A stretch of 64,000 nt of DNA from a bacterium. Its GTDB lineage: Bacteria > Myxococcota_A > UBA9160 > UBA4427. This document shows positions 1 to 64,000 of the stretch, one piece after another; position 1 is the first letter of the stretch, and every line of letters begins with the position of its first letter. The position numbers and the translations under genes were made by a program. The stretch spans positions 117 through 64,116 of the forward strand of contig JANOFF010000155.1 of NCBI GenBank assembly GCA_031413515.1. Direction: 5' to 3'. The notes beneath the pieces are model-generated. The model had not been told where the DNA came from, did no database searches, and saw nothing but the letters and a program-made list of their open reading frames with translations.

Positions 1-40
1 AGGCGAAGGGGCGAGTCGTCGGCGCGAATGGGTGCGGGGA

Positions 41-733
41 TCAGGGTGGCGCGGCGCGGCGTCGTTTGATGAATTGCCAGACGAGGATGCCGGCAATCAA
101 GGTGAGGGTGCCGGGGGCACGGTATTCCTCGATCAGGTCGAGGAACTGTGCGATCGGATCGCGGAAGGCGTCTGCGAACTCGTAGTAGAAGACGAGACGG
201 AAGAACAACGAGATCGTCGCCAGCGTGAGGTACGAGACGATCGGCATGCGCGAGATGCCCGCCAGCGTGCTGATCGTCGGGCCCGCCATCAGCAGCATGA
301 CGACCATCCCGCCGCGCTGGAACAGACGTTCGAGCCAGCGAAACCACGGCGCGAACCAGCCCGCGCGCGTCTCGATCCAGATCAGCGCGATCGGGCCGAG
401 GGCGCGTCCGAGGAAGTAGCAGGGCAGGTAGAAGGCGAGCCGTCGCAAGACGCCGATCAGCACGAAGGCGACAGGATCGACGCTCGGTGCGGTGAGCACG
501 AAGTGGCGTCCGAGCGGACTGAGCGCGATCAACAGCAGGGGCGCGCGCTCGACGAGATAGAGCGAGGACGCGACACCGATCAGCGAACCGGTGCTAAGCA
601 GCGCCAGCACCGCGAGACAGATCCGCACGATGCGGCGATTCTCGGCGCTGAGCGTCGCGGCCCGCTCGGGCGCATGTGCGCGGCCGTCGGGGTCATTCGC
701 GTCGTTGGATGCGATGGGCGTGAGCGGATGCAT
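41..733 (-). CDS. VTT/DedA (TVP38-like) family integral membrane protein
   Basis: ORF 41..778 (-) is multi-pass and hydrophobic. Start placed at internal Met (MHPLTP, 733) because the longer form would overlap the stop of the upstream hydrolase gene at 747. Family call rests on TM pattern only. Confidence 0.55.
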   Translation of the reverse strand: MHPLTPIASNDANDPDGRAHAPERAATLSAENRRIVRICLAVLALLSTGSLIGVASSLYLVERAPLLLIALSPLGRHFVLTAPSVDPVAFVLIGVLRRLAFYLPCYFLGRALGPIALIWIETRAGWFAPWFRWLERLFQRGGMVVMLLMAGPTISTLAGISRMPIVSYLTLATISLFFRLVFYYEFADAFRDPIAQFLDLIEEYRAPGTLTLIAGILVWQFIKRRRAAPP

Positions 734-746
734 GGGTGGCCGGCGC

Positions 747-1490
747 CTACCCGCGCAGTTCCTCGTCGAAGAGGGCAACGGTTCGCTTCCACGCGTCCGC
801 GGCAGACGCTGCGTGCCAGGTCGCGCGCTGGTCGCAATTGAAGCCGTGATCGGCGTCTTCGTAGACGATCACCTCGTTGCGGACTCCTGCAGCGGCGAGC
901 GCCTTGCGGACCGCGGCCACCTGATCCTGCGGAATCATCGCGTCCCGGCCACCGAAGTAGCAGTGGATGCGACCCTTGATTCCGGCGGTGCGAGACAGCG
1001 TCGAAGCCGCACCGCCCGGACCGACGGGAGCGGCGATGCCACCGCCATAGTACGAAGCGGTGGCCTTCACGTCGGTCGTGCAGGCAGTGAGGTACGTCAT
1101 GTGGCCGCCGATGCAGAATCCCATCGCGCCGATCCCCCGGCCGCCGACGTCATTGCGCGCCTTCAGGAAGGCGATCGCCGCCTTCGCGTCGCCGGTCATC
1201 TGATCCGCCTTCAGCTTGCCGAGGTGCTTCATGCCCTCCGCCATGCCGGACTGGTCGTAGCCGAGTTCGATGCCCGCGCCCGTGCGGTGGAAGTAGTCGG
1301 GAGCGAGGGCGACGAATCCTTCGGCCGCGATCTTCTCGGTGACGTCGCGGATATGGCTGTTGATCCCGAAGATCTCCATGTAGACGATCACCCCGGGAAG
1401 CACAGCCTTTCCGGTCGGACGCGCGAGATAGCCGGGCATGGTGGTTCCGTCTTCGAGGGGGATCTGCACTTTCTGTTTGTCGAGCGACAT
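747..1490 (-). CDS. dienelactone hydrolase family protein
   Basis: 247 aa. N-terminus (MPGYLARP...LPGVIVYMEIFG) and the nucleophile-elbow-like GFCIGG are typical of the family, with a C-terminal DHGF block. Confidence 0.85.
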   Translation of the reverse strand: MSLDKQKVQIPLEDGTTMPGYLARPTGKAVLPGVIVYMEIFGINSHIRDVTEKIAAEGFVALAPDYFHRTGAGIELGYDQSGMAEGMKHLGKLKADQMTGDAKAAIAFLKARNDVGGRGIGAMGFCIGGHMTYLTACTTDVKATASYYGGGIAAPVGPGGAASTLSRTAGIKGRIHCYFGGRDAMIPQDQVAAVRKALAAAGVRNEVIVYEDADHGFNCDQRATWHAASAADAWKRTVALFDEELRG

Positions 1491-1580
1491 CGGCTTGGCT
1501 CCGTTCCGGTTCAGGTGGGGGGACAGAAGGGTTCTCGTGTTCGGTCGTCGGACCGATCTCCCGGTGGCCTGCTCGACGTC

Positions 1581-2468
1581 TCACCGATCGCCAGACATGA
1601 TGAACTGCCGGCTCGTGACGACGGCCTTGCCGATCGCATCGAGTTCCGCGGCGGAGAGCTTCTGCTTCGCGGCCAGGATCAGCGCTCGCGTACAGATCGT
1701 GTCGACGCTGACTTGTTTGTCCCGGCCGAAGCCGATGATCGTCTTCTCGAATGTGTATACCGGCGAGCCGGTGCCGCGGACCGACATCGGAAGGTCGGCT
1801 CTCACGACCGGAATCAGAGCAAAGTCTTCACCGTTCTGCAGCACGATCTCGAGAGGAGTCGCGACTGCCATCGGTCGCTGCACCATCATGGCCGCGGTGG
1901 GTCCACTGGCGGCCTGGCCCGACTGAATCGCAAGCAATGCCTCGATGGTGCCCTGGTCGACGGCCTTCACTTTGGCGAGCCGGGTTTGCAGGCGAGTCAT
2001 GTTCGCCCATGTGATCGCAGCGCCGCTGCCCGTATCGCCGATCGAGATCGTCTGTCCGTCTCTGGCCGTCAGGTCCTCGAGGCTGTCGATCCCGCTGCTG
2101 CGGGGGACGACGATGAACGCGCACTCCTTGCCGGCATCGCCGATCTGAACGTAATTCTCCGCGAAATCCGGATGCGCGGCCAGATGGCTCTCCAGCGCGT
2201 CCGCCTGGGCGAGAGCGACATTGACCAGGCTGTCTGGATCGCCGAGTTCAGCGAGATTCGACATCGACCCGCTGCTCGCCACCACGTCGGTCGGAATGCC
2301 GTACTCGTTGTAAAGCACGACCCGGAGGCCGCGCGCAACTGCGTGGTAGTACCCGCCCTTCGTCCCCGACGCGATGACGACGCCGTCGGCATGTGCGCTC
2401 GTCGCGCCGACGCAGAGGATCGTGCAGGCGCTCGCGAACAGCCCAACCAAGCTCAGCCGAACTCGCAA
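1581..2468 (-). CDS. TAXI-family (TRAP-associated) periplasmic solute-binding protein
   Basis: ORF 1581..2636 (-) with a GTKGGYYHAVARGL block typical of TAXI receptors. A TTG at 2468 is preceded by AAGGGAG (2474-2480) and gives a clean signal peptide (RVRLSLVGLFASACTILCVGATSAHA). Alternative ATG start at 2567. Confidence 0.65.
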   Translation of the reverse strand: MRVRLSLVGLFASACTILCVGATSAHADGVVIASGTKGGYYHAVARGLRVVLYNEYGIPTDVVASSGSMSNLAELGDPDSLVNVALAQADALESHLAAHPDFAENYVQIGDAGKECAFIVVPRSSGIDSLEDLTARDGQTISIGDTGSGAAITWANMTRLQTRLAKVKAVDQGTIEALLAIQSGQAASGPTAAMMVQRPMAVATPLEIVLQNGEDFALIPVVRADLPMSVRGTGSPVYTFEKTIIGFGRDKQVSVDTICTRALILAAKQKLSAAELDAIGKAVVTSRQFIMSGDR

Positions 2469-2662
2469 TCTGGCTCCCTTGCTGCTTTCTCGAAGTCTGC
2501 TCCCGGATCTGCACGACGACTCGCGCGTCCGCCTCCGCTCGAGCCGATTCCATCGAGAGTTCGCCATGATATCGTGTCGAATGCGGCTGGCCGGTTGATC
2601 GCGTCGCACGATCGAATCCAGCGCGGTCAGGATCACGAGGCGCCGAGATCCGGAGGAGCGGG

Positions 2663-3037
2663 ATGATCACGAAGGGTGCGCACCACGTCTCGCTCGACGT
2701 CCATGATGTCGAAGTCTCGAGGCTCTTCTATGGGGGCCTGCTCGGACTGCCCGAGATCGCCCGGCCGGACATCGGGCTGCCCGGTGCCTGGTATCAGGCG
2801 GGAGCGGTCCAGCTGCACCTGATCGAAGTACCCGCCGGTGTCGATGTCGGTCAGCCGGCGAAGACCCCGACGCCACTGGCCAACCATCTGGCCTTCGAGA
2901 TCGAAGACTGCGCGGCAGTCCAGGCCGAACTCGAGGCCGCTGGACATCGCGTGATCGCGCTCGGTCGTCGGACCGGTCAGCTCTTCGTCGCCGATCCGGA
3001 TGGCAACATGATCGAGTTCATCCAACCGCCCAGCTGA
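2663..3037 (+). CDS. VOC/glyoxalase-bleomycin resistance family protein
   Basis: 124 aa. HHVSLDV...NHLAFEI...DPDGNMIEF is the classic paired beta-alpha-beta-beta-beta metal-ligand pattern. Confidence 0.8.
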   Translation: MITKGAHHVSLDVHDVEVSRLFYGGLLGLPEIARPDIGLPGAWYQAGAVQLHLIEVPAGVDVGQPAKTPTPLANHLAFEIEDCAAVQAELEAAGHRVIALGRRTGQLFVADPDGNMIEFIQPPS

Positions 3038-3211
3038 CGCCTCGCCCCGGCCGCGGTCCCGATCGGTTGCGCCAAGAACCGCGCAGGTTCGGTCTACCCC
3101 GCCGCACCCCGGCGCGACCCCGACCCGGGCGAGTCGACCCCGAACTGGTTCACCCGTCCTCGATCCAGCCAGCCCGGCCGTGGGCCGAGTCTGTTTCAGG
3201 CGACTGTAATC

Positions 3212-3240
3212 TTGCACAGGACTGTAGATTCGGGTAGAAG
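3212..3240 (+). promoter_or_regulatory. candidate sigma70-type promoter for the TetR-Rieske-amidohydrolase operon
   Basis: Locally AT-richer patch: TTGCAC (3212-3217), 17-nt spacer, TAGAAG (3235-3240), 8 nt before the ATG at 3249. The direct repeat GACTGTA at 3202-3208 and 3220-3226 could be an operator. Confidence 0.25.
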
Positions 3241-3248
3241 TCCCGGCG

Positions 3249-3902
3249 ATGACGCACCCCCTGATTCCCGATCCGACCGACCTCGGCCGCCGAGAGCGCC
3301 GCAAGCTCGAGTTGCGCAAGCGGATCCTCGAGGTCTCGAGTTCGCTGTTCGCCGAGCAGGGTGTCGAAGCCACCAAGGTCCACGACATCTGCGGCCGGGC
3401 GGACATCGCGGAGAAGACCTTCTTCAACCACTTCCCGTCGAAGCGGCACCTGATGCGCGAGATCGCGCAGGAAGGGGTCGGCCAGCTGTTGATCGACATC
3501 GAGGCCATCCGCAAGCGCCCGATCTCGAGTGCCGAGCGCATCCGACTCTTCTTCGAACACGTGGCCGACAATGCTCTGATGGCCGGCCCGATGCAGCGTG
3601 AGCTGCTGACCGAGATGATCCACGTCGCGCACGAGACGGGCACCGGGCACGAGCAGGCCCAACTGCTGCACGCGGCCTTCGGAGCGCTGATCGCCGAGGG
3701 GGTCGCGGCCGGTGATCTGACCGCACGCCACCTCCCCGGAACCCTGACCGAGATGCTGATGGGGGCGTTCTACGTCCTGATGTTCAATTGGGCGAATCTC
3801 GACGCCTACCCGATTCGGGAGCGCGCCCGGGCCACCGCGAAGTTCGTCGCCGAGTCGATGGCGGAACCAGGCGATGCGCCGAACCGACCCCGGACCGGCT
3901 GA
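3249..3902 (+). CDS. TetR/AcrR family transcriptional regulator
   Basis: 217 aa with an N-terminal HTH block (RKRILEVSSSLFAEQGVEATKVHDICGRADIAEKTFFNHFPSKRHL). Confidence 0.85.
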   Translation: MTHPLIPDPTDLGRRERRKLELRKRILEVSSSLFAEQGVEATKVHDICGRADIAEKTFFNHFPSKRHLMREIAQEGVGQLLIDIEAIRKRPISSAERIRLFFEHVADNALMAGPMQRELLTEMIHVAHETGTGHEQAQLLHAAFGALIAEGVAAGDLTARHLPGTLTEMLMGAFYVLMFNWANLDAYPIRERARATAKFVAESMAEPGDAPNRPRTG

Positions 3903-3924
3903 GTATGGGGCGACCGAAGTGGGC

Positions 3925-4890
3925 ATGGAGGCAAGACGCATGATCGACGAAAACGTTCCCGGCATTCCCAATGGCTGGTACGCGGTGGCATGGAGCACGG
4001 ACGTGAGCCCCGGCGAGGTGAAGCGCATCCGCTACTTCGGCGAGGAACTCGCGCTGTTCCGCACACGCACCGGGGCCGCACGCGTGGTCTCGGCCTACTG
4101 CGCCCACCTCGGTGCGCATCTCGCCGAGGGCGGACGCGTCGCTGGCGAGACGATCCGCTGTCCGTTCCACGCATGGATGTACGACGGGCAATCGGGCAAG
4201 TGCGTGAAGATCCCGTACTGCGATCGCATCCCCGCCAAGGCGAAGGTGCGGGCCTGGGACGTCGTCGACCGCAACGGAATGATCTTCGTATGGCACCACG
4301 GCGACCAGGCCGCTCCCGACTGGGAGGTCCCCGAGATCCCGCAGCTCTCCGATCCGGATTGGTGCGAACCGCGCACTTTCGAGATCGAGGTGCCCGTCCA
4401 CTTGCAGGACATGGCGGAGAACAACCTCGACCCGGTCCACTTCCACGTGGTGCACTCGGCGTTGAACGTTCCCGACACGGAGCTGAGTTTCGGCGACGAA
4501 GGTCGGTTCATGCGCGCGGTCAGCTACAGCGATCAAGAGACCCCGTTCGGCACCTTCAAGATGGAACTGCTGCGGGATACCTGGTGCATCGGCATGTCGA
4601 GTGTCGAGAGCAAAGGCATCCCGGGTGTCGGCCTCTACATGTTCTCGTCGACTTCACCGATCGATCGGCACCACACGATCTCGCGCTGGGCGCTGACGGC
4701 GACCAAGAACACGGTCGACTCGGCGGGCGAGGATTGGTTCGACGGCGTGACCAAGGGCGTGTCCGACGACATCCGGATCTGGACCAACAAGATCCACCGC
4801 GCCGAGCCGGTCCTGTGCGATGCGGACAAGCTGCTCGGCGAGTTCAGGCGCTGGACGAAGCAGTTCTACTCGAATCCCCCGCGCAGCTGA
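3925..4890 (+). CDS. Rieske [2Fe-2S] non-haem iron oxygenase (KshA-like single-subunit type)
   Basis: Rieske motif CAHLGAHL...CPFHAWMY. Start moved to MEARRM (3925), just after the TetR stop; the ORF opens at 3874. Confidence 0.85.
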   Translation: MEARRMIDENVPGIPNGWYAVAWSTDVSPGEVKRIRYFGEELALFRTRTGAARVVSAYCAHLGAHLAEGGRVAGETIRCPFHAWMYDGQSGKCVKIPYCDRIPAKAKVRAWDVVDRNGMIFVWHHGDQAAPDWEVPEIPQLSDPDWCEPRTFEIEVPVHLQDMAENNLDPVHFHVVHSALNVPDTELSFGDEGRFMRAVSYSDQETPFGTFKMELLRDTWCIGMSSVESKGIPGVGLYMFSSTSPIDRHHTISRWALTATKNTVDSAGEDWFDGVTKGVSDDIRIWTNKIHRAEPVLCDADKLLGEFRRWTKQFYSNPPRS

Positions 4891-4908
4891 GCCGGACGGA
4901 GTCATTGC

Positions 4909-6096
4909 ATGGATCGCTATGTCGTCATCTCGTCGGATTGTCACGCGGGACTGCCACCCGAGAAGTACCGCGACTATGTCGACCCCAGGTATCGTGACGC
5001 ATTCGATATCGCGCTCCCGATCCAGATCGACGCCACTCTGGCCGCGGCCAAGAAGTTCCTCGTCGCGGATATCAACACGGAGTGGCGGAAGGGTCAGGAC
5101 GTGGGGCTGAGCGGCGCCTGGGACCACGATCAGCGCATCAAGGTGCTCGACGGCGACGGCATCGCGGGCGAGATCATCTATCCCGACGGCATCACCGAGA
5201 TGAACATGCCGCCGTTCGGTGCCGGCATCTCACTGCCGACCGACGGCGTCGTGCCGGAACTCCAGTGGGCTGGCGCGCGAGCGCACAATCGCTGGCTGGC
5301 CGAGCTGTGTCAGATGGCACCGGAGCGACGCGCCGGCATCGCGATCGTGCCGCTGCTGTGGGACGTCGCGGAGGGCATCAAGGAGCTTCGCTGGGCGAAG
5401 CAGAACGGACTGCGCGGCGTGATGCTGCCCCCGATGTGGGGCAAGCTCGACGCCTACCACCATCCCAAGTACGACGCCTTCTGGGCCGAGTGCCAGGAAC
5501 TCGGCATGGTGATCAGCTTCCACTCCGGGCCCGCGCCGATGAACGACTACGGCGACCACACCGGCATGATGGGCATCTACATCAGCGAAGTGGCGTGGTG
5601 GAACGCACGGCCGCTGACGTTCCTGATCTGGGGAGGTGTGTTCGAGCGCTTCCCGAAGTTGCGCGTGACCATCACCGAGGGCACGGCGGTGTGGGTGCCC
5701 GAGTATCTGCGCCTGCTCGATTTCCGCTATGCGGACACGCCCTACAGCGCGAAGCTCGGCGACTACACGAGCCACATGTCGATGAAACCCTCCGAGTACT
5801 TCGCCCGCAACGTGCTGATCGGAGCCTCGTGCATGCCGCGCCGCGAGGCCGAGATGCGCCACGAGATCGGTGTCGGCTGCATCGCGTGGGGAAGCGACTA
5901 TCCGCATCCGGAGGGCAGCTGGCCGCATACGCGCGAGCAGATGACCGAGACATTCATGGACATCCCCGAGCATGAGCTCGCCGCGATGCTCGGTGGCAAT
6001 GCGGCCGAGTGCTTCGGATTCGACATCGGGAAGCTCGCTCCCCTGGCGGCACGGATCGGCCCGGAGAAGAGCCGCTTCCGTTCCGGGGGTGTGTGA
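4909..6096 (+). CDS. amidohydrolase-2 (ACMSD/metal-dependent hydrolase) family protein
   Basis: 395 aa. N-terminal VISSDCHAG metal-binding start and a C-terminal WGSDYPHPEG block are typical of the amidohydrolase_2 family. Confidence 0.8.
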   Translation: MDRYVVISSDCHAGLPPEKYRDYVDPRYRDAFDIALPIQIDATLAAAKKFLVADINTEWRKGQDVGLSGAWDHDQRIKVLDGDGIAGEIIYPDGITEMNMPPFGAGISLPTDGVVPELQWAGARAHNRWLAELCQMAPERRAGIAIVPLLWDVAEGIKELRWAKQNGLRGVMLPPMWGKLDAYHHPKYDAFWAECQELGMVISFHSGPAPMNDYGDHTGMMGIYISEVAWWNARPLTFLIWGGVFERFPKLRVTITEGTAVWVPEYLRLLDFRYADTPYSAKLGDYTSHMSMKPSEYFARNVLIGASCMPRREAEMRHEIGVGCIAWGSDYPHPEGSWPHTREQMTETFMDIPEHELAAMLGGNAAECFGFDIGKLAPLAARIGPEKSRFRSGGV

Positions 6097-6103
6097 CGAC
6101 TCG

Positions 6104-7090
6104 CTAGTCGACCCCGCGCGGGCTCGGCGGCAGGAGTCCGGCCAGGACGGACGTGTCGAGGTTTCCCCCGGTCAGCATCAATCCGACTCGCTTGCCCCGC
6201 ATTGCGTCGCGCTCGGCGAGCAGCGCGGCCAGGGGCGCTGCACCGGCGCCCTCGGCGAGCTGGTGGATGTCGCGCAGGATGTGGCGGATGGCGTCCCGGA
6301 TGGCGTCGTCGTCGACGCGCACGATGCGGGCGACGTGGCGCTGCAGCGTGTCGAGCGCGTCGGGATGGGGAACGCGCACCGCGAGGCCATCGGCCATCGT
6401 GTCTGCCGACGCGGTCTCCGTCGGCGCACCGCGCTCGAGCGAGCGCGCGTAGGCGTCCGCCCGGGCCGCGACGACGCCGATGATCTCGGTGCGCAGGCCG
6501 AGCGCTTCGCGGGCCGAGATCGCAGCGAGGATTCCCGAGCCGAGCCCGATCGGGACGTACAGCGCGTCGAGCCGGTCCACCGCCCGGAAGAGCTCCCGGG
6601 CCGCAGTCGCGACGCCCCGGACCAGCAGCGGATCGAGTGAGGGCACGAACACGCTGCCCGGACGGGCGGCCAGGCTTCGGGCGTGCACGAGGGCCTCGTC
6701 GAAATCCCGACCGTGCTCGATCAGGCGGGCCCCGTAGCTGCGCATCGCGTCATTCTTCTCCGGGCTGTTGCCGCGGGGCACCACGATCGTGGCGGTGGCA
6801 CCGAGGCGGCGCGCCGCATATGCGACGCTCTGGCCATGATTGCCCCGGGTCGCGGCGATCAACGCCCCGGCATCCGGGTGCGCGGCCGCGAAGCTGAGTC
6901 CGCCTCGGACCTTGAAGGACCCGGTCGGGAGGTGGTTCTCGTGCTTGATCCAGACTTCGCAACCGGCGCGCCGATTGATGAGAGGCCACGAGATCTGCGG
7001 AGTGGGGTCCAGCGCGGCATAGACGTGGGCCTCGGCCCACGTGATCTCGCTCGCCGTCACCAGCATCTCTCTCCTCGACAGAGCCGCCAT
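6104..7090 (-). CDS. PLP-dependent threonine/serine dehydratase (no regulatory ACT domain)
   Basis: C-terminal 328 aa of ORF 6104..7987, with PLP-lysine motif GSFKVRGG and a GLGSG loop. Start at MAALSRR (cat at 7088-7090); the upstream part of the ORF is low-complexity run-on. Confidence 0.85.
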   Translation of the reverse strand: MAALSRREMLVTASEITWAEAHVYAALDPTPQISWPLINRRAGCEVWIKHENHLPTGSFKVRGGLSFAAAHPDAGALIAATRGNHGQSVAYAARRLGATATIVVPRGNSPEKNDAMRSYGARLIEHGRDFDEALVHARSLAARPGSVFVPSLDPLLVRGVATAARELFRAVDRLDALYVPIGLGSGILAAISAREALGLRTEIIGVVAARADAYARSLERGAPTETASADTMADGLAVRVPHPDALDTLQRHVARIVRVDDDAIRDAIRHILRDIHQLAEGAGAAPLAALLAERDAMRGKRVGLMLTGGNLDTSVLAGLLPPSPRGVD

Positions 7091-7543
7091 TTGCCGCGCT
7101 TCGCGAGCTGCTCTCGCCCACGAGTCGTTTTCGATAACGATCGCTCGGCCGATCAGCGACCCGGTTCGAAGCGCGAACCTATCACGGGAGAGGGCTGCGG
7201 CGAGGCCGGTGCTCGGGCCTTCCAACCCGGCCGTCGGCGGCTCGAATGCGCTCTGCCGCGCAGGCCTCGAGACGCCCTCATCGCACGCATGGAGCGAGTC
7301 TTCGTCCGGTCGCGATTGATGCTCTCGATGTCTTGACGCCCGCGCTTCGCGTAGGCTATCCCCCGAGCCGGGGGAAATGGCGCCGGGACGGTGGTATTCG
7401 GCTCTGATGGTGGCCCCGCGAGTCCGCCCGCCCGCCCGATCGCCGCAGCGATCGGTTGCAGTATCCCCGTCCTTCATGGCGCAAGCCAGCATGTAATCTC
7501 CGGCCGCAGCTCCAACCCCCGGATCGCACTTGGCGATTCGGGA

Positions 7544-8215
7544 ATGCAGCGAGAATCGAGAATACTCTTGACCAGGAATTTCGTCGCTCTGGCAGCCGCT
7601 CTCGTCGCGGGCTCGATCGTCCTTCCGGGCGTGACGCTCGCCGATGATGCCGCGCGGGGTCAGGCCCTGTACGAACTGTGCTCCCAATGTCACGGGGCCA
7701 ATGCCGGTGGGATGGAGATGTCGCTGGCGCCCGCCATCGCGGGCCTCGACGCGTGGTATATCGAGTCGCAGCTCAAGATGTTCAAGAGTGGGGCTCGGGG
7801 TCTGCATCCCGATGACGTCGGCGGCATGCGGATGCATCCGATGTCTCGCTGGCTGCGAGACGAAGCCGACATGGCCGCCGTCGCAGCGTTCGTCGCGAGC
7901 CTGCCGTCTGTCGCGCCGATCCCCGTGGTGCAGGGGGGCAACGCAGAAACCGGGAAGTCCTTCTATCAGACCTGCCTTGCGTGCCACGGTCCGGAGGGCC
8001 AGGGCAACCAGGCGATGAACGCACCGCCGCTTCGGAACATGAGCGACTGGTACCTGGTTGGAGCACTCGAGAAGTACAAGGCGGGAATCCGCGGCAGTGA
8101 TCCGGCGAACACGAACGCGGTCCTGATGCGCGGCATGTCCAACATCCTGCCGAACGAGCAGGCGATCAAGGACGTCGTGGCGTACATCGACACGCTCGCG
8201 ACAGCCGAGCGCTGA
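7544..8215 (+). CDS. dihaem c-type cytochrome (c4-like), exported
   Basis: Two CxxCH sites (CSQCH, CLACH). The signal peptide begins at MQRESRILL (ATG 7544); the ORF opens at 7391. Confidence 0.85.
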   Translation: MQRESRILLTRNFVALAAALVAGSIVLPGVTLADDAARGQALYELCSQCHGANAGGMEMSLAPAIAGLDAWYIESQLKMFKSGARGLHPDDVGGMRMHPMSRWLRDEADMAAVAAFVASLPSVAPIPVVQGGNAETGKSFYQTCLACHGPEGQGNQAMNAPPLRNMSDWYLVGALEKYKAGIRGSDPANTNAVLMRGMSNILPNEQAIKDVVAYIDTLATAER

Positions 8216-8288
8216 TCCCTACCGCCGCTCGCGGCCCGGCGCTTTCGACCCGATCTCTGCGCAAAGACAGCCGAAAGAGAGAACGAAA

Positions 8289-8393
8289 ATGGCCAAAGCC
8301 TACCAGCCCGAAGACCTCGCGAAGAGGATCTTCTACATCAGCATGACCGGCGTCGGTGCCTTCATTGCCACCGTCTTCCTCTTCATCCTCTGA
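8289..8393 (+). CDS. 34-aa single-TM micro-protein in the cox operon (not in the ORF track)
   Basis: ATG 8289, TGA 8391-8393: MAKAYQPEDLAKRIFYISMTGVGAFIATVFLFIL. One hydrophobic helix; third codon positions are almost all C/G, as in the flanking genes. Confidence 0.45.
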   Translation: MAKAYQPEDLAKRIFYISMTGVGAFIATVFLFIL

Positions 8394-8399
8394 AACGAA

Positions 8400-8419
8400 G
8401 GGGAGCGAACGCTCTCCCC
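8400..8419 (+). other. GC-rich hairpin just after the micro-ORF
   Basis: GGGGAG...CTCCCC 6-bp stem, 7 nt after the stop at 8393. No T-tract. Possible intra-operon stability or attenuation element. Confidence 0.25.
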
Positions 8420-8518
8420 ACCAGCATCCCACAGGCCCTCCACCCATCGGGCGCTCCGTCACCTCCTGGACGAGTAGACGAGCAGGCGAACGATGCCGAT
8501 CGACCGGGACACAGACGA

Positions 8519-9229
8519 ATGATCGAGTACTTCCTGCCACAGGGCTCCAGCTACGCGGCCCACGTCGATGATCTGATCAACCTGATCGCCGTCCTCGTGG
8601 GATTCTGGTTCTTCCTCAGCTTGGGGACCTTCTTCTGGCTGATCTTCCGCTACCGGGCGAAGGATGGTCAGAAGGCCGAGTACATCACCGGTGAAGAGAA
8701 GACCCAGAAGCGCTGGATCACGATCCCGCATCTGCTGGTGCTGGTCTGCGATGTATTCATCATCGTCGGCGCGGTGAACGTGTGGTTCGAGATCAAGCAG
8801 TACCTCCCGCCCTCGGAGCAGACGATCCGGGTGATCGGTCAGCAGTGGGCCTGGACCTTCGTGCATCCCGGTCCCGACGGGAAACTCGACACCGCCGATG
8901 ACATCGCGAAGGCAAGCGAACTGCACGTCCAGAAGGACGTGAACTACCACTTCAAGCTCGAGAGCATGGACGTCCTGCACGATTTCTCGGTGCCGGTCTG
9001 GCGGCTCAAGCAGGACGCGATCCCGGGTCGCGTGATCACCGGCTGGTTCCAGCCGACGCTCGAGGGCGACTTCGACATCCAGTGCGCCGAGATCTGCGGC
9101 ATCGGACATGGTCTGATGGCAGCCCGGGTGTACGTCGAGAGCGAGTCGAATCACGCCGCCTGGATGGCCAGTGAGTCACCCGTGGCGCTGGCTTCCGCCG
9201 GCGTGCCGCCGATCGCGGTGGAGGAATAG
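8519..9229 (+). CDS. coxB: cytochrome c oxidase subunit II (CuA, no fused haem c)
   Basis: Two N-terminal TM helices. CuA site HDFSVP...CAEICGIGHGLM. Confidence 0.9.
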   Translation: MIEYFLPQGSSYAAHVDDLINLIAVLVGFWFFLSLGTFFWLIFRYRAKDGQKAEYITGEEKTQKRWITIPHLLVLVCDVFIIVGAVNVWFEIKQYLPPSEQTIRVIGQQWAWTFVHPGPDGKLDTADDIAKASELHVQKDVNYHFKLESMDVLHDFSVPVWRLKQDAIPGRVITGWFQPTLEGDFDIQCAEICGIGHGLMAARVYVESESNHAAWMASESPVALASAGVPPIAVEE

Positions 9230-9231
9230 AT

Positions 9232-10944
9232 ATGGCCGAGTCGATCCACCATCACGCGGCCGCCGATCACGGCGACCACCATCATCATGCAGAGCAGAGC
9301 TTCGTCAGCAAGTATCTGCTTTCGACCGACCACAAGATCATCGCCATGCAGTACATGTTCACCGGCATGCTGATGGCCATGATCGGTGGTTTCATGTCCT
9401 ACGCGTTCCGCATGCAGATCGCGTTTCCGGGCGAGAGCGTGCCGCTCTGGGGACTCGTCACTCCGGCGAACTACAACGCACTCGTCACCAATCACGGCAC
9501 GATCATGATCTTCTGGGTTGCGATGCCAGTGCTCATCGCGGCCTTCGGCAACTATCTGATCCCGCTGATGATCGGCGCCGATGACATGGTTTTCCCGAAG
9601 ATCAACCGACTCAGCTACCAGATCTTCCTGATCAGCGCGCTCGTGCTGCTCACCTCCTTCGCCGTCGAGGGAGGTGGTTTCGGCGGTGCCTGGACCGCGT
9701 ATCCCCCGCTCTCCGCGAAGGCCGAGTACAACCTCACACCTCTCGGCGCGACATTGTGGGTGGTCGCCGTCGGTCTCGAGTTCGTGGCCTTCCTGCTCGG
9801 CGGCATCAACTTCGTCACCACTGCGATGAACAGCCGGGCCCCCGGGATGAAGCTCTACGACATCCCGATGGTGATCTGGATGATCGTGATCGCGAGCATT
9901 CTCTTCATGGTCTCGGTCGGTCCGCTGCTGGCCGGAGCCATCATGCTGATCTTCGACCAGACGCTCAATACCGCCTTCTTCGACCCGAATCGCGGCGGCG
10001 ATCCCGTCCTCTGGCAGCACCTTTTCTGGTTCTTCGGACACCCCGAGGTCTACGTGGTGCTCCTGCCCGCGCTGGGGATCACGGCGGAGATCATCACAGT
10101 CTTCTCGCGGAAGAAGCTCTTCGCGTACAAGACCGTCCTCCACACGGCGATCGGCACGGGCGTCCTGAGCTTCACGGTCTGGGCCCACCATCAGTTCATC
10201 GCCGGCATCGACCCGCGGATGGCCCACATCTTCACGCTGACGACGTTGCTCATCTCGATCCCGATCGCGGAGATGATGTTCGTCTACATCGCGACGCTCT
10301 ATGGCGGAGCGATCCGCCTGACGACCCCGATGCTCTGGGCGCTGTCCTTCATCGGCGAGTTCCTGATCGGCGGCGTGACGGGCATCTTCCTCGGGGCCAG
10401 CGGTGCCGACATCTACTTCCACGACACCTACTTCGTGCTGGCCCACTTCCACTACACCTTCTATCCGATCGCCATCATCGGCACCTTCGCGGGTATCACA
10501 TTCTGGTTCCCGAAGATGTTCGGGCGCATGATGAACGAGACCCTGGGCAAGATCCATTTCTGGGGTTCGATCATCTCGTTCAACTTCATCTTCATCCCGC
10601 TGTTCGTACTCGGTGCGGCCGGCGATCATCGGCGGATCTTCGACTACCGGAACTTCCCGGATCGGAGCCTTCCGGAGTATCAGCAGCTGCGTGTCCTGGC
10701 GACCGTCTCGTTGCTCGTGATGCTCGCCTTCCAGTTCGTGTTCCTCTACAACTTCATCAAGAGCATGTTCACGGGACCGAAGGCCGAGAAGAATCCCTGG
10801 AAGTCCAACACGCTCGAGTGGAGCGCGGACTCGCCGCCGCCCCACGGCAACTGGCCCGAGCTGCCGACCGTCTATCGCGGCCCGTACGAATACAGCCATC
10901 CAGATCGCAAAGAGGACTACTGGCCGCAGAATCAACCGAACTGA
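9232..10944 (+). CDS. coxA: cytochrome c oxidase subunit I
   Basis: 570 aa. Haem-copper oxidase blocks (WFFGHPEVY, HHQF, FHDTYFVLAHFHY). His-rich N-terminal tail. Starts 3 nt after the coxB stop. Confidence 0.95.
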   Translation: MAESIHHHAAADHGDHHHHAEQSFVSKYLLSTDHKIIAMQYMFTGMLMAMIGGFMSYAFRMQIAFPGESVPLWGLVTPANYNALVTNHGTIMIFWVAMPVLIAAFGNYLIPLMIGADDMVFPKINRLSYQIFLISALVLLTSFAVEGGGFGGAWTAYPPLSAKAEYNLTPLGATLWVVAVGLEFVAFLLGGINFVTTAMNSRAPGMKLYDIPMVIWMIVIASILFMVSVGPLLAGAIMLIFDQTLNTAFFDPNRGGDPVLWQHLFWFFGHPEVYVVLLPALGITAEIITVFSRKKLFAYKTVLHTAIGTGVLSFTVWAHHQFIAGIDPRMAHIFTLTTLLISIPIAEMMFVYIATLYGGAIRLTTPMLWALSFIGEFLIGGVTGIFLGASGADIYFHDTYFVLAHFHYTFYPIAIIGTFAGITFWFPKMFGRMMNETLGKIHFWGSIISFNFIFIPLFVLGAAGDHRRIFDYRNFPDRSLPEYQQLRVLATVSLLVMLAFQFVFLYNFIKSMFTGPKAEKNPWKSNTLEWSADSPPPHGNWPELPTVYRGPYEYSHPDRKEDYWPQNQPN

Positions 10945-10986
10945 TCGCAGCCGTGATCGGACTGGCGCCGTCGGGCGCCATTCCGG

Positions 10987-11595
10987 ATGTGGAAGAACTC
11001 CGATCAACAGGACATCGGAAATCGAATGAGACCGATCGCAACGACACGCAGCACCGCAGGAATGCCGACCGGGCTTCTGGCCGTCTGGTGGGTGGTGGCC
11101 TCCGAAATCGTGATCTTCGGCGGACTGCTGGCCTCCTACCTCATGTACCGGCTCTCGCATGCAGCTTGGAGCGAGCAGGCCGCCAACACCAATACGTGGA
11201 TCGGCGCCTTCAACACCTTCGTGCTGCTCACCTCGAGTTTCTTCGCGGTGCTCGGCCATCAGGCAGCCGAGAAGGGAGACGGCAAGAAGGCCGCCCGTTT
11301 CCTCGTCTACACGATCGGTGGCGCGGTGACTTTCATCGCGGTCAAGAGCTTCGAGTGGTACACGGAGATCAGCCACGGCTACACGATCACTTCGAACACC
11401 TTCTGGTCGTTCTACTACACGGCGGCCGGCATCCACGCGCTGCACGTCATCGCCGGTGCCATCATCATGGGGATCGTCGCCAGGAGCGCAGCCAAGGGTC
11501 TCGAACTGCATCGGGTCGAGTTGATCGGGATCTACTGGCACTTCGTCGACATCGTCTGGATCTTCCTCTTCCCGCTCCTCTACATCGCCAAGTGA
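10987..11595 (+). CDS. coxC: cytochrome c oxidase subunit III
   Basis: 202 aa hydrophobic protein with a C-terminal YWHFVDIVWIFLF block. The true start may be an internal Met (MRPIATT). Confidence 0.85.
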   Translation: MWKNSDQQDIGNRMRPIATTRSTAGMPTGLLAVWWVVASEIVIFGGLLASYLMYRLSHAAWSEQAANTNTWIGAFNTFVLLTSSFFAVLGHQAAEKGDGKKAARFLVYTIGGAVTFIAVKSFEWYTEISHGYTITSNTFWSFYYTAAGIHALHVIAGAIIMGIVARSAAKGLELHRVELIGIYWHFVDIVWIFLFPLLYIAK

Positions 11596-11608
11596 TTGCG
11601 CGAGCCAG

Positions 11609-11995
11609 GTGAACGAATCGATGTCCGAAGAATCCCACGGCCACGCCCACATCAACTACCCGAAGATCTACGTCATTCTTCTGGTCCTGCTGGTCATCAG
11701 CGTACTTGGACCGTTCCTCGAGATCCAGGCCGTCACTCTGATCACGGCCTTCGGAATCGCCGCCGTCAAGGCGTATCTCGTGGCCAAGAACTTCATGCAT
11801 ATCAATCAGGCACCGAAGTTCATCACCTACATCATGACCACCTGCCTCGTCTTCATGCTGCTGTTCTTCGCCGCTGTCGCCCCCGACGTGATGAACGATT
11901 CGGGTGACAACTGGCGGAAGAATCTCAGTACGTGGCACTACAGCGCCCCTGCAGGTCACCACGAAGGGGCACCCCACGCTTCGAGCGGGCACTGA
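11609..11995 (+). CDS. prokaryotic cytochrome c oxidase subunit IV (COX4_pro-like)
   Basis: 128 aa. The HGHAHINYPKIYVILLVLLVISV start and three TM helices are typical of the bacterial subunit IV family. Confidence 0.7.
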   Translation: MNESMSEESHGHAHINYPKIYVILLVLLVISVLGPFLEIQAVTLITAFGIAAVKAYLVAKNFMHINQAPKFITYIMTTCLVFMLLFFAAVAPDVMNDSGDNWRKNLSTWHYSAPAGHHEGAPHASSGH

Positions 11996-11998
11996 CCG

Positions 11999-12601
11999 AT
12001 GAGCGCTCCGATAGTGATGCGACGAGGCGAAATACTCGGCCCGGGTCGGAAGGGAGACCGAGCCATCATCCCGAACGGGTTGTTCGGCATGCTGGTCTTC
12101 ATCCTCACCGAGGCGATGTTCTTCGCGGGTTTCATCAGCGCGTTCACGATCGCCAAGGCGACGGCCCCGGTCTGGCCACCGGCCGACCAGCCGCGACTTC
12201 CCATCGAGGCGACGGCGTTCAACACCGTGATGCTGCTGCTGAGCGGTGTGCTGCTGATCGTCGCCCACCGGGCTTTCCATCGCGGAGATCGCGCGGCGAT
12301 GCGTCGGCCGATGTTCGCGGCGCTCGGGTTCGGCACGTTCTTCGTCGCCTTCCAGGGCGTCGAGTGGATCCGCTTGATCGCGCAGGGGCTGACGCTGACG
12401 TCGAGCATCCTCGGCTCGTTCTTCTTCGTGATCGTCGGCCTCCATGCCCTTCACGCCATCGGAGCGATCTGGCTGCTCGGGTACGCGTGCCTGCGACTGC
12501 ACCGAGGATTCCTGACACCGAGTCTGTTCGGCGCCACCGAGGCGTTCTGGCTGTTCGTCGTCGGGGTCTGGCCGATCATCTACGGGGTCGTCTACCTGTG
12601 A
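11999..12601 (+). CDS. second haem-copper oxidase subunit III-like protein
   Basis: 200 aa with a 5-TM pattern. FFFVIVGLHALHAIGAIW and WLFVVGVWPIIYGVVYL resemble subunit III. Confidence 0.75.
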   Translation: MSAPIVMRRGEILGPGRKGDRAIIPNGLFGMLVFILTEAMFFAGFISAFTIAKATAPVWPPADQPRLPIEATAFNTVMLLLSGVLLIVAHRAFHRGDRAAMRRPMFAALGFGTFFVAFQGVEWIRLIAQGLTLTSSILGSFFFVIVGLHALHAIGAIWLLGYACLRLHRGFLTPSLFGATEAFWLFVVGVWPIIYGVVYL

Positions 12602-12618
12602 GCGGTTTCTCGCCCAGA

Positions 12619-12924
12619 ATGCGCCGCGCCGCAGCGATCGGTTCGCTGACCGTCGCCGCCACCAGGCTGCTGCCGGCTCTCGCTGCGGCCTGTTCGACGT
12701 GCGTCGGGGGCGACACGGAAGCCAGTCGAAAGGCCTTCATCGGCACGACCGCCTTCATGACCTTCTTCCCTCTCCTGATGCTGGGAGGGGTGATCGGATG
12801 GTTCATCCGCCGCGCGCTCGCCCATGAGCGCCAGGAAGAGGCACGAATGCAGGCGGAAGCGCTCGACCGGTCGTCCATGCGATCGGATCCGAACCCGCGC
12901 GGAGTGGTCCGGCCACTGTTCTGA
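12619..12924 (+). CDS. small exported/membrane protein with CxxC, last gene of the cox cluster
   Basis: In frame with ORF 11932..12924. ATG 12619 gives a signal peptide ending ALAAACSTCVGG, then one C-terminal TM helix. Confidence 0.5.
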   Translation: MRRAAAIGSLTVAATRLLPALAAACSTCVGGDTEASRKAFIGTTAFMTFFPLLMLGGVIGWFIRRALAHERQEEARMQAEALDRSSMRSDPNPRGVVRPLF

Positions 12925-12978
12925 GTCGGGCTCGTCGGGCTGCACTTCGCCGGGCTTGCCTGCAGGCGCCGCCGATCA

Positions 12979-13227
12979 TCAGCCTCCGATGATCCGGCCC
13001 ATCATCACGAGCAGCCACGACACGCCTCCCAACAGCGCGCCTCCGAGCACGCGCCTTGGCAGCCCGATGCTCTCCGGCACATAGAGGCCGCCGATCGCGG
13101 CACCGGCCACGATGCAGAGCAGCAGAGCCGCGGTCGCGAGTCGGTGCCGCATCGCCTCGGCGAAGAGAGACTCCCCGCCCCGCTCGTCCGCTTCCGGATC
13201 GTCTCGAGCGTCGAAGTCGTTGCTCAT
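12979..13227 (-). CDS. small two-TM membrane protein
   Basis: 82 aa with an acidic N-terminus followed by two hydrophobic helices. GC3-rich codons. Confidence 0.5.
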   Translation of the reverse strand: MSNDFDARDDPEADERGGESLFAEAMRHRLATAALLLCIVAGAAIGGLYVPESIGLPRRVLGGALLGGVSWLLVMMGRIIGG

Positions 13228-13320
13228 CGCTCCACATTACCCGACCCGTGTGCCACTCGTCTCGACCGCATCGACTCGCTGCGTGCCGTGCCGAGAAAGG
13301 CCGCGCGCCACCACGCCACC

Positions 13321-13650
13321 TCAGAGCAGGCCGGAGCGTGCACCGAACCAGGCTGCTGCCGACGCGAGGAACCAGACGAGCCCGAGCGCGACGCTGATCG
13401 GCCCCGCTCGTCCGTGCAGCCTCCACTCCCATCGGATCGCACGCAGACTGGCGATGATCAGCAATCCGGTGGACACGATTCCCAGCGGCTTGTGGTCCCG
13501 CACGGCGAAGAGCACTGCGATCCCCACGAAGCCGATCAGCGCGCCGAGGACCACGAGCAGCACGGGCCAGAGCGACGAGTCCCGGAAGTACGGCAGCACC
13601 CATCTCTCGATGGCATCGGGTTCGTCATCTAGTGAAGACTCTCCGCTCAC
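13321..13650 (-). CDS. membrane protein (3 TM)
   Basis: ORF 13321..13689. A GTG at 13650 overlaps the upstream stop (GTGA), suggesting translational coupling. Confidence 0.55.
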   Translation of the reverse strand: MSGESSLDDEPDAIERWVLPYFRDSSLWPVLLVVLGALIGFVGIAVLFAVRDHKPLGIVSTGLLIIASLRAIRWEWRLHGRAGPISVALGLVWFLASAAAWFGARSGLL

Positions 13651-14051
13651 GCGCCCTCCATGGGATCTGCGTCGGGCCGCGTATACCACCAGGCCCAGAC
13701 GATGAACACCGCCTGAAAGGGCAGGCGCAGCCAGTTCACGAGTGCGTTGCCCGTTCCCGGTTCACCGCTCGGCAGACCGATGTTCGCCGTGGCGACGTGG
13801 ATGTTGGCCGGAAAGACCGCGATCAGCAGCGCGATGATCCCCCAGGCCGCGTAGACCCGGGTCTTCGGTTCGAGCAGGAACACGCCGAGCACGATCTCGG
13901 CGAGCCCACTGACCACGTTCAACACTTCGGGCATCGGAAGCCCCGGCGGCATGATGGCGACGAACTGACCGGGATTCATGAGATGGTTGAAGCCGATGAA
14001 TGCATAGAGGGACGCCATCACCCACATCGAGATTCGTTTCGTACGGCTCAT
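13647..14051 (-). CDS. DoxX-like family membrane protein
   Basis: Start at MSRTKR (cat 14049-14051). Four TM helices. NHLMNP...LAEIVLGV...FPANI pattern resembles the DoxX-like family. Confidence 0.65.
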   Translation of the reverse strand: MSRTKRISMWVMASLYAFIGFNHLMNPGQFVAIMPPGLPMPEVLNVVSGLAEIVLGVFLLEPKTRVYAAWGIIALLIAVFPANIHVATANIGLPSGEPGTGNALVNWLRLPFQAVFIVWAWWYTRPDADPMEGA

Positions 14052-14109
14052 CGGGGCTCCGATTCCTGGACCTTCGTGGATGAAACGGGACGTCGCTCGC
14101 GTCCTCCAG

Positions 14110-15090
14110 CTACGCGGCGATGGGCTCGAACACGCTCGGCTGCCGGATGTAGGTGGCAGCGAGCACATCCATCAAGGCTGCATCTTCGACGGGATCGGCA
14201 GGCCGCAGGAAAGCCACTCCGCGTCGATCGAGGTCTGCGAAGAACCGCTCGAATACCCGATCGATCGTCAGATCGGCGTCGTGCTCCCGGAAGAGCCGCA
14301 ACGCCGCTTCGTCCGCGAAGACCCGCGCCTTCCACGACACGCTGACGCGAAGCCCCGACCAGGTCGTCGCCGCAAGATCCCTGTTCCCGTCGGCGATCGC
14401 CCAGCGATCGTCGCCCCGGTGCTCGAGCCGGGTCTCGAGCGTCATGCCCGTCTGCATGCCGGCGCGGCGAGCACCCACCGGGCGCACGCGGTGATACATG
14501 CGCTCGTTGTCGGCTGCGAGAGCGGTGTTGTAGATGCGGCCTTCGTGGATGCGGGGAGGTGAATCCGGACCGTCGGGCCAGTACATGAATCCGCCGTCAT
14601 TGCCCTCGTAGAACCAGGCGACCGCGGTCGCGATCGAGATCCGCTCGGCTTCGAAGAGTCGCGAGTGTCCCATCACCGTGAGGAGCGGGGTCGGGTAGCG
14701 GGTGCGATCGATGCCGCGGAACTCCGGCACATCGGTGTGACCGCCGCCCTGATCGAATGGCAACTGCCAGGTGATGTTGGCGTACAGCGAGAAGGGTTCG
14801 ACGATCTGGGCGTCGAAGAGCGTTGCGGCCGCCTCGCGAAAACCTGCGTGATCGAAGAGCGGTTCGATGCCCTCGATCAGCGGTCGGTCATACGCCCAGT
14901 CGCCCCGGAAGTTCGGCGCGATGAGCATCTCTCTCGCGCCGCTGCCGGAGAGCGCGCGGAATTGTGCAGTGTTGGTGAAGTAGCGCTGGACCGGGTAGTA
15001 GGGACCGTTTCGTTCGATCAGCCGCCGGACGAGGCCGGGATCGTCGAGGACCTGATCGAACGCGACGGGCGGGTAAAAGTCTTCGCTCAT
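14110..15090 (-). CDS. conserved hypothetical protein (possible HxD...H cupin-type oxygenase)
   Basis: 326 aa soluble protein with clean codon bias. Contains GGGHTDVPEF (HxD) and a later MYHRV His. No family recognised with confidence. Confidence 0.65.
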   Translation of the reverse strand: MSEDFYPPVAFDQVLDDPGLVRRLIERNGPYYPVQRYFTNTAQFRALSGSGAREMLIAPNFRGDWAYDRPLIEGIEPLFDHAGFREAAATLFDAQIVEPFSLYANITWQLPFDQGGGHTDVPEFRGIDRTRYPTPLLTVMGHSRLFEAERISIATAVAWFYEGNDGGFMYWPDGPDSPPRIHEGRIYNTALAADNERMYHRVRPVGARRAGMQTGMTLETRLEHRGDDRWAIADGNRDLAATTWSGLRVSVSWKARVFADEAALRLFREHDADLTIDRVFERFFADLDRRGVAFLRPADPVEDAALMDVLAATYIRQPSVFEPIAA

Positions 15091-15330
15091 GGGGGCTCCG
15101 GTTCGGGATCGGTTCGCTGGCGTCGATCGGGGATGCCGGGTCGGCGAGACGCATCGACAGAGTAACGACTGAGACGATCCCCGTCTTCCAGCCCGTTGAT
15201 CGTCGTGCCAGCGGTTGCTCCGCGAAGCGGCGCGTGTCCGAATTCGCGGGTTCCGTGAGCCGCCATGCGTCGATAGAATCGGGCTCCGGGGCGCCGTCCC
15301 GCGCGCACTTCACCAGATCGGGGAGCCCAG

Positions 15331-16662
15331 ATGTCGTCCGGCCGAGCCAGCCCGAAGCTGTCCCCGACCCCGATCGAACGCGCGCCCGTGCCGGATCTCG
15401 GACACGCCCCGATTCCGAAGCAGCGATATATCTCGCTCGAGTGGGCCGGACTCGAGCGGATCCATCTCTGGCCGAAAGTCTGGCTGCTCGCCGGACTCGT
15501 CTCCGACGTCGGACGAGCCGGTGACTACTTCACATGCGAGATCGGACGTGAATCGGTGCTGGTGGTCCGACAGTCGAACGGAGGCTTCGGAGCCTTCCAC
15601 AACGTCTGCCTGCATCGAGGCAACCGCCTCGTCGAGCCGGGTCGCGGCCATGCCCGTCGCTTCAGCTGTCTCTTCCATGCCTGGCGGTACGGGATCGACG
15701 GTCGACTCGAAGCGGCACTCGATGCCGAGACGTTTCCGCAGGGCTGTCCCGTCGACGCGCTGAGTCTGCGTCCGGTTCGCTGCGAAGTCTGGGGCGGATT
15801 CGTCTGGGTGAACCTCGATCCCGATGCCGAACCGCTCGTCGACCATCTCGGCATCCTGCCCGCGCATCTCGACCCGTACCACTTCGAGCAGATGAAGCTG
15901 ATGGGCGACTACACGATCGAGATCGAGTGCAATTGGAAGACATCCATGGACGCATTCCACGAGGCGTACCACATCTACGGCACCCATCCCGACACCCTGG
16001 ATGTCAACGACGACGTGGATGTCCAGCTCGACTGCTACGAACGCCATTCGCGCATGCTGCTCAAGCTCGGCGTCGCCAGCCCGCGTCACGCCGAGCATGG
16101 AAAGATCACCGCGAAGATCCGCAACCACTTCCTCGCGACTGCCGGAATCGACGGCGAAAAGTTCGCAGGCAGAGCGGAGGATGTTCGGCCCGCGATCGCG
16201 CGAGCGGTGCGCGAGATCCAGGGGCCCGCGATGGGAGTCGATTTCTCGGAACTCCGCGACGAACAACTCGTCGACGACTTCCACTACAGCGCATTCCCGA
16301 ACGTCACGTTCAACATCTTCGGCCGCAGTGCGTGGGTGTTTCGGCATCGTCCCCACCCGACGGATCCGGATCGCATGTACTTCGATTTCTGGAATCTCGT
16401 GCGGATCCCGAACGCCGACGTACCGCGCCCCGAGCATCAGCACCACGTGAATCGCGACGACCTGGTGCTCGACGTTCTCGGAGGCGGCGGATCACTGCTC
16501 GCACAGGACACCTTCAACCTGCCGCGCATCCAGCGTGGAATGCACTCGGCGGGATTTCGCGGTCTGCATCTCGGCGACCAGGAAGTCCGCATCCGCCACT
16601 TCCATTCGGTGCTCGATCGCTACATCCCGTCTTCCGAGCGAACCGCCGTGGAACGCGCGTGA
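15331..16662 (+). CDS. aromatic ring-hydroxylating (Rieske) oxygenase alpha subunit
   Basis: Rieske motif CLHRGNRL...CLFHAWRY. Catalytic-domain His pair in FHEAYHIYGTHP. Confidence 0.9.
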   Translation: MSSGRASPKLSPTPIERAPVPDLGHAPIPKQRYISLEWAGLERIHLWPKVWLLAGLVSDVGRAGDYFTCEIGRESVLVVRQSNGGFGAFHNVCLHRGNRLVEPGRGHARRFSCLFHAWRYGIDGRLEAALDAETFPQGCPVDALSLRPVRCEVWGGFVWVNLDPDAEPLVDHLGILPAHLDPYHFEQMKLMGDYTIEIECNWKTSMDAFHEAYHIYGTHPDTLDVNDDVDVQLDCYERHSRMLLKLGVASPRHAEHGKITAKIRNHFLATAGIDGEKFAGRAEDVRPAIARAVREIQGPAMGVDFSELRDEQLVDDFHYSAFPNVTFNIFGRSAWVFRHRPHPTDPDRMYFDFWNLVRIPNADVPRPEHQHHVNRDDLVLDVLGGGGSLLAQDTFNLPRIQRGMHSAGFRGLHLGDQEVRIRHFHSVLDRYIPSSERTAVERA

Positions 16663-16970
16663 GCGGCGCGATCCCGCTCGAAGTCGATGTCTCGGATCTC
16701 GCGCCCGGCCAGATGCGGGTCGTCGAGCACGCCGGCGTCAGCGTGCTGCTCTGCAACGTCGACGGCGCCATCTACGCGGTGGAGAACCTCTGCAGCCATG
16801 CCTCGGTCCCGCTGTCCGAGGGCAAGCTGCGAGGCTGCGAACTCGAGTGCGACTTGCACGGCGCCGTATTCGACGTGCGCTCCGGTGCCGCGTTGGCGCT
16901 GCCTGCGAAGCTCCCGATCCGGACGTTCCGCGTCGAGTGCGCGCGGGAACGCGTCCGGGTCACGCTATAG
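16659..16970 (+). CDS. Rieske-type [2Fe-2S] ferredoxin component
   Basis: GTG 16659 overlaps the alpha-subunit stop (GTGA). 103 aa with CSH...CDLHG ligands. Confidence 0.8.
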   Translation: MSGAIPLEVDVSDLAPGQMRVVEHAGVSVLLCNVDGAIYAVENLCSHASVPLSEGKLRGCELECDLHGAVFDVRSGAALALPAKLPIRTFRVECARERVRVTL

Positions 16971-17011
16971 CGGCAGAACGCCATCGCGCCGCGGGTTCCC
17001 GCTCGCCTCGC

Positions 17012-17695
17012 CTACCGCCTGCTGAGGATCCGCGCCCGCAGTCCTGGATGCGCGAGGGGCAAGAGCGAAGCGACCGTCAGGACCGTGGTCGCGATCCAGA
17101 ACCGCGGCGAGCCGGGCTCGAGCAGGTTTGCGCCGAGAAACGAATAACAAGCCGCGCGGAAGATCGCTGCGGGACCGACCGCGAGAACGAAGACGGGGAC
17201 CGACATGCGGGTGACTCCCGCAGCGAAGTGGAATGGCGTCAGGATCCCCATCGGGTGCGCGGTCATCATCGCGATGAGCATCGGTCCTGCGCTGCGTGCG
17301 CGCTGCTCGAAGTCGGGATAGCGCGCCTCGAGCCGCGGCAGCACCCAGTCGCGACCCATGAAACGCGCGGCGCCGAACAAGACGAGCGCATTGAGCGTGA
17401 TGCCGAGTCCGCCGAGCACGGACCCGAGCGGCGCGCCGAAGAGCAGCCCCGCCGAGGTCAGCACCACGACCGACGGCAGTGCGAGCAACTGCCGCCCCAT
17501 CACGAGCACCACGTATCCGATCGGAGCCAGCATGCCGAGCCTGTGTACGGCCGCCTGGATCGACTCGGTCGACCACTCGATCCCGAGACTGCGTCGCGCC
17601 ATCTGCGCTGCGACGAACAACCCGATGATCACGAGGACTCCGATCGCGTGGCGGATGAAGCGTCGTGACGGGCTCGGTGTGGTGGTCTCGGACAA
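17012..17695 (-). CDS. TVP38/TMEM64 (DedA-related, VTT domain) membrane protein
   Basis: C-terminal part of run-on ORF 17012..18901, with a LLFGAPLGSVLGGLGITLNALVLFGAARFMGRDW block. Start uncertain: TTG 17695 keeps the first TM helix; the ATG at 17602 would remove it. Confidence 0.65.
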   Translation of the reverse strand: MSETTTPSPSRRFIRHAIGVLVIIGLFVAAQMARRSLGIEWSTESIQAAVHRLGMLAPIGYVVLVMGRQLLALPSVVVLTSAGLLFGAPLGSVLGGLGITLNALVLFGAARFMGRDWVLPRLEARYPDFEQRARSAGPMLIAMMTAHPMGILTPFHFAAGVTRMSVPVFVLAVGPAAIFRAACYSFLGANLLEPGSPRFWIATTVLTVASLLPLAHPGLRARILSRR

Positions 17696-17784
17696 CGATC
17701 GGCCTCCGGCGTGGGTCGCCCAGTCTACCGCGGTCGAGACTGCGAGACTGCCGCGGGTGCTCTCGTTCCGGCTCGAGCAAACCC

Positions 17785-19722
17785 TCAGTGGTGCTTTGTG
17801 TGCCGGCTCGAAGTCTTCGAATGCGAGTGCCCGCCGGGCTGCACGATGGGCGGAGGCGGCGACAGTCGCAGCGCGGCCGTGTGGAGATTCCGGATCCGAT
17901 GCTTGCCCGCGGCCAACTTCACCTGCGAGTTCGCGGTGCGGAAGCCCTCGGGCACCTCGGCCTCGATGCGATATCGCCCGATCGGCAGATTCTCGGCGAG
18001 GTAGCGGCCGGTCGAATCGGTGGGCACGATGACCTCGATGCCGGCCGAGGATCGCTTGCCGATGCTCTTCACGAACACCCGCGCATCGGCCAATGGAACA
18101 CGACCCCGTGTCATCAGCCGACCCGAAAGCATCGAACTCCCCGCTCGCCTGGCTCGCGGATCTGGCTCGGGGCGGCCGATCAGCGCCGGCAGGTGGGAGC
18201 CGGTCGGGCCGACCGGCAGCGAGACGCTGGCGGTCGAGATCAGCGACGAAAGCCCCGCGTCCGCCACGATCTGATATTCGCCGTGCGGCAGATTCTGGAA
18301 CCTGAACTCGCCGTTCGCGCCGGTCCGGACCGAGAGTCCGCCCGCCGGCCCGTCCAGGCTCAGCGAAGATCCGACGATCGGATCTCCCTGCTCGTCGATC
18401 AGTCGTCCGCTGATCTCGAGTCGCGGCGGCGGCGTGACGATGGCGATTTGCCACGCGGCGACATCCGCACGAAAGCCCGGCAGCAGATCGGATCGAACGC
18501 TTGCCAGATCGTGCTCTTCGAACGGATCCACGGCGATCTCGTAGAGTTCTTCGTGTCCGTCTTCGAATGCCATGTAGCGCCAGCGCGGAGTGCGAACCCA
18601 GTAGCCGCGGTACTCGCTGGAGACTCCTCGAAAATAGCTCACATAGCGAGCGCGATCGGCCGGTACGCCGTGCTCGATCGCGGCGCGCAAGCTCGAACCC
18701 GGGCGATCCGGCAGTGGCTCGGCACCCGCATAGTCGAGGATCGTCGAGAACAGATCCTCGGCCGAGACGAGATCCCCGCGCACGGCGCCTTCTGGAACGT
18801 GCCCCGGCCAGTGGAAGACGATCGGCGTGCGGGTCCCGAGTTCGTGCAGGCTTCCCTTGCCATGGCCGAAGTCGCCGAAGAAACCCTGACCGAGCTCCCA
18901 TCCATTGTCCGACAGATAGATGATGAGCGTGTCTTCCCGCAGCCCGCGCTCGTCGAGCTCGCGCAGCAGCTCGCCGATCACCGCATCGAGGCGAGTGAGC
19001 TGCGCGTAGTAGACGATCTCCGGGAGAGTGAGCCCGCGATCCAGATAGCGAGCGATGAACTCGGGCGGCGGATCGAACGGGACGTGGGGCAGCATCGGCG
19101 CGAACCAGAGAAAGAACGGTTCGCCATCGACTTCATCGAGGAACTCGCGCATCGGGTCCAGGGCCGGGCAGGGAGCGTCGGAGAGCCGCGTCTCGCCGCA
19201 GCGGGCGGCATCCCAGCCGTCGCGGCCGAAATAGTCGCCTTCCACAGCGAACGGGCCGAGAGGGCGCGTATTCGCCATGCCGTGGGTGAAGCCGGCTTGC
19301 GCGAACGTGCCCTCCCACATCTTGCCGCCCTCCCATGAGCGGTAGCCGCGTCGTTCGAGTTCGCCTGGCAGGGTGCGGAAGTGGACGACCTCTTCACGGA
19401 ACGGAATCGGACCGGAGCGCGCCACCACCGCCGCTTGCGTGGCGAGCCATTGGCTCGGATGCAGACCGGTGAGCAGCGTCTGCAACGTGGGCCGACAGAT
19501 GGGCGCCGGAAGCTGCGCGTTCGTGAACACGGTGCCGGCTTCGGCGAGCCGATCGAGGGTCGGCGTCTCGATCGCGTCGTGGCCCATGAAGCCCGAGTCG
19601 GGCCAGCCGTGATCGTCGCCGATCACGAGCACGATGTTCTTCGGCCGCTCCGACCAGGCGGGTCCGGCCAGCGCGCAGAACGAGAGCAGGACGAACCAGC
19701 AGGACGCGAGCCGCAAGAACAT
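17785..19722 (-). CDS. exported sulfatase-family (alkaline-phosphatase superfamily) enzyme with two C-terminal CarboxypepD_reg-like beta-sandwich domains
   Basis: Start at MFLRLASCWFVLLSFCALAGPAWS (cat 19720-19722). NIVLVIGDDHGW metal site. Nucleophile region PICRPTLQTLLTG. Two tail repeats of the GRL...G.Y.I type. Confidence 0.85.
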   Translation of the reverse strand: MFLRLASCWFVLLSFCALAGPAWSERPKNIVLVIGDDHGWPDSGFMGHDAIETPTLDRLAEAGTVFTNAQLPAPICRPTLQTLLTGLHPSQWLATQAAVVARSGPIPFREEVVHFRTLPGELERRGYRSWEGGKMWEGTFAQAGFTHGMANTRPLGPFAVEGDYFGRDGWDAARCGETRLSDAPCPALDPMREFLDEVDGEPFFLWFAPMLPHVPFDPPPEFIARYLDRGLTLPEIVYYAQLTRLDAVIGELLRELDERGLREDTLIIYLSDNGWELGQGFFGDFGHGKGSLHELGTRTPIVFHWPGHVPEGAVRGDLVSAEDLFSTILDYAGAEPLPDRPGSSLRAAIEHGVPADRARYVSYFRGVSSEYRGYWVRTPRWRYMAFEDGHEELYEIAVDPFEEHDLASVRSDLLPGFRADVAAWQIAIVTPPPRLEISGRLIDEQGDPIVGSSLSLDGPAGGLSVRTGANGEFRFQNLPHGEYQIVADAGLSSLISTASVSLPVGPTGSHLPALIGRPEPDPRARRAGSSMLSGRLMTRGRVPLADARVFVKSIGKRSSAGIEVIVPTDSTGRYLAENLPIGRYRIEAEVPEGFRTANSQVKLAAGKHRIRNLHTAALRLSPPPPIVQPGGHSHSKTSSRHTKHH

Positions 19723-19868
19723 CGACGAGGATCCTCGAGCCGGGGCGAGCGTTCGACGCCACCGGAGCCGAGCGATCCTATCACGGCGCGAATGGCGGGA
19801 GCGAGCGAAGACAGCCCCGGGGATCGCCTGCTCGATCGGACTGGCCGTTCCGCCAGCCGGCGAGTCCA

Positions 19869-20837
19869 CTAGGACGGAGCAACCGCCAATGCCTGCAACC
19901 CCGCCGCGATGGTCACGACCGGCGCATAGCCGAGTTCGCGGCGCGCTTTCTCGTCGCGCAGAATGCAATCACAGCAGAGCAGATCGACGGCATGTCGCGT
20001 GAGGGGAGGGCGGCCCTTCAGATGCAGAGCGCGCCAGGTGTTCTCGATCAGCGCAGCAACCGGTCGGACCAGCCAGCTCGGCACGGAACGATCGGGCAGC
20101 GCGACTCCGTACGCGGCCATCAACGGAACGAGGAAGCTCTTGAAGTCGGTCGTCGGGCCATCGGTCACGAAGTAGATCTCGCCCCCGCGCCCCCTCTCGA
20201 GGGCCAGCACGACGCCGTGCACGAGATTGTCGATGTGGGTCGTGGATGTGACGGCGCGGCCGCCGTCGAGCCACACGAATGCACCTTTCTCGACCATCGC
20301 GCGAGCTTCGGGAACGATCGTCTGATCCCCCGGTCCCCACACGAAGCGCGGTCGCACGACGATGGTTTCGAACTCGGTCATGCAGTTCGCGGCGATCACG
20401 CGCCGCTCGGCCTCTGCCTTTGTCTCGGCATACAGGTACGGGGTCGAGTCCGGATAGGGGTGCGTCTCGTCGATGTTGCGCAGGTGCTGTCCGCGCCAGA
20501 GCACCGCCTCGGTGCTGATGTGGACGAAGCGTCGCGCGCCGGCTGCCCGCGCCGCGCCGAGCACGCGATCGGTTCCGTCGACGTTTGCCTGCCAGTAGTC
20601 GTCGCGCGTCCCCCAGGCCTCGACGTACGCCGCACAGTGGATCACGGCATCGCAGCCGGGAAGATCGCCCGGCGCGAGGCTCAGCAGATCTCCTCGCACG
20701 GGAGTTCCGCCGCGACGGCGGATCGCCTCATCGCTCCTGCTCGAGCGCGACAGGCCGAGAACGGCATGCTGGCCGGCCAGTCGGCCCATGATGGCGCCGC
20801 CGACGAACCCCGACGCTCCAGTGACGAGTATGCGCAT
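19869..20837 (-). CDS. NAD-dependent epimerase/dehydratase (3-beta-HSD-like) family protein
   Basis: MRILVTGASGFVGGAI Rossmann start (cat 20835-20837). YAETK catalytic Tyr/Lys. Confidence 0.85.
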   Translation of the reverse strand: MRILVTGASGFVGGAIMGRLAGQHAVLGLSRSSRSDEAIRRRGGTPVRGDLLSLAPGDLPGCDAVIHCAAYVEAWGTRDDYWQANVDGTDRVLGAARAAGARRFVHISTEAVLWRGQHLRNIDETHPYPDSTPYLYAETKAEAERRVIAANCMTEFETIVVRPRFVWGPGDQTIVPEARAMVEKGAFVWLDGGRAVTSTTHIDNLVHGVVLALERGRGGEIYFVTDGPTTDFKSFLVPLMAAYGVALPDRSVPSWLVRPVAALIENTWRALHLKGRPPLTRHAVDLLCCDCILRDEKARRELGYAPVVTIAAGLQALAVAPS

Positions 20838-20881
20838 CGATCGATCTTCTCTCTGCCCTCTGCTCACCGCTTGCCGCGATC

Positions 20882-21739
20882 TCAGAAGTCGAGCTGCTTC
20901 GGCGGCCGGATCACGATGTCGGCGATGTTGACGTTCGTCGGTTGCGTGACCGCGTACAGGATCGCGTTCGCGACATCTGCCGGGTCGCCGAGCAGATTAC
21001 CGAGGTCACCCGACAACTTCTCGAACACCTCGTCGGGCAGCCGCTCCCCGGGCTTCACCTGCACGTCGAGCCCCGCCATCTTGACGAAGCCCTGCACAAA
21101 GGCCGGATCGAAGTTGCGTGCGAAGTTCGTTGCGATCGCGCCCGGCATCACGTTGATCACGCCGATCGTGTCGTCTTCGAGTTCCTTGCGGAGCGTGCCC
21201 GAGATCGAGTTGACGGCATGCTTGGTGGCGCCATACACGCCCGAGTCACGACGTTGTGCGGCGATCGATGAGATGTTGACGATGTGCCCCTCGGCCTTGC
21301 ACGCTCGCATCGCCCGCACGGCGGCCTGACATCCCACCAGCAGGGCGAGCACGTTGGTCTCGAGCATGGTGCGCCACTCTTCGGGATCACCCGCGAGGAT
21401 CGCCGCGGGATACGACACACCGGCGTTGTTGACCATGATGTCGAGGCGTCCAGTCGCGGCGACTGCGGCGTCGACCAATGCATGCACCTCGGCGGGATCG
21501 CGCACGTCGGCGGTCAGACTCTCTGCCTTGCCCCCGCCCTCTCGGATCTTCTTGACGCTGTCCTGCATGGCCGCTGCGGTGCGTCCGCATAGAAACACAT
21601 GGGCGCCGGCTGCGCCCAGGGTTTCGGCGATCGCGCGGCCGATGCCGCTGGATGCACCGGTGACGATCGCGGTGCGACCGGAGAGCGGAGTGCGACCGGA
21701 GAGCGGAGTGCGACCGGAAAGCGTATCGGACTTCGTCAT
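20882..21739 (-). CDS. short-chain dehydrogenase/reductase (SDR)
   Basis: TGASSGIGRAIA cofactor motif, NNAG, and the Y-x3-K (YGATK) catalytic motif. The N-terminus carries a triplicated LSGRTP hexapeptide. Confidence 0.9.
   Translation of the reverse strand: MTKSDTLSGRTPLSGRTPLSGRTAIVTGASSGIGRAIAETLGAAGAHVFLCGRTAAAMQDSVKKIREGGGKAESLTADVRDPAEVHALVDAAVAATGRLDIMVNNAGVSYPAAILAGDPEEWRTMLETNVLALLVGCQAAVRAMRACKAEGHIVNISSIAAQRRDSGVYGATKHAVNSISGTLRKELEDDTIGVINVMPGAIATNFARNFDPAFVQGFVKMAGLDVQVKPGERLPDEVFEKLSGDLGNLLGDPADVANAILYAVTQPTNVNIADIVIRPPKQLDF
21673..21726. repeat. 18-bp tandem repeat x3 inside the SDR 5' end
   Basis: GTGCGACCGGAGAGCGGA at 21673-21690 and 21691-21708 (identical), then 21709-21726 with 2 mismatches. 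Encodes LSGRTP x3 on the minus strand. Confidence 0.9.
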
Positions 21740-22008
21740 GACTGATCTCCTTGTCGGATCTCACGAATCCGACCGAGTTCGGGATGAGCAATCTGAGTAT
21801 GGATCGACGGATCTGTCAAGCTTCGACCCCGACCTCAGCGAAGAGCCCGACTCCGGATTTCATGGTGATCCGTCCGCCCCTCTGCCCCATCTGGTGGTAC
21901 GATCCGCCTGCGCGCGGTCCCGATCCGACGCACTCGAATGTATGGACCGACGGATTTCCAGCCCAGCAGGATCCCCATCCATTAATCCGCATCGAAGGGA
22001 GACACCCG

Positions 22009-22407
22009 ATGACTCGCCCGTCGCGATCGCTTGCTCTGCTCGTCCCGATGGTTCTCGCTCTGTTCCTGTTCGCGGGCTGCGCGTCCAAGGACGCTGCTCC
22101 GGCCGGCTCGCCGGCGAAGGCCAGTGAAGAGGCCTACCCGGCCGGCTATTCGGCGCCGCCGCCGAGTGCCCGGATCGCCGGCGTCAAGCTCGACATGAAC
22201 GACATCGATGTGCGCAAGATCATGGGCGAGCCCGACAATGCGAACGCCTACATGACCGGCAAGGCCTGGATCCCGTTCTACTACGGACCCGACACCGCCC
22301 GAACCGACTGGATGTACAAGGGACAGGGCCGCGTGGTTTTCTCGCGCAACCGCTACTCGGGCGGACTCAAGGTGATCCGCGTCCTGTACAACCCGAACGA
22401 GCAGTAG
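22009..22407 (+). CDS. lipoprotein (BamE/SmpA_OmlA-like fold possible)
   Basis: ATG 22009 is preceded by AAGGGAG. Lipobox LFAGC. VKLDMNDIDVRKIMGEPD resembles the SmpA/OmlA motif. Confidence 0.7.
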   Translation: MTRPSRSLALLVPMVLALFLFAGCASKDAAPAGSPAKASEEAYPAGYSAPPPSARIAGVKLDMNDIDVRKIMGEPDNANAYMTGKAWIPFYYGPDTARTDWMYKGQGRVVFSRNRYSGGLKVIRVLYNPNEQ

Positions 22408-22436
22408 TCGCGCCGCATCGGTTCCGCTGCTTCGCG

Positions 22437-22853
22437 CTAGCCGACCACCCGTTTGCGGATCGCTTCGGGTGTGCGGATCAGCAGTCGCCCCTCCGCGTCG
22501 GTCGAGACCAGCACCGTGTGTCCGCGCGCGCTGCGCCGGTCGTGGTCGATGCTCGTGATCTCGTAGTCGAGGCACAGGCGGTTCTCGAAATCGCGGAGCC
22601 AGGCAGATACCTCGAACCGCTCGCCGTACGCGAGAGGGTGGATGTGTCGGCAGCTGGTCTCCGTGATCAGGAACCTGTAGCGGGTCCCGATCAGTTCGCC
22701 GGCGTCGAGCCCGATGGCTCGCAGAAGACGCGTGCGCGCGATCTCGAAGTACTTGAAGTAGTGCCCGTGCCACACGACTCCGAGCTGATCGACGTCGTGG
22801 AACGGCACTTCGAGCGCGACGCGCACTTCGTGCAGTCGGAGGGTCTCGCTCAT
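22437..22853 (-). CDS. 4HBT/YbgC-type hot-dog acyl-CoA/acyl-ACP thioesterase (ApeK-like)
   Basis: 138 aa. VPFHDVDQLGVVWHGHYFKYFE is the typical 4HBT catalytic-Asp block. ATGA overlap with the ammonia-lyase stop. Confidence 0.85.
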   Translation of the reverse strand: MSETLRLHEVRVALEVPFHDVDQLGVVWHGHYFKYFEIARTRLLRAIGLDAGELIGTRYRFLITETSCRHIHPLAYGERFEVSAWLRDFENRLCLDYEITSIDHDRRSARGHTVLVSTDAEGRLLIRTPEAIRKRVVG

Positions 22854-24421
22854 GCGCGCCGTGGCTCCGAGGCGAGCGAGCTGAACAGGGCGTCACCCCT
22901 TCCTGTCCCCGGCAGCCGACCCTGTCGATGCAGCGACACTGCGGTCCGGATGTCGAGATCCTGCCGACGATCGACGTCGACCATCGGGATCTCGGCCCGT
23001 ACCCGAGCGTGCACGGCCTGCGTGGACGCGCTGAAATCGGCCAGATCGCGGAGATCGACGGCCTGACAGACCGCGAGCAGCAGGATCGCGGCGACGCTCT
23101 CGCTCAGTTCGAGGATCCGCAGGCAGTCGCGGGCCGCGATCGTCCCCATGCTGACCTTGTCCTGATTGTGGGATTCGGTGCTGCGGCTGAACGCGCTCGC
23201 GGGCATGGTCAGCTTCAGGGCCTCCGCGGTCAGCGCCGAAGCGCTGATCTGCATCGCTTTGAAGCCGTGGTGGATCAGTCCCTCCACACCCTTGGCCGCG
23301 ACGAGGTTCTCGGGCAATCCGTCACTGGTTTCGCCACTGCAGAGCAACACGAGCTGTCGGTCGAGCAGATCGGCGACGTTGGCGACGGCGGTCTTGAGCC
23401 CGTCCATCACGAAGCAGACGTGTCCGCCATAGAAGTTCCCGCCGTGCAGCACACGACCCGACTCGGGGTCGATCAACGGATTGTCGTTGACGCCGTTCAG
23501 CTCGGTGGTGAGGATGACGCGGGAGAATTCGAGCGCGTCGACGAGGACGCCGATCACATGCGGCGCGCAGCGGATCGAATAGCGGTCCTGGATCCGCGCG
23601 CTCTTCTGCGATCGATCGTGGCCGAGGTGTTCGCGGATCCAGGTCGCGCAGGCGCGGGATCCCGGATGCGGTTTCAGGGCGAAGATCCGATCGTCGAAGT
23701 GCTCGGGATTGCCATGGATGGCTTCGCTCGTCATGGCGGTCAGCGTCGAGGCGAGCGCCGCCAGGGCGCGGGCCCGCGCGAACGCGAGGCAGGCCAGGCC
23801 CGTCATCATGCTGGTGCCGTTCATGATGGCGAGACTCTCTTTCGGCTCGAGGATGAGTGGTCGAAGGCCGACCTTGGCGTGAGCGGCGGCCGCGCTCATC
23901 TCGTCTCCGCGCAAGGACACCTCGCGTTCGCCGACCAGAGTTGCGGCCAGATACGAGAGCGGGGTCAGGTCGCCGCTGGCACCGACCGATCCCTCGGCGG
24001 GGATGCGCGGCAGCAGTCGCAGATTGATCAATTCGCAGAGTCGTTCGAGCACGCACTCGCGTACGCCCGAATAGCCACGGGCCAGGGAAGCGAGGCGCGA
24101 AGCCACAACGGACACCGACTCCTCTTCGTCGAGGATCCGGCCGGTCCCGACACCGTGGAAACGGAGCAGATTCAGGGGCATGTCGGCGCGCAGGGCAGCG
24201 GGAATCTGGTTGCCCACCGAGGCACCGACGCCGGTCGTGACCCCGTAGATCTCGCGGCCCGACCGCTGAAACTCGGCGACCAGTCGGAGTGATTCGGCGA
24301 TCCGGCGACGGTACTGCGCGTCATCGGACAGCGAGGCCCGCCGCTCCTCCCGCGCCAATCCGACGACGTCCTCGATGGCGAGGTCGCCGTCCCCGAAGCG
24401 AACCTTCTCCACTTCTGCCAT
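22850..24421 (-). CDS. MIO-dependent aromatic amino-acid/histidine ammonia-lyase family enzyme
   Basis: 523 aa from MAEVEK (cat 24419-24421), within ORF 22850..25096. MIO tripeptide in GSVGASGDLTPLS. Also YGVTTGVG and NDNPL blocks. Confidence 0.9.
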   Translation of the reverse strand: MAEVEKVRFGDGDLAIEDVVGLAREERRASLSDDAQYRRRIAESLRLVAEFQRSGREIYGVTTGVGASVGNQIPAALRADMPLNLLRFHGVGTGRILDEEESVSVVASRLASLARGYSGVRECVLERLCELINLRLLPRIPAEGSVGASGDLTPLSYLAATLVGEREVSLRGDEMSAAAAHAKVGLRPLILEPKESLAIMNGTSMMTGLACLAFARARALAALASTLTAMTSEAIHGNPEHFDDRIFALKPHPGSRACATWIREHLGHDRSQKSARIQDRYSIRCAPHVIGVLVDALEFSRVILTTELNGVNDNPLIDPESGRVLHGGNFYGGHVCFVMDGLKTAVANVADLLDRQLVLLCSGETSDGLPENLVAAKGVEGLIHHGFKAMQISASALTAEALKLTMPASAFSRSTESHNQDKVSMGTIAARDCLRILELSESVAAILLLAVCQAVDLRDLADFSASTQAVHARVRAEIPMVDVDRRQDLDIRTAVSLHRQGRLPGTGRGDALFSSLASEPRRA

Positions 24422-24895
24422 CCCGAGGCGGGACGAAGAACGTCCGCGCTGTTTCGCGCGCCAGCCATCGCACGCGGTGATTGATGCCAACGATTCGGTC
24501 GGTCCCAGGACACGACCCGACGGGGCGAAGCACTTCGCCCAGCAGAGTGCCGATCGTGCGGTCCCGATCGTCTGGACCGGCCGGCGAGTATAAGAGGCAC
24601 ACGGGTCGCAGGCATCCGAGCGAGTGGACGTGTCCCGCACGAGCGGATCCATGCGTGGGCGAAGGTGCCATATCCGTTCGATGCGGCTTCGACGCTGGCA
24701 GAGGGAGGCTCGTCGAGGCATGCTGGGCAGTGATCCGTCGCTCCTGGCGCTTTGGGGCTGGCGACCGGCCGGTTCCCACCGGTGACGAGCGGACGAAGGG
24801 CTGCAGGATCCTCGGTCGCGTGATCGGCAGAGGATCGAGCCTGTCGGCGGACGGGACCCTCCATCGAAACGCAACGAAGCTACGCAGTCTTCACG

Positions 24896-25393
24896 ATGCC
24901 GGAGTCGCTCTTTCAGATGCCTGGATTTTCCCGTCGATCCCGTTTTCCCGTGTCCGTGCGGTCCCGACAGAGACTTTCGTGGCTGGCCTCGATTTCGGCC
25001 GCCGTGATGCTCTGCGGAGTGGTCCCGTTCCAGGCCGCTCGGGCGGGTGAGTCCGAGGCCGTCTGCACCGCCAAACCATTCGTCGTGAAGATCCATGCCG
25101 ACTGGTGTGCGACCTGCCGCAAGGTCGATGCAGTCTGGACCCGCCTGGGAACCGAGATGGCCGAACAGGTGAACATCGTCGAGCTGGACGTGTCGGATCG
25201 CGTGGCCTTCGAGGAGTCGAAAGCCACGGCGGATCGGCTCGGGCTCGGCAGCTTCTTCAGCGAATACCGCAGTCGGACGGGCACGATCGCTGTTCTCGAC
25301 TGCAAGTCGCGCGAACCGGTGGCGATCATGAGCGGTGAGGTGGATCTCTCGAAATATCTCGATGCCATCTCGAAAGCGAGTCGCCCGTCTTGA
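24896..25393 (+). CDS. exported thioredoxin-fold protein (WCATC active site)
   Basis: 165 aa. Signal/anchor SWLASISAAVMLCGVVPFQAARA. KIHADWCATCRK is a thioredoxin-type CxxC motif. Confidence 0.75.
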   Translation: MPESLFQMPGFSRRSRFPVSVRSRQRLSWLASISAAVMLCGVVPFQAARAGESEAVCTAKPFVVKIHADWCATCRKVDAVWTRLGTEMAEQVNIVELDVSDRVAFEESKATADRLGLGSFFSEYRSRTGTIAVLDCKSREPVAIMSGEVDLSKYLDAISKASRPS

Positions 25394-26226
25394 ACGCCTG
25401 CGCGTCCGGCCCTGCGGATCCGGGCGAGGTCGATGCTCGCCTGTGGGCTCATCCCGCCTTCCTGGCGACGCTGGTCGTCTCCTCGATCGTGGTCGTCTCG
25501 ATGGCGTACTGGCAGGACACGATCGAATCCGCGCTGTTCGACTTCGAATGGTCGCTCAGCAGCCTGCTTCCACCGGAGCGATTCGAGCGCGTGGGACTGC
25601 TGCTGCTCCCGGCGCTGGGCTTCGGATCCGGTCTGCTCGCCAGCGTCTCTCCCTGCATCCTGCCGCTGGTCCCGCTGAACGTCGCGTACATCGGGGCATC
25701 GGGGAGCAGTGGTCTCCGGTCGATCGGGCTTTCGATCCGTTTCGTGCTCGGTTCGGCGTTGGCGCTCTCGGTGCTCGGTCTGTTCGGTGATCTGGCCGGT
25801 TTCCTGATGATCGACCATCGCGGCCCGATGCTGTTGATCGCCGGCGTCGCGATGTTGTACTTCGGTCTGGCGATCCTCGAAGTCGTTCCCGCGCCGACGC
25901 GGCACCTGCTCGGCTCGAGCCGTCGTGCACTCGGGCCGATCGGTGCCGGCGCGGCGTTCTCGCTGATCACGACGCCGTGCTCGAGCCCGCTGCTCGCCGC
26001 CCTGCTCACGATCTCCGCCGCGCAGGCGGTTGCCGGTTCGGGCGTCGTCGCCATGCTCTCGTTCTCGCTGGGCTACACGATGCTGGTGTTTCTCGGCGGT
26101 GTCTTCGGCGGCGGCCTGTTCGCGTGGGTCCGGCGCTTCGACCTGCAGGCACCGCGGGCGGCGGCGGCGGCATTGATGATCGCCTGCGGGCTCACGATCG
26201 GGTACTCGGGCGCCGGCTGGTTCTAG
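25390..26226 (+). CDS. ccdA: cytochrome c biogenesis CcdA/DsbD-type transmembrane thiol-disulfide electron transporter
   Basis: A TTG start overlaps the thioredoxin-like stop. SVSPCILPLVP and ITTPCSSPLL are the two conserved Cys-Pro helices of the family. Confidence 0.8.
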   Translation: MNACASGPADPGEVDARLWAHPAFLATLVVSSIVVVSMAYWQDTIESALFDFEWSLSSLLPPERFERVGLLLLPALGFGSGLLASVSPCILPLVPLNVAYIGASGSSGLRSIGLSIRFVLGSALALSVLGLFGDLAGFLMIDHRGPMLLIAGVAMLYFGLAILEVVPAPTRHLLGSSRRALGPIGAGAAFSLITTPCSSPLLAALLTISAAQAVAGSGVVAMLSFSLGYTMLVFLGGVFGGGLFAWVRRFDLQAPRAAAAALMIACGLTIGYSGAGWF

Positions 26227-26257
26227 CTCCGGGTGCGGCGCGGTGGACCGCAGCAGT

Positions 26258-27877
26258 TCAGACCGCCGGTCGCATCGCCCCGAACACCGCGCTGAGGTGT
26301 TCGCTTCGCGCCGGATCGGCGCAGACGCCCGGCCGGTCGGGCATCCAGAGCGCGGCTTCGGCTCGGATCTCCAGTTGAAGCGCCTCGGCGAGAGCCAGGT
26401 TGGATTCGAGCTTCGCGAGCAACTCGTCTTCGCCGTACGCGTACTTCAGTTCGGCGTTCATCCGGGCCAGGAACTCGATCTCCGCATAGTCGACGAAGGC
26501 GCCGTGACGCGGCTCGCCGTCTCGCGAGTTGGCCGCCCAATCCCTGAAGAGAGCCTGCATGCGGATGTTCAGCGCGGCGAACCGCTGCATGATCGGGTGT
26601 GTCCGCTCGACGAAGCGCTCGTCGCATAGCCGATCGCTGAAGAAGAGAAGAGCGACGCCCCCCCAGTACATCGCGAAATCCCAGATCACCTTGGTGGTCA
26701 TCACGCGGGGGCTGCCCATGATCGGGTACTGGCGGTGGTAGTTGACGAGATAGGTGCGACCGAGGGATCGATACGCGCGGTCGTATCGCACGGCGACTTC
26801 GGAGATGTCTTCGCGGCGGAGATCCCGTGCGATCAGATCGCCCAGATAGCCGTTGCCGACGCCGATGAAATCGCTTCCGGGCGAGTAGAGGGGATCCAGG
26901 AAGAGACCGGCGTCGCCGACGAGCCCCCAGCGCTCGGCGCTGAATACCTGCTTGGCATCGTGCGAATAGTGGCGCAGCGCCTTGAAGTCGAGCCTCGCGT
27001 GTTCGAGGTTTCGTACGACATCGGCACATTGGGGTTCGTGGCGCTCGAGCCAGTCGAGCGCTCGATCGAAGGACGAGATCTCGGCGAACGAGTGCAGCAC
27101 TGCATCCGTCACGATGCCGACGCTCGTCCGGTCACCGGCGAGCGGGATCAGCCATACCCAGTAGCCCTCGCCCATCAGATGGTTGGTCGAGAGTCGTCGT
27201 GAGTGTTTGAGGCGGGAACTCCATTGCAGATCATCTGACCAATCGTCGAGGTCGATCGGGTGATCGATACGGAACCACGCCGCGTTCGCTGCGTGCCGGC
27301 TGGGCTTGGTGCCGCCGAGTTGTCGCTTCAGCAGCGACGCCCTGCCGCTGGCATCGATCAGCCAGCGACACTGCACCTGCTCGCTTCGTCCGCTTCGTTC
27401 GAGCTCGATCCGGTGATCGCGACCTTCTGCGCCGAGGTGCATCCCGCGCACCGCACAACCACGCTCGAAGTGGACTCCGAGCTCGAGTGCGCGGAAGGCG
27501 AGCGCATTCTCGAACTGACCGCGATCGATCTGGAAGCTCGGCACCGTCAGGAAATGGCTCGGGCCACATTCGAGCCGGCTGGCCACGTCCGTGTTGTCGT
27601 CACTGGAGAAGAGGAAGCGCAGTCCGAACTTCGGGAGTTCGTTCGAAAGCAGGTCGCCGAGACCGAGGACATCCACGAAATAGTGGCTGGCCATCTCGAC
27701 CGAAGACTCGCCGACCTTGTGGGCGGCGAAAGGGGCAGGGGATTCGTTCCTCTCGGCCACCAGCACCTGGATCTGCGGGAGGTTCTGTCGCAGCTGGATG
27801 GCGAGGCACAGCCCCGCCAGGCCTCCGCCGACGATCACGGCGTCATAGCGGTCCTGCAGCGCGGAGGGGATCGTCAT
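26258..27877 (-). CDS. flavin-dependent halogenase
   Basis: 539 aa from MTIPSAL (cat 27875-27877). GxGxxG (VIVGGGLAG), catalytic-Lys block HKVGES, WxWxIP (YWVWLIP) and FxxPxxSxG (FLDPLYSPG). Confidence 0.85.
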   Translation of the reverse strand: MTIPSALQDRYDAVIVGGGLAGLCLAIQLRQNLPQIQVLVAERNESPAPFAAHKVGESSVEMASHYFVDVLGLGDLLSNELPKFGLRFLFSSDDNTDVASRLECGPSHFLTVPSFQIDRGQFENALAFRALELGVHFERGCAVRGMHLGAEGRDHRIELERSGRSEQVQCRWLIDASGRASLLKRQLGGTKPSRHAANAAWFRIDHPIDLDDWSDDLQWSSRLKHSRRLSTNHLMGEGYWVWLIPLAGDRTSVGIVTDAVLHSFAEISSFDRALDWLERHEPQCADVVRNLEHARLDFKALRHYSHDAKQVFSAERWGLVGDAGLFLDPLYSPGSDFIGVGNGYLGDLIARDLRREDISEVAVRYDRAYRSLGRTYLVNYHRQYPIMGSPRVMTTKVIWDFAMYWGGVALLFFSDRLCDERFVERTHPIMQRFAALNIRMQALFRDWAANSRDGEPRHGAFVDYAEIEFLARMNAELKYAYGEDELLAKLESNLALAEALQLEIRAEAALWMPDRPGVCADPARSEHLSAVFGAMRPAV

Positions 27878-28623
27878 CCTGCGAGACCGCCGTTCACCGA
27901 GATCACTTGACCCGTGATGTATGACGCGTCGCGCGAAAAGAGGAAGGCAACGGTCCCAGCCACTTCGTCGGCGCGTCCGAATCGCTTCATCGGAATGAGC
28001 CGGGAGAGCTCTTCTCGGGGAAGCCCGGCCACCATCTCGGTGTCGATCAGCCCCGGGGCGACGCTGTTGACGGTGATGCTCCGGCTCGCGAGCTCGAGCG
28101 ACAGGGACTTCGTCGCGCCGATCAATCCCGCCTTGGAGGCGCTGTAGTTGACCTGCCCGCGGTTTCCGAGAACACCGGCCGCCGAGGCGATCGTCACGAT
28201 CCGACCTCCCCGGCGCGCGCGGACCATGGCCATCAGGAGTGGCCGCAGTACGTTGAAGAAGCCGCCGAGGTTCGTGTCCAGGACGCGATCCCATGCGTCT
28301 TCGCTCATGCCCGGAAACGCGGCATCGGCATGCACGCCCGCATTGCAGACCACGCCGTAGTATGCGCCGCTCTTTGCGATGTCCTCTTCGATCGCCGCCC
28401 GGCAGGCGGTGCGATCCGAAACATCGAAGGCGAGCAGTTCCGCTTCGCCGCCGGCCTTCCGGATCGACTCGGCGGTCTCCTCGGCGTCGTCCTGGCGCGA
28501 TCGATAGTTGATGACGACCGGGTGGCCGGCAGCCGCAAGCCTCTGGGCGATCGCGCGACCGATTCCACGACTGGCACCAGTGACCAAGGCTCGTCCGCTC
28601 AAACCAGGCTCCGACCAGGACAC
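27874..28623 (-). CDS. fabG: 3-oxoacyl-ACP reductase (ApeQ-like)
   Basis: GTG 28623. TGASRGIGRAIA, NAG, the Y-x3-K catalytic motif (YSASK) and a C-terminal ITGQVISVNGG. Its stop overlaps the halogenase start (ATGA). Confidence 0.9.
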   Translation of the reverse strand: MSWSEPGLSGRALVTGASRGIGRAIAQRLAAAGHPVVINYRSRQDDAEETAESIRKAGGEAELLAFDVSDRTACRAAIEEDIAKSGAYYGVVCNAGVHADAAFPGMSEDAWDRVLDTNLGGFFNVLRPLLMAMVRARRGGRIVTIASAAGVLGNRGQVNYSASKAGLIGATKSLSLELASRSITVNSVAPGLIDTEMVAGLPREELSRLIPMKRFGRADEVAGTVAFLFSRDASYITGQVISVNGGLAG

Positions 28624-28977
28624 ATCGACGGGACGCGGCCCGTACTGTGCCCCACCGAGATCGACGGCCGAAGGGAGGGCTTCGTGTTTCCTGCGGCTCG
28701 AACCGATCGGGCAAGCATACTCGCGTGTATCCGGCCTCACCACTCGTCGGAGCGCTACGCAGCGGTGATCGCCGACGGGAAGGCCGCACGCGTGACCGAT
28801 CAAGGATGGATCCGGTACTGTACTCGCGCGACGGATATCGCCCGCTGGTCGTCGGTTCGGGTGCTGCGAACGGACGCAGGAATCCGGAACCCGACCTGGA
28901 AATATCTCGATGGATCTGTGGTTCGAGCAGAAAAGCGCCGCCCGCCCCGGACGCGAGGCAGGTCGAGAGTCCTCACG

Positions 28978-30375
28978 GTGAGAGTCGCCTTCATCTCGGG
29001 CAATCGCGAGAAACTTCCGGACGCGGTGATCCCGCTCGGGATCCTCTGGGTGGCGGCGAGCCTCCCGGATCGCCACGCGAAGATCATGCTGGATCTGTGC
29101 TTCGAAGATTCGCCGCTCGAGTTCGTGCGCGATCGGTTGGTGGCCTTCGCGCCGGAAGTCGTGGCGGTCGGCATGCGCAACATCCAATCCGCCGACTACA
29201 GCGGGACCGCCGACACCATCGCCTACTACGAACAGCTCCTCGCGGCCATCCGCGCGTGTACGGCCGCCCCCATCGTGATGGGCGGGAGCGGGTTCTCCGT
29301 GATGCCGGGCGATCTGATGCGAAGACTGCGGCCCGACTATGGGATCGCGGGCGAGGCCGAGAAGTCGTTCCCGGCGCTCATCGAAGCACTCGAGTCGGGA
29401 GTCGGATTCTCCGCGATCGGCAACCTCCATCGCTTCGTGGACGGAGAACTGGTCTCGAATCCCCCGGCCAGGGGCTTCCTCGACATGGACACGTTGCCCT
29501 TTCCCGATCGATCGCTCGTGGACCCGCGCCACTACGCGGAATACGGCATCGAGGGAGTGCAGACCAAGCGCGGCTGTCCGCTGCGATGCGAGTACTGCAC
29601 CTATCCGATCATCGAAGGACGCGTCGGCCGGACTCGCGCACCGTCGGTCGTGGTCGATGAACTCGAGTCGATCCTCCGGGACCAGCCCGCTCTCAAGCAC
29701 GTCTTCTTCGTCGACTCGGTCTTCAACCTGCCGCGTGCGCATGCCAAATCGGTGTGCCGCGAGATGATCGAGCGCGACGTGAAGATCCCGTGGACCTGCT
29801 ACGCGAATCCACTGGGGTTCGACGCCGAACTCGCGAAGCTGATGAAGGCCGCCGGCTGCGCTGGCATGGAGGTGGGCGCCGATTCGGGCTCGGATCGTCT
29901 GCTCGATGCTCTCGGCAAGGGATTCACGACCGAGCAGATCCGGTCGCTGAGTCGCCTCGCCAAAGAAGAGGGAATCCCCGACTGCCACACCTTCCTGCTC
30001 GGAACGCCGGGCGAAGACTTCGACGACGTCCAGCGTACGCTCGAGTTCATTCTCGACCTCGATCCGTTCAGCGCCATCCTGATGGCCTGGGTGGACGACT
30101 ACGAGGCGCTCGATCCGGAACTGGCGCGCGAGCGCAGGAAGCTGCGCGAGTCCGTTCTCGAACTGCTCGATGCGCGCAAGAGCGAGTTTCCCTGGTGGAG
30201 CATTCCTTCGCTCGGTGTCAACTACGACCCGGCGCTGTTCTCGATCCTGCGCAAGCGGGGATTCCACGGACCGCTCTGGCAGCACATCCGCGGGATGGTC
30301 GCTCCGCGCAGGCGCCGTGCCCGGCGGATCGGTGATCGCGGAAGACAGGTGTCCACCGGAACGTCGAGCACTTGA
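28978..30375 (+). CDS. B12-binding-domain (class B) radical SAM enzyme
   Basis: GTG 28978 (MRVAFISGN...) within ORF 28330..30375. N-terminal Rossmann-like cobalamin domain, then CPLRCEYCTYP (CxxxCxxC). Confidence 0.85.
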   Translation: MRVAFISGNREKLPDAVIPLGILWVAASLPDRHAKIMLDLCFEDSPLEFVRDRLVAFAPEVVAVGMRNIQSADYSGTADTIAYYEQLLAAIRACTAAPIVMGGSGFSVMPGDLMRRLRPDYGIAGEAEKSFPALIEALESGVGFSAIGNLHRFVDGELVSNPPARGFLDMDTLPFPDRSLVDPRHYAEYGIEGVQTKRGCPLRCEYCTYPIIEGRVGRTRAPSVVVDELESILRDQPALKHVFFVDSVFNLPRAHAKSVCREMIERDVKIPWTCYANPLGFDAELAKLMKAAGCAGMEVGADSGSDRLLDALGKGFTTEQIRSLSRLAKEEGIPDCHTFLLGTPGEDFDDVQRTLEFILDLDPFSAILMAWVDDYEALDPELARERRKLRESVLELLDARKSEFPWWSIPSLGVNYDPALFSILRKRGFHGPLWQHIRGMVAPRRRRARRIGDRGRQVSTGTSST

Positions 30376-30446
30376 TGCAGAGCAACGAGGTTGGACGGAC
30401 CCGGTACCGGGCGCAGGAGCGACCGTCACCACTCGAGGAGGATGAA

Positions 30447-30893
30447 ATGCGGGCAGCCAGGAAGGGCCAGGTTTCCGGAAATCGCGCGATGCTGTTGATC
30501 GTCGTCGCGGTGCTGGTCGGATCGGTGGGATCCGTGATTTCGTGTGCGTCCGACGTTCCGCCCACGGTGACGAGGAACTACGGATTCCCGATCGAGAAGA
30601 AGATGGACATCTTCGTGATGACGCCCGACGAGAGGCCCCGGATCACGGAGTCGCTGACGAAAGTCGGTCTCAAACCGGTCGAAGCGCGAACTACGGTCGG
30701 CTACACGCTCGATATCCGGCTGGGCGGCAATCGACGCACACAGGCCTGCGGAAGCGTCCGCAACGTCACGTACATCCTGAGCGGACCGACTGGACGAATG
30801 CTCGTCATCAAGGGACGCGGCCCGACGGGCACCTGTCAGCCGAACATCCTCGACCAGATGAGCGCGAAACTCGCCTCGCTGGCCACGTCCTGA
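30447..30893 (+). CDS. lipoprotein, unknown function
   Basis: Start at MRAARKG (ATG 30447). Signal plus lipobox-like VISCAS. 148 aa. Confidence 0.6.
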   Translation: MRAARKGQVSGNRAMLLIVVAVLVGSVGSVISCASDVPPTVTRNYGFPIEKKMDIFVMTPDERPRITESLTKVGLKPVEARTTVGYTLDIRLGGNRRTQACGSVRNVTYILSGPTGRMLVIKGRGPTGTCQPNILDQMSAKLASLATS

Positions 30894-30936
30894 CTCGAGG
30901 TCGACTCCGAGCGGCGATGTCCGAAAGCGATGCCGG

Positions 30937-32025
30937 CTATGAGGGCGGGTCGTGTCTGACCGATGTGAGCACGGATCGCCCGATCAGGAAGACGACGCCG
31001 GGCAGCATCCAGAGGATCTCGCGAAGTCGGACCGCGAGTCCCACCGCCAGGCCGACATCCGCGGGATAGCCGAGCATCTCGAACATCCACATCTGTGAGC
31101 CCTCGAGCACGCCGACCCCGGCCGGTATCGGGAACATGTGCGCGGCGCCGGTGGCGAACATCGCGGCCACCACCGTGATGGGGGTCGTGGGGAGATCGAA
31201 CGCCTCGAGGAGGCACACGAACTCCACGACCACCAGCAGATTCGCGAAGAGCCCGGCCGCGAAGGCCACGCCCATCCTGCGGTGCTGTCTCGACAACACC
31301 GCCGTCGATGATTCGGCGTGCTCGATGTGGTCGCGTTGCGCATCGACGATCGGCCAGCGAGAAGCGCCCGTGCTCCGCATCAAGGCGCTGACGAGCCCGG
31401 CTCCACTGCGGAGGCGTCGCACCGCGATGACGACGCCGAGTGTGAGGGCGATCGTCCCGACCGCAATGCTCACGAGCACGTTCTCCAGCCGGGGCACACC
31501 GTACTGCAACAGCATCACGGCGAACATGATGCTGAATGGCGTCGCCGCACCGATCTCGAGCGTCCGATCGACCACCGTACTCGCGATCGAATGGCCGGCC
31601 GAGAGTCCAGAGCGACTGCTGAGCCACGCTCGCAGCGGATCGCCACCGAGCTTCGCGCTCGGGATCAGCACGGCCAGGGTGTGTGCGGCGCTTCGATACA
31701 GGGTCAGGATCGGCAGGCTGGGCGGTGTCGAGAGCCCGCCGATGATGTACCGCCAGCGCCATGACAGACAGACGATCGTCGCGGTCGTCGCGATCGCGAA
31801 GCTCGCGAACCAGCCCGGCGAGAAGTCGAGCCGCAGGATTGCCACGGCCTGCGAACCATACGCCCGCATCACGTATGCGAGCACCCCGACGCCCAACGCC
31901 AGGTTGCCCCAGATGAACAGCCGCGAGCGGGTGAGCAGCCGTGAGCCGGTGAACAGCCGTGAGCGAATGGACAGCCGTGAGCGGGATCCAGGAGAACCCG
32001 AGCCGTTCGCTTGCCTGGACGTCAC
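30937..32025 (-). CDS. UPF0104 / flippase-like (LPG-synthase TM-type) membrane protein
   Basis: 362 aa with about 8 TM helices. KLGGDPLRAWL and GVGVLEGS blocks are typical of this family. Arg/Ser/Leu hexapeptide repeats at the N-terminus. Confidence 0.7.
   Translation of the reverse strand: MTSRQANGSGSPGSRSRLSIRSRLFTGSRLLTRSRLFIWGNLALGVGVLAYVMRAYGSQAVAILRLDFSPGWFASFAIATTATIVCLSWRWRYIIGGLSTPPSLPILTLYRSAAHTLAVLIPSAKLGGDPLRAWLSSRSGLSAGHSIASTVVDRTLEIGAATPFSIMFAVMLLQYGVPRLENVLVSIAVGTIALTLGVVIAVRRLRSGAGLVSALMRSTGASRWPIVDAQRDHIEHAESSTAVLSRQHRRMGVAFAAGLFANLLVVVEFVCLLEAFDLPTTPITVVAAMFATGAAHMFPIPAGVGVLEGSQMWMFEMLGYPADVGLAVGLAVRLREILWMLPGVVFLIGRSVLTSVRHDPPS
31913..31984. repeat. imperfect 18-bp tandem repeat x4 at the 5' end of the UPF0104 gene
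   Basis: ATGAACAGCCGCGAGCGG / GTGAGCAGCCGTGAGCCG / GTGAACAGCCGTGAGCGA / ATGGACAGCCGTGAGCGG. Encodes the RSRLxx repeats. Confidence 0.85.
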
Positions 32026-32044
32026 GCCGGCACGGTCCGCCCCC

Positions 32045-33232
32045 TCAGAACGCGGGGGTGGGACTCGTCGCCTGGACCGGTGCGTATCCGTCGATCGTCG
32101 CCCCGATGGCGAGGCACTCGCCGAGAATCACCTCGAAGGGTCGCTGATCCACGACCTCGAACTGGCTGGCCTCGATTTCGAATCGCGCGCCGGCTTCGTC
32201 GTACGGCGCGACACCGGGCGAACCCGCCGTGAGCACGCCGATGATCGGCAGCAGGCGCTGCTGGATCTCGCGCGCCTCACGGGTCGAGATCACGACCTTC
32301 GCATCGGGGAAGCGCGCGGAGAGCAGGGCGACCACGCGTGCGAGATCGTCGTCGCTGACGCCGCGACGATGCTCGGCCCCGCTCGCCTTCCGGAGGCGCG
32401 GCAAGCTGATGTAGACCTGCAGGCCGAGCGCGGTGAGGTGTCGGACGTGCGCGCAGAGAGTGATCAGCTCGTAGGCGAGGTCGTGGTTGAGCCCGAGCAG
32501 GACACCAGGATTGACGGACCGCATGCCCGCTTCGGCAGCGCGATCGAAGTTCTGCAGCCTGCGCTCGAATCCGCAACGCGGATTGTCCGGCGTCGACCCC
32601 ATGAACTTGGCGTAGACGGTCGGGTCGTAGGTCTCCTGGAACGTGCACATCGTGACGTGCGGCGCGAGGGCGTCATCTCCGTCGCGGGCGATCCCGGTCA
32701 GCAGTCCCGCGTACTCGTCGGCATCGATCGATCCGACGTTGATCAGGACGTGCGAGAAGCCTCGATCGAGTGCAGCGCGCGTCGCCGCTGCGGCGCGCTT
32801 CAGCATGGTCTGGCGTCGTGCTCCGTGGCGATACTCGCCGGAGAGCACGGCCACTGCACGGATGCCGCGGCGATGCAGGATGTCGAGTTGCTCGTCGACC
32901 GTGGCCTGATCGGCGGTCTCGCGCTTCAGCGCGCGATTGTTCGACCGCATGCCGCACATCAGACACTCGCCGTCGCATTCGTTGGTGATGTAGAGCGGCG
33001 AGAAGGTCTCGATCTGCGGTGGTCCGACGGGACGCCGGGCTCGCGCGATCCCGATCAACTCATCCGTCGGCAGATCCTTCGAGAGGAGGAGAGTCGCCAC
33101 CGAGACGTCATCCAGCGCCTCACCCGAGCGAAGTCGCGCGGCCAGTGCCGGTGCTGCGCCGTCCCGGGCGCGTGCGGCAGCCAGTGCGCTGTCTTTCGCG
33201 ATCGCGTCGGAATCAATCGAGAAGTGGGGCAT
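32045..33232 (-). CDS. ThiH/HydG-family radical SAM enzyme (aromatic amino-acid lyase-like)
   Basis: 395 aa. Cluster motif ITNECDGECLMCG. Downstream blocks FQETY, LPRLRK and ISTREA resemble ThiH-type TIM-barrel radical SAM lyases. No C-terminal second-cluster Cys motif (so unlike HydG). Confidence 0.75.
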   Translation of the reverse strand: MPHFSIDSDAIAKDSALAAARARDGAAPALAARLRSGEALDDVSVATLLLSKDLPTDELIGIARARRPVGPPQIETFSPLYITNECDGECLMCGMRSNNRALKRETADQATVDEQLDILHRRGIRAVAVLSGEYRHGARRQTMLKRAAAATRAALDRGFSHVLINVGSIDADEYAGLLTGIARDGDDALAPHVTMCTFQETYDPTVYAKFMGSTPDNPRCGFERRLQNFDRAAEAGMRSVNPGVLLGLNHDLAYELITLCAHVRHLTALGLQVYISLPRLRKASGAEHRRGVSDDDLARVVALLSARFPDAKVVISTREAREIQQRLLPIIGVLTAGSPGVAPYDEAGARFEIEASQFEVVDQRPFEVILGECLAIGATIDGYAPVQATSPTPAF

Positions 33233-33244
33233 TCGGGCTAGATA

Positions 33245-34681
33245 TCACCGAGTGGGACGCTTGGCCACTCGCAGGTCACGTCGCAGTCTGCGTTTGCGCA
33301 GTGCGCCGCGCACCCCACGGGACAGCATCTCGAGCAGTTCGCGCAGGCCGATGCTCGGCCACTCGATCAGGCCCTGGCTGATCGAGATCAGCTGACGTCC
33401 CGGACGCGTCCAGTTGCTCACGAGCACCGGCTTGTAGACGCTCGGGCTCCGCCCGATCTGACCGACGTCCAACACCGAATTCGGAAGTGTGCACTCCACC
33501 TCGACCGGGATCTCTCCGAGATGCGAGCGCAGTGCGTCCAGGGCCACAGCGGTGCGCGTCGAGCGGGGATCAGGCACCTCGATGCGGAAAACCAGCCGAT
33601 CCGGCATCGCGATCGCGAAGAATATCGAGCTGTCGAGGGCATCGGCGGCGGCCGCACCGGCCTCGATGATCTCGTAGGGGTAGAGGCCTCGTCCGGCCAG
33701 CTCGACGATCTCGCTTTCGCGGCCGAGCACGATGATGCCGGGACGCGGATCGCCACACGCGCAGGGCGCGAGCCGCCGGACGATGTCGCCGGTCTCGAAG
33801 CGCACGAGAGGGCTGCCCTCGATGCCGAGCGTCGTGACGATCAGCCGGGCCTCCTCGCCGATCGCGGCCTGCTCGTCGCGGTCGAGCCTCTGAAACTCGC
33901 AGTGCGACAGTTCGGTCTCGAGATGCAGCGTCCGCTCGCGACACCCCGTGCCGAGCAGCATCGTCTCGGTCGATCCGTAGAGTTCGATCACCCGGGCGCC
34001 ACCGTAGATCCGTTCGATGCGCTTCTGCAGAACCGGCGGCAGGGGCGAGCCGCCGAGGAAGAACGTCTCGAACGCCGTCGCTCTGGCGGGATCGAGTCCG
34101 CGCGCCCTGGCGATCTGCGCCAGGATGATCGGCTCGATCGGAAAGCCCGCGAGCACGTGCGCGCCGGTGCGCTGCGCCAGTTCGAGTGCGCGCGGGAACG
34201 GCACGTCCCAGTTGATGTTGCCCGCGGGTATCGAGACCCCGCCGCCCTGCTGCGCGACCAGTTGGATGAGATGCGCGGGTGCGGCCATGAAGGGAAAGCG
34301 GTTCAACACGATCTTGCCCGCTGCGAACACGTCGGGATGTCGCTCCGCGATCCGCCGGGCATTGCGCGTCAAGTCATCACTCGTGAGCCAGGTCGAGTTG
34401 GCTCCGCCCGCACCGCCCGAACTGGTGCCCGAAGTCTCGCCGTAGTGGCAGATCCGTTCGATCGGCACCGCGCGCGTGCCGGTCAGCCCGGCTCGCTGGA
34501 GATCGGCCCGCGTCGTCAGGGCGATCCGTCCGAATGCTTCGAGATCGGTCAGCTGGACGTCGCGCAACCGGTCGGCATACAGCGCGCTGTGTCGCGCGCG
34601 GGCGACTGTCTGGCGGAGAGCGTCGAGCACTTCCATGCCCGGACCCGAAATGCTAACAGTCCGCTCGATCGCGCTGATCAT
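33245..34681 (-). CDS. PaaK / coenzyme F390 synthetase-like adenylate-forming enzyme
   Basis: 478 aa from MISAIE (cat 34679-34681). ANL blocks (YGSTE, FETGD, a Lys-containing tail). The P-loop is expanded and Gly/Ser-rich (ETSGTSSGGAGGANS). Confidence 0.75.
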   Translation of the reverse strand: MISAIERTVSISGPGMEVLDALRQTVARARHSALYADRLRDVQLTDLEAFGRIALTTRADLQRAGLTGTRAVPIERICHYGETSGTSSGGAGGANSTWLTSDDLTRNARRIAERHPDVFAAGKIVLNRFPFMAAPAHLIQLVAQQGGGVSIPAGNINWDVPFPRALELAQRTGAHVLAGFPIEPIILAQIARARGLDPARATAFETFFLGGSPLPPVLQKRIERIYGGARVIELYGSTETMLLGTGCRERTLHLETELSHCEFQRLDRDEQAAIGEEARLIVTTLGIEGSPLVRFETGDIVRRLAPCACGDPRPGIIVLGRESEIVELAGRGLYPYEIIEAGAAAADALDSSIFFAIAMPDRLVFRIEVPDPRSTRTAVALDALRSHLGEIPVEVECTLPNSVLDVGQIGRSPSVYKPVLVSNWTRPGRQLISISQGLIEWPSIGLRELLEMLSRGVRGALRKRRLRRDLRVAKRPTR

Positions 34682-34746
34682 CAAACGGAATCCTGCACCA
34701 TATGCGTCGAGCTGGTCAAGTACGCCGCACCCGTCGGGCGGACGCC

Positions 34747-36480
34747 GTGCGGCTGATCGGCATGCTGCTCGCGCTGCTCGCGCCGTATGCCGCACACTCG
34801 GATGCCTGGGATGAGTCGCGAGCGCGTCTGATCGATCCGCTCAACGCGGCGCTGCATCGCCATTGGCCCGCGGAACTGAAGAACCGGAACATCGACGCGC
34901 TGCTCCGCCTCTACTCGACCGAGACGGGGACGGGGATCACGTGGCAGGATCCGGAGCGGGTCGAGAGCCCGGGCACCGAGCCGACGCTGCGCTGGTCGAC
35001 TGCGCCGGGTGAACGGGGCGAGCGGAGCGACGAGTCGATCCGCGACCGATACACGAAGTTGCTCGAATACTTCGAATCGATCGACAAAGCCGAACTGCGC
35101 ATCGAGCGGGTCGATTGGCGCCACCCCGGGCCTCTCGGCCACCGGGCGACCGTGCACGCGGTCATCAAGGGCACGAGTCCCGAGGGCGAACTCCGGCAGA
35201 TGGAGCAGTGGGCCACGCTGTACGTCCGCTTCTTCGATCCCTTCTGGGAGATCACCTCTGAAGAAGTCACCGGTCGTACGATGGTGACGCGCGCGACTCC
35301 GCGGTTCACGTACCGGACCGACGCTGCCGGGATCGAGAACGTGCACGCGAACGTCGCGTCCCCGCCGTTCCGGTTGTTCGGCAAGAACGACGACAATCCC
35401 GTCCGTCAGGCGTCGGGTGTGGCGGTGGGTGACGCCGACGGTGATGGCTGTGAGGATCTCGTTCTCGCGGGCAGCCCATTGCTTTCCTTCCATCGCAGCC
35501 GCTGCGATGGCACCTATGAAGACGCCACCGCCTCCTCAGGGCTCCCCTTCCCCTATCCCGCAGCGGCTTCCGGCGTGGTCTTCTTCGACTACGACAACGA
35601 TGGAAGGCAGGATCTTTTCGTCACCGCGGTCAAGGGCGGCGATCGTCTGTTCCGCAATGTGTCGGAGGTGGACTCTCGCGATGGGACGCGCCGCGCCTGG
35701 CAGTTCGTCGACGTGACCGGGCAAGCGGGTCTCGAGCCCGGTCGATGGGGCAGCATGCCCGTCATCGCGGACTACGATCGCGACGGATATCTCGATGTGT
35801 ACGTCTCGCGCATGGGCGACCACGAGCACACCGCGCCGCGCCCGCCCTATGACGCGCGTAACGGCGTGCGCGGAACGCTGTTGCGCAATCGCGGAGACGG
35901 CACGTTCGAAGACGTTTCCCGTGCGGCCGGTGTCGACAGTCCGGGTTGGGACATGGCCGCTGCGTGGGGGGACTACACGGGAGATGGCTGGCCCGACCTC
36001 TACGTCGCCAACGAGTTCGGCAACAACCGCCTGTTTCGCAACGAGCAAGACGGGACGTTCACGGATCAGACCGCCGTCGCGGGAGTCGAGGATGGCGGCT
36101 CGGCGATGGGGACGTCATGGGGAGACGTCGATGGCGATGGTGATCTCGACCTCTTCGTCTCCGGGATGCACGCCAACTCGGGGTGGACGCTCTTCCATCC
36201 CGATTTTCCGATGCCGATCCCTTGGTACTACCGGTTCCTCGGTCGCTTCACCGACGCCGTGCAGATCCAGTCCGACATCCTCACCGACCGGCTTTCCCGG
36301 GGCAGCGCGCTGTTCATGAATGCTGGCGACGGGACATTCGCCGACATCAGCGACAGCGCGGGTATCCGCGATGGTCAGTGGGGCTGGGGAAGTGCGTTCC
36401 TCGACTACGACAACGACGGCGATCTCGATCTCTATGCGGTGAACGGGTTCGTGACCGGACCCATAGAAGACGACGTTTGA
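34747..36480 (+). CDS. CRTAC1-family FG-GAP/VCBS repeat protein, N-terminal 578 codons (ends at in-frame TGA)
   Basis: GTG 34747 gives the signal peptide VRLIGMLLALLAPYAAHS (ORF opens at 34702; ATG at 34762). Repeated DxDxDGxxD Ca-binding FG-GAP motifs (GDADGDGCEDL, DYDNDGRQDL, DYDRDGYLDV, GDVDGDGDLDL, DYDNDGDLDL). Confidence 0.8.
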   Translation: MRLIGMLLALLAPYAAHSDAWDESRARLIDPLNAALHRHWPAELKNRNIDALLRLYSTETGTGITWQDPERVESPGTEPTLRWSTAPGERGERSDESIRDRYTKLLEYFESIDKAELRIERVDWRHPGPLGHRATVHAVIKGTSPEGELRQMEQWATLYVRFFDPFWEITSEEVTGRTMVTRATPRFTYRTDAAGIENVHANVASPPFRLFGKNDDNPVRQASGVAVGDADGDGCEDLVLAGSPLLSFHRSRCDGTYEDATASSGLPFPYPAAASGVVFFDYDNDGRQDLFVTAVKGGDRLFRNVSEVDSRDGTRRAWQFVDVTGQAGLEPGRWGSMPVIADYDRDGYLDVYVSRMGDHEHTAPRPPYDARNGVRGTLLRNRGDGTFEDVSRAAGVDSPGWDMAAAWGDYTGDGWPDLYVANEFGNNRLFRNEQDGTFTDQTAVAGVEDGGSAMGTSWGDVDGDGDLDLFVSGMHANSGWTLFHPDFPMPIPWYYRFLGRFTDAVQIQSDILTDRLSRGSALFMNAGDGTFADISDSAGIRDGQWGWGSAFLDYDNDGDLDLYAVNGFVTGPIEDDV

Positions 36481-36486
36481 CTCGAG

Positions 36487-37071
36487 ATGATGGAAGGCGT
36501 CGGTCGACGCCTCGGATCGCGAACCGGATTCCTGCTCGACATTGGCACCCACAGCCTGAATGGCCGTGAGCGCAACGTCCTGTTCCGCAACGACTCCGGT
36601 ACAGCGAGCGAAGGCATCACATTCACCGAGGTCGCCTGGGTGAACGGAGCCGATCGGATCGAGGACGGGCGTGGGCTCGCTGTCCTCGATGCCGATCAGG
36701 ACGGGCATCTCGACCTCGCACTCCGCAATTATCGGATGCCGGCCGGTCTGCTGATCAACGGCTCGGACGGCGGGCACTGGATCGGCTTCGAACTCGAGGG
36801 TTCGAGCTCGAACCGCGATGCGATCGGCGCGCGCATCCGGGTGCGGACGTCCGAGCATTGGCAGTCGAGGGAAGTGGCCGCGGGTGGTGGATACCTGTCG
36901 GGAAGCAGCTTGCGACAACACTTCGGCCTCGGAGCCCGATCCCGGGTCGACGAGGTGTTGATCGATTGGCCGTCGGGTGAGCAGACTCGGCTGCTCGATC
37001 TCGACCTCGATCGGATCCATGCGATCAAGGAAGCCGGCGGCCACGCGAAGGCCTCTGACCAGCAGCCCTGA
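36487..37071 (+). CDS. ASPIC/UnbV C-terminal domain segment, same reading frame as the preceding ORF
   Basis: 194 aa. RERNVLFRN, one more FG-GAP (DADQDGHLDL), then an UnbV/ASPIC block (NRDAIGARIRV...GGGYLSGSS..HFGLG). No Shine-Dalgarno before ATG 36487. Separated from the upstream ORF only by TGA 36478-36480 plus two codons. Confidence 0.7.
   Translation: MMEGVGRRLGSRTGFLLDIGTHSLNGRERNVLFRNDSGTASEGITFTEVAWVNGADRIEDGRGLAVLDADQDGHLDLALRNYRMPAGLLINGSDGGHWIGFELEGSSSNRDAIGARIRVRTSEHWQSREVAAGGGYLSGSSLRQHFGLGARSRVDEVLIDWPSGEQTRLLDLDLDRIHAIKEAGGHAKASDQQP
36489..36518 (+). other. SECIS-like stem-loop 3' of the in-frame TGA
   Basis: Upper stem 36495-36501 / 36506-36512 (AGGCGTC / GACGCCT, 7 bp). Apical loop GGTC (36502-36505). 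A at 36494 is bulged. Lower stem GAT / ATC (36489-36491 / 36516-36518). Confidence 0.3.
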
Positions 37072-37074
37072 CGC

Positions 37075-37089
37075 CCCGGAACTTCCGGG
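37075..37089. terminator. short palindromic hairpin between convergent genes
   Basis: CCCGGAA-C-TTCCGGG lies between the CRTAC1 stop (37071) and the CLF stop (37092). No clear T-tract. Confidence 0.25.
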
Positions 37090-37091
37090 AT

Positions 37092-37859
37092 TCAGCCGAC
37101 GATGTCGTGGTCGAGACACCAGACCGGTTCGCGTGGGTCGCCCGCGAACTCGAGTGCGACGGTACCCGTTCGTTGCTCGACGATGTGTTCGATCAGGGGC
37201 ACCGCGGCCGCCACGTGAAGGGATCCGAACGGCGCCCGCAGCGCCACCGGATCCACGTTCGCACGCCGGATCCGGCTCAGCACGGAGGTCGCTCCTTCGG
37301 GTCTCGGCGAGAGCAGCAGCGACAGTGCGAGTGGGACGCTCGAATCCGGCAGCTCGAATGGCGGTAGCAGCGGCTCGTCGGCGATCACGAGGATCACGTC
37401 GCGATCCCAAGCTTCGAGCATGCACGCCGCCTCGATGATCGCTGAGGCAACGAGTTCGGCACCGCCGGTGAGGGTCGTGGACGGCGAGCGGTTGCCCGTC
37501 GCGATCGACGCGTAACCGCTCGCGGTGTTGTGCACCGAGTTGTGGAACTTGGTCGGAGACAGCTTGCCTTCACCGTGCTGCATCATCTCGAGCAGTCCGA
37601 TCGCCATCGAATGCTCGCCGTGCGCAGTCGCCCAGACACTCGCCAGCTCGGTCGGATCGGCGTCGCCCATGCGCGCCGCCTGTTGCAGGACTTCGATTCC
37701 CATCCGCGTGAGCGGAGTCGCGCGTCGACGAAGCGCCCCGGCCAGGAGCGGCGCCTCCGGTGTGCTCGCGGTGGCATCGAGGTCCCGTGCGCACCACGCC
37801 TTGGGGTTCGCGTAGCCGGTCGTCCAGAAGCCGACCCCGCGCACGTACACGGGCTTCAT
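37092..37859 (-). CDS. beta-ketoacyl synthase N-terminal-like / chain-length-factor-type protein (ApeC-like)
   Basis: 255 aa from MKPVYVRGVG (ATGA overlap with the KS stop). KS-like fold with no active-site Cys motif. The FHNSVHNTASGY block is typical of APE CLF-like partners. Confidence 0.8.
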   Translation of the reverse strand: MKPVYVRGVGFWTTGYANPKAWCARDLDATASTPEAPLLAGALRRRATPLTRMGIEVLQQAARMGDADPTELASVWATAHGEHSMAIGLLEMMQHGEGKLSPTKFHNSVHNTASGYASIATGNRSPSTTLTGGAELVASAIIEAACMLEAWDRDVILVIADEPLLPPFELPDSSVPLALSLLLSPRPEGATSVLSRIRRANVDPVALRAPFGSLHVAAAVPLIEHIVEQRTGTVALEFAGDPREPVWCLDHDIVG

Positions 37860-39040
37860 CGGTCGGCTCCGAAGACGAGGCTCACGTTGCTGCCGCCAAA
37901 TGCGAACGAGTTGCTGAGACCGACGTGAAGGTTCCGCTCGCACACACTCGTCGGCACGTTGAGTCCGAGGCCCGGCTCGAGCGGATCGGCACCGACGCTC
38001 GCGGGCGTCCAGCCACCGCGCAGGGCTTCGAGGACGAATATCGCTTCCATCGATCCGGCCGCTCCGAGCGTATGACCGACGTAGCCCTTGGTCGAGACCA
38101 CGATCGGGTCCGCGTCCGGTCCGAGTGCCGTGCGGATCGCCCGGGCCTCCATCGCATCATTGAACTGGGTTCCAGTGCCGTGGGCATTCAGATAATCGAC
38201 GGATCCGGGTGCGACTCCGGCATCGGCCAGCGCAGCCCGCATGGCCGCCGCCGCGCCATGGCCCTCGGGATCCGGTGTGGTCATGTGGTGCGCGTCCGAA
38301 CTCTCTCCGACACCGAGCAGTCTCGGCCCGTCGCCCCTGCGTTCGAGCAGCGCGAACGCAGATCCTTCACCGATGTTGATGCCGCAGCGTTCGCTGCTGA
38401 ACGGGCGCGACGGTCCCTCGGACAGGAGACCCAGTGAACGGAATCCTCGCAGGGTGAGCTGACAAAGACTGTCGGCACCACCGACCAGGACCGCATCCAC
38501 CAGATCGGCGTCGAGCCAGCGCTTCGCACTCGCGAACACTTTGCCGCTGGACGCACAGGCATTCGACACGACAGCCGCAGGACCAGTCGCACCCGTCAAT
38601 GCGCGCAGCGCGCGAATCAGTCCGTCCGCTGAGCCACGGGACAGCACGTCGAAGCCGGCGGGAATCGAGCCGGTCCGTGCGTGAGCGGTGAAGGCCGCCT
38701 CGATCTCGTCCATGGCCGCGGTACTCGATCCCACGCAGATCCCCACGCGCTGCGCGCCCCAGCGTGCGAGTGCGCCGACCAGGTGATCGGACATCTCGCC
38801 GAGTGCGCGTTGCACGAAGCGGTTGTTGCGCGAGTCGAAGGCGGCGAGTCGGCCTTCGAGCGGCGGAAGGTCCGCGGTGACCACTCCGCACGCTGTCACG
38901 AAGCCGGTGCCTTCGGGCGGCGCGGAGAGCGCCGGTCGGCCGCGGCGAAGGCCGGCCATCACCTCTGCCGTGGTGGTTCCGAGCGAGTTGACGATCGACC
39001 AGCTCGTGACCGGATAGCCGATTGTTCCGCGATCACCCAC
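37856..39040 (-). CDS. beta-ketoacyl-ACP synthase (FabB/F-like, ApeO-like)
   Basis: 394 aa with a GTG start. Active-site NACASS Cys, HMTTP and NAHGTGT His residues, and C-terminal NSFAFGGSN. Confidence 0.9.
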   Translation of the reverse strand: MGDRGTIGYPVTSWSIVNSLGTTTAEVMAGLRRGRPALSAPPEGTGFVTACGVVTADLPPLEGRLAAFDSRNNRFVQRALGEMSDHLVGALARWGAQRVGICVGSSTAAMDEIEAAFTAHARTGSIPAGFDVLSRGSADGLIRALRALTGATGPAAVVSNACASSGKVFASAKRWLDADLVDAVLVGGADSLCQLTLRGFRSLGLLSEGPSRPFSSERCGINIGEGSAFALLERRGDGPRLLGVGESSDAHHMTTPDPEGHGAAAAMRAALADAGVAPGSVDYLNAHGTGTQFNDAMEARAIRTALGPDADPIVVSTKGYVGHTLGAAGSMEAIFVLEALRGGWTPASVGADPLEPGLGLNVPTSVCERNLHVGLSNSFAFGGSNVSLVFGADR

Positions 39041-39127
39041 GCAACCCGATCCCTTCGTTGGCCGCCAAGGCTCGCGTGCAGGTCCTGCACCGATCGACGA
39101 AGCCAGCCCGCAACCCGAGAAGGGCCG

Positions 39128-39799
39128 TCAACGCGATCCTCCCTCCGGTTTCGTGTCGTGCTTCGCGGGCCCCTCTTCGTCGAGGATCACGATGGAAGCG
39201 TCGTACCCGCACCATTCGTTCTGGATCTCGATGCGCCCGCTGCGGTCGGTCGCCGGCGGCGGAGAGTAGTTGATCGTGACACCCACGACAGCCGGGGCGG
39301 GATCGGTCCGGATGAACTCGCGCCTCCGTCGATCGCCGCTGCGTGATTCACGCAGCGTCTCGCCGGCCCATTCCGTATCCCGCACCGTGTCGGCCTGGAC
39401 GGCGCTCGCGGGCTCGATCCAATGGCTCCGATACAGCGCGTCCACCACCCAGAGGGCGACGTGTCGAAGCATTGGCGAAGGCGTCGGCTCGACCTGGAAG
39501 TCCCGATCGATCTGGCGCACTGCGAAGAGCCGCGCTCCGGTCGGTGAGAGCCCGACGACGATCAACTGATCCTGATGCGCGCGGGCGACGATGTCGAAGC
39601 CGACGCGCTTCCCGTGACTCCGGATCTCGATCTGCGCGCGCAGGTTGGCCTCGTCGCCGAGCAACTGACTGGCGACAGGCACCACCGGGCATCCCGGCTC
39701 GCCAGTCGGCGGGATCCCGGTCGCGCACCCGGAAAGGCACGAGAACAAGAGCACTCCGACCCACAGGAGGCCATGCGGCCGCGATCCGACGACACTCAT
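39128..39799 (-). CDS. lipoprotein of the DUF3261 type found in APE clusters (ApeN-like)
   Basis: Start at MSVVGSRPHGLLWVGVLLFSCLSGC (lipobox), with ATGA overlap to the MMPL stop. Position between MMPL and KS matches APE synteny. Confidence 0.65.
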   Translation of the reverse strand: MSVVGSRPHGLLWVGVLLFSCLSGCATGIPPTGEPGCPVVPVASQLLGDEANLRAQIEIRSHGKRVGFDIVARAHQDQLIVVGLSPTGARLFAVRQIDRDFQVEPTPSPMLRHVALWVVDALYRSHWIEPASAVQADTVRDTEWAGETLRESRSGDRRRREFIRTDPAPAVVGVTINYSPPPATDRSGRIEIQNEWCGYDASIVILDEEGPAKHDTKPEGGSR

Positions 39800-42123
39800 G
39801 CGCGTCTCGCCAGACCGAGGACCGGAATCGCGATCACGAGCGCGAGCAGCACACCGAGACCCGTCGTCAGACCTATGGACCTGAGGATCGGCTGCGACGA
39901 CAGCGCGAGCACACCGAACACTGCCACCGAAGTGAGACACGAGAGCAGCAGGCTGGAGAGCATCGCGCCCAGTCTTTCGTCATCGTGTGCGGTATCCACG
40001 GCGAAGACCCCGTAGTCCACACCCATTCCCAGGACGACCAGCAGGCTGATGCTCGACACCACGTTCACCGGGGTGCCCAGCAAACCGAAGAGTCCGAGTG
40101 TCGTTGCGGCACCGAGCATCGCGGGTGTGAACGCAAGCAGTCCACGCGTCGTGCTCCTGTACCGGACCAGAAGCAAGGCCAAGATCACGACGGCGCCGAT
40201 GAGAAGGGTCCGCACGGTCGAACGGCGGATCCCCTCGTAGATGCCCGTCATGATCTCCTGCTGATCCACGTAGTACGCGCCCTCCAGTCCGGCCAGCGCA
40301 GACTCGATCGCGGTTCCGGAGCGGACGCCCCGCAGCAGGGTGACCACACCGACGTCGCCGTCGAGTTCGACGAGCGAGGCGAGCACTCGCCGAAGCGGGG
40401 AATCCTCGAGATCCTCGGGCAGCAAGGGGCCGACGTCCGGTGAACGGACGGCGTCGGTGAACGGGACGAAAGCCTCGGGCCTGAACCCGGCGGTCGAGTA
40501 GGCGACGTCGATCCGTGCCGCGAGATCCGGTTCGGCCTGGAGCGCGGCGAGATTGCGTTGCTGCAGCGCATTCGAGAACAAGAATGTCCGCAACGACCCG
40601 ATGCCCTCGAGAGCCCCTGTGCCGACGATCGGATCGAGTCGGTCGGCGATCTGCTCGTTCAGGACCAATGCCGCTTCGCGATCCGCTGCGACTCCGACGA
40701 CGAAGCGCCCGCCGTCGAACTCCCCGATCCGTTTCTGTACGCGGCTGGCCTCCGCGAGAACCGCCGCATCCATCTCCATGAACCTGGACGGATCATCCAC
40801 CCAGTGCAGCCGCGGGATTCCCACGGCTGCGATCGCCAGAAACAGGATCAATGATGCGTAGAGGGGACCCTGCCGCTGCCCGGTCCAAGTCGTCAGACGG
40901 ACCAGTGACGACGAGAGGGCGAGCTGGATCGCGGTCGGAGACACGGGATTGCGAAGGAAGGCCGGCAGGCCCAGAAAGGTGAGGACGAGCGTGACGGCCA
41001 CGCCGATCGCCGTGAAGGTCCCCATCTCACCGAGCCCCGGAAACGAGCTCATGGACAGCGACAAGAAGGCGAGCGAGGTCGTCACGCCGGACACGATCAG
41101 CGACTTCCGGATCGTGGCAAGAGTCTCGCGAGGCGATCTTCCCCCGGTCGACAGCGCGTGATGGTTCATGAGATGGATCGGGTAGTCGATCGCCACGCCG
41201 ATCAGCACGAAGCCGAACGCCAGCGTGATGCCGTGGACCTCGTCCGATCGCGTGATGTCGACGGTGAGTGCGGCCAGGAACCCGATCAGCGGCGTGACGA
41301 TCGCGATCAGCAAGTGGCGGAGCGAGCGGAACACGATGAGGAACAGAGCGCAGACGACGGTGGTCGAGAGGGTCGACATCGAGTTGACGTCGGTCCGCAC
41401 GCTCTTCTCGGCGGCGACCGAGAACAGATTGATGCCGCTCCGCTCGAGGACGACTCCACCGCCATGCTGCGTGCTGAGACTGGCGAACTCCGAATCGACG
41501 AGCTCGATCAGCCCGACCTGTCGGGCTGAATCGAACGGTGAGGATCGCAACCCGATCTGGAGAATCGTCCAGCCCCGACCATCCGACTCGACGATCTGCC
41601 CGGACGATCGAAACGCTCGCGCGCGATCGATGATCCGGCCGAAGAGATCGAGCGGGTCGCGCGAGGCGAGTCGTGAAACCAGCATCGCGTCCGGGCCGGT
41701 GAGGCGCTCACGCAGACGCGCGGCATTCGCGTCGAGAGCGCTCGGGGCGAACAGCAGCGGAACCTCGACTTCCGGATGCTCCGAAGCAAAGTAGACGAGT
41801 CGATCGAAGTACAGATCGTGGATCGCGACGAGGTCGTCTGCGTCGAGTTCTTCTTCGACCCACGCCACCTCGGGATGGGCGCGCACCCGTGAGGCGAGTT
41901 CGCGCGAGACGAGCTCGCGTTCCGGACCGCCTTCGATCGCAAGGACCATCCGACGGGTCAGGGGCGAATCGACCAGGTCGAGCGAGAGCTGGACCAGCCG
42001 GGCGTCCACGTGGGCGGGAATGAAATGCGTGATCGAACCGGTCAGCTCGAGGTTCCGCGCGCAGTAGAGGCCGAGCGCGGCGAGCAACGCCAATGTCAGG
42101 ATCCGGATGCTTCGATCACTCAT
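39796..42123 (-). CDS. MMPL/RND-superfamily exporter (ApeM-like)
   Basis: 775 aa from MSDRSIRIL (cat 42121-42123). Two 5-6 TM bundles separated by large periplasmic loops. Confidence 0.85.
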   Translation of the reverse strand: MSDRSIRILTLALLAALGLYCARNLELTGSITHFIPAHVDARLVQLSLDLVDSPLTRRMVLAIEGGPERELVSRELASRVRAHPEVAWVEEELDADDLVAIHDLYFDRLVYFASEHPEVEVPLLFAPSALDANAARLRERLTGPDAMLVSRLASRDPLDLFGRIIDRARAFRSSGQIVESDGRGWTILQIGLRSSPFDSARQVGLIELVDSEFASLSTQHGGGVVLERSGINLFSVAAEKSVRTDVNSMSTLSTTVVCALFLIVFRSLRHLLIAIVTPLIGFLAALTVDITRSDEVHGITLAFGFVLIGVAIDYPIHLMNHHALSTGGRSPRETLATIRKSLIVSGVTTSLAFLSLSMSSFPGLGEMGTFTAIGVAVTLVLTFLGLPAFLRNPVSPTAIQLALSSSLVRLTTWTGQRQGPLYASLILFLAIAAVGIPRLHWVDDPSRFMEMDAAVLAEASRVQKRIGEFDGGRFVVGVAADREAALVLNEQIADRLDPIVGTGALEGIGSLRTFLFSNALQQRNLAALQAEPDLAARIDVAYSTAGFRPEAFVPFTDAVRSPDVGPLLPEDLEDSPLRRVLASLVELDGDVGVVTLLRGVRSGTAIESALAGLEGAYYVDQQEIMTGIYEGIRRSTVRTLLIGAVVILALLLVRYRSTTRGLLAFTPAMLGAATTLGLFGLLGTPVNVVSSISLLVVLGMGVDYGVFAVDTAHDDERLGAMLSSLLLSCLTSVAVFGVLALSSQPILRSIGLTTGLGVLLALVIAIPVLGLARRA

Positions 42124-42775
42124 TCGGTTTCTGGGGCGGATCGATCGAGAACACTCCACTGCTCCCATCCGCGTCGAAGTCCAATCCCGTCTCGACGTTC
42201 GAGAACTTCGAGTGTGTGGCATCGCCGTTGGTCTCGAGAGTGTCCATCTCGGTCACCGTCGCCCCGACACCCTTCACGCGGATTCGCACGATGATCGCCC
42301 GCAGATCGGCGGCGCGCGGGTCGAGGTCCAGTTCCCAGGCCTGCCCGTCGGCGTCGAAGCTCAGTTCGTATCGCTCGCGAAGGCCCGGCAGGTCGCCGCG
42401 GAGCAGCACCATGATGTTGCTGATCAGCGTGTAGGCGATGTCGCTCGAACGCAGGTCGACCGAGCGTCGCCCCGTCTCGTCGATCACATCGGCTCGCATC
42501 CCGCGAACCACGGCCGTCGAGTGGCCCGGTTGTGTGGTCACCCGCGCGATCCGATCCGGAGGCGCGAAGTACAGGGTTCCGCGGGATTCGATCGGAGCCG
42601 CGAGGATCGAGATCATCCGCGTCTCGACGAAGTCGGCTCGCACCCCCCCGCTCTGCTGCAGCAGGAGCATCAATGCATCGAGCGACATCGATGTCTGCGG
42701 GGTCTCGTTCGACCCTGCGGACGACGAGATCAGCAGACTCCACATCAAGACGGCGAGTCCGAGGCGTCGCTTCAA
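42116..42775 (-). CDS. LolA-like outer-membrane lipoprotein carrier family protein (ApeL-like)
   Basis: C-terminal 219 aa of ORF 42116..43021. TTG 42775 gives a signal peptide (KRRLGLAVLMWSLLISSSAG). FVETRMISILAAPIESRGTLYFAPPDRIA resembles the LolA fold. Start uncertain. Confidence 0.6.
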   Translation of the reverse strand: MKRRLGLAVLMWSLLISSSAGSNETPQTSMSLDALMLLLQQSGGVRADFVETRMISILAAPIESRGTLYFAPPDRIARVTTQPGHSTAVVRGMRADVIDETGRRSVDLRSSDIAYTLISNIMVLLRGDLPGLRERYELSFDADGQAWELDLDPRAADLRAIIVRIRVKGVGATVTEMDTLETNGDATHSKFSNVETGLDFDADGSSGVFSIDPPQKPNE

Positions 42776-43088
42776 GTGATCCGACTCCTCCGGCTCATGG
42801 ACCGAACCAGCCCCCGAGCTGCTGCCCCCCCTGGGGTCGATGAGCAGAACCGGTTCGGCGGCGCACCGATCCACACCTGGACTCACGGCGAATCGATCGT
42901 TGGAACGCCGACCCGACGAGTGCGAGATGGATCGACGAGATTCGTTGCGGTCGGGGTGTCGAGAGAACGAGCGAGCGAACCGACGGCCGATCGATGTTCG
43001 AAGCCAAGGGACAATCCGCAACCGGGATCGACCAACTACGGAACTCGCTGCAGCAGGTCCGTGAAGCGATCCGCGGGCAGACTAGCGG

Positions 43089-43094
43089 TATAGT
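43089..43094 (+). promoter_or_regulatory. candidate -10 element (TATAGT) for the plus-strand APE operon
   Basis: Near-consensus -10 hexamer, rare in this GC-rich context, 7 nt upstream of GTG 43101. No good -35. Confidence 0.2.
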
Positions 43095-43100
43095 GAATCG

Positions 43101-43943
43101 GTGGAAAGGAGCGTGACATCCGGCCAGGCACACGGTGCCGGGCCCTTCTCGCGTCGCGTCGGCGAAGTCATCCGAAGGGCCGACCGGGCGTGGCGCATCC
43201 TGGCTACGGGTTCTGGATTCGCGATGGCCGGCATCCTCTGCCTCGCACTTGCGGTCGTCGTGATTCCGCTGCTTCGCCTCGGTGCCGGTACCGGTGATCG
43301 CAGTGACGCGCGCGCCCAGTACGCGATGCATCTCACGTTTCGTTTTTTGATCGGGATGCTCGTCTTCACCCGCGTCATGCGACTGCAGACCCACGGTGCC
43401 GAAAGGCTGCGCGAACCGGGTCTTCTCGTGGTCGCCAATCACCCGACCCTGATCGATGCGCTGGTCCTGATGTCCTTCATGCCACAGGCGGACTGTGTGG
43501 TGAAGGCGGGCCACAGCGACAACTTCTGGCTGCGAGGAGTGGTCGAGCGTGCCGGCTACATCCCGAACCTCGACGGGCCGGCACTGGTCGAGGAATGCGC
43601 ACAGCGACTGAGCCGGGGACGCTCGGTGCTGATCTTTCCAGAGGGAACCCGGTCGCCCAGAGATGGCCTCGGACACTTTGCCCGCGGCGCCGCCCATATC
43701 GCTCTGCGCTCAGGTCAGAGCCTTCTTCCTGTGACGCTCCGGTGCGATCCGGCTACGCTCCACCATGGTTTGTCGTGGTGGGAAGTGCCCGAGCGTCGGT
43801 TCGTGGTGACCCTCACCGTGGATGCGCCGATCCCGGTCGAGGGTGTCTCGGAGCGGTCGAGAAACCAGGGTCGCGCGGCACGAGAAGTCACAGCACTTCT
43901 TCGCGAGCATTTCGAGAGGCGATTGGAAATTGTCCGAGCTTGA
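43101..43943 (+). CDS. lysophospholipid/1-acyl-glycerol-3-phosphate acyltransferase family (ApeD-like)
   Basis: HxxxxD (NHPTLID) and FPEGTRS motifs. N-terminal TM helix. GTG start at 43101 or 43113. Confidence 0.85.
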   Translation: MERSVTSGQAHGAGPFSRRVGEVIRRADRAWRILATGSGFAMAGILCLALAVVVIPLLRLGAGTGDRSDARAQYAMHLTFRFLIGMLVFTRVMRLQTHGAERLREPGLLVVANHPTLIDALVLMSFMPQADCVVKAGHSDNFWLRGVVERAGYIPNLDGPALVEECAQRLSRGRSVLIFPEGTRSPRDGLGHFARGAAHIALRSGQSLLPVTLRCDPATLHHGLSWWEVPERRFVVTLTVDAPIPVEGVSERSRNQGRAAREVTALLREHFERRLEIVRA

Positions 43944-44199
43944 AGTCCTGCACGAAGATCTCAAGTCCCTGATCGTCGAAACGCTGATGCTCGAAGATGT
44001 CGCGCCGGCGGACATCGAGACAGAGGCACCGCTTTTCGGTGAGGGCCTCGGACTCGATTCGATCGATTCCCTCGAGATCGCGATGGTGCTCGAGGAGCGG
44101 TACGGCGTGACGCTCGAAGACGATCCCGAGACGAACGTCCAGATCTTCCGATCCGTGGCGAGCCTGGCCAAGTTCGTGGCGGAAAACCGGATCAGATGA
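43930..44199 (+). CDS. acyl carrier protein (APE-type)
   Basis: A TTG at 43930 (GAGAGG 10 nt upstream) overlaps the acyltransferase 3' end. 89 aa. Phosphopantetheine site FGEGLGLDSIDSLE. Confidence 0.8.
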   Translation: MSELEVLHEDLKSLIVETLMLEDVAPADIETEAPLFGEGLGLDSIDSLEIAMVLEERYGVTLEDDPETNVQIFRSVASLAKFVAENRIR

Positions 44200-46013
44200 T
44201 GGATCTCTGTCGTCTGCTCGCAGAGGACAGGCCAGCGGATTCGATCGTCGCGCGACGCTGGGACGCAGAGTTCGGGGTCAGCCAGACCATCGACTGGGCG
44301 CGGTTCGTCGCCGATGTGCGACGACTCCAGGGTCGCCTCGCGGGTCAGCGGCGCGGTGCCTGGGTGCTGCTGACCGAAGACGCGTATGCGTTCGTGGTCG
44401 GGCTCTTCGCGCTGTGGCACTCGGACTCGTACGCGGTCCTGCCGCCGAATCGTCAACCCGAGGTGCTCGCCCAGCTGCAGACGCGCGTGGCGGGGGTGAT
44501 CACGGACCGGCCGGGTTGGTTCGAGAGTGGCTCCTCGATCCATCCCCTCGATTGCGAAGATGGATCGGCGGATCCCAAGTCCGATCCGCGGACCGGACTG
44601 TGTCGAGATGCCTTCGCGGTCGAGCTCTTCACTTCCGGGACGACCGGGGACGAGAAGTCGAACACGAAGCGGATCGCGCACCTCGAGGACGAAGTCATCC
44701 AGCTCGAAGCCTGGCGCGGAGCGCAGCTCGACGGGGCATGGTTCTTCTCGACCGCATCCCATCAGCACCTCTATGGCCTGCTTTTCGGTGTGCTGTGGCC
44801 GCTCTGCAGCGGGCGCCCGTTCGACACCCACCACTACCTGCATGCCGACGAACTGCTGCCCAAGATGTTGGAGGCTCCGGCGAGCGTACTGGCGAGCGTC
44901 CCGACCTCGATCAAGCACATCGCGCGGCACGCGTCGTTCCCGTTGCTGCGAGATCGCTGTCGCGCCGTGTTCTCCTCCGGTGGTCCGCTGGCAACCGCCA
45001 CCGCGCACGCCGTCGCCGAGGAGCTGGGACGCGCGCCCGTCGAAGTCCTCGGCTCGACCGAAACCGGCGGAATCGGATGGCGCGAGCAGACGCCTGGACT
45101 CGACGACGTCCCGTGGACGCCGTTCGGCTGCGTGCGGATCGCGCGAGACGACGACACCGGCAGCCTGCGTGTGGATTCGCCACTGGTGAGCGTCGCCACC
45201 GGGGATGCGGGATTCGCGACGGGCGATCTGATCGAGATGATTCCGGATGGCCGATTCCGACTCGGCGGGCGATCCAATCAGGTTGCCAAAGTCGGCGAGA
45301 AGCGGGTCGATCTGGCGTACATGGGCTCGCAGCTCCGCTCGCACGAGTGGATCGACGACGCCGTTCTCACCACGATCGAGCGCGACACCGAACAGCGGGT
45401 TGCTGCGCTGCTCGTGGCGTCGCCACGTGGGCTGGACGTCCTCCGTGTCCGCGGTCGGAGAGCGTTCATCCGAGATCTCCGTGCGTCGCTTTCGGATCGC
45501 TGGGATCCCGTCGTCCACCCCCGCCACTGGCGGTTCGTGGATCGCCTGCCCCACAACGAGCAAGGAAAGGTCACCCGCGAAGCGCTGGCGGCGCTGTTTC
45601 GCGACGCCGCCGAGCCGACGCGCACGACCGATCGTCCGCGTGTGCTGCAGGAAGCGCGTGGCAATGGATCGATCGAACGCACCTGCGAGGTCCCGGAAGA
45701 TCTCCAGTGCTTCCGCGGACACTTTCCCGGATTCCCGGTAGTACCGGGCGTCCTGCAGCTGGATTGGGCGATGGACCTCGCCGCAGTGGTGCTGGGGACG
45801 ACGCCGACCATCCAGGAGATCGAAACCTTCAAGTTGATCAGGCCGCTCGGACCCGGAGCGCGGTTTCGGCTGCACGTCGTGATCGATGACTCGGCCGCCA
45901 TGGAAGTAGTGGAGCCCGAAGGTCTGGCAATGAAGTTCTCGTTGTCGTCCACCACGGAGACGTTTTCGGTCGGACGCATCACGTTGGCGTTGCCCGGATC
46001 GTCATCCGGATAA
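44196..46013 (+). CDS. fusion of an AMP-dependent (acyl-ACP/CoA) ligase and a FabA/FabZ-like hot-dog dehydratase (ApeH+ApeI-like)
   Basis: ATGA overlap with the ACP stop. ANL motifs TSGTTGDEKS, GSTETGG, ATGD, GRSNQVAKVGEKRV, NEQGKV. C-terminal 120 aa carry FRGHFPGFPVVPGVLQLDW (dehydratase His motif). Confidence 0.85.
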   Translation: MMDLCRLLAEDRPADSIVARRWDAEFGVSQTIDWARFVADVRRLQGRLAGQRRGAWVLLTEDAYAFVVGLFALWHSDSYAVLPPNRQPEVLAQLQTRVAGVITDRPGWFESGSSIHPLDCEDGSADPKSDPRTGLCRDAFAVELFTSGTTGDEKSNTKRIAHLEDEVIQLEAWRGAQLDGAWFFSTASHQHLYGLLFGVLWPLCSGRPFDTHHYLHADELLPKMLEAPASVLASVPTSIKHIARHASFPLLRDRCRAVFSSGGPLATATAHAVAEELGRAPVEVLGSTETGGIGWREQTPGLDDVPWTPFGCVRIARDDDTGSLRVDSPLVSVATGDAGFATGDLIEMIPDGRFRLGGRSNQVAKVGEKRVDLAYMGSQLRSHEWIDDAVLTTIERDTEQRVAALLVASPRGLDVLRVRGRRAFIRDLRASLSDRWDPVVHPRHWRFVDRLPHNEQGKVTREALAALFRDAAEPTRTTDRPRVLQEARGNGSIERTCEVPEDLQCFRGHFPGFPVVPGVLQLDWAMDLAAVVLGTTPTIQEIETFKLIRPLGPGARFRLHVVIDDSAAMEVVEPEGLAMKFSLSSTTETFSVGRITLALPGSSSG

Positions 46014-46019
46014 AGGGGC

Positions 46020-46766
46020 ATGCCGGTGAAACCCTGCCTCGCCATTCCGATCTACGATCATGCCGACACGATCTCGACGGTGGTCGGATCGCTCGCCTAT
46101 CTCGGTCTGCCCTGCATCATCATCGACGATGGCAGCCACGACACGACTCGTCGCGTGTTGGACGATCTCGAAGACCGATTCGAGTGGGTGACGGTCGTGC
46201 ATCACGATCGGAACCGGGGCCGCGGCGCAGCGCTTCGCACCGCGTACCGGACGGCAGCCCGACAGGGCTTCACACACGTCGTGCAACTCGACGCGGATGG
46301 TCAACACGACGCGCGGGACGTCCCGCGCTTCCTGGAAGCCGCGACGAGCGCACCGGACGCACTGGTGCTCGGCCAACCGATCTTCGACGAATCGGCCCCG
46401 TTCCATCGGCTGCACGGGCGGAAGCTCTCGCAGGGAATCGTCTGGCTCGAGACATGGTCGATGTCGGCCCGGGATCCGCTGTGCGGCTTCCGCTGCATTC
46501 CGCTTGCCTCGACGCTGCCGGTGCTGGATCGCGCGAACACGGGCGATCGGATGGAGTTCGACCCGGAACTCATCATCCGGCTGATGCGTGCCGGTACGCC
46601 GGTGGTCAACGTACCGACGCGAGTCCAGTACAACGAAGGCGGGATCTCGCACTTCCGGATGGGCGAGGACAATCTGCGGATCGCGTGGGTGTACGTGCGT
46701 CTGGCGGTCGAGTCGCTCTGGAACCGGACCCGCGTCGTCGATGCAAGCGCGCCCCCGCGCAGATGA
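46020..46766 (+). CDS. family 2 glycosyltransferase (ApeJ-like)
   Basis: 248 aa. IPIYDHADTI...IIIDDGSHD...LDADGQH (DxD) pattern. Confidence 0.85.
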   Translation: MPVKPCLAIPIYDHADTISTVVGSLAYLGLPCIIIDDGSHDTTRRVLDDLEDRFEWVTVVHHDRNRGRGAALRTAYRTAARQGFTHVVQLDADGQHDARDVPRFLEAATSAPDALVLGQPIFDESAPFHRLHGRKLSQGIVWLETWSMSARDPLCGFRCIPLASTLPVLDRANTGDRMEFDPELIIRLMRAGTPVVNVPTRVQYNEGGISHFRMGEDNLRIAWVYVRLAVESLWNRTRVVDASAPPRR

Positions 46767-47746
46767 TGAAGCCCGGATCAGAAGATCCGCCGAGCGCGCA
46801 ATGGGCATCGGCGAGCGAACGCGGATCGAACTTCGCGCTGCGCTTCCTGCTGACCTGCGTGCGCACGATCGGACACGCACCGCTCGTCGTCGTGCTTGCT
46901 CCCATCGCCGCCTATTTTCTGCTCTTCTCGCGAGCGGCCCGACTGTCTTCGAAGGACTACCAGCGCCGGATCCGACGGATGCACGGGCAGAGCGGAGAGC
47001 CCGGTCTTCGCGACGTCTATCGACACATCTACAGCTTCGCGGCTGTGATCCTCGACCGCTTCGCACTCTGGGGTGGCGCGATCGACAAGTTCGACATCAC
47101 GCTGCACGGCCGCGAAGCGATGGAGCCGCTCGTCGAGAAGCGGACGGGCGCCATGCTGGTCGGGGCCCACGTCGGCAGTTTCGATGTGCTTCGCGTGATC
47201 GCACGCGAGGCCGACATCCCGGTCAACGTCATCATGTACTCGGTCCATGCCGAAAGGATCAACGCCGCCTTCAGGGAACTCGATCCCGAGTCACGAGTAC
47301 GGATCATCGATCTCGATCCGAATTCCACGAAGGCCGCCTTCCAGGTGCGACAGTGCATCGAACGCGGCGAGTTCGTCGCCGTGCTCGCAGATCGGGTGTT
47401 GCCGGGCGCGCGCAGTCGCGTCGCCTACGCGAAGTTCCTCGGCCAGCTCGCGGCGTTTTCGCAGGGCCCGTTCATGCTTGCAGGCGTGCTCCGGGTGCCG
47501 GTGATCCTGACGATCGCGCTGCGCAGGGGCCCGTGGGCCTACGATGTGTACCTCGAGTCGATCAGCGCCGGCGGTGCGATCGGACGACGGAATCGCTCGG
47601 CCCGGATCCAGGACCAGGTCGAGCGCTATGCGGCGAGACTCGAGCACTATTGTCTGAAGGCACCGAATCAATGGTTCAACTTCTACGACTTCTGGGCCGA
47701 AGCCGATCACGCTCGACAGGGGGACGACGATGACCCTTCGTCCTGA
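46763..47746 (+). CDS. LpxL/HtrB-type lipid A biosynthesis-like acyltransferase (ApeB-like)
   Basis: In frame with ORF 46184..47746. ATG 46763 overlaps the GT2 stop (ATGA). N-terminal TM, VGAHVGSFD (HxxxxD-like) block. Confidence 0.8.
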   Translation: MMKPGSEDPPSAQWASASERGSNFALRFLLTCVRTIGHAPLVVVLAPIAAYFLLFSRAARLSSKDYQRRIRRMHGQSGEPGLRDVYRHIYSFAAVILDRFALWGGAIDKFDITLHGREAMEPLVEKRTGAMLVGAHVGSFDVLRVIAREADIPVNVIMYSVHAERINAAFRELDPESRVRIIDLDPNSTKAAFQVRQCIERGEFVAVLADRVLPGARSRVAYAKFLGQLAAFSQGPFMLAGVLRVPVILTIALRRGPWAYDVYLESISAGGAIGRRNRSARIQDQVERYAARLEHYCLKAPNQWFNFYDFWAEADHARQGDDDDPSS

Positions 47747-48251
47747 GGATCGCATCGATCTCTCCACGTTGATTCCCCATCGTGGCGAGAGCCTGCTGCT
47801 CGATCGGATCATCGACCACGACGACGAGTGCACGATCGCCGGAGTCGTCGTCGGCAGCCGATCCTCGCTGCTGCGCGAAGACGGCACGGTGCCCACGTGG
47901 CTCGCGGTCGAGTACATGGCGCAGACCATCGCGGTCCACGAGGGCTTCATCGCCCGAAGCGAGGGCCGAACCCTCGAGATCGGATTCCTCGTGACGGTGG
48001 TGGGCCTCGAGATCCAGCCCGTGACGTTGCAATCGGGGCAGGTGCTGCGCGTGCACGCAAGGCGAGCGCGTGGACGGCCCGGGCTGGGTGTCGTTTCGCA
48101 CCATTGCACCCTGCATCGCTGCGGGGAGGGCGATCGCCTGGAGATCATCGCCAAAGGTCGGCTCTCGATCGCGATCCGGGGGCTCCGGATCGGCGAGTTC
48201 GCAGGACGAGACAGCACACCCGCTGCGACCGGAAGCGACGTAGACCGCTGA
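47730..48251 (+). CDS. hot-dog fold dehydratase (ApeP-like)
   Basis: 173 aa. LIPHRGESLLLDRI...WLAVEYMAQTIAV is typical of the APE-cluster thioester dehydratase. Overlaps the previous gene by 17 nt. Confidence 0.75.
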   Translation: MTLRPEDRIDLSTLIPHRGESLLLDRIIDHDDECTIAGVVVGSRSSLLREDGTVPTWLAVEYMAQTIAVHEGFIARSEGRTLEIGFLVTVVGLEIQPVTLQSGQVLRVHARRARGRPGLGVVSHHCTLHRCGEGDRLEIIAKGRLSIAIRGLRIGEFAGRDSTPAATGSDVDR

Positions 48252-48315
48252 GTCCCGGCGTGTCTTTCGCGGGTCCACGCCAGCCGTCCGTTGTGCTCCC
48301 GCACTAGACTGGTCG

Positions 48316-50517
48316 GTGGGAGCGACAGTGCCGGCCGACGAAGCGACGGACATTCGGGCACGCGATCCGCTTTTCTGGTGCGCGGCCGGATGCTCGGTCG
48401 CGTTGCTGCTGGCGCTGGCCTGGCCGCTGTTGAATGGACAGCTCTACGTCCTCTCGGACCTCGGCCGTTTCCACGTGCCCGTCCGGTACTTCTACTCGCA
48501 GGCGCTCGCGGCCGGTGACTCGTTCCTCTGGTTCCCCTACGAGTTCACCGGCTTCTACCTGCACGGCGAGGGACAGGGTGCATTCGCCCATCCGCTGAAC
48601 TGGCTCCAGTACAGGCTGCTGCCGTTCCATGTCGCCTTCTCGCTCGAACTCATGCGGACGTATCTGATGCTGGTCGCGGGCACGTTCGCGCTGCTCGTGC
48701 GCTGGCGCGTGTCGTTCGCAGCGGCGGCGTTCGGCTCGCTGGTCTTCAGCTTCGGTTCATTCAACTTCCTCCACTTCGACCACATGAACTTCACCGCCAT
48801 CGTCGCCCACCTCCCGTGGATGCTTCTTGCCGCGGACGTGGCGCTCGAGAGTTCGAATCCACGCTCGGCGTCGCTGGCCCGTTTCGCGCTGATCCTGCTG
48901 GTCGCGTCGGTCGGGTTGCACGGCCATCCCCAGGTGATGTGGATGGCGCTCGTGGCTTTCGGTGGCTGGGCGCTGACGTGGCTCCTCGGAGGATTCCCCG
49001 GGCGTCGCGTGTGGGTTCCGCGCGAGCGACTCGTCGCCCTCGGGCCGCTCGCACTGGCGCTGGTGCTGGGGGTCTCGCTGGCTGCGATCCAGCTGCTGCC
49101 GCAGTGGGATGCTCTCGGCACTTCGCTGCGTGCCGATCCCGGAAGCGGCCACGCCAACAGCTACGCGCTCGCGCCGATCAACATCGTGCAACTCGTCGCG
49201 CCGTATCTGTTCGTGGACCGCACCGTCGGCAGCAACACCGCCGGCTTTGCGTTCTACTGCGGCGCCGCCGTGCTGCCGCTGGCCGTGTGGTCGTGTTTGC
49301 GGGGCAGGCGACTCCGCGCGCTCTGGCCGATGCTGCGCTTCGGCGCACTGCTGGCGGTCTTCGGTTCTGTGCTCGCGCTGGGCGAGCAGGGCGGGCTCTA
49401 CCGCCTGCAGGAGTTGCTTCCGGTGGTCGGGCTGTTCCGCGCGCCGGGCCGCTACGTGATGCTGAGTGAACTCGGTCTGGCCCTGATGGCGACGGCTGCC
49501 TTCGCCGATCTCGCGAGCAGACGGGACGGTGCATCGACTCCCGCGTGGCGGACCCTCTGGCCGCTGGCGATGCCGCTCGGGGTCGCCGCTCTCGTCGCCC
49601 TCGTGATCGGGTTGCCGAGTGTGCAGGCCGCGCATCCCGGATGGGAGATCGCCGGAACTGGCCAGACGGCGACAGGAGTGGCCCTGATCGCGATCGCGAC
49701 GGCGCTGGTGATCGCCTCGGCGCGAGGTCATCGGCTCGCCCTCTACGCACTCGTGGTCGTGACCGCGGTCGATCTCGGCGTCTATGGCCTCAGCTATGTG
49801 CGCTCGCTTCCGACGGTCCGGCTCGCCGAGTGGGCGGGCATCGGAGATCCGCCGCCGGTCGCACCGGATCAGCGCATCGAGCGCGGTCCGACCGTGCTCA
49901 CGTTGCGCGGCGTGCGGCTCGCGAGTGGCTACGCGGCGATGACACCGGATCGCGTGCTGCCGATCGGGCTAGATCGGAATCCGATTCCCGCGCCCGATCC
50001 CACGCTGCTGCGTCACGCGCGCCTCGTGGCGGGGATCCCGGTTGCATCGTCGCGCGCCGGCCGGGCGATCGAACCGCTGCCGCGTGTACGACTGGTGGTC
50101 GCCGCCGAAGCAACCGATGCCGTGCTCGATCGGATCGGTCGGATCGACGTGGCCTCGACGGCGCTCGTCGCCCGGCCGCTCGAGATCGGCCCCGGTCCGA
50201 TCGGCGCTGTCCGCGTGCTCGAAGACCGCCCGGGCCTGCTTCGCGTGCAGACGGACACCCTCACCCCGCAATTGCTCGTCTTCTCGGAGCGCCATCATCC
50301 GGGCTGGCACGGCGATCGCGGAGGGACGGTATGCGATGTCGTGCCCGTCTACGCCGACTTCATGGGCTGCGTGGTGCCGCCAGGCCGCCACTTCATCGAG
50401 CTGCGCTTCGAGCCGCGGAGCTTCACCGCTGGCATGCGTGTGTCGCTGGTCGCTGCGCTGCTCACGGTGCTGTGGTGTGCCCGGCCGATCATCCGGACGA
50501 GCCGAGCTGGAAGCTGA
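48316..50517 (+). CDS. large polytopic membrane protein (YfhO/GT-C-like, putative)
   Basis: 733 aa with a GTG start, about 12-14 TM helices and a C-terminal soluble domain. Functional call is weak. Confidence 0.6.
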   Translation: MGATVPADEATDIRARDPLFWCAAGCSVALLLALAWPLLNGQLYVLSDLGRFHVPVRYFYSQALAAGDSFLWFPYEFTGFYLHGEGQGAFAHPLNWLQYRLLPFHVAFSLELMRTYLMLVAGTFALLVRWRVSFAAAAFGSLVFSFGSFNFLHFDHMNFTAIVAHLPWMLLAADVALESSNPRSASLARFALILLVASVGLHGHPQVMWMALVAFGGWALTWLLGGFPGRRVWVPRERLVALGPLALALVLGVSLAAIQLLPQWDALGTSLRADPGSGHANSYALAPINIVQLVAPYLFVDRTVGSNTAGFAFYCGAAVLPLAVWSCLRGRRLRALWPMLRFGALLAVFGSVLALGEQGGLYRLQELLPVVGLFRAPGRYVMLSELGLALMATAAFADLASRRDGASTPAWRTLWPLAMPLGVAALVALVIGLPSVQAAHPGWEIAGTGQTATGVALIAIATALVIASARGHRLALYALVVVTAVDLGVYGLSYVRSLPTVRLAEWAGIGDPPPVAPDQRIERGPTVLTLRGVRLASGYAAMTPDRVLPIGLDRNPIPAPDPTLLRHARLVAGIPVASSRAGRAIEPLPRVRLVVAAEATDAVLDRIGRIDVASTALVARPLEIGPGPIGAVRVLEDRPGLLRVQTDTLTPQLLVFSERHHPGWHGDRGGTVCDVVPVYADFMGCVVPPGRHFIELRFEPRSFTAGMRVSLVAALLTVLWCARPIIRTSRAGS

Positions 50518-50532
50518 ACAAAAGCGGCTCGT

Positions 50533-51438
50533 TCAGGTTCGCGCGGGCAGAGGCAGGATCTCCCGGCCATCGAGATAGCCCAGTTCGAGCAATTCGCTGC
50601 GCGGGACGACGCGCGCGAGTTCTTCGCGAATCGGCTTCAGGTCGGTCGGGATCGAGAACCCGGGCAGCCAGTCGTCGTGATGTCCGAGCACGATGCGGCG
50701 GGGGCGGAGCAGATCGGCCTGCCGACCGACGAAGCGGGCCAGCGATCCCTGGATCGGCTCCCCGTCGATGTTGCCGCGTCCCGCTGCCGCGAGGATCGCG
50801 ACGTCGGGCCGCAGGCCGTGCAGGATCCCCGTCCAGTGTCCCGAGGTGTCCTGATACAGCAACGTTCCGTCGGGCATCTCGAAGAAATAGATCAGCGCGC
50901 CGCCGTCCCCCCGATCACCCTGCTGGGCGCCGACCACGTGACGGATCGCCACCGGATCGAGCCCCGTCGCGAGATGCTTCGCCAGTTCGGCGAAGCGAGC
51001 GCGCTGCTCCTGCCAGGTGACCCCGAGATCGCCGAGACAGACTTCGCCTGCGTCGGCCATCTGCCCGTGCGACCACACGCAGGAGTGCTGACTCGGATAG
51101 ACGGAGACCCGGACGCCCGGCCCGAGTTCGATCGTCTCGCCACCCGCCACGCAGATCATGCGATCGAGGGGCACGCCCGCCTGTGCCATCACGCGCACGG
51201 TCTCGTAGCTGCCGATCAGGCGGGCACGGGTGTTGGCGGCGATCCGCTCGGCCCCGTAGAGATGGTCGAAATGCGAGTGTCCGATCACGATCCAGTCGCA
51301 CGCATCGATGTCGTCGGCGCGCAGCCCCGTCCCCGCCGCGTTCTCGGCTCGATCGATGTAGGCGTCGAGAAAGATCGTGAGGCCCGCCGTCTTCAGGCGG
51401 AACGTCGCGCAGCCGTACCAGTCGAGGGTGGTCGTCAT
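50533..51438 (-). CDS. MBL-fold metallo-hydrolase
   Basis: 301 aa with HxHxDH motif (GHSHFDH). Confidence 0.85.
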   Translation of the reverse strand: MTTTLDWYGCATFRLKTAGLTIFLDAYIDRAENAAGTGLRADDIDACDWIVIGHSHFDHLYGAERIAANTRARLIGSYETVRVMAQAGVPLDRMICVAGGETIELGPGVRVSVYPSQHSCVWSHGQMADAGEVCLGDLGVTWQEQRARFAELAKHLATGLDPVAIRHVVGAQQGDRGDGGALIYFFEMPDGTLLYQDTSGHWTGILHGLRPDVAILAAAGRGNIDGEPIQGSLARFVGRQADLLRPRRIVLGHHDDWLPGFSIPTDLKPIREELARVVPRSELLELGYLDGREILPLPART

Positions 51439-51478
51439 GTCGTCTCCTGTCGCGCGGCGCCGGGTGCTCTCGGATCGA

Positions 51479-52642
51479 TCAGGTCGAGGACGGCGAGGCG
51501 CTGAACACCGAATGCCCGCCGATCCACGTTTCGACGAGTCGGCCCGTCGGATCGAGCAGCGCGAGATCCGCGCGCGCCCCCGGCCAGAGAGTTCCGCGAT
51601 CGCGTTCGATGCCGAGCAGTCGCGCGGGTCGGATCGTCGCAGCCGCCACCGCTTCGGCCAGCGGCATGCCCGAGAACTGCACGGCGTTTCGCACCGCCTC
51701 GTCGAGTCCGAGCTGACTGCCCGCGAGCGTGCCGTCGCGCAGCCGAAGCGGCGCGCCGGGCGGGTGCGCGGTCTCGACAGAGCTGTCGGCGCCGGTGAAA
51801 TCGACGCGATCGCTGATCAGCAGCAGGCGATCGCCGAGTGCTCTTGCCGCGATGCGGAACACGTCGGGATGGACGTGGAAGCCGTCGCCGATCATGTCGC
51901 AGCTGAGGCGGTCCAGCGCGAGCACGCTGCCGGCGACGCCGGGCTCGCGGTGATGGAACGGTCCCATCGCATTGAAGAGGTGCGTGACGTGGACCAGGCC
52001 GCGATCGATGCCCGCGCGGATCTGCGCCGCGGTCGCATTCGAGTGGCCGAGAGAGGCGACCACGCCACGGCGCGCGAGCGAATCGAGCAGCACGTCCGAT
52101 CCCGCGATCTCGGGTGCCAGGGTCACCATCCGGAGCAGCTCCCCGGCGCGCTCGAGCACCGCCTCGTCGCGATCGGCACGGAACGGCCGGATCGCGTCGC
52201 GCGCCATCGCGCCGGGTCGGACTTCGCTGAGCCACGGCCCCTCGAGATGCAGGCCGAGGCAGTGGGCGCCGGCCCTGCGGTCGGTCGAAATCGAGTCGGC
52301 GAGTTTCGACACGCGCGCACCGAGCTCGGCGTCGGACCAGCTCATCGTCGTCGCGAGGTAGGCGGTCGTACCACTCGACGGCATGCTGTCGGACGCGCGG
52401 GCGAGCGCCGCGCCGAATCGCCCGGGAGGCGCGTCGAAGAGTTCACCGTGGAAGTGGATGTCGATGAGTCCGGGCGCCACGAGCAGGCCGGGGCGTTCGA
52501 CACGTCGCCAATCCGGGCCGAGCGATCCACGCGGCGGGACTCGATCGACGATCCGCCCGTCCTCGATCAGCAGCGTCTCGTCGTACAGACCACACCGGTC
52601 GGGATCGATCAGACGCGCACCGGTCAGCGCACAGCGATCCAT
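51479..52642 (-). CDS. nagA: N-acetylglucosamine-6-phosphate deacetylase
   Basis: 387 aa. GLIDIHFHG metal site and the THLFNAMGPFHHREPG signature. Confidence 0.8.
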   Translation of the reverse strand: MDRCALTGARLIDPDRCGLYDETLLIEDGRIVDRVPPRGSLGPDWRRVERPGLLVAPGLIDIHFHGELFDAPPGRFGAALARASDSMPSSGTTAYLATTMSWSDAELGARVSKLADSISTDRRAGAHCLGLHLEGPWLSEVRPGAMARDAIRPFRADRDEAVLERAGELLRMVTLAPEIAGSDVLLDSLARRGVVASLGHSNATAAQIRAGIDRGLVHVTHLFNAMGPFHHREPGVAGSVLALDRLSCDMIGDGFHVHPDVFRIAARALGDRLLLISDRVDFTGADSSVETAHPPGAPLRLRDGTLAGSQLGLDEAVRNAVQFSGMPLAEAVAAATIRPARLLGIERDRGTLWPGARADLALLDPTGRLVETWIGGHSVFSASPSST

Positions 52643-52743
52643 TCACGCCCCGTTTTGCGTCGCGGGCCGAGCGCCCCGACAGATGAAGCAACGGCAGAGT
52701 AGCGGCCCGCCGAGCGTGTCGACCGGGGCGTCGACCGATGAAT

Positions 52744-52781
52744 CGCGAAGCGAAGCAGGGCTCCCGCGAAGCGAAGCAGGG
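52744..52781. repeat. perfect 17-nt direct repeat with 21-bp period upstream of nagA
   Basis: CGCGAAGCGAAGCAGGG at 52744-52760 and 52765-52781, spacer CTCC. Intergenic, about 100-140 nt 5' of the nagA start codon. Confidence 0.9.
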
Positions 52782-52818
52782 TTGGCGCGAGCGCATGGCG
52801 CCCGCGCCGACCCTTCGA

Positions 52819-53502
52819 TCAGTTGAGCTTGCCGCGCTCGGCTTCGAGCGTGCCCGTCACACCACCCGATTCGCGCAGCCGGTCGGTCAGCAGCGCGGCG
52901 CGCGCGCGTCGTCGCTCGCGCAGGGCATCGGTGTCGCACAGGCGATCGAGCACCTCCTGTCCCCAGGCGATATGGCGCCGGGTCTTGCGGAGGATCGTCT
53001 CGAGGATCTCGATCGTGGGGGCGTCGCAGATCTGGTCGGTCTCGCGACTGGTCGTCTCGTAGACCTCGACCAGGTGCGGTTTCAGCACGTCGAAGATCCC
53101 GACGAGTTTCTCGATCGTCAGATCGGGCCGCTCGGGCTCGGCGACTGCCTGCATGAACTCGGCGAAGCCGGTGTTGGCGGCCTCCGACGCTTCGAGCGCC
53201 TTGCGGCCGCAACGCAGCTCGGGCAATCGCTTGCCGAGTTCATCCGCCGCCTGAGCGCATTCCCAGATGATCTTGCCGAGCCCGGTCTTCACCGGCACTT
53301 CCGGGATGGTGGCCACCCAGCCGCCCATGATCATCATCATCCACTCCTCCGCGTAGCGGAAGTTGCGGACGCGCCGCGCCGTCGACTCGACGTCGTAGCG
53401 GCCATGCAGCTCTCGCAGATCCGCCGGGATGTCGAAGGCCGAGTACGGTGCAAAGGTCGTGCGCTCGTCGGGGCTCATGCCCGGGTACATGCGCTCGCTC
53501 AT
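52819..53502 (-). CDS. all-helical hypothetical protein, partner of the ferritin-like protein upstream
   Basis: 227 aa. ATGA overlap with the upstream gene stop. Helical-bundle-like sequence (YAEEWMMMIMGGW, WECAQAADELGKRL) with no clear ExxH pairs. Confidence 0.6.
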   Translation of the reverse strand: MSERMYPGMSPDERTTFAPYSAFDIPADLRELHGRYDVESTARRVRNFRYAEEWMMMIMGGWVATIPEVPVKTGLGKIIWECAQAADELGKRLPELRCGRKALEASEAANTGFAEFMQAVAEPERPDLTIEKLVGIFDVLKPHLVEVYETTSRETDQICDAPTIEILETILRKTRRHIAWGQEVLDRLCDTDALRERRRARAALLTDRLRESGGVTGTLEAERGKLN

Positions 53503-54455
53503 CGTGCCACCTCCTTCTTGGCATCCCGCTTCGCGAGATGGCGCTCGCGCAGGATGCGAGCCGCCTGCTTGAGAGTCTGCTTCGACGGACCATCGCCCGA
53601 CATCTCGGCGAGCTCCTGAAGCTCCTCGTCGGTGAAGCCCGCCTCCTTGCGGTCCTCCCAGGCGATCGGGATCGCGGCGTCCTCGCGGTCCGAGCGTGCA
53701 CCCCCGAAGCTGAACTGCTTGTCGACGGCGCGGCGGAAGTCCTGGGTCCGCTTCAGATGTTCGGGGTCGCCCTTGGTGAACTCCTTCACCCAGTCGCTGC
53801 CGAAGCGCACGTGGGTGAGTTCGTCGGCGAGCACATAGTCGACCGCCTGCCGCATGACTTCATCGCCGGTCTTCTCCGCATAGCGGATCATGTCGCGGAA
53901 CACGTCGCACGCAAGCCCTTCGAGGCCGCGGTTCACGCCGGCGACACGCATCGCCGGGTCGTCGCTGCATGCCGCCTCGAAGAGGAACGTGCTCTCCGGG
54001 AACATCCCGACATGACCACCGAGGTGGACGAGCAGCTTCTCGAAGATCTGTACGTGACGCGCCTCGTCCCAGCACTGGCGCGCCATGTTCATCTTGAACT
54101 CCCACGGCGCTTCGGGGAAGTCCCAGATCGAGCGGGCCGCACCCTCGAGCGCCTGCAGTTCGCCGACGAAGATTCCGTGCATGCGCAGCAGCAGCCGCAT
54201 CGTGGGCGCACCGGCCGTCGGATCGAGGGGCTCGTTGAGGATCGTCAGCGCGAAGCCCGGGCCGTATGTGTCGAAGAGCGGCTCGGCGGAAGTGCCGCGC
54301 ACCGATTCTTCGATCATCGGCGAGAACTGCTCGAAGGCGTTGACGAGGACATCGACATCGTCGGGCATCGAGGCGAGCACCGTCGACATCCGGTTATCCT
54401 GCCGTACGAAACGGCTGTCGCGCGCCAGTTCTTCGTGTTGGATGAATCGCTTCAT
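53499..54455 (-). CDS. ferritin-like di-iron protein (DUF455-like)
   Basis: 318 aa with a complete E...ExxH...E...ExxH ligand set: GELQALEG, DEARH, GLEGLA, DELTH. Confidence 0.7.
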   Translation of the reverse strand: MKRFIQHEELARDSRFVRQDNRMSTVLASMPDDVDVLVNAFEQFSPMIEESVRGTSAEPLFDTYGPGFALTILNEPLDPTAGAPTMRLLLRMHGIFVGELQALEGAARSIWDFPEAPWEFKMNMARQCWDEARHVQIFEKLLVHLGGHVGMFPESTFLFEAACSDDPAMRVAGVNRGLEGLACDVFRDMIRYAEKTGDEVMRQAVDYVLADELTHVRFGSDWVKEFTKGDPEHLKRTQDFRRAVDKQFSFGGARSDREDAAIPIAWEDRKEAGFTDEELQELAEMSGDGPSKQTLKQAARILRERHLAKRDAKKEVAR

Positions 54456-54495
54456 GGGTTCTCCTCGTTCGGACCAGGGGTTGAGTAGGATCGGA

Positions 54496-55296
54496 TCATC
54501 GTGAGATCGGGTCGCGTATCCCGAGATACGCGAGACAGCTTCGGGTCAACTCGTGGGCGATCGCCTCATCGCTCATGCGGACCAGCGCCACGTCCCGCCG
54601 GCCCGCCGTGTAGATCTGCACCAGCACCGCGAACATCTGCACGAGCGCGAACGACACGCCGCGTTCGGGGTCGGCGTGGCCGATCTCGTCGCGGCGTTCG
54701 AGTAGCAGGCGCGACAGGCCCTCCATCACGTAGCGGGTCAACCGGTCCGAGCGCTCGCGCATCGCGGCGTCGGTGAGTCCGCGTTGGTAGACCGCGAGGT
54801 CGAGGGCCTCGCGCCCTTCGAGGACGTCGATCAGGAAGGGCACGACCGTGTCGAGGATCTCGCGGATTCCCGCCCCCACCCAGCGTTCGGAGACCAGTGC
54901 GTTGTCGGCGGTCGCGAAGGCCTCTTCGCACAGCCGCTCGTGCAACGCATGCAGGAGCGCTTCCTTGTCGTTGAAGCGGCGGTAGAACGCGGCCACCGAG
55001 GTCTCGGCGCGGTTCACGATCTCCGCGACATGGATGTCCTCGAAGCGCTTGTCGGCGAGCAGCGCCTCGGCAGCGTCGAGCAATCGCTCGAGGCTCTCCT
55101 GTGTGCGCACCTGACGGGGCGGTTTGATCCAGTGCAGGGGAGACGCGGTTCGGGGCAAGGCAACACCGGTCGTGGCCGTGGTGGAATGGGAGTTCGAGGA
55201 ACGCAAGCCGGATCGAAAGCGGAATTCGGTTCCGATTCTGATCGGAATGGGGCAATCTGTCAACGTGGTGGATCGCTCGCCGCGGCCCCGTCGCAT
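54496..55296 (-). CDS. TetR/AcrR family transcriptional regulator
   Basis: HTH block FEDIHVAEIVNRAETSVAAFYRRFNDKEALL. The ATG at 55296 leaves a long N-terminal tail; a TTG at 55158 is a shorter alternative. Confidence 0.8.
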   Translation of the reverse strand: MRRGRGERSTTLTDCPIPIRIGTEFRFRSGLRSSNSHSTTATTGVALPRTASPLHWIKPPRQVRTQESLERLLDAAEALLADKRFEDIHVAEIVNRAETSVAAFYRRFNDKEALLHALHERLCEEAFATADNALVSERWVGAGIREILDTVVPFLIDVLEGREALDLAVYQRGLTDAAMRERSDRLTRYVMEGLSRLLLERRDEIGHADPERGVSFALVQMFAVLVQIYTAGRRDVALVRMSDEAIAHELTRSCLAYLGIRDPISR

Positions 55297-55411
55297 TCTC
55301 GTGGGCTAAGGTCGCTTCGCAGCTCTGGGGCCCGCGCGAGCATCGACCCACAGTCCGGGTAGCGGTGATGATTTTTCGACCCTCCCCCCCCGCTTCCGAA
55401 AGGAGCCCCGC

Positions 55412-56500
55412 ATGAACCCGCCGAATCCGACCGGCCAGCGCGTCGACTTCAGCTTCCAGGACCTGCTCGAGGACGGCGCCTACACGGAGCCCCTGGTCGC
55501 CAACGGCGTTCGCTGCCACGGTGGATTCAGCGAGGCGGGCCAGTACCGCTCGCCGCGCACCATCCATCGGCTTCCGGCCATCCAGGCCTGGCAGGCCGGG
55601 GTGGGGGCGAGCGGCGGCTCGCTGATCGAGATCTCGAAAGACCTGATGCCGCCCCAGTATCCGAGCGTCGATCAGGCGGTGCTGCTCTGCCGCCACGGCG
55701 TTCGCGAACCGATCGTCCGCGCGCTGACGATCATCTCGGTGGTCGAGGGCTTCGGCGCGATCATCCGCGACGTGAAGATCCCGAAGCTCGCTGATCTGAT
55801 CGTCGAGCCGATCGCCGGCACCGCACTCGCGCATCTCGGCTCGGGGCTCTTCGAGGCGCACGCGCGAGACGAAGCGGGCTGGGGCGATCAGGGTGGCCAC
55901 AAGCAGATGTGGGAAGCCGCGCGCGACCTCGCCTTCGAGAATCCGAAGATCCCCGCCGATGTGTTGATGCGCATCATGGGCGGCGGAGGACGACGCGCGC
56001 GCAAGCGCGAGCGGCTCTTCCCTCGAATCGACGAGACCCTCGAGTCGATGATCACCATGATGTCGAACGTGCTGATCGTCGAAATCTTCGCCGAGGAAGT
56101 CTTCGCCTGGGGGAAGGCGGTGCTCGCCGATCCCGAGATCTCGGCCGAACCCGAACGCGCCTCGGCGATGGTCGGCTACATCCAGAGTGACGAGAACCCG
56201 CACGTCGAGTACCTGCGCGTCGCACTCTCCGAGATCGCGAACCAGACGGTGCGGACCGTCGACGGCAAGACGCTGCCCGGGCGGGAGCTGATCCACTGTG
56301 CGCTGCACACGATGCTTTCGCAGATGATCCGGCAGCGGCCCGCCGACCAGCGCGAACAGGCGCGCGAGAGCATGGCCGAGTCGCTCCAGCACGCCGTGAA
56401 TCCGACGGCGCTGCAGGAAGAGTTCGAATCACTCGAAGTGGAGTGGACACCGCCGAAACAGACGGGCTTCGAGCCGGTGGCGGCGGGCGAGGCCCGGTGA
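55412..56500 (+). CDS. hypothetical helical protein, possible ferritin-like/di-iron oxygenase
   Basis: 362 aa with AAGGAG 7 nt before the ATG. Candidate ligand helices VVEGFG, FEAHARDE, VEIFAEE, DENPHVEY (only the last is a canonical ExxH). Confidence 0.6.
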   Translation: MNPPNPTGQRVDFSFQDLLEDGAYTEPLVANGVRCHGGFSEAGQYRSPRTIHRLPAIQAWQAGVGASGGSLIEISKDLMPPQYPSVDQAVLLCRHGVREPIVRALTIISVVEGFGAIIRDVKIPKLADLIVEPIAGTALAHLGSGLFEAHARDEAGWGDQGGHKQMWEAARDLAFENPKIPADVLMRIMGGGGRRARKRERLFPRIDETLESMITMMSNVLIVEIFAEEVFAWGKAVLADPEISAEPERASAMVGYIQSDENPHVEYLRVALSEIANQTVRTVDGKTLPGRELIHCALHTMLSQMIRQRPADQREQARESMAESLQHAVNPTALQEEFESLEVEWTPPKQTGFEPVAAGEAR

Positions 56501-57762
56501 ATCCCACCGCGCGCGTCTGGCGGACCTGGCGCGTGGCGCGCACCGGCGTCTACATCTGGGCGATCTACAAGATCCCGGCCTGGACGCGGCGGCTGCTCGG
56601 CCGCCCGACCCCGGATCTCGATCCCACCCACGAGCGGGCCGCCCGTGCGGTGCTCGCCTGCGCGCTCGACATGCGCGGCGTGATCATCAAGGTCTGTCAG
56701 GCGGTGGCGACGCGAGCGGACGTCTTCCCGAAACCCTTCGTCGATATCTTGAAGCAGTGTCACGATGCGGTGCCGCCGCGCGAATTCCCGGTGGTGAGGG
56801 CCGTGATCGAGGAACAGCTCGGCAAGCCGCTCGACGCAGTATTCAGCGAATTCGACGAGCGTGCCCTGGCGTCGGCGTCACTCGCGCAGGTTCATCGGGC
56901 GCGGCTGCACGACGGCCGCGAGGTGGCGGTGAAGGTCCAGTACCCGGGCCTCGACGATCTGGTCGACTCGGATCTTGCGAACGTGCGCCGCGCCTGCCGG
57001 GTCTATGAATACTTCGACCCGCAGCCGATCGAGATGCTGCCGCTGCTGACCGAGATCACCACCCATCTCGCGATGGAACTCGACTTCTGCCGCGAGGCCG
57101 ACAACGCGGACCGTGTGCGCGCCATCTTCCCGCCTGGTCATGGTGTCGTCGTGCCCGAGGTCTACCGCGACTGGTCGAGCAAGAAGGTGCTGACCATGCA
57201 GTTGGTGAGCGGCATGAAGATCACCGACAAGGACGCGCTCGAAGCCGCGGGCCTCGACCTCGAACTCGTCGTGCAGGACCTGATGCAGATCTTCGTGCGC
57301 ATGATCTTCGCCGCCGGGTTCTTCCAGGCCGACCCGCATCCCGGAAACCTGATGGTCCAGGCGAATCGCGACATCGTGGTGCTCGACTACGGACTCTCGA
57401 AGGAACTGCCCGAGGGCTTCGGGATGGGGCTCTTCGAACTGCTGTTCTCGATGATGACCGTCAACGAGTCCGCGATGGTGCGCGCATTCACGGAACTCGG
57501 TTTCCGCACCGCTGATGGCGATACCAGCGTGTTGCTGAAGATCGCGCGCCGCATGATCGGCCGCAGCGACACGGGCAAGTTCGAGGGCGAGTTCACCGAG
57601 GAGATGACCGACGAACTCTTCGAGGCGATCCGCGAAACCCCGTTGGTCGACGTGCCGACCGACTTCGTGCTGGTGGGGCGCGTGTTCTCGTTCCTCTCGG
57701 GCATCGCACACACCCTCGGCCACCGCGCGAACGTGCTGGCCGCGATGGGGGCGAGCTCCTAG
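56497..57762 (+). CDS. ABC1/UbiB (AarF) family atypical kinase
   Basis: GTG 56497 overlaps the previous stop (GTGA). SASLAQVHRARL..GREVAVKVQYPG and DPHPGNL blocks. Confidence 0.85.
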   Translation: MNPTARVWRTWRVARTGVYIWAIYKIPAWTRRLLGRPTPDLDPTHERAARAVLACALDMRGVIIKVCQAVATRADVFPKPFVDILKQCHDAVPPREFPVVRAVIEEQLGKPLDAVFSEFDERALASASLAQVHRARLHDGREVAVKVQYPGLDDLVDSDLANVRRACRVYEYFDPQPIEMLPLLTEITTHLAMELDFCREADNADRVRAIFPPGHGVVVPEVYRDWSSKKVLTMQLVSGMKITDKDALEAAGLDLELVVQDLMQIFVRMIFAAGFFQADPHPGNLMVQANRDIVVLDYGLSKELPEGFGMGLFELLFSMMTVNESAMVRAFTELGFRTADGDTSVLLKIARRMIGRSDTGKFEGEFTEEMTDELFEAIRETPLVDVPTDFVLVGRVFSFLSGIAHTLGHRANVLAAMGASS

Positions 57763-58202
57763 GAGCGGCGTCGCAGTCGCCGCCTCCGGACCCCGATCAC
57801 ACCCCGTTGCACGACGAACGAAAGCACCGCCGCGCCTGCGCCGGTCGCGATCGCCTCGAGGAAGAACGGCCCGAATCCTCCAGGGTGCACGAGATAGTCG
57901 ACGCCGGTCGTCACGAGACCGAGCAGCGTCGAGATCACCCACGGCCGTTCGACCCGCGCGACCAGGATCGCGACGGACGTGGTGGCTCCCGCCGCGAACC
58001 CCGTCTGCGATGCGATGACCCAATGAGCGAGCGTCAGCGCGAGCAGATTGCCCTGCAGCATCGTGATCAGGCAAGCGGTCGTCGCTTCGGCGATGTTCTC
58101 GACGAAGGGCTGGACGCGCTCGCTCAATCCCTCGGCGGGTCCGTCTCGCATGGCCCCGGCCCTCCCTCCAGATCGAGCAGTGTCGCTGCAGGTCGTCTCC
58201 AT
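57759..58202 (-). CDS. membrane protein, unknown function
   Basis: 147 aa with 3-4 TM helices. Start may be the internal Met (58151). Confidence 0.5.
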   Translation of the reverse strand: METTCSDTARSGGRAGAMRDGPAEGLSERVQPFVENIAEATTACLITMLQGNLLALTLAHWVIASQTGFAAGATTSVAILVARVERPWVISTLLGLVTTGVDYLVHPGGFGPFFLEAIATGAGAAVLSFVVQRGVIGVRRRRLRRRS

Positions 58203-58319
58203 GGTCCGACCGGCGATACGGCGGTCGCAGGGCGCGGGTTACTGCTTCTCACGCCCGGCATCGAACAGCCGGGTATGCTCCCGACTTTCGCGCCCAGAAC
58301 CCCTCAGGAGGAACGACCA

Positions 58320-58697
58320 ATGCTCGCCTACGCGACGATCGGCACGAACGACATGGACCGCGCGACCGCCTTCTACGACACGCTGCTCGCCGAGATCGGC
58401 GCCAAGCGGCTCTTCGGTATGGACCGCATCAAGTTCTATGGCACGTCCACGAGCGAAGCGATGTTCGCGCTCTGCATTCCCTATGACGAAGAGACGCATG
58501 TGGCCGGGAATGGACAGATGCTCGCGATCTCCGGCGGCTCGAAGGAGGGTGTGCAGAAGCTCTACAAGAAGGCGCTCGAACTCGGCGCCAGCGACGAAGG
58601 TGCACCGGGCGACCGCATCCCGAACGTCTTCTATGGCGCGTACGTACGCGACCTCGACGGCAACAAGCTCTGCTTCATGGAGATGAAGATGGGGTGA
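58320..58697 (+). CDS. VOC/glyoxalase family protein
   Basis: ATG 58320 with AGGAGG 9 nt upstream. 125 aa, C-terminal YVRDLDGNKLCF block. Confidence 0.8.
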   Translation: MLAYATIGTNDMDRATAFYDTLLAEIGAKRLFGMDRIKFYGTSTSEAMFALCIPYDEETHVAGNGQMLAISGGSKEGVQKLYKKALELGASDEGAPGDRIPNVFYGAYVRDLDGNKLCFMEMKMG

Positions 58698-58710
58698 GTG
58701 GGGCGGGAAT

Positions 58711-58732
58711 CTGAGCGGGTGCGCCCGCTCAG
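58711..58732 (+). terminator. strong GC hairpin after the VOC gene (putative intrinsic terminator)
   Basis: CTGAGCGGG-TGCG-CCCGCTCAG, a perfect 9-bp stem 14 nt after the stop. Flanked by GGGG / CCCC. Only a weak T-run follows. Confidence 0.45.
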
Positions 58733-58932
58733 GCCCCCCACCTTCTCCGTCCCCGTGCGGCACCGAAGACTCGTGCATGACGCCGAACCGCGTCGGGCTC
58801 TCGCCGCGACGAGACGCGCGATGTCAGCATCGCACGACGAGCGGATTTCGTGCCGCGTAAGGAGGAAGCGAAGCGGACGTGACCAGCGCGAAGCGCAGGA
58901 AGCCGAGCCAGAGCGGTCGTGTCGGCAAGTCG

Positions 58933-59562
58933 ATGCGATCCCACGCGGAGAAGGTCGCCGACGGCGTCGCGCGATGTGGCTGGCCCGGTCATCAGGTCGA
59001 CTACTGCGCGTATCACGATCACGAATGGGGACGACCCGTCGCCGACGATCACCGCTTGTTCGAGAAGATCTGTCTCGAGGGGTTCCAGTCGGGTCTCAGC
59101 TGGCTGACGATCCTGCGCAAGCGCGAGAATTTCCGCCGGGCGTTCAGCGATTTCGACTACGAGCGGGTCGCGCGCTTCAACGAGAGGAGCGTTGCGCGGC
59201 TCCTTGGCGATGCCGGGATCGTGCGTCACCGCGGCAAGATCGAATCGGCGATCGGCAATGCGAAGCGCGCCTGCGCGCTGGTCGACGAGTTCGGTTCGCT
59301 CGGGGCGTATTTCTGGCGCTTCGAACCGGATCCGGCGTCACGCCCGCAGCAGATCACGCCGGCCGCGTTGCGGGAGCTCACCGAATCTCCCGAGTCGCTC
59401 GCCCTCAGCCGGGATCTGCGCAAGCGCGGCTGGTCGTTCGTCGGCCCGACGACCCTCTATGCCTTCATGCAGGCGATGGGAATGGTGAACGATCACGTCG
59501 AGGGCTGTGCGTTCCGGACACCCGTCGAGGTGGAGCGACGCCGATTCCGGCGTCCCGCCTAG
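58933..59562 (+). CDS. tag: DNA-3-methyladenine glycosylase I
   Basis: RCGWPG...YHDHEWGRP...FEKICLEGFQSGLSWLTILRKRENFR signature. ATG 58933 preferred over GTG 58879. Confidence 0.85.
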   Translation: MRSHAEKVADGVARCGWPGHQVDYCAYHDHEWGRPVADDHRLFEKICLEGFQSGLSWLTILRKRENFRRAFSDFDYERVARFNERSVARLLGDAGIVRHRGKIESAIGNAKRACALVDEFGSLGAYFWRFEPDPASRPQQITPAALRELTESPESLALSRDLRKRGWSFVGPTTLYAFMQAMGMVNDHVEGCAFRTPVEVERRRFRRPA

Positions 59563-61244
59563 GCCCGCCCGCCGCGCAGCAGTCGACCGGGCAACGGCGC
59601 GTCGGAATCGAATCGATCGCGTCCGTCTTCACGCAACACTTCGCCATTGACGATCACGGCCCGGATCCCCAACGCGTCGGCGATCAGCCGATCGGCGCCT
59701 GCGGGCAGATCGCGCACGCGCTTCAGCGGTCCGCAGGTGACGGTGTCCGGATCGAAGATCGCCACGTCGGCGGCCAGTCCGACTTCGAGTCGACCGCGAT
59801 CCGTGATGCCGAAGATGTCTGCCGAGCGTGACGTCAGCAGCCGCACGGCCTGCTCGATGGACAGCGCCTGCTTGTCGCGCACCCAGTGCCCGAGCAGATG
59901 GGTGGCGAAGCCGGCGTCGCAGAGCTGCGATGCATGCGCGCCCGCGTCCGACAGCCCGAGCATGACGGCCGGATGCTGGAGCAGCTCGGCGACGGTGCTC
60001 TCGGTCGTGTTCATGATCGCGACCCGGAAACGGGTACGGAGACCAGAAGCCAGCGCGAGATCGAGGGCGAGATCCACCGGATGCACGCCGCGCTCGTCCG
60101 CGACGCTGCGAACCGACCGCTCTTCGAGGCTCGGATCGGGCGCGTGCTCGGAGATCACCGTGCGTTCCCAGTTGCCGGACAGCAGGGTCCTCTGTCCGGG
60201 CTCGCGGAGCTTCTCGCGAAACGCGGGGTCGGCGTAGATCCGCTGCTTGGCCGCGTGATCTGCGCGCAGCACCGACTCGAAGAGCGGGAGGCTGTCCCAC
60301 GGAAACGGTGCCGAGAACTGATACTCCATCTGCAGGGCGCGGCACGACACTTGCGGCACGACCAGGCGTCCCTCGGCCTGGAACCGGGTGTGGGTCTCGA
60401 GCACACCGCGGTGACCGTCCGGGCCGAACGCGTCGGCGAGCAGTGCGGTCCAGGTGATCGGACGACCGATCTCGCCCTGGATCGCCGCGAGTTCGTTGAA
60501 GAAGAGTCCCGGCCCGATCGCCGACTGCAGCGTGCCACGTCCACGCTCGCCGAGCGCAGCACACAGGGCCCGCGTCTCGTCGAGCGCCGCGAGCCGGCTC
60601 GGAACCGGCCGCCCCCCGTATCCCATGTGGGTCGGCGCCATCGAGGTCGCGAACCCGACCGCCCCGGCATCGATCGCGGCGCCGACGATCGCCTTCATGC
60701 GGGCGATCTCGTCGCTGCTCGCCGCGCGCTCGGTCGACTCCTCGCCCATCACGTACATCCGCACCGGCGTGTGACCCACCATGGCGGCCACGTTGATCGC
60801 GCTGCCGCGGGCCTCGATCGCGTCGAGGTACTCGGGAAAGGATTCGAACGGCCAGTCACCGTCGCCGAGGCCGGTCCGGAGGGCCTCGAGCGACATGCCC
60901 TCGACGTTCTCGAGGGTCCGCATGATCAGCTCTCGGTGTTCGGCACGGGTCGGAGCGACACCGAACCCGCAGTTTCCCATCACGACCGACGTGACGCCGT
61001 GCCAAGGCGAGACAGTGAGATTCCGGTCCCACAGGATCTGCGCGTCGTAGTGGGTGTGGACGTCGACGAAGCCGGGTGCGACGACATGTCCGTCGGCCTC
61101 GAGCACGCGCCGGGCGCTTCCGCCGACGTCGCCCATCGCCACGATGCGGCCATCGCGGATCGCGAGATCTCCGTACTCGGCCGGTGCGCCGGTTCCGTCG
61201 ACGAGCAGGCCGCCGCGGATCAACAGGTCGAAGGCATCGGGCAT
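59559..61244 (-). CDS. N-acyl-D-amino-acid deacylase (D-aminoacylase) family amidohydrolase
   Basis: 561 aa. DLLIRGGLLVDGTG, GFVDVHTHYD and MGNCGFG blocks. Confidence 0.85.
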   Translation of the reverse strand: MPDAFDLLIRGGLLVDGTGAPAEYGDLAIRDGRIVAMGDVGGSARRVLEADGHVVAPGFVDVHTHYDAQILWDRNLTVSPWHGVTSVVMGNCGFGVAPTRAEHRELIMRTLENVEGMSLEALRTGLGDGDWPFESFPEYLDAIEARGSAINVAAMVGHTPVRMYVMGEESTERAASSDEIARMKAIVGAAIDAGAVGFATSMAPTHMGYGGRPVPSRLAALDETRALCAALGERGRGTLQSAIGPGLFFNELAAIQGEIGRPITWTALLADAFGPDGHRGVLETHTRFQAEGRLVVPQVSCRALQMEYQFSAPFPWDSLPLFESVLRADHAAKQRIYADPAFREKLREPGQRTLLSGNWERTVISEHAPDPSLEERSVRSVADERGVHPVDLALDLALASGLRTRFRVAIMNTTESTVAELLQHPAVMLGLSDAGAHASQLCDAGFATHLLGHWVRDKQALSIEQAVRLLTSRSADIFGITDRGRLEVGLAADVAIFDPDTVTCGPLKRVRDLPAGADRLIADALGIRAVIVNGEVLREDGRDRFDSDAPLPGRLLRGGRA

Positions 61245-61337
61245 GGTCTCATCCTCCTGGTTTCATGCGGTGATCTGCGCTGGGCTGATCCCGACCTTCG
61301 GCGAGCGATCGGTTGCCCGAGCGGCCGAGGTCGCCCC

Positions 61338-61778
61338 TCAGTCGCCTGCAAGATTCCGGTAGTCGACCGTACGCCAGCGCTCGGGTCGCATCGTGAACAC
61401 CACGCTCGCGTCGCCGCCGCTCTGCGAGTCGGTGTACTCGTCGCCGAGTTCCCGGCCGAAGTAGCGGTGGGCCATCCTGCGGCTGTCCTTCTCTTTGTCG
61501 GCCGGCCGCATCGCGATGATCGGGCCCTCGACGCTCACATAGCGGTACAAGGGGGGCTCCTCACTCTGCGCGCAGAGAGTGAAGCGACCGGCGGCGCGCA
61601 GCGCGCGTCCCTTCTCTGAGTTCTCGCCGGTGATCACCCAGACGCCGATGGCCGGGTCGTAGTCGTACCAGATCGGGACGGCGAGCGGCGCCCCACCGGC
61701 GCGCTCGATCCCGATCACGCCGACGTGCAGATCGGCGAGGAATGCTTCTCGTGCGGCGTCGTCCATCTTGAGGGCCAT
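61338..61778 (-). CDS. pyridoxamine 5'-phosphate oxidase-like (FMN/F420-binding split-barrel) protein
   Basis: 146 aa. AFLADLHVGVIGIERAGGAPLAVPIWY is typical of the PPOX-class family. Confidence 0.75.
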   Translation of the reverse strand: MALKMDDAAREAFLADLHVGVIGIERAGGAPLAVPIWYDYDPAIGVWVITGENSEKGRALRAAGRFTLCAQSEEPPLYRYVSVEGPIIAMRPADKEKDSRRMAHRYFGRELGDEYTDSQSGGDASVVFTMRPERWRTVDYRNLAGD

Positions 61779-61816
61779 GCAGACTCCTTGCTCTTCAGTG
61801 GTTGGCGAAAGTCGAC

Positions 61817-62224
61817 TCAGCGCGCGGGCGCCGTTCCATCGAGTCGGTAGATGATCCGACTCGGGTCCATGCCCGTGGTCTCAGCGGGATCTTCGACCCG
61901 CACCGCCGTCGCCGCGTAGATTTTGCCGTCGAAGCGCACGCGCACATGCGGATCCTCACGGATGAAGGCGAGCCAGCGACGTCCTTCCGCGGGATCGATG
62001 TAGAGCCTGCCGTCCCGAACCGTGTAGTTGAGCTCGACCGAGTACGGATCGCTCGGCCGGACCTCGAGGTCGACGAATCGATCCTGCGCGAACGACCAGT
62101 CGGTGACGGGCGTCTCCACGACATCTCCGCGCAGCGCGCCGCCCGGAATCATCGCGAGCGGGCCGCCGCAGGCGAGCAAGGCGGACGCAAGGGCGAACAG
62201 GGCGGGCATGGGATGGGGGCGCAT
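61817..62224 (-). CDS. lipoprotein, unknown function
   Basis: 135 aa with lipobox ALLAC. Confidence 0.6.
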   Translation of the reverse strand: MRPHPMPALFALASALLACGGPLAMIPGGALRGDVVETPVTDWSFAQDRFVDLEVRPSDPYSVELNYTVRDGRLYIDPAEGRRWLAFIREDPHVRVRFDGKIYAATAVRVEDPAETTGMDPSRIIYRLDGTAPAR

Positions 62225-62330
62225 CGGGTCTCCTCATCGCTCCGGCACCGGCCGCGATCGATCAGGGTAGACGAAGCGCCGCCCGATCTGCGACGATGCG
62301 CGAGCCGGCTCCCGGCCGAGGAGGTGACCG

Positions 62331-63173
62331 ATGGCCGCCGCAGCGAGCACCGACTACCAGACGATCACCCTCGCCCCGCTGACACCGACGATCGGTGCCG
62401 AGATCGCAGGCGTGCGGATGAGCGGCGACGTCTCTCCGCAGCAGGTCGCCGAGATCCGCCGCGCGCTGGTCGACTGGAAGGTGGTCTTCTTCCGCGATCA
62501 GGACGTGACCCTCGCGGAGCACGTCGCGTTCGGTCGACTGCTCGGCGAACTCGAGATCCATCCCTTCACGCCGAACCATCCGGATCATCCCGAGATCGTG
62601 GTGATCCACAACGACGAGCGGACCAGGAAGGGGCAGAACGACTGGCACAGCGATGTGACTTGGCGCCAGGAACCATCCCTCGGTTCGATCCTGCGGGCGC
62701 GGATCCTCCCGCCCCTCGGTGGCGACACGCTGTTCGCCGACATGAATGCCGCCTACGAAGGTCTGACCGACGAGGTGAAGAAGCAGATCGATGGACTGCG
62801 CGCCGTCCACTCCTTCACGCATTCATTCGGCAGGCGAATGTCGCCCGAACAGCTCGAGAAGATGAAGGAGCAGTATCCCGATGCCGTCCACCCGGTGGTG
62901 CGAACGCATCCCGAATCGGGCCTGAAGTCGATCTACGTCAACGCCGCGTTCGTCTCGCACATCGAGGGCATGGACGACGCCGAGGGTGCGCGACTGCTGC
63001 GTCACCTGTACCGCCAGGCGGCGGTTCCCGAGTATCAGTGCCGCTTCCGCTGGCGGCTCGAGTCGGTGGCGTTCTGGGACAATCGCGGCGCCCAGCACTA
63101 TGCGGCCTTCGACTACTGGCCCCACACACGGCGGGTCGAGCGGGTGACGATCGCGGGCGACCGGCCACGCTGA
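62331..63173 (+). CDS. TauD/TfdA family Fe(II)/2-oxoglutarate dioxygenase
   Basis: 280 aa. WHSDVTW (HxD), GGDTLFADM, and a distal His in RTHPESG. Confidence 0.9.
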   Translation: MAAAASTDYQTITLAPLTPTIGAEIAGVRMSGDVSPQQVAEIRRALVDWKVVFFRDQDVTLAEHVAFGRLLGELEIHPFTPNHPDHPEIVVIHNDERTRKGQNDWHSDVTWRQEPSLGSILRARILPPLGGDTLFADMNAAYEGLTDEVKKQIDGLRAVHSFTHSFGRRMSPEQLEKMKEQYPDAVHPVVRTHPESGLKSIYVNAAFVSHIEGMDDAEGARLLRHLYRQAAVPEYQCRFRWRLESVAFWDNRGAQHYAAFDYWPHTRRVERVTIAGDRPR

Positions 63174-63203
63174 CCGCCGTCCGGCCGGGCGACGACTTTG
63201 CAG

Positions 63204-63968
63204 CTATTGCCGGGTGGACGTCATCTGGATGTACAGGCGAAGGACGTCTTCGGAAACACCCGCGCGTCGCGCCTCTTCCACCAGCACCGGGATGCGCTGG
63301 CTCGCGGCGGCAATCCGATCCTCGGCCGCGTCATTGCGCGCCACGATGGCGGGATCGACGGTGCCACTGTCACCCGCTGCGTACAGGGCTCGCGCATACT
63401 CGGTGCTTGCGGTTTCGAGCTCGGCGATCGATTCGAGCCACTCACGCCTTGCCCGCGCGAGTTTGTCGACCATCTCCGCATCTGCGGTGGGGCGATAGAC
63501 GCTCGGGTCCGTACCCGCGCTTCGGCCCGTCTTCGCCGCTGCAGCGGGAGCGCTCGGCTGCGCAACAGCGGCTCCGGTCGGTGCGGAGCCGCGTGCACCG
63601 AGCCCCGTGTCACCGCGCCAGAGATTCATGACACGCACTCCCTCGACGCTCTTGTCGAGCTTCTTGTGGTCGAACTTGCCTCCGACCCGCACGGTTTCGC
63701 TGTCCTCCGGTGCTCCCTCGCTGCGGATCAGGTGCTCGGGGATCACGATGATCATGCGACCGGTCGCATCCTCGATCTCGTAGTACGTGTCGCTCTTCTT
63801 CTCGACCACGACCCCCTCGATCACGATGTAGTCGCCGGTCTCGGCACGCTCACGCGCCTCGGCGATCGAGATCGCACCGGCGGGCGGCGCATCCCATGCC
63901 GTCGCGCCGAGCGGCGATACGGAGAGCAGGAAGACTGAGGTGGCCAGGCATCGGGTCACGGTTCGCAT
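63204..63968 (-). CDS. secreted protein with N-terminal bacterial OB-fold (YgiW/BOF-like) domain and helical C-terminus
   Basis: 254 aa with a signal peptide. The GDYIVIEGVVVEKKSDTYYEIEDATGRMIIVI pattern resembles the BOF domain. Confidence 0.55.
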   Translation of the reverse strand: MRTVTRCLATSVFLLSVSPLGATAWDAPPAGAISIAEARERAETGDYIVIEGVVVEKKSDTYYEIEDATGRMIIVIPEHLIRSEGAPEDSETVRVGGKFDHKKLDKSVEGVRVMNLWRGDTGLGARGSAPTGAAVAQPSAPAAAAKTGRSAGTDPSVYRPTADAEMVDKLARARREWLESIAELETASTEYARALYAAGDSGTVDPAIVARNDAAEDRIAAASQRIPVLVEEARRAGVSEDVLRLYIQMTSTRQ

Positions 63969-64000
63969 CGATTCTCCTCGTCGCGATGCCCCATGGAATC

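What the first reader, a model, noticed from the sequence alone, without database searches (positions are those of the whole stretch)
22437..50517. Aryl-polyene-type pigment cluster that mixes xanthomonadin, flexirubin and foreign radical-SAM features
Two divergent operons carry what I recognise as the APE core:
- Minus strand (42775 down to 37092): LolA-like, MMPL, DUF3261-like lipoprotein, KS, CLF-like KS.
- Plus strand (43101 to 48251): LPLAT, ACP, AMP-ligase fused to a dehydratase, GT2, LpxL-like acyltransferase, second dehydratase.
Start and stop codons overlap repeatedly (ATGA), so these are tight operons.
The rest of the expected set (FabG, thioesterase) lies 9-20 kb away.
- FabG is translationally coupled to a flavin-dependent halogenase. 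Halogenation is the hallmark of brominated xanthomonadins.
- The thioesterase is coupled to an MIO ammonia-lyase. Flexirubin pathways make their aryl starter this way.
Between them sit about 12 kb of genes I do not associate with any described APE, xanthomonadin or flexirubin locus: thioredoxin-like protein + CcdA, a B12 radical SAM enzyme, a ThiH-like radical SAM enzyme + PaaK-like ligase + UPF0104 protein, and a CRTAC1-like protein.
I found only one ACP, no second initiation-type KS and no SAM O-methyltransferase.
This gene content predicts a halogenated, possibly C-methylated, outer-membrane-anchored aryl polyene with an unusual head group.
Basis: partly seen in the sequence, partly recalled or inferred. 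Interest (0 to 1): 0.8.

Follow-up and report, generated by a model that had tools for sequence, protein, structure and literature searches.

The report
Aryl-polyene lipid cluster with conserved accessory module
This is a real aryl-polyene pigment-lipid gene cluster from an uncultured, probably Myxococcota, bacterium; its "extra" genes (halogenase, two radical-SAM enzymes, an aryl-acid ligase, a periplasmic redox pair and a likely selenoprotein) travel with it across many related genomes, so they mark an undescribed variant of a common pigment pathway.

Summary
The core is a proteobacterial-style aryl polyene (APE) set: KS/CLF, one ACP, a ligase-dehydratase fusion, an ApeP dehydratase, a FabG2-type reductase, LPLAT, GT2, and LolA/MMPL/DUF3261 export genes.

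The 12-kb "insert" is not foreign. Its GC content matches the flanks. Its genes recur beside APE genes in at least five arrangements in Myxococcota MAGs. A diverged version recurs in Binatia MAGs.

Refinements:
- The FAD enzyme carries the halogenase hallmarks GxGxxG, WxWxIP and an aligned catalytic Lys.
- The "ThiH-like" enzyme is NosL-like. It lacks both tyrosine-pocket markers.
- The PaaK-like ligase is closest to the ester-forming aryl-acid ligases NatL2, AjiA1 and BagE.
- The thioredoxin carries a signal peptide.
- The CRTAC1-like "two genes" are one frame with a TGA at the same position in all 17 distinct homologous sequences, followed by a fixed hairpin with a GGUC loop. This is probably a new selenoprotein.

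The cluster is neither a xanthomonadin nor a flexirubin cluster: it has no chorismatase and no DarAB, and the Flx models score below their cut-offs. The product is unknown. I rate it a new variant of a known kind, of moderate to high interest.

The parts
22009..22407 (+). 132-aa predicted lipoprotein (LFAGC lipobox); possible left edge of the cluster
   Evidence: No Pfam hit. Lipobox and one TM segment. 80% identical copy in the same place in L003. 42-48% copies lie beside UPF0104/B12-rSAM in Binatia-type loci.
22437..22853 (-). 4HBT-fold thioesterase (ApeK-like role)
   Evidence: PF13279 at 60 bits, PF03061. YbgC/FadM subfamily below cut-off. ATGA overlap with the lyase gene.
22850..24652 (-). 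MIO-dependent aromatic amino-acid ammonia-lyase or aminomutase (start codon uncertain; relatives are 523-548 aa)
   Evidence: PF00221 at 512 bits. Best NCBIfam hit is BagA/FevW TAL, 460 bits against a cut-off of 1000; FlxA 321 against 700. ASG (MIO) motif present; selectivity position reads F-H. PDB hits to tyrosine aminomutase, AdmH, HAL and PAL all score about 235-252 bits.
24896..25393 (+). Exported thioredoxin (WCATC) with N-terminal signal peptide
   Evidence: PF00085. N-terminus reads ...FSRRSRF...LASISAAVMLCGVVPFQAARA|GE.
25390..26226 (+). CcdA/DsbD-type membrane electron conduit
   Evidence: PF02683 at 42.8 bits. Several TM segments. TTGA overlap with the thioredoxin gene.
26258..27877 (-). 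Flavin-dependent halogenase, similar to the carrier-tethered phenol/pyrrole type
   Evidence: PF04820. GGGLAG, WVWLIP and Lys83 aligned to the CmlS lysine. Best PDB hits are PltA, CmlS, Bmp2-type, ChlB4.
27874..28620 (-). 3-ketoacyl-ACP reductase, FabG2/ApeQ type; the only APE-type KR in the window
   Evidence: TIGR01831 at 358 bits against a cut-off of 338.85; FlxB 290 against 340. ATGA overlap with the halogenase gene.
28969..30375 (+). B12-binding radical SAM enzyme (class B, methylase-like)
   Evidence: PF02310 + PF04055. Best NCBIfam hit is TIGR04072 'lipid biosynthesis B12-binding/radical SAM', 268 bits against 360. Nearest PDB hits are TsrM and AprD4.
30375..30893 (+). 172-aa predicted lipoprotein, coupled (TGATG) to the B12 enzyme gene
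   Evidence: No family hit. TM segment plus VISC lipobox. Conserved next to the B12 gene in 11 loci.
30937..32025 (-). UPF0104 / MprF-flippase-like membrane protein (HpnL-like)
   Evidence: PF03706 at 97 bits for the 362-aa version. TIGR00374 above cut-off, HpnL below.
32045..33232 (-). NosL-family radical SAM aromatic amino-acid lyase
   Evidence: CxxxCxxC motif. 247 bits to NosL (4R33/6HTK), against 91 to ThiH and 94 to HydG. TIGR04158 259 bits against 400. Gln, not Arg, at the ThiH-R306 position, and an ungapped GSPxVAPY motif as in NosL (markers from PMC9046217).
33245..34681 (-). PaaK-like adenylate-forming aryl-acid ligase
   Evidence: PF00501. NCBIfam BagE/FevW synthetase 114 bits, FlxY 72 bits, both below cut-off. 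PDB hits: PaaK 9s3l, AjiA1, NatL2-type PaaK-like ligase.
34747..37071 (+). Secreted CRTAC1-like FG-GAP/UnbV_ASPIC protein read through an in-frame TGA (36478-36480); predicted selenoprotein, Sec at residue 578 of 774
   Evidence: PF13517, PF01839, PF07593. Both ORFs share one frame. TGA sits at the same aligned position in 17 of 17 distinct sequences. Signal peptide present. The interruption falls between CRTAC1 residues 281 and 363 of the solved structure 9etn, within one chain.
36496..36511 (+). SECIS-like hairpin GGCGUC-GGUC-GACGCC, 15 nt after the UGA
   Evidence: Codons GGC GTC GGT CGA CGC are fixed in 17/17 sequences (CGA in 15/17; the CGG variant keeps a G-U pair). Equally invariant Gly, Pro and Asp residues upstream use 2-4 different codons. 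The E. coli fdhF SECIS has the same GGUC loop.
37092..37859 (-). Chain-length-factor-type ketosynthase partner (ApeC-like)
   Evidence: PF13723 at 111 bits. ATGA overlap with the KS gene.
37856..39040 (-). Ketosynthase (ApeO-like)
   Evidence: PF00109 + PF02801. NF006618 at 400 bits against a cut-off of 407.
39128..39799 (-). DUF3261 lipoprotein (ApeN-like)
   Evidence: PF11659. LSGC lipobox.
39796..42123 (-). MMPL/RND transporter (ApeM-like)
   Evidence: PF03176. HAE3 and HpnN families below cut-off.
42116..42874 (-). LolA-like carrier (ApeL-like); start uncertain
   Evidence: PF19574, PF03548. LolA2_flexi 54 bits against a cut-off of 125.
43113..43943 (+). Lysophospholipid acyltransferase (ApeD-like)
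   Evidence: PF01553 at 66.5 bits.
43942..44199 (+). Acyl carrier protein, the only one in the window; start uncertain
   Evidence: PF00550. NF006617 at 100 bits against a cut-off of 70.
44196..46013 (+). Aryl-acid AMP-ligase fused to an ApeI-type dehydratase (ApeH+ApeI)
   Evidence: PF00501, PF22818, PF07977. Best NCBIfam hit for the ligase part is 4-coumarate-CoA ligase TIGR02372, 76 bits, below cut-off.
46020..46766 (+). GT2 glycosyltransferase (ApeJ-like)
   Evidence: PF00535 at 65 bits.
46763..47746 (+). LpxL-like (lipid A-type) acyltransferase
   Evidence: PF03279 at 18.9 bits, below gathering. Weak NCBIfam LPLAT/LpxL hits. Conserved in this position in relatives.
47730..48251 (+). ApeP-type dehydratase
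   Evidence: PF22817 at 32.6 bits against a cut-off of 27.
48328..50517 (+). 729-aa polytopic membrane protein; membership in the cluster uncertain
   Evidence: No Pfam hit. About 10 TM segments. In L006, L078, L025, L030 and L038 other genes follow ApeP.

Best explanation
The region 22.0-48.3 kb is one biosynthetic gene cluster for an outer-membrane aryl-polyene lipid. It belongs to an undescribed subfamily found in uncultured Myxococcota, with a diverged counterpart in Binatia.

Shown by sequence:
- A complete minimal APE machine is present: ligase-dehydratase fusion, one ACP, KS/CLF, FabG2-type reductase, ApeP dehydratase, 4HBT thioesterase, LPLAT, GT2, LpxL-like acyltransferase, and LolA/MMPL/DUF3261 export genes.
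- A fixed accessory set co-travels with it.

Inferred steps, in order:
1. The MIO lyase makes a cinnamate-type acid, most likely p-coumarate.
2. The ApeH-like ligase loads that acid on the ACP.
3. The PltA/CmlS-like halogenase halogenates the carrier-bound phenol.
4. KS/CLF, the reductase and the two dehydratases build the polyene.
5. The acyltransferases and GT2 attach it to a lipid anchor, and the Lol/MMPL-like genes export it.

Accessory operon, by analogy with NosL/NosI and with BagE/NatL2:
- The NosL-like radical SAM enzyme converts an aromatic amino acid into an aryl (indole-type) carboxylic acid. The pocket markers point to Trp rather than Tyr.
- The PaaK-like ligase adenylates that acid and joins it as an ester or amide to the pigment-lipid.
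- The UPF0104 flippase-like protein moves the lipid outward.
- The B12 radical SAM enzyme C-methylates, standing in for the missing ApeB methyltransferase.

In the periplasm, the exported thioredoxin fed by CcdA, and the secreted CRTAC1-like protein (probably a selenoprotein), form or belong to a redox system acting on the exported product. What that system does is unknown.
For: - Core identity. ApeI-like and ApeP-like Pfam models, DUF3261, LolA_3, MMPL and Ketoacyl-synt_2 all score above gathering. FabG2 TIGR01831 and ACP NF006617 score above their NCBIfam cut-offs. Tight ATGA coupling was confirmed.
- Linkage. The only APE-type reductase and thioesterase in the window lie inside the accessory block. 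L003 (89% identity) is fully syntenic.
- Linkage in other MAGs. The block abuts KS/CLF with or without the CRTAC1-like gene (L009, L011, L018, L019). Elsewhere it abuts the LPLAT-ACP-ligase-GT2-LpxL-ApeP operon (L006, L010, L078). Elsewhere the PaaK/NosL/UPF0104 genes follow ApeP directly in the same orientation (L025, L030, L038).
- Binatia-type locus L077 carries the trio with an ApeI-like dehydratase, a halogenase, an MIO lyase, two B12 rSAMs, GT2 and an LpxL-like gene.
- GC content is uniform at 0.65-0.67 across the region.
- Halogenase motifs and PDB neighbours.
- NosL-type markers (PMC9046217).
- PaaK-like neighbours AjiA1, NatL2 and BagE.
- The ligase domain's best hit is 4-coumarate-CoA ligase.
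- Signal peptides on the thioredoxin and the CRTAC1-like protein.
- Sec evidence.
- Role assignments for the Ape proteins are taken from PMC8253772.
Against: - No product, transcript or enzyme data exist.
- One locus with full 10-kb flanks (L004/L005/L008) has the accessory block without KS/CLF or transport genes nearby.
- Binatia-type loci lack close LolA, DUF3261 and CLF homologues. The trio therefore partners with type II FAS/PKS genes in general, not only with canonical APE genes.
- Most accessory enzymes score below NCBIfam equivalog cut-offs, so specific chemistry is by analogy only.
- The lyase's selectivity position reads F-H, and I could not assign it to any lyase or mutase class.
- No Cys-containing homologue spanning the TGA was found.
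- No Sec machinery is visible in the window.
Confidence: 0.7

Rival explanations
1. Two neighbouring pathways. The APE core makes an ordinary aryl polyene. The PaaK-like/NosL-like/UPF0104/B12-rSAM/CRTAC1-like/Trx-CcdA genes make or modify a different envelope lipid or small molecule and are merely often adjacent.
For: - L004/L005/L008 carry the accessory block with no APE core within 10 kb.
- Binatia-type loci have the trio with KS/FabG/ACP and several B12 rSAMs but without close LolA, DUF3261 or CLF homologues.
- More distant NosL-like homologues (about 50% identity) often have no recognisable partner genes nearby.
Against: - The only APE-type FabG and thioesterase in the window, the halogenase and the lyase are interleaved with these genes.
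- Adjacency survives at least five rearrangements. One has the trio directly downstream of ApeP in the same orientation.
- L077 keeps an ApeI-like dehydratase, halogenase, lyase, GT2 and LpxL-like gene with the trio.
Confidence: 0.2
2. The CRTAC1-like locus is a true two-gene split. UGA terminates, the conserved ATG two codons later restarts, and there is no selenocysteine.
For: - TGA is the commonest stop codon here (46 of 63 called genes).
- An invariant ATG lies at codon +3.
- No Cys-containing homologue spans the site. The two full-length distant homologues have no Cys there.
- Rfam gives no SECIS hit.
- No sel genes are seen in the window.
Against: - TGA occurs in 17 of 17 distinct sequences from two phyla, never TAA or TAG (0.73^17 is about 0.005 if the sequences were independent, which they are not).
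- Peptide conservation runs straight through the stop codon.
- Family members of only 37-40% identity end at the same point.
- Synonymous sites of GVGRR are frozen into a 6-bp stem with a GGUC loop, 15 nt after the UGA. This is the loop of the E. coli fdhF SECIS.
- A hairpin 9 nt after a start codon would hinder initiation.
- The downstream part has no signal peptide while the upstream part has one. The break falls between aligned CRTAC1 residues 281 and 363 of a single solved chain.
Confidence: 0.2
3. The FAD enzyme is a hydroxylase or reductase rather than a halogenase, so the product is not halogenated.
For: The Pfam Trp_halogenase match is partial (53 bits). Many FAD monooxygenase and geranylgeranyl reductase models also hit.
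Against: - WxWxIP (WVWLIP) and the lysine aligned with the CmlS lysine are present. I recall both as features that separate halogenases from monooxygenases.
- The eight best PDB matches are halogenases apart from one unassigned flavoprotein.
Confidence: 0.15

Closest known systems
Proteobacterial aryl polyene (APE) clusters, e.g. E. coli CFT073 apeA-R and Xenorhabdus doucetiae (PMC8253772; bioRxiv 10.1101/2020.12.19.423268)
   Same: KS/CLF pair, ACP, aryl-acid ligase, ApeI and ApeP dehydratases, FabG2-type reductase, 4HBT thioesterase, LPLAT, GT2, and LolA-like/MMPL/DUF3261 export genes. Operons are tightly coupled.
   Different: - No ApeR second KS, ApeF second ACP, ApeB methyltransferase, ApeA or ApeG.
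- Ligase and dehydratase are fused.
- The starter probably comes from an MIO lyase rather than from 4-HBA of primary metabolism.
- It adds a halogenase, a NosL-like rSAM, a PaaK-like ligase, UPF0104, a B12 rSAM, Trx/CcdA and a CRTAC1-like protein.
Xanthomonadin clusters of Xanthomonas (PMC3691225; PMC8253772)
   Same: Halogenase gene inside the cluster, a single ACP, KS/CLF, and glycosyl- and acyltransferases.
   Different: No XanB2-type chorismatase/3-HBA synthase gene anywhere in the window; an MIO lyase is present instead. I did not test whether this halogenase is orthologous to the Xanthomonas one.
Flexirubin clusters of Bacteroidota (NCBIfam Flx models)
   Same: An MIO ammonia-lyase supplies the aryl starter. 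A LolA-like protein and an SDR reductase are present. A PaaK-like ligase gives a partial FlxY match.
   Different: - FlxA, FlxB, FlxY and LolA2_flexi all score below their equivalog cut-offs.
- No DarA/DarB dialkylresorcinol genes.
- The core is closer to proteobacterial models (TIGR01831, NF006617, NF006618).
NosL/NosI of nosiheptide biosynthesis. NosL is the radical SAM tryptophan lyase that makes 3-methyl-2-indolic acid (PDB 4R33; PMC9046217).
   Same: The rSAM aligns over its full length with NosL (247 bits). It keeps the substrate arginine and the GSPxVAPY motif and lacks both tyrosine markers. It sits next to an adenylate-forming ligase gene.
   Different: - About 40% identity; below the TIGR04158 cut-off.
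- The context is a lipid/polyketide cluster, not a thiopeptide cluster.
- The ligase is PaaK-like.
- Substrate and product are untested.
FASII-like clusters with B12/radical SAM genes in anammox bacteria and Deltaproteobacteria ('ladderane-type'; TIGR04072; PMC2649909)
   Same: A B12-binding radical SAM gene embedded among FabF-, FabG- and ACP-type genes. The best NCBIfam model for the window enzyme is TIGR04072.
   Different: The score is below the cut-off (268 against 360). The function of that family is itself unknown. The window cluster is clearly APE-type, with aryl-starter and export genes.
E. coli fdhF SECIS / bacterial selenoproteins
   Same: In-frame UGA followed within 11-15 nt by a GC-rich hairpin capped by a GGUC loop.
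   Different: The protein family (CRTAC1-like FG-GAP/UnbV_ASPIC) was not linked to selenocysteine in any paper I could search. No Cys homologue was found. Sec machinery was not observed.

Membership tests
Aryl polyene (APE) biosynthetic gene cluster | KS plus chain-length-factor pair (ApeO/ApeC) | tested here: met
   PF00109/PF02801 KS and PF13723 CLF, ATGA-coupled. NF006618 scores 400 against a cut-off of 407.
Aryl polyene (APE) biosynthetic gene cluster | Dedicated ACP and aryl-acid ligase (ApeE/ApeH) | tested here: met
   NF006617 scores 100 bits against a cut-off of 70. An AMP-binding domain is encoded next to the ACP gene.
Aryl polyene (APE) biosynthetic gene cluster | ApeI- and ApeP-type dehydratases and an ApeQ-type reductase | tested here: met
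   PF22818 and PF22817 above gathering. TIGR01831 scores 358 against 338.85.
Aryl polyene (APE) biosynthetic gene cluster | Lipid attachment and export set (LPLAT, GT2, LolA-like, MMPL, DUF3261) | tested here: met
   PF01553, PF00535, PF19574, PF03176, PF11659.
Aryl polyene (APE) biosynthetic gene cluster | Second KS (ApeR), second ACP (ApeF), SAM methyltransferase (ApeB) | tested here: not met
   None found in any called gene of the 64-kb window. PMC8253772 reports that xanthomonadin BGCs lack the second ACP and that an E. coli apeR deletion mutant still makes the main APE lipid.
Aryl polyene (APE) biosynthetic gene cluster | Product is an aryl-headed conjugated polyene acid bound to a membrane lipid | not testable with these tools
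   Needs extraction, UV-vis/Raman and MS.
Xanthomonadin cluster | XanB2-type chorismatase supplying 3-HBA/4-HBA | tested here: not met
   No such domain in any window gene (Pfam scans). An MIO lyase is present instead.
Xanthomonadin cluster | Halogenase gene within the cluster | tested here: met
   PMC3691225 states that a halogenase gene is present in Xanthomonas clusters. Orthology was not tested.
Flexirubin cluster | FlxA tyrosine ammonia-lyase equivalog | tested here: not met
   NF053541 scores 321 bits against a cut-off of 700. The gene is an MIO lyase but not an FlxA equivalog.
Flexirubin cluster | DarA/DarB dialkylresorcinol genes | tested here: not met
   No FabH-like or DarA-like gene in the window (Pfam scans above).
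Flavin-dependent halogenase | GxGxxG, WxWxIP and a catalytic lysine | tested here: met
   GGGLAG at residues 17-22, WVWLIP at residues 240-245, and Lys83 aligned with a CmlS lysine in the HMMER alignment. That this CmlS lysine is the catalytic K71 rests on my memory of the numbering.
NosL (3-methyl-2-indolic acid synthase) family | CxxxCxxC, substrate Arg, and absence of the ThiH/HydG tyrosine markers (Arg at +6, one-residue beta-bulge insertion) | tested here: met
   C86/C90/C93 are invariant. In TRE...Q the +6 residue is Gln, as in NosL. GSPGVAPY aligns without a gap to NosL GSPDVAPY. The markers are defined in PMC9046217.
NosL (3-methyl-2-indolic acid synthase) family | Score above the curated equivalog cut-off | tested here: not met
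   TIGR04158 scores 259 bits against 400. It is a relative, not a certified equivalog.
TIGR04072 lipid-biosynthesis B12/radical SAM | Score above the curated cut-off | tested here: not met
   268 bits against 360.
Bacterial selenoprotein | Conserved in-frame UGA with conserved coding sequence on both sides | tested here: met
   17 of 17 distinct sequences carry TGA. Homologues of 37-40% identity end at the same site.
Bacterial selenoprotein | SECIS hairpin shortly downstream of the UGA | tested here: met
   GGCGUC-GGUC-GACGCC lies 15 nt downstream with frozen synonymous sites. The loop is the same as in fdhF. There is no covariation because the stem is invariant, and no Rfam hit.
Bacterial selenoprotein | Cys-containing homologues at the Sec position | tested here: not met
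   None was found spanning the site. Two distant full-length homologues have no Cys there.
Bacterial selenoprotein | selA/selB/selC/selD in the genome | not testable with these tools
   No tRNA genes and no sel genes in the window. The rest of the genome is not available.

The most novel reading that the evidence does not exclude
This would be a previously unrecognised class of envelope pigment-lipids in uncultured Myxococcota and Binatia. A halogenated aryl polyene would be combined with a second aromatic unit, an indole-type acid made by a NosL-like radical SAM enzyme and attached by a NatL2/BagE-type ligase. It would be serviced in the periplasm by a new selenoprotein family (CRTAC1-like beta-propeller) reduced through a dedicated thioredoxin/CcdA relay. 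That would be an antioxidant lipid with its own redox-maintenance system.
Probability: 0.25. Interest if true: 0.85.

Novelty: new variant of a known kind. Interest (0 to 1): 0.62.

Why it matters
- APE clusters are described as the most widespread bacterial biosynthetic gene cluster family, yet only a few products are known. Here a fixed accessory set defines a subfamily seen only in uncultured lineages. That set is a halogenase, a NosL-like and a B12 radical SAM enzyme, an ester-type ligase, a flippase-like protein and a periplasmic redox pair. The subfamily predicts new chemistry, for example a second aromatic unit, C-methylation without a class-I methyltransferase, and halogenation.
- It gives a concrete genomic context for two orphan enzyme groups: NosL relatives outside thiopeptide pathways, and the TIGR04072-type B12 radical SAM enzymes long noticed in FAS-like clusters.
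- The CRTAC1-like gene is systematically annotated as two ORFs in public data. If it is a selenoprotein, it is a new and abundant environmental selenoprotein family tied to lipid-pigment biosynthesis.

Tried and rejected
- Exact-match look-up of the window's rSAM protein found only two short metagenome contigs, so the source organism could not be named.
- The tRNA scan was empty.
- The Rfam scan of the TGA region gave only chance hits and no SECIS family.
- Folding energy of the TGA-downstream region alone is not unusual (z = -0.33). The evidence is conservation, not stability.
- The HMMER search of 1.8 billion representatives with the N-terminal CRTAC1-like ORF was swamped by giant FG-GAP repeat proteins. 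It yielded only two non-split distant homologues, neither with Cys at the site.
- A short query centred on the TGA found only upstream-half fragments.
- The PDB search could not align CRTAC1 across the Sec site.
- I considered calling the lyase a TAL outright and rejected that. The PDB and NCBIfam scores do not separate TAL, HAL, PAL and aminomutase, and the selectivity position reads F-H.
- I considered the idea of a horizontally inserted "foreign" block and rejected it on uniform GC content and conservation in relatives.
- The single cultured hit (Thalassomonas, 37% identity, L072) shares no neighbouring genes with the window cluster.

Full report
**Gene calling**

The window has about 66% GC and is full of spurious ORFs. 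I therefore called genes with a codon-usage score. I then annotated the 22-55 kb region with Pfam and NCBIfam and the rest of the window with Pfam.

**Observation**

On the minus strand, 37092-42874, lie the CLF (PF13723), KS, DUF3261, MMPL and LolA-like genes.

On the plus strand, 43113-48251, lie these genes:
- LPLAT.
- One ACP. NF006617 scores 100 bits against a cut-off of 70.
- An AMP-ligase fused to an ApeI-type dehydratase.
- GT2.
- An LpxL-like acyltransferase.
- An ApeP-type dehydratase.

FabG is at 27874-28620(-). TIGR01831 FabG2 scores 358 bits against a cut-off of 338.85. Its stop overlaps the start of the FAD halogenase gene (26258-27877) as ATGA.

The MIO lyase (22850-24652) overlaps the 4HBT thioesterase gene (22437-22853) in the same way.

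I confirmed seven ATGA overlaps, a TTGA overlap (Trx/CcdA) and a TGATG overlap (B12 enzyme/lipoprotein) base by base.

Between these lie:
- Thioredoxin and CcdA.
- A B12-binding radical SAM gene. Its true start is near 28969; the long ORF from 28330 overlaps FabG.
- A 172-aa lipoprotein.
- UPF0104 (30937-32025).
- A ThiH/NosL-family radical SAM gene.
- A PaaK-like ligase.
- An FG-GAP/UnbV_ASPIC (CRTAC1-like) gene.

No second ACP, second KS, class-I methyltransferase, DarA/DarB or chorismatase is encoded anywhere in the 64 kb. The flanks hold a cytochrome c oxidase operon, Rieske oxygenases, a sulfatase, amidohydrolases and similar genes.

**Is the "insert" part of the cluster?**

GC content is flat at 0.65-0.67 across the region, so nothing suggests foreign DNA.

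Using the rSAM protein, I found more than 800 homologues, almost all from metagenomes. I fetched contexts with the look-up of encoding contigs and through a scan of GTDB species representatives (69 loci). I mapped all window proteins onto them with tblastn.

Every locus comes from a MAG. Most are labelled Myxococcota/"Deltaproteobacteria" or Candidatus Binatia.

Arrangements seen in the Myxococcota-type set:
- L003 (89% identity) is syntenic gene for gene from LolA to the thioesterase.
- L009 and L011 have the same order as the window.
- L018 and L019 have KS-CLF running directly into PaaK-like/rSAM/UPF0104, with no CRTAC1-like gene between.
- L006/L007, L010 and L078 place the LPLAT-ACP-ligase-GT2-LpxL-ApeP operon next to the CRTAC1-like gene.
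- L025, L030 and L038 have the trio immediately downstream of ApeP in the same orientation.

Only L004/L005/L008 has full 10-kb flanks and still lacks an APE core nearby. The other loci without APE core genes are cut off at the contig end within 0.4-2.6 kb of the rSAM gene.

A Binatia-type locus (L077) carries the trio with an ApeI-like dehydratase, a Trp_halogenase-family enzyme, an MIO lyase, two B12 rSAMs, a methyltransferase, GT2 and an LpxL-like gene. Others carry KS, FabG and ACP homologues of 36-49% identity.

Linkage that survives this much rearrangement argues for a functional unit. So does the fact that the window's only APE-type reductase and thioesterase lie inside the block. The insert is a conserved module of this cluster family, not unrelated neighbours.

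**Refining the parts**

Halogenase:
- It has GGGLAG and WVWLIP (the WxWxIP motif).
- Lys83 aligns with a lysine of CmlS. I take this to be the catalytic K71 from my memory of the numbering.
- Its best solved relatives are PltA, CmlS, Bmp2-type and ChlB4 halogenases. From memory, these act on carrier-tethered or small phenol/pyrrole substrates.
- PMC3691225 states that xanthomonadin clusters contain a halogenase gene, so this feature has precedent.

Radical SAM enzyme:
- It is much closer to NosL (247 bits over the full length) than to ThiH (91) or HydG (94).
- PMC9046217 names two markers for tyrosine-specific lyases: an Arg six residues after the substrate Arg, and a one-residue beta-bulge insertion. 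The window protein has Gln at that position, as NosL does.
- It also has an ungapped GSPGVAPY motif matching NosL GSPDVAPY.
- It is therefore a NosL-type enzyme, though below the TIGR04158 cut-off (259 against 400).

PaaK-like ligase:
- Its nearest solved relatives are a PaaK, AjiA1 and a NatL2-type PaaK-like ligase.
- Its best NCBIfam hit is the bagremycin synthetase BagE.
- From memory, these are aryl-acid adenylating enzymes that form esters.

B12 enzyme:
- It is nearest to TIGR04072 ("lipid biosynthesis B12-binding/radical SAM", below cut-off) and to TsrM and AprD4.
- PMC2649909 documents B12/radical SAM genes in FASII-like clusters of anammox bacteria and Deltaproteobacteria, with unknown function.

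MIO lyase:
- It has the ASG motif.
- TAL, HAL, PAL and aminomutase models and structures score alike, and the selectivity position reads F-H.
- I treat p-coumarate as likely, not shown. The APE ligase domain's best hit is a 4-coumarate-CoA ligase model, which fits.

Thioredoxin:
- The 165-aa ORF has a signal-like N-terminus (SRRSRF...AARA|GE) and a WCATC motif.
- With CcdA, this is a periplasm-directed reducing relay.

**The CRTAC1-like gene**

The two ORFs, 34747-36480 and 36487-37071, are in one frame, separated by TGA at 36478-36480.
- All 17 distinct homologous sequences held, from both phyla, have TGA at the same aligned position.
- The surrounding peptide is highly conserved: NGF[VI][TS]GP..DD[VL]-TGA-[LMI][ED]M..GVGRR.
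- All 120 best database homologues of the downstream part are 179-236-aa fragments beginning right after this point.
- Family members of 37-40% identity end exactly there.
- Fifteen nucleotides after the TGA lies GGCGTC-GGTC-GACGCC (36496-36511). The five codons that encode it are identical in 17/17 sequences. The only variant, CGA to CGG, keeps a G-U pair.
- Equally invariant Gly, Pro and Asp residues upstream use two to four different codons. That is selection on RNA, not on protein.
- The E. coli fdhF SECIS has the same GGUC loop on a GC-rich stem 11 nt after its UGA. I recalled that sequence from memory and verified it in 5419 of 5426 E. coli genomes.
- The upstream part has a signal peptide and the downstream part has none.
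- The break falls between residues 281 and 363 of the single CRTAC1 chain in 9etn.

Against the selenoprotein reading:
- TGA is the usual stop codon here (46 of 63 genes).
- An invariant ATG follows at +3.
- No Cys homologue was found.
- Rfam is silent.
- No sel genes are in view.

I put selenocysteine at roughly 0.75-0.8. A full-text search found no paper connecting this family with selenocysteine.

**Mechanism**

The machinery and its conservation are shown. The chemistry is inferred. Using the Ape roles summarised in PMC8253772, the steps are:
1. The lyase makes the aryl acid.
2. The ApeH-like ligase loads it on the single ACP.
3. The halogenase acts on the carrier-bound phenol.
4. KS/CLF, FabG2 and the ApeI/ApeP dehydratases build the polyene.
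5. LPLAT, GT2 and the LpxL-like acyltransferase attach it to a lipid.
6. MMPL, LolA-like and DUF3261 export it.

The co-directional operon PaaK-like to NosL-like to UPF0104 most plausibly makes a second aryl (indole-type) acid. It would activate that acid, attach it, and flip the lipid.

The B12 enzyme would supply C-methylation in the absence of ApeB. The exported thioredoxin with CcdA and the secreted Sec protein would act on the product in the periplasm.

The main rival is two adjacent pathways. L004 and the Binatia loci, which lack canonical APE export genes, keep that rival alive.

**Comparison and verdict**

The cluster passes the tests for an APE cluster of the single-ACP kind. It fails the defining tests for xanthomonadin (no chorismatase) and flexirubin (Flx equivalogs below cut-off, no DarAB).

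I found no paper that combines "aryl polyene" with NosL, ThiH or tyrosine lyase. The papers found that mention aryl polyenes together with Myxococcota appear to be metagenome or genome-mining surveys (none was opened).

I rate it a new variant of a known kind. It occurs in dozens of uncultured species and has an unknown product. It also brings a likely new selenoprotein family as a by-product. Interest: 0.62.

Noticed in passing
window 34747-37071 (+); TGA at 36478-36480; hairpin at 36496-36511: The CRTAC1-like FG-GAP/UnbV_ASPIC 'gene pair' is one frame with an in-frame TGA conserved in 17 of 17 distinct sequences. A frozen GGCGUC-GGUC-GACGCC hairpin lies 15 nt downstream. This is probably an unannotated selenoprotein family that is systematically split into two ORFs in public databases.
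   Followed up: yes
window 24896-26226 (+): The thioredoxin has an N-terminal export signal (SRRSRF...AARA|GE) and is TTGA-coupled to CcdA. This is a periplasm-directed reducing relay inside a pigment cluster. It is conserved in Myxococcota-type relatives but was not detected in Binatia-type loci.
   Followed up: partly
window 31914-31985 (within the UPF0104 gene, minus strand): An 18-bp tandem repeat of 4 copies encodes a repeated SRL(F/L/S)x(R/G) hexapeptide in the N-terminal tail of the UPF0104 protein.
   Followed up: no
window 22009-22407 (+): A 132-aa lipoprotein with no family hit. Copies of 42-48% identity sit beside UPF0104 and B12-rSAM genes in Binatia-type loci (L027, L040, L041, L044, L048, L057). 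It may belong to the module and move the cluster edge to 22009.
   Followed up: partly
L077 1-21155; L069; L021; L035: Binatia-type loci combine the PaaK-like/NosL-like/UPF0104 trio with two or three different B12 radical SAM genes. They also carry a halogenase-family FAD enzyme, an MIO lyase, an ApeI-like dehydratase, a methyltransferase, GT2, an LpxL-like gene, and KS/FabG/ACP. This is a second, more divergent uncharacterised lipid/polyketide cluster type.
   Followed up: partly
window 48328-50517 (+): A 729-aa protein with about 10 predicted TM segments and no Pfam hit (only a very weak PgfM2 glycosyltransferase match). It follows ApeP here, but other genes follow ApeP in the relatives whose loci reach that far.
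   Followed up: no
L008, L010, L019, L020 (record titles): Several MAGs carrying this Myxococcota-type cluster at 60-71% protein identity are titled 'uncultured Spirochaetaceae/Spirochaetales bacterium' in their records. That looks like a labelling inconsistency.
   Followed up: no
window 8519-12601 (+): A COX2/COX1/COX3/COX4-type haem-copper oxidase operon. The organism is likely aerobic, even though the cluster depends on two oxygen-sensitive radical SAM enzymes.
   Followed up: no
window 21672-21723: An 18-bp tandem repeat (2.9 copies, 97% matches) at the 5' end of the SDR gene 20882-21739(-).
   Followed up: no
L072 (Thalassomonas sp. RHCl1): This is the only cultured-organism hit of the NosL-like enzyme (37% identity). 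None of the window's cluster genes is found within 10 kb of it.
   Followed up: no

Follow-up and report, generated by a model that had tools for sequence, protein, structure and literature searches.

The gene of interest, which encodes a class B (B12-binding) radical SAM enzyme, lies in a 64,000-nucleotide window (the whole stretch of Myxococcota_A DNA that was analysed; G+C content ~66%). The window holds a full aryl-polyene-type gene cluster, the parts of which are listed in Table 1. These include (i) genes related to the starter unit (the TAL-like lyase, the 4HBT thioesterase and the halogenase), (ii) core and tailoring genes (FabG, the CLF-like/KS pair, the ACP, the AMP-ligase–ApeI-like fusion and the ApeP-like dehydratase), and (iii) genes for lipid linking and export (the acyltransferase, GT2, DUF3261, the MMPL exporter and the LolA-like protein). 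All of the elements by which an aryl-polyene cluster is recognized—KS plus CLF, ApeI/ApeP, FabG, ACP, aryl-AMP ligase, acyltransferase, GT2, DUF3261, LolA and MMPL—are thus present. The flippase-like gene, the NosL/ThiH-like gene and the adenylating ligase gene sit between the radical SAM gene and the KS genes.

Table 1. Genes and features of the aryl-polyene-type cluster around the radical SAM gene (positions in the window).
Feature	Position	Strand	Basis or remark
4HBT hot-dog thioesterase	22437..22892	-	
Aromatic amino acid ammonia-lyase (TAL-like)	22850..24421	-	probable start, from onset of orthologue alignments
FAD-dependent halogenase-like protein (Trp_halogenase family)	26258..27886	-	family profiles, orthologue loci
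FabG-type 3-ketoacyl-ACP reductase (ApeQ equivalent)	27874..28623	-	TIGR01831, 358 bits (cut-off 339)
Divergent intergenic spacer, fabG/radical SAM gene	28624..28977	.	Rfam, promoter and repeat scans
Class B (B12-binding) radical SAM enzyme, 465 aa	28978..30375	+	translation, Pfam, NCBIfam, alignment, AF2 model
Small lipoprotein, 148 aa precursor	30447..30893	+	signal peptide, lipobox Cys
LPG_synthase_TM/flippase-like membrane protein	30937..32025	-	
NosL/ThiH-like radical SAM enzyme	32045..33232	-	TIGR04158 259 bits, ThiH 147 bits, both under cut-off
PaaK/F390/BagE-like adenylating ligase	33245..34795	-	
CLF-like (Ketoacyl-synt_2) and ketosynthase pair, aryl-polyene type II system	37092..39127	-	
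DUF3261, MMPL exporter, LolA-like protein (ApeN/M/L-type export module)	39128..43081	-	
Acyltransferase, ACP, AMP-ligase/ApeI-like dehydratase fusion, GT2 glycosyltransferase, unknown ORF, ApeP-like dehydratase	43101..48251	+	

The reading frame of the radical SAM gene opens with GTG and runs through its 465 codons without an internal stop. The GTG start is backed by the orthologues, all of which align from residue 1; the alignable span extends to residue ~440, and the Arg-rich last ~25 residues are unconserved. In the Pfam search, the B12-binding domain (PF02310; residues 13–134) scored 40.7 bits against a cut-off of 32.1, and the Radical_SAM domain (PF04055; residues 197–358) 84 bits against 29.5. 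The protein accordingly has the order of domains that defines class B: an N-terminal B12-binding Rossmann domain (residues ~1–135), then a radical SAM TIM-barrel core with the CxxxCxxC motif, here CPLRCEYC, and finally a conserved C-terminal domain that closes in a GPLWQH motif. Across a 30-sequence alignment, the three [4Fe-4S] cysteines (C200, C204 and C207) and the pair R67-N68 of the B12 domain are invariant. The preliminary description of this locus, which had proposed a 465 aa class B enzyme with an N-terminal B12-binding domain and a CPLRCEYC core, is borne out by the translation, by both Pfam domains and by a fold that matches TsrM, MgmA, OxsB, CysS and TokK. Judging from these sequence features, the enzyme presumably uses cobalamin. 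A search of the genome, which is 96% complete, found no CobS, so the cofactor would need to be imported; there is one cobalamin riboswitch elsewhere in the genome, and the organism probably does import cobalamin.

Divergent transcription from the fabG–halogenase pair across a 354 bp spacer was likewise confirmed, with the qualification that 354 bp is a maximum, since the FabG orthologue alignments start only at residues 6–11. The promoter scan found no sigma-70 consensus in the spacer and the repeat scan no notable repeats. Rfam matched no riboswitch anywhere in the window, the spacer included; as no Rfam family at all was hit in the spacer, a cobalamin riboswitch is absent from it. The small gene downstream does encode a lipoprotein, as had been described: the product carries a signal peptide, and its lipobox Cys is conserved, as are two more Cys residues, across nine related loci. 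Its start was revised; the probable one is the ATG at 30447, which has GAGGAGGA ahead of it, rather than the TTG at 30372.

We then placed the protein among the named families. The top NCBIfam model is TIGR04072 (rSAM_ladder_B12, 'lipid biosynthesis B12-binding/radical SAM protein', the Kuste2803-type enzymes of candidate ladderane clusters), at 268.3 bits against a cut-off of 360 and over model positions 1–350 of 443. By score, the protein therefore falls outside TIGR04072, while it shares with that family the domain architecture and the location in a type II FAS/PKS-like lipid cluster. The remaining models rank as follows: BzaD 199 bits, the TsrM family 136, PhpK 111, HpnJ 109, AprD4 96 and BchE 89. 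Membership of BzaD (TIGR04385; 198.9 bits against a cut-off of 450) and of the TsrM family (TIGR04428; 135.8 against 500) is not supported by score, and the identities BchE, HpnJ, HpnR, PhpK and AprD4 were rejected (89, 109, 40, 111 and 96 bits against cut-offs of 481–650). On family scores and genomic context together, we rejected BchE, HpnJ and other assignments to unrelated pathways. The best 120 relatives in a large protein collection, 62–100% identical and mostly from Myxococcota MAGs, carry generic names only.

Orthologues that are only 51–55% identical behave like the query on TIGR04072 (240–255 bits, positions 1–350). In contrast, three TIGR04072-like paralogues from Myxococcota, 34–40% identical to the query, scored 318–353 bits over the whole model, and are thus near-threshold members of TIGR04072. 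They share with the query the RN, CxxYCxYPxxEG, VDSVFN and C-terminal GPLW motifs. In a maximum-likelihood tree—a quick one, with long branches to the paralogues—all 36 orthologues group together (SH-aLRT 95), separate from the TIGR04072-like sequences. The score pattern and the tree indicate that the protein belongs to an unnamed sister clade of TIGR04072. TsrM and BzaD belong with this clade to one wider group. These two are the nearest characterized relatives, which fits the preliminary expectation of C-methylation; the family-score ranking thus gives, as the closest characterized enzymes, ones that methylate aromatic sp2 carbons of small substrates. BzaD, the second-best family model, belongs to a different pathway context, the biosynthesis of a B12 lower ligand: it is a predicted sp2 C-methylase, acting on an aromatic carbon of a small substrate in the 5-methoxybenzimidazole route (PMC12931638).

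TsrM, the tryptophan 2-C-methyltransferase of thiostrepton biosynthesis (PDB 6wte/6wtf), is also the best match among solved structures, both with the single sequence (119 bits) and with a profile of 30 orthologues (168.8 bits, E 1.8e-48). An AF2/AlphaFold model of the query (pLDDT 85, pTM 0.86) aligned to TsrM in Foldseek with an E of 3e-28, a TMq of 0.69 and 27–28% identity, ahead of MgmA, OxsB, AprD4, CysS and TokK. The invariant R67-N68 of the query corresponds to R69-N70 of TsrM. R69 is the residue under the cobalamin, and a hydrophilic lower face of this kind is usual in enzymes whose reaction is not a radical methylation (PMC12931638). The TsrM-like C-terminal Gxx(F/L)WxH motif is also retained in the query clade. 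However, two TsrM residues are replaced: Glu273, the fourth ligand of the cluster, is Val248 in the query (Gln in two sequences), and Glu236, which lies between cobalamin and cluster, is an invariant Tyr209. Radical methylases have a hydrophobic residue at the second of these sites (PMC12931638). Because of the two replacements, the TsrM mechanism cannot simply be copied to the query; with R67 kept and Val248 and Tyr209 in place, the clade combines TsrM-like and radical-type features. The query further differs from TsrM in being ~100 residues shorter, and in its context (a pigment–lipid cluster rather than a thiopeptide one).

Orthologues occur sporadically in Myxococcota, in 26 of 401 sampled genomes. 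In 24 of these the match is full-length (at least 500 bits, 51–75% identity), and two more are partial matches cut by contig ends. Below the orthologues there is a gap in score: the next match in the 401 genomes reached 321 bits (39% identity), and the others at most 235 bits over residues 1–370 only. A metagenome scan added many more, with at least 591 relatives among the 600 pattern-matching stretches checked; 80 were kept (48–76% identity), and context was counted for the 48 of them with at least 4 kb of flank. The overall identity range of the orthologues is 48–92%.

All eight close genome loci (63–80% identity) lie within aryl-polyene clusters. Their gene order is that of the window: halogenase–FabG, the divergent radical SAM gene with the lipoprotein gene, then the flippase-like, NosL-like and ligase genes, followed in several of the eight by CLF, KS, DUF3261, MMPL and LolA. 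Among the 17 distant genome loci (51–62% identity), ~12 are within a few kb of LolA, MMPL, KS, CLF, 4HBT, TAL or FabG; here, the NosL-like operon and the lipoprotein are missing, as, usually, is the halogenase. Core aryl-polyene markers, strictly defined, were found in 31 of the 48 metagenome loci and any APE-type gene in 38. In several loci the radical SAM gene stands in line with LolA/MMPL/DUF3261 or adjoins a KS gene. Co-occurrence with aryl-polyene genes, one of the checks that had been suggested, thus places most orthologue loci inside aryl-polyene-type clusters, and consistent linkage to bacteriochlorophyll, hopanoid or another unrelated pathway was not seen.

The immediate neighbours vary. 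Clustering of all neighbouring ORFs identified no universal partner gene, and confined the lipoprotein, the NosL-like enzyme, the flippase-like protein and the halogenase to the closest clade. The fabG–halogenase pairing emphasized by the preliminary description is therefore real in the window, but limited to that clade (at least 62% identity); distant orthologues have as neighbours, instead, a chorismatase, a 4HBT thioesterase, an aryl ligase, a membrane protein or LolA/MMPL. Four distant loci gave no cluster gene in tblastn searches. Pfam analysis of their neighbours found a second B12 radical SAM gene and a thiolase at L041, a PlsC-type acyltransferase at L042, a PEMT/ICMT-like membrane protein at L044, and unrelated genes at L049. 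In all, about a quarter to a third of loci (L041, L044 and L049; 10 of the 48 metagenome loci) have no recognized aryl-polyene gene nearby.

Three recurrent neighbours are lacking in the window: a chorismatase of the FkbO/Hyg5 type, a PPTase, and a multi-pass membrane protein without a Pfam match. Neighbours were counted at the 78 loci where the flank reached 3 kb or more. In 16 of these, the radical SAM gene has the chorismatase within 1.5 kb. In 11 loci, the chorismatase match is directly upstream and co-directional, ending 8–68 nt before the radical SAM start, and in several others it is the divergent neighbour; the chorismatase-linked loci are spread over several subclades, including the deepest. 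A gene for the starter unit in the wider sense—chorismatase, TAL, 4HBT thioesterase, aryl ligase or NosL-like enzyme—is found within 3 kb in 40 of the 78 loci. In xanthomonadin biosynthesis, the chorismatase XanB2 supplies 3- and 4-hydroxybenzoate as starters, and we take the FkbO/Hyg5 N-domain type of the neighbouring chorismatases to be the type of XanB2. One of the TIGR04072-like paralogues (L054) starts 4 nt past a 4-coumarate-CoA-ligase-like gene.

Known aryl polyenes, and flexirubins, bear ring methyl groups. In the aryl-polyene clusters of E. coli and Vibrio, the ring of the aryl head group is methylated by a class I SAM methyltransferase of the ApeB type, an enzyme unrelated to the query in fold and chemistry, with the same pathway role as that proposed below. 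No ApeB-type enzyme is present here: a six-frame search detected no class I methyltransferase domain (PF13649, PF00891) on the window's whole contig, while the whole genome gave 57 Methyltransf_25 and 4 Methyltransf_2 matches. With none of these matches on the contig, the statement that the cluster has no ordinary SAM methyltransferase holds as regards class I folds.

Clusters of two types bear on the same point. Where the CLF is orthologous to that of the window (at least 300 bits), seven of the eight other genomes of this bacterial family that were checked have the radical SAM orthologue, and the one without it is 71% complete. Where the CLF is more distant, nine of the 11 fetched loci have no orthologue in the fetched region, and the other two have one nearby. 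In six of these nine, which all belong to a single genus, a gene for an O-methyltransferase (PF00891) is found between those for the halogenase and the CLF; this O-methyltransferase was detected at none of the orthologue loci screened for it. The pattern fits, weakly, a methylating role shared by the two enzymes. We place little weight on it, given that it comes from a single genus and concerns O- rather than C-methylation.

Taken together, the protein very probably acts as a tailoring enzyme, of class B radical SAM type, in the aryl-polyene pathway, a type II PKS route. For its reaction, the best single hypothesis, which we hold tentatively, is that it uses cobalamin to C-methylate the aromatic starter or head group. 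It is favoured by the nearest characterized relatives (TsrM, and the reaction predicted for BzaD), by the neighbourhood of starter genes, and by the missing methyltransferase. Beyond the architecture, cofactor motifs, fold, clade and co-location described above, we infer both that a methyl group is transferred and what receives it. SAM would supply the methyl group, with methylcobalamin as the intermediate carrier, and an sp2 carbon of the aromatic unit would receive it; this unit could be derived from hydroxybenzoate, coumarate or tyrosine, and could be free or carrier-bound. Methylation would occur before this unit primes the polyene or while it does so. A ring-methylated aryl polyene, here probably also halogenated, would result, and would then be lipid-linked and exported by the LolA/MMPL module. 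The preliminary description had more broadly suggested an unusual C-methylation or cyclization of the aryl polyene or of its lipid anchor; the C-methylase relatives and the aryl-polyene context agree with this, but nothing points to the lipid anchor in particular.

Several observations speak against ring methylation: neither the clade nor TIGR04072 has a member with a known reaction, the immediate neighbours are variable, some loci have no recognized aryl-polyene gene nearby, and CobS was not found. Class B enzymes also run non-methylating chemistry, examples being BchE, HpnJ and OxsB. In the main rival, the substrate is the polyene or acyl chain as it grows on the ACP, or else the finished lipid, and the enzyme would install a methyl branch, form a C–C bond by radical chemistry or cyclize it. 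TIGR04072, the best family match, has its members in FAS/PKS-like clusters, and a cyclization role has been proposed for these 'ladderane-type' enzymes (PMC2649909; PMC13459092). The loci in which the gene is in line with the export genes or adjoins KS are compatible with such a substrate, as is the presence of Val and Tyr in place of the two Glu of TsrM, the state of radical-type methylases. Yet the query is under the TIGR04072 cut-off, covers part of the model and sits in its own clade; the specific genes most often found beside it serve the starter unit, and in 11 loci it is coupled to a chorismatase; and the Arg on the lower axial side of the cobalamin is a feature of enzymes that do not methylate by radical means (PMC12931638). 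We regard action on the chain or lipid as somewhat unlikely.

Less likely again is radical chemistry on the aromatic precursor that adds no methyl group, for instance a rearrangement, a decarboxylation, a dehydration or a coupling of rings; cobalamin would then serve as an electron sink or go unused, as in OxsB or AprD4. That AprD4 is the second-best solved match, that class B enzymes with other reactions exist (PMC12931638), and that the closest clade has a NosL-like neighbour, itself an enzyme of unusual aromatic chemistry, would all agree with this reading. Against these stand a B12-binding domain that passes the Pfam cut-off, the invariance of the TsrM-type Arg-Asn motif, and family models on which AprD4, OxsB, BchE and HpnJ fall far below BzaD and TsrM. 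It is very improbable, and already disfavoured by the data, that the gene is functionally unlinked to the aryl-polyene pathway and its position accidental. The inconstant immediate neighbours, and L041, L044 and L049, where no aryl-polyene gene is recognizable within 10 kb, are what such an accident would leave, but co-location holds from 48 to 92% identity and across a wide range of environments and gene orders, and the partner genes differ while belonging to the one pathway.

A further reading, which we consider unlikely, is a reaction new to class B enzymes, on hydroxybenzoate-type starters or on aryl-polyenyl-ACP: radical ring coupling or cyclization, or a hybrid polar/radical methylation. 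It is suggested by the retention of the TsrM Arg under cobalamin together with an open iron site and a Tyr in place of the TsrM Glu residues. If true, it would give a first handle on the whole group of TIGR04072/'ladderane-type' lipid-cluster enzymes.

This kind of enzyme is already known: a 2009 paper (PMC2649909) noted B12 radical SAM genes in aryl-polyene/ladderane-type clusters, NCBIfam has a model for them (TIGR04072), and recent reviews list their reaction as unknown (PMC13459092). 'Ladderane' BGC calls in Myxococcota have also been reported. Literature searches that paired aryl polyenes or xanthomonadin with B12 (cobalamin) or radical SAM enzymes returned no characterization. What appears to be new is (i) the separate sister clade, (ii) its residue pattern relative to TsrM, and (iii) the frequent coupling to chorismatase; we found no paper on any of these.

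Should ring methylation by this enzyme be true, it would provide a function for a family with hundreds of environmental members, inform on the sister family TIGR04072, and explain aryl-polyene clusters that have no conventional methyltransferase. Such aryl-polyene-type clusters are very widespread, also outside Proteobacteria and Bacteroidota. The 11 loci in which a chorismatase gene directly precedes the radical SAM gene predict that two enzymes in succession convert chorismate into a methylated hydroxybenzoate.

In 11 metagenome loci, a gene for an FkbO/Hyg5-type chorismatase lies immediately 5' of the orthologue of the B12 radical SAM enzyme, with 8–68 nt between the two matches; chorismatase and radical SAM orthologue form a compact two-gene unit. 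In 19 loci, nearly all belonging to the subclade with 48–54% identity, a gene for a multi-pass membrane protein of ~250 aa lies close to the orthologue. This protein, which has no Pfam match, is possibly the ApeG-type membrane protein; a PPTase gene frequently stands ahead of its gene. Two single-genome arrangements were also observed: in a distant genome (L041), where no aryl-polyene gene lies close by, the orthologue is paired divergently with a thiolase gene and a second B12 radical SAM gene that differs greatly from it, and in another genome (L044) a membrane protein gene ends 19 nt 5' of the orthologue start.

Within the same family, one genus has a second type of aryl-polyene cluster (loci L062–L064, L066, L067 and L069) from which the B12 radical SAM enzyme is missing. 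An O-methyltransferase with a dimerisation domain is present in these clusters, and most carry two halogenase-like genes. The only other B12 radical SAM paralogue in the source genome is 30% identical to the window enzyme and scores as ApyD/PhpK/BchE-like; it adjoins a weak, sub-threshold match to a class I methyltransferase domain (26.5 bits; cut-off 27).

Coordinates of the features discussed (L, loci from genomes or metagenomes; G000, source genome; C112, one of its contigs)
Feature	Position	Strand
FkbO/Hyg5-type chorismatase upstream of orthologue	L116:3717-4766; L126:2993-3949; L130:5919-6911; L151:6525-7574; others	
~250-aa multi-pass membrane protein	L107:3974-4726; 18 others	
Divergent B12 radical SAM arrangement in distant genome	L041:7622-8923	
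511-aa membrane protein, PEMT/ICMT-like methyltransferase C-terminus	L044:8421-9956	
O-methyltransferase with dimerisation domain (example, second cluster type)	L067:7892-8920	
B12 radical SAM paralogue	G000:C112:117461-118504 (L002:1012-2583)	minus
In-frame TGA splitting FG-GAP / ASPIC-UnbV gene	window 36478-36480	
aa3-type cytochrome c oxidase operon (COX2, COX1, COX3, COX4)	window 8216-12601	

The FG-GAP / ASPIC-UnbV gene of the window is split by a TGA codon that is found at the identical position in four related genomes (L003:12548, L004:17503, L005:17294 and L009:17389). The kept position fits a read-through or selenocysteine codon better than a sequencing error. Finally, an operon for an aa3-type cytochrome c oxidase shares the cluster's contig. 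An aerobic or facultative lifestyle is probable for the host, although the cluster itself encodes two oxygen-sensitive radical SAM enzymes.

Follow-up and report, generated by a model that had tools for sequence, protein, structure and literature searches.

A conserved trio of NosL-type radical SAM, PaaK-like ligase and UPF0104 membrane protein genes in an aryl-polyene cluster

Introduction

Among the closest described counterparts of the genes reported here is the pairing of NosL/NocL (3-methyl-2-indolic acid synthase) with the adenylate-forming enzyme NosI in the nosiheptide and nocathiacin pathways of actinomycetes. There, the adenylating enzyme is a classical ANL ligase, and the pathway includes thiopeptide genes and the carrier protein NosJ. 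ThiH and HydG belong to the same superfamily as NosL and share its overall fold and the Arg and Tyr residues that anchor the substrate. Two markers of the tyrosine lyases are an Arg at position R+6 (ThiH R306) and a one-residue insertion ending strand beta-8 (PMC9046217).

Enzymes of the PaaK family adenylate aryl acids in several pathways. BagE/FevW, NatL2 and AjiA1 form esters or amides; NatL2 proceeds through an aryl adenylate to an ester, and its C-terminal extension blocks CoA chemistry (PMC7204872). FlxY, a PaaK-length ligase of the flexirubin cluster, is a proven CoA ligase for the starter 4-coumarate (PMC3992019). PaaK/F390-type ligases are also known in related FASII-like clusters, where no NosL-like gene has been reported (PMC2649909).

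Canonical aryl-polyene (APE) clusters (ApeA-R; the APE lipids of Xenorhabdus and E. coli) and flexirubin clusters encode KS/CLF, KR, two dehydratases, ACP, AMP-ligase, GT2, acyltransferases and LolA/MMPL/DUF3261 proteins, and flexirubin clusters (FlxY/FlxA) also combine an MIO lyase with a PaaK-length ligase. Neither a NosL-like radical SAM protein nor a PF03706 protein is among the described genes of these clusters. APE end products are glycolipids carrying free hydroxyls (bioRxiv 10.1101/2020.12.19.423268).

Here, we analyze a 64,000-nucleotide stretch of DNA (the window) from an uncultured freshwater-sediment bacterium, in which a three-gene set sits within an aryl-polyene pigment-lipid cluster. 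No description of this trio was found in the published literature.

Gene organization of the locus

The trio consists of three co-directional ORFs on the minus strand. A PaaK-like adenylate-forming ligase of 478 aa (33245..34681) is followed by a NosL-type radical SAM protein of 395 aa (32045..33232) and by an integral membrane protein of the UPF0104/MprF-flippase type, 362 aa in length and without a synthase domain (30937..32025). The first-pass annotation placed gaps of 12 and 19 nt between them, and the ORF map and junctions bear this out: the TGA of the ligase gene is separated by 12 nt from the ATG of the radical SAM gene, which itself ends in a TGA 19 nt before the GTG of the membrane protein gene. 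Contigs of an independent DNA run span both junctions, with evenly distributed coverage of roughly 20x. The longest ligase ORF spans 33245-34795, but the ATG at 34681 is the likelier start, since its 478-aa product fits the 452-494 aa of homologues. The 12-nt spacing suggests translational coupling of the ligase and radical SAM genes, and all three genes may constitute one operon, a tentative element of the functional reading given below.

The surrounding cluster is of the complete APE type, and its genes match those of canonical APE and flexirubin clusters. Pfam assignments on the minus strand comprise a CLF-like KS (37092-37859), a KS (37856-39040; PRK09185, 400 bits), a DUF3261 protein (39128-39799), an MMPL protein (39796-42093) and a LolA-like protein (42116-42874). 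On the plus strand, the APE core (43224..48251) encodes an acyltransferase, an ACP (43930-44199), an ApeH-like AMP-ligase fused to an ApeI dehydratase and adjoining the ACP (44196-46013), a GT2, a lysophospholipid-type acyltransferase and an ApeP dehydratase. The top NCBIfam match of the ApeH-ApeI fusion is 4-coumarate-CoA ligase (TIGR02372, 76 bits). As in flexirubin clusters, an MIO aromatic amino-acid ammonia-lyase is present (22850-24412, minus strand; PF00221, 512 bits). It had been noticed at the outset and carries the GASGDL motif; its top NCBIfam match is the BagA/FevW TAL, at 461 bits and under the cut-off. A 4HBT thioesterase (22437-22853, minus strand; 4HBT_2) lies beside it.

Closer to the trio, a FAD-dependent halogenase (26258-27877; PF04820/PF01494) and a FabG-type ketoreductase (27874-28587; PF13561/PF00106), both on the minus strand, recur beside the trio in other loci. 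A B12-binding radical SAM enzyme of the 'lipid biosynthesis' type (28978..30375, plus strand; PF02310 and PF04055) is convergent with the trio and scores 268 bits against TIGR04072 (cut-off 360). Its gene occurs in 14 of the 16 clade-A genome loci whose flanks both reach 6 kb or more, and in 15 of the 18 metagenome loci that are 9 kb or longer. No ThiG/S/F, HydE/F or CofG/H was detected when about 50 GC3-supported window ORFs, a set that leaves out a few ORFs below 150 aa, were scanned with Pfam. This agrees with the earlier statement that thiamine, hydrogenase-maturation and F420 genes are missing from the window, and with the view of the radical SAM protein as an orphan relative to these pathways. 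Adjacent to the trio, no carrier protein is encoded.

Conservation of the trio

The trio is effectively obligate. A NosL-like gene adjoins the ligase gene in all 53 ligase-seeded metagenome loci, and the membrane protein gene adjoins in all 31 with enough flank. Seeding with the radical SAM protein gave the same picture in genome loci, the ligase adjoining in 27/30 and the membrane protein in 33/37. The proposal that the radical SAM protein is functionally tied to its neighboring adenylating enzyme is thus upheld by the adjacency counts from both seeds.

The trio occurs within APE-type clusters in two phylum-level groups. In clade-A loci of sufficient length, it always lies among KS, KR, ACP, B12-radical SAM, acyltransferase or APE export genes. 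Subclade B shows a rearranged gene order, yet a PF03706 gene and a ligase (34-39% identity) still accompany the radical SAM gene, and the loci remain within KS/KR/B12-radical SAM clusters. A third context is found in Polyangiaceae-like loci, where a member of the radical SAM clade adjoins a classical ANL ligase instead. Together with the conserved radical SAM/ligase adjacency, this change of adenylating enzyme class makes the thiopeptide system, NosL with its adenylating enzyme, an apt analogy. The trio differs from that system in its PaaK-type ligase, in the lack of thiopeptide genes and of a NosJ-like carrier protein, and in its setting, a lipid cluster of the APE type that encodes a flippase-like protein and occurs in Myxococcota/Binatia.

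A radical SAM clade related to NosL

The radical SAM protein contains PF04055 and BATS domains and the CX3CX2C motif ITNECDGECLMCG, a cluster motif that NosL has too. Judged by its sequence, it falls in the aromatic amino-acid lyase group, as a NosL-type and not a ThiH-type enzyme; the first-pass annotation had the group right, while profile and PDB scores, residue markers, fold and tree refine its label 'ThiH-like' to 'NosL-like'. The groups rank NosL, ThiH, HydG, with 259 bits to TIGR04158 (NosL), 146 to ThiH and 98 to HydG, scores under the cut-offs of both the TIGR04158 equivalog (400) and ThiH (380). Against PDB sequences it scores 247 bits to NosL and about 91-94 bits to ThiH and HydG. 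An AF2 model (pLDDT 86.5) superposes on NosL with Foldseek TM values of 0.80-0.85 (37-41% identity), compared with 0.74-0.78 for HydG/ThiH (21-25%). HydG's C-terminal auxiliary-cluster domain is lacking.

Active-site residues point in the same direction. The substrate anchors common to NosL (Arg323, Tyr90) and ThiH are conserved as the Arg of STRE and the Tyr of PLY. Neither tyrosine-lyase marker, the R+6 Arg or the beta-8 end insertion, is found in the alignment, and NosL too lacks the insertion; R+6 is Gln in 78/78 family members, matching NosL Q329, and the position of ThiH Glu158 is Asn, the NosL state. This combination of HMM and PDB scores, markers, fold and tree disfavors tyrosine cleavage.

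In the tree, the clade is monophyletic in 48/50 bootstraps and falls outside a group of the NosL proteins and one Thalassomonas sequence in 50/50, sister to NosL and apart from bona fide ThiH and HydG. On this placement it is an undescribed sister group of NosL, outside the curated NosL family, seen solely in metagenome-assembled genomes labelled Myxococcota, Deltaproteobacteria or Binatia. Over the trimmed alignment, family members share about 37% identity with NosL proteins, and residues at strand ends close to the active site differ (NosL RVYFNIGS vs HVLINVGS). Given this identity, the sub-cut-off score and the changed strand ends, the substrate and the cleaved C-C bond could differ from those of NosL.

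The ligase and its membrane partner

The ligase matches PF00501 at 33.9 bits and NCBIfam models of the PaaK/F390/BagE type, the top one being BagE/FevW (114 bits, cut-off 800). Its match to FlxY, to which it is just remotely related, is partial (72 bits, residues 217-341, cut-off 520). The top PDB matches are 9s3l, AjiA1 and NatL2, and the closest characterized relatives are ester-forming enzymes that adenylate aromatic acids; they are not ACP loaders. The assignment to the PaaK/F390 type therefore stands, as does the glycine- and serine-rich P-loop motif YGETSGTSSGGAGGANSTW, though its expansion is a 4-residue insertion limited to the window's lineage and not a family feature: most of 41 homologues have SSGT[ST]-G..N[ST]. 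Across these homologues, YGSTE, TGD, YKP and the tail 'EGMIEWP...RRRRL' are kept.

The tail, about 45 aa, conserved and amphipathic/basic, follows the invariant Y-K-P. The hydrophobic moment peaks at residues 445-462, within the tail, before a polybasic run, which suggests a membrane-surface type. BagE/FevW, NatL2 and AjiA1 share the core, the invariant catalytic Lys (YKP) and the presence of a C-terminal extension; that of the trio ligase is unrelated in sequence, amphipathic/polybasic and not a strand-swapped dimer lock.

The membrane protein is of the UPF0104 flippase-like type first proposed for it. It matches PF03706 at 97.4 bits (cut-off 33) over residues 39-337, a whole-model match, and TIGR00374 at 54 bits, over the cut-off; HpnL scores 61 bits, under the cut-off of 196. 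Its conserved charged residues are R90, R111, D153, R154, E157, E268, E308 and R333. Intramembrane charged residues and a lipid-biosynthesis setting are shared with the MprF flippase/TM domain and with standalone UPF0104 proteins (HpnL). Unlike MprF, it has no C-terminal aminoacyl-transferase domain, and it is paired with an adenylating enzyme where MprF relies on an aminoacyl-tRNA-dependent synthase. A PF03706 gene beside a B12-radical SAM gene recalls the hpnJ-hpnL arrangement of hopanoid clusters.

Possible functions of the trio

The reading we favor, at a probability of roughly 40%, is that the trio supplies a second, amino-acid-derived aromatic building block and attaches it to an APE-type membrane lipid. 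A second aromatic acid is favored over a replacement starter because a separate starter route of ammonia-lyase, ApeH-type ligase and ACP is present. The substrate of the radical SAM protein would be an aromatic L-amino acid (tryptophan being likeliest, and not tyrosine as phenolate), held by the STRE Arg and PLY Tyr, and the 5'-deoxyadenosyl radical would take an amino hydrogen, as is also expected from the likeness to ThiH/HydG. NosL-like fragmentation and recombination of the side chain could then yield 3-methylindole-2-carboxylate or a closely similar aryl carboxylic acid, which the paired ligase would adenylate. Kept at the inner-membrane surface by its tail, the ligase may esterify a hydroxyl on the APE lipid, or on its head group, with the aryl unit, and would not itself charge the polyene synthase; the free hydroxyls of APE glycolipids could provide such acceptors. 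The UPF0104 protein would present or flip the lipid, like the MprF flippase domain, for export by the MMPL, LolA and DUF3261 proteins. Tailoring of one of the two rings probably falls to the B12-radical SAM enzyme and the halogenase.

The first-pass annotation proposed instead that the ligase activates the aryl acid for use by the polyene synthase, either as a non-canonical starter or as another aryl head; the activated form would be a CoA thioester or ACP-bound. The obligate radical SAM/ligase pairing suits this proposal, and FlxY sets a precedent for a PaaK-length ligase activating an aromatic starter in an APE-type pathway (PMC3992019). Two clusters (L014 and L025) hold the trio and a 4HBT thioesterase with the ammonia-lyase missing from its usual position, and metagenome loci 9 kb or longer showed no ammonia-lyase within 6 kb. 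The starter role is, however, already covered in the window by the MIO lyase and the ApeH-ApeI fusion beside the ACP, the trio has no carrier protein gene next to it, and the ligase fits ester-forming BagE, AjiA1 and NatL2 better than FlxY. Starter loading would also leave the membrane-type tail and the flippase-like partner without a role, and we consider it rather doubtful.

Attachment to bulk lipid, unconnected with the pigment, is unlikely. The trio would merely be co-located with APE genes, the ligase aryl-acylating a phospholipid (e.g. phosphatidylglycerol) and the UPF0104 protein flipping it, as a split analogue of MprF. Membership of PF03706 in the MprF transmembrane/flippase family, the ligase tail and the movement of the compact trio as a block among differing flanking arrangements are consistent with such a system. 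Against it, every sufficiently long clade-A locus keeps the trio among the biosynthetic and export genes listed above, and the rearranged genes of subclade B stay inside KS/KR/B12-radical SAM clusters.

Still less probable is that the radical SAM protein has an unrelated tailoring or cofactor role and that the ligase, as a FlxY equivalent, activates the 4-coumarate or cinnamate made by the ammonia-lyase. The ligase's partial match to FlxY, whose 4-coumarate:CoA ligase activity is proven (PMC3992019), and the top NCBIfam matches of lyase and ligase to BagA and BagE of the bagremycin pathway speak for this. The ligase is nevertheless accompanied by a NosL-like gene in every ligase-seeded locus and frequently has no detectable ammonia-lyase within the flank; the 12-nt spacing suggests coupling to the radical SAM gene, and the NosL-like clade pairs elsewhere with other ligase classes.

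ThiH/HydG chemistry, releasing p-cresol and dehydroglycine on the way to a thiazole, a CO/CN ligand or similar, is very improbable: JGI pipelines label most homologues '2-iminoacetate synthase' and the ThiH fold and Arg/Tyr anchors are shared, but the ThiH score is far under its cut-off, R306, E158 and the beta-8 insertion are missing, the protein falls outside the ThiH and HydG groups in the tree, and the window lacks thiG/thiS/thiF and hyd genes.

Other conserved neighbors

Further genes accompany the trio across loci. A thioredoxin and DsbD_TM pair (24950..26226, plus strand; PF00085, PF02683) is kept in clade-A loci. A small lipoprotein-like ORF of 173 aa (30372..30893, plus strand), with a signal peptide ending in VGSVISC, overlaps the stop of the B12-radical SAM gene by 4 nt; family searches gave no match, and clade-A loci have it in the corresponding place, at 33-50% identity. 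Divergent from the ligase gene, genes for an FG-GAP repeat protein and an UnbV_ASPIC protein (34747..37071, plus strand; PF13517, PF07593) occupy the same position in many loci.

Organization of the three-gene unit and its surrounding cluster

The minus-strand genes between 30937 and 34681 encode a PaaK-like ligase (33245-34681; 478 aa from the ATG at 34681, a length like that of its homologues, within a longest open reading frame that extends to 34795), a NosL-type radical SAM protein (32045-33232; 395 aa) and a PF03706 membrane protein (30937-32025; 362 aa). Read directly in the window, the ligase TGA is followed after 12 nt by the ATG of the radical SAM gene, whose own TGA lies 19 nt ahead of the GTG of the membrane-protein gene. 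This agrees with a first-pass annotation of the DNA, which had described three co-directional genes with gaps of 12 and 19 nt and had cited motifs in the ligase and the radical SAM protein that are both found in the window reading frames. All three frames display the GC3 bias typical of real genes (the window has 65% G+C). An independent DNA run yields contigs across both junctions, with depth even at about 20x, and the arrangement is therefore not an assembly artefact. For the radical SAM gene, the ATG at 33232 is preferred to a GC3-based start at 33100, since alignments with homologues begin at residue 1. One 251-nt contig from a sediment metatranscriptome, identical to the ligase gene, maps to 33427-33665; it is a weak hint of operon expression in situ, too thin to establish operon transcription and possibly a product of DNA carry-over.

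Pfam and NCBIfam scans of about 50 open reading frames place the trio inside a complete aryl polyene (APE)-type cluster of about 22.4 to 48.3 kb. The core genes used to recognize such clusters (bioRxiv 10.1101/2020.12.19.423268), namely KS and CLF, ACP, the ApeI/ApeP dehydratases, KR and MMPL, all lie within 27874-48251. The cluster also holds a 4HBT thioesterase and an MIO ammonia-lyase (22850-24412, with a GASGDL motif), a thioredoxin and DsbD_TM (CcdA-like) pair (24950-26226) that related loci have in this position too, an FAD halogenase with a FabG-type ketoreductase, and FG-GAP and UnbV_ASPIC proteins. A CLF-like KS and a KS, export proteins of the DUF3261, MMPL and LolA-like types, an acyltransferase and the ACP, an AMP-ligase fused to an ApeI dehydratase, and a GT2, a lysophospholipid-type acyltransferase and the ApeP dehydratase complete the set.

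Convergent with the trio are a B12-binding radical SAM gene and a 173-aa reading frame (28978-30893), a pair that is conserved in the trio-linked loci of subclade A described below. The best model for the former is TIGR04072, a ladderane-type 'lipid biosynthesis B12-binding/radical SAM protein', which it matches with 268 bits (cut-off 360). The 173-aa frame overlaps this gene by 4 nt, carries a lipoprotein-like signal (…VGSVISC) and belongs to no family.

The radical SAM protein is a relative of NosL

The first-pass annotation had labelled the radical SAM protein ThiH-like. Its HMM scores are 259 bits for NosL (TIGR04158), 146.5 for ThiH (TIGR02351) and 98 for HydG, and comparison with solved structures likewise gives 247 bits for NosL and about 91-94 bits for ThiH and HydG. 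An AlphaFold model (pLDDT 86.5, pTM 0.89) fits NosL best (TM 0.80-0.85, 37-41% identity), with HydG and ThiH at TM 0.74-0.78. The ThiH score falls far short of the curated equivalog cut-off of 380 bits. That for NosL is also below its cut-off of 400 bits, so the protein is a NosL relative and not a NosL.

Two primary markers separate tyrosine from tryptophan enzymes in this group: an Arg six residues past the substrate one (R+6; ThiH R306), and a single residue inserted at the end of beta-8, the beta-bulge. Together they mark phenolate binding in the tyrosine lyases ThiH and HydG, while ThiH Glu158 contacts the carboxylate (PMC9046217). Neither marker occurs in the window protein or in any of the 78 relatives examined, all of which have no insertion, a Gln at R+6 (NosL Q329) and an Asn at the E158 position, the states found in NosL. 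The equivalents of Arg323 and Tyr90 are kept in the window protein and the relatives examined. The other NosL-type elements, CDGECLMC (CX3CX2C), STRE and PLY, are present as well, and a further element of the comparison reads GVLTAGSPGVAPY versus GVISPGSPDVAPY. By its sequence, the window protein is of NosL type. That it is nonetheless a true tyrosine lyase is very improbable given these residues.

Phylogeny places the protein in the same way. In a neighbor-joining tree of 103 sequences rooted on ThiH and HydG (50 bootstraps), the window family is monophyletic in 48 of the 50 replicates, and the NosL proteins, together with a Thalassomonas sequence (L075), group without it in all 50; the family is thus sister to the NosL clade and lies outside it. 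On the trimmed alignment, mean identity reaches 63% within subclade A, whose members are trio-linked, 51% between subclade A and subclade B, in which the gene order is rearranged, and 37% between the family and the NosL proteins, which share 58% among themselves. The Thalassomonas gene (L075, 9899-11089) comes from a cultured gammaproteobacterium, Thalassomonas sp. RHCl1, and is 36-39% identical; the gene is solitary, flanked by an NMT1-domain hybrid histidine kinase and a GST, and neither thiopeptide nor APE genes lie close to it.

The genomic surroundings point away from both known contexts. Among the roughly 50 window reading frames, Pfam and NCBIfam detect no ThiG/S/F, HydE/F or CofG/H, which bears out the earlier remark that the window is free of thiamine, hydrogenase-maturation and F420 genes, and the association with thiG/thiS/thiF is also missing from related annotated loci. 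The thiopeptide setting of NosL, a precursor peptide with NosI/J/K, is replaced here by an APE-type cluster. With the HMM cut-off, the tyrosine markers, the tree and the neighborhood all against it, strict ThiH identity is rejected, and the ThiH-like label gives way to one nearer NosL.

The ligase and the membrane protein

The ligase shares the PaaK-like fold group with the PDB matches 9s3l, 6wuq, 6siw and 4r1l, and its best structures are 9s3l, AjiA1 and NatL2. It scores 34 bits against the 646-bit cut-off for the phenylacetate-CoA ligase PaaK (TIGR02155), 72 against 520 for the 4-coumarate-CoA ligase FlxY (NF053551), over residues 217-341 only, and 114 against 800 for the BagE/FevW synthetase (NF041217), its best full-length model. 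On these sequence comparisons the enzyme is PaaK-like, yet it is not PaaK, F390 synthetase or FlxY.

The SSGT.G, YGSTE and TGD motifs and an invariant Y-K-P are kept. An expanded Gly/Ser P-loop, which had been singled out as a peculiarity of this ligase, turns out to be a four-residue insertion confined to the lineage of the window, and it is therefore rejected as a functional hallmark. All homologues, those linked to subclade B among them, continue for about 60 residues beyond Y-K-P. This tail contains a conserved E-W-P motif, ends in a polybasic stretch and includes residues 445-462, which are more amphipathic than any other segment of the protein; these features suggest a membrane-surface anchor. 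In NatL2, a member of the PaaK family, an aromatic acid is adenylated and an ester is then made, and a C-terminal extension blocks CoA chemistry (PMC7204872).

The membrane protein matches the whole PF03706 model (UPF0104/LPG_synthase_TM) at 97.4 bits (cut-off 33.4) and TIGR00374 at 54.4 bits (cut-off 43.2), and it keeps intramembrane Arg, Asp and Glu residues. Its 362 residues comprise PF03706 alone, without the C-terminal lysyl-PG synthase domain of MprF. A search of PDB sequences gave no match, and an AlphaFold model from the single sequence reached a pLDDT of 40.7, too low to be of use.

Conservation and distribution

At 65-71% identity, annotated contexts repeat the order ligase, radical SAM, PF03706. 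Among 185,579 species genomes scanned, 69 radical SAM loci were recovered, 68 of them in metagenome-assembled genomes labelled Myxococcota, Deltaproteobacteria or Binatia, and synteny was read by tblastn. Within subclade A, the ligase lies directly upstream of the radical SAM gene in 27/30 loci with enough flank and the membrane gene directly downstream in 33/37, the exceptions being loci with a subclade-B-like arrangement or partial matches only. Recurrent neighbors are B12-radical SAM, KR, halogenase, Trx/DsbD, lyase with 4HBT, FG-GAP/UnbV and APE core genes. The reciprocal scan of metagenomes, seeded with the ligase alignment, found a NosL-like gene adjoining the ligase in all 53 loci whose downstream flank is 700 nt or more, and the membrane gene as well in all 31 where it is 2.2 kb or more. 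The trio is effectively an obligate unit embedded in APE-type clusters.

Although the order does not hold in subclade B, the vicinity still includes, amid KS, KR and B12-radical SAM genes, a related ligase (34-39% identity) and a PF03706 gene (28-30%). A third context occurs in Polyangiaceae-like MAGs (L059, 4540-11158; L065, 5105-11167), where the NosL-like gene is of subclade B. Its neighbors encode a classical ANL ligase that has AMP-binding_C, an FAD oxidoreductase of PF12831, a SAM methyltransferase and an AAT-like acyltransferase, an AAT(PF03417)-TPR protein. The same radical SAM clade here serves another pathway, not of the APE type, and its pairing with an adenylating enzyme has thus occurred more than once. 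At two further loci (L062, 9080-11173; L067, 9131-11050), the reading frame with the NosL-like region spans 640-700 aa from a putative start and may carry an N-terminal extension or a fusion; POR-type 2-oxoacid:ferredoxin oxidoreductase and Pyr_redox/Fer4 genes lie on its flanks.

The clade comprises hundreds of 90%-identity clusters and no curated NCBIfam or Pfam model covers it. Clustered at 50%, its members form two or three full-length clusters, and only 49 representatives in 1.8 billion reach an E of 1e-30 or better. A first homologue search gave more than 800 matches at an E of 1e-20 or better, of which the best 120 are all metagenomic and at least 61% identical; the few named entries among those 120 carry Deltaproteobacteria or Myxococcota labels.

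Possible role in the decoration of aryl polyene lipids

The reading we favor, with a probability of about 40%, is that the trio adds a second aromatic acid to the APE lipid. From Trp, or from a different aromatic amino acid that does not bind as a phenolate, the radical SAM enzyme would form an aryl carboxylic acid, which the PaaK-like ligase would adenylate. The aryl group could then be moved at the membrane onto a hydroxyl of the APE lipid, and the PF03706 protein might present or flip the aryl-bearing product. The APE end products described so far are GalNAc-phosphoglycerol lipids that carry free hydroxyls along with a phenolic head (bioRxiv 10.1101/2020.12.19.423268).

The main rival is the earlier proposal that the ligase-activated radical SAM product primes the polyene synthase, which we consider a less probable but serious contender. 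In its favor, FlxY, an enzyme of PaaK length, is the proven 4-coumarate starter ligase of flexirubin biosynthesis (PMC3992019), PaaK/F390-type ligases were reported in 2009 in related 'ladderane-like' FASII clusters (PMC2649909), and a few trio-bearing clusters (loci L014 and L025) have no ammonia-lyase. The window cluster itself possesses a separate aromatic-starter route, consisting of the MIO lyase and an ApeH-like ligase, best matched in NCBIfam by 4-coumarate-CoA ligase, that is fused to ApeI beside the ACP. The best model for the lyase is the BagA/FevW TAL, below its cut-off. Its region NLLRFHGVG carries 'F-H' at what we take to be the substrate-selectivity switch of ammonia-lyases, which reads S-H in HAL, H-L in TAL and F-L in PAL.

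More speculatively, the trio could be a split, tRNA-independent analogue of MprF, in which a membrane-tethered ligase would esterify an APE glycolipid or phospholipid with a Trp-derived indole carboxylate and the UPF0104 protein would flip the product to the outer leaflet. An MprF-like lipid system independent of the polyene is unlikely: the PF03706 domain invites the comparison, but the trio is embedded in APE-type clusters. Less probable again is a FlxY-like ligase acting on the ammonia-lyase product.

Should the inferred pathway hold, it would extend the reach of the rare NosL-type radical reaction and imply that a pigment-lipid family among the most widespread in bacteria bears a new decoration or head group. 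It would also offer a first functional handle on two poorly understood groups, the standalone UPF0104 proteins and the PaaK/F390-type ligases of 'ladderane-like' clusters. If the split-MprF version were true, a new class of Trp-derived, aryl-decorated envelope lipids would be widespread in uncultured Myxococcota and Binatia.

The superfamily of each component is already known, as is the logic of NosL with an adenylating enzyme from thiopeptides. To our knowledge, NosL-type chemistry, the radical fragmentation and recombination of Trp, has so far been found only in actinomycete thiopeptide antibiotics. A full-text literature search returned no paper on a NosL-like radical SAM enzyme in an aryl polyene or lipid cluster, nor on the trio. 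The APE-type lipid clusters of abundant, uncultured sediment and soil bacteria are a different setting, occupied by a sister clade of NosL. For enzymologists, the clade is a natural variant with which to ask what steers C-alpha-C versus C-alpha-C-beta cleavage in this radical SAM family, and the trio is a lead for both genome mining and enzymology.

Other features of the window

The source organism is an uncultured freshwater-sediment bacterium. An Rfam scan of the window found no riboswitches or other RNAs. At 36326-36626, a DNA run and an RNA run both show read and contig depth 6-7 times higher than in the surroundings, together with numerous joints and loose ends; a conserved FG-GAP/UnbV motif is probably drawing sequence from many other organisms. 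Directly after the ApeP gene, a 729-aa reading frame (48328-50517) has strong coding bias and belongs to no Pfam or NCBIfam family. The remainder of the window encodes cytochrome oxidase, Rieske oxygenases, amidohydrolases and regulators. Downstream of COX2 and COX1, two COX3-like frames of 177 and 173 aa (11062-12601) enclose a frame of 128 aa.
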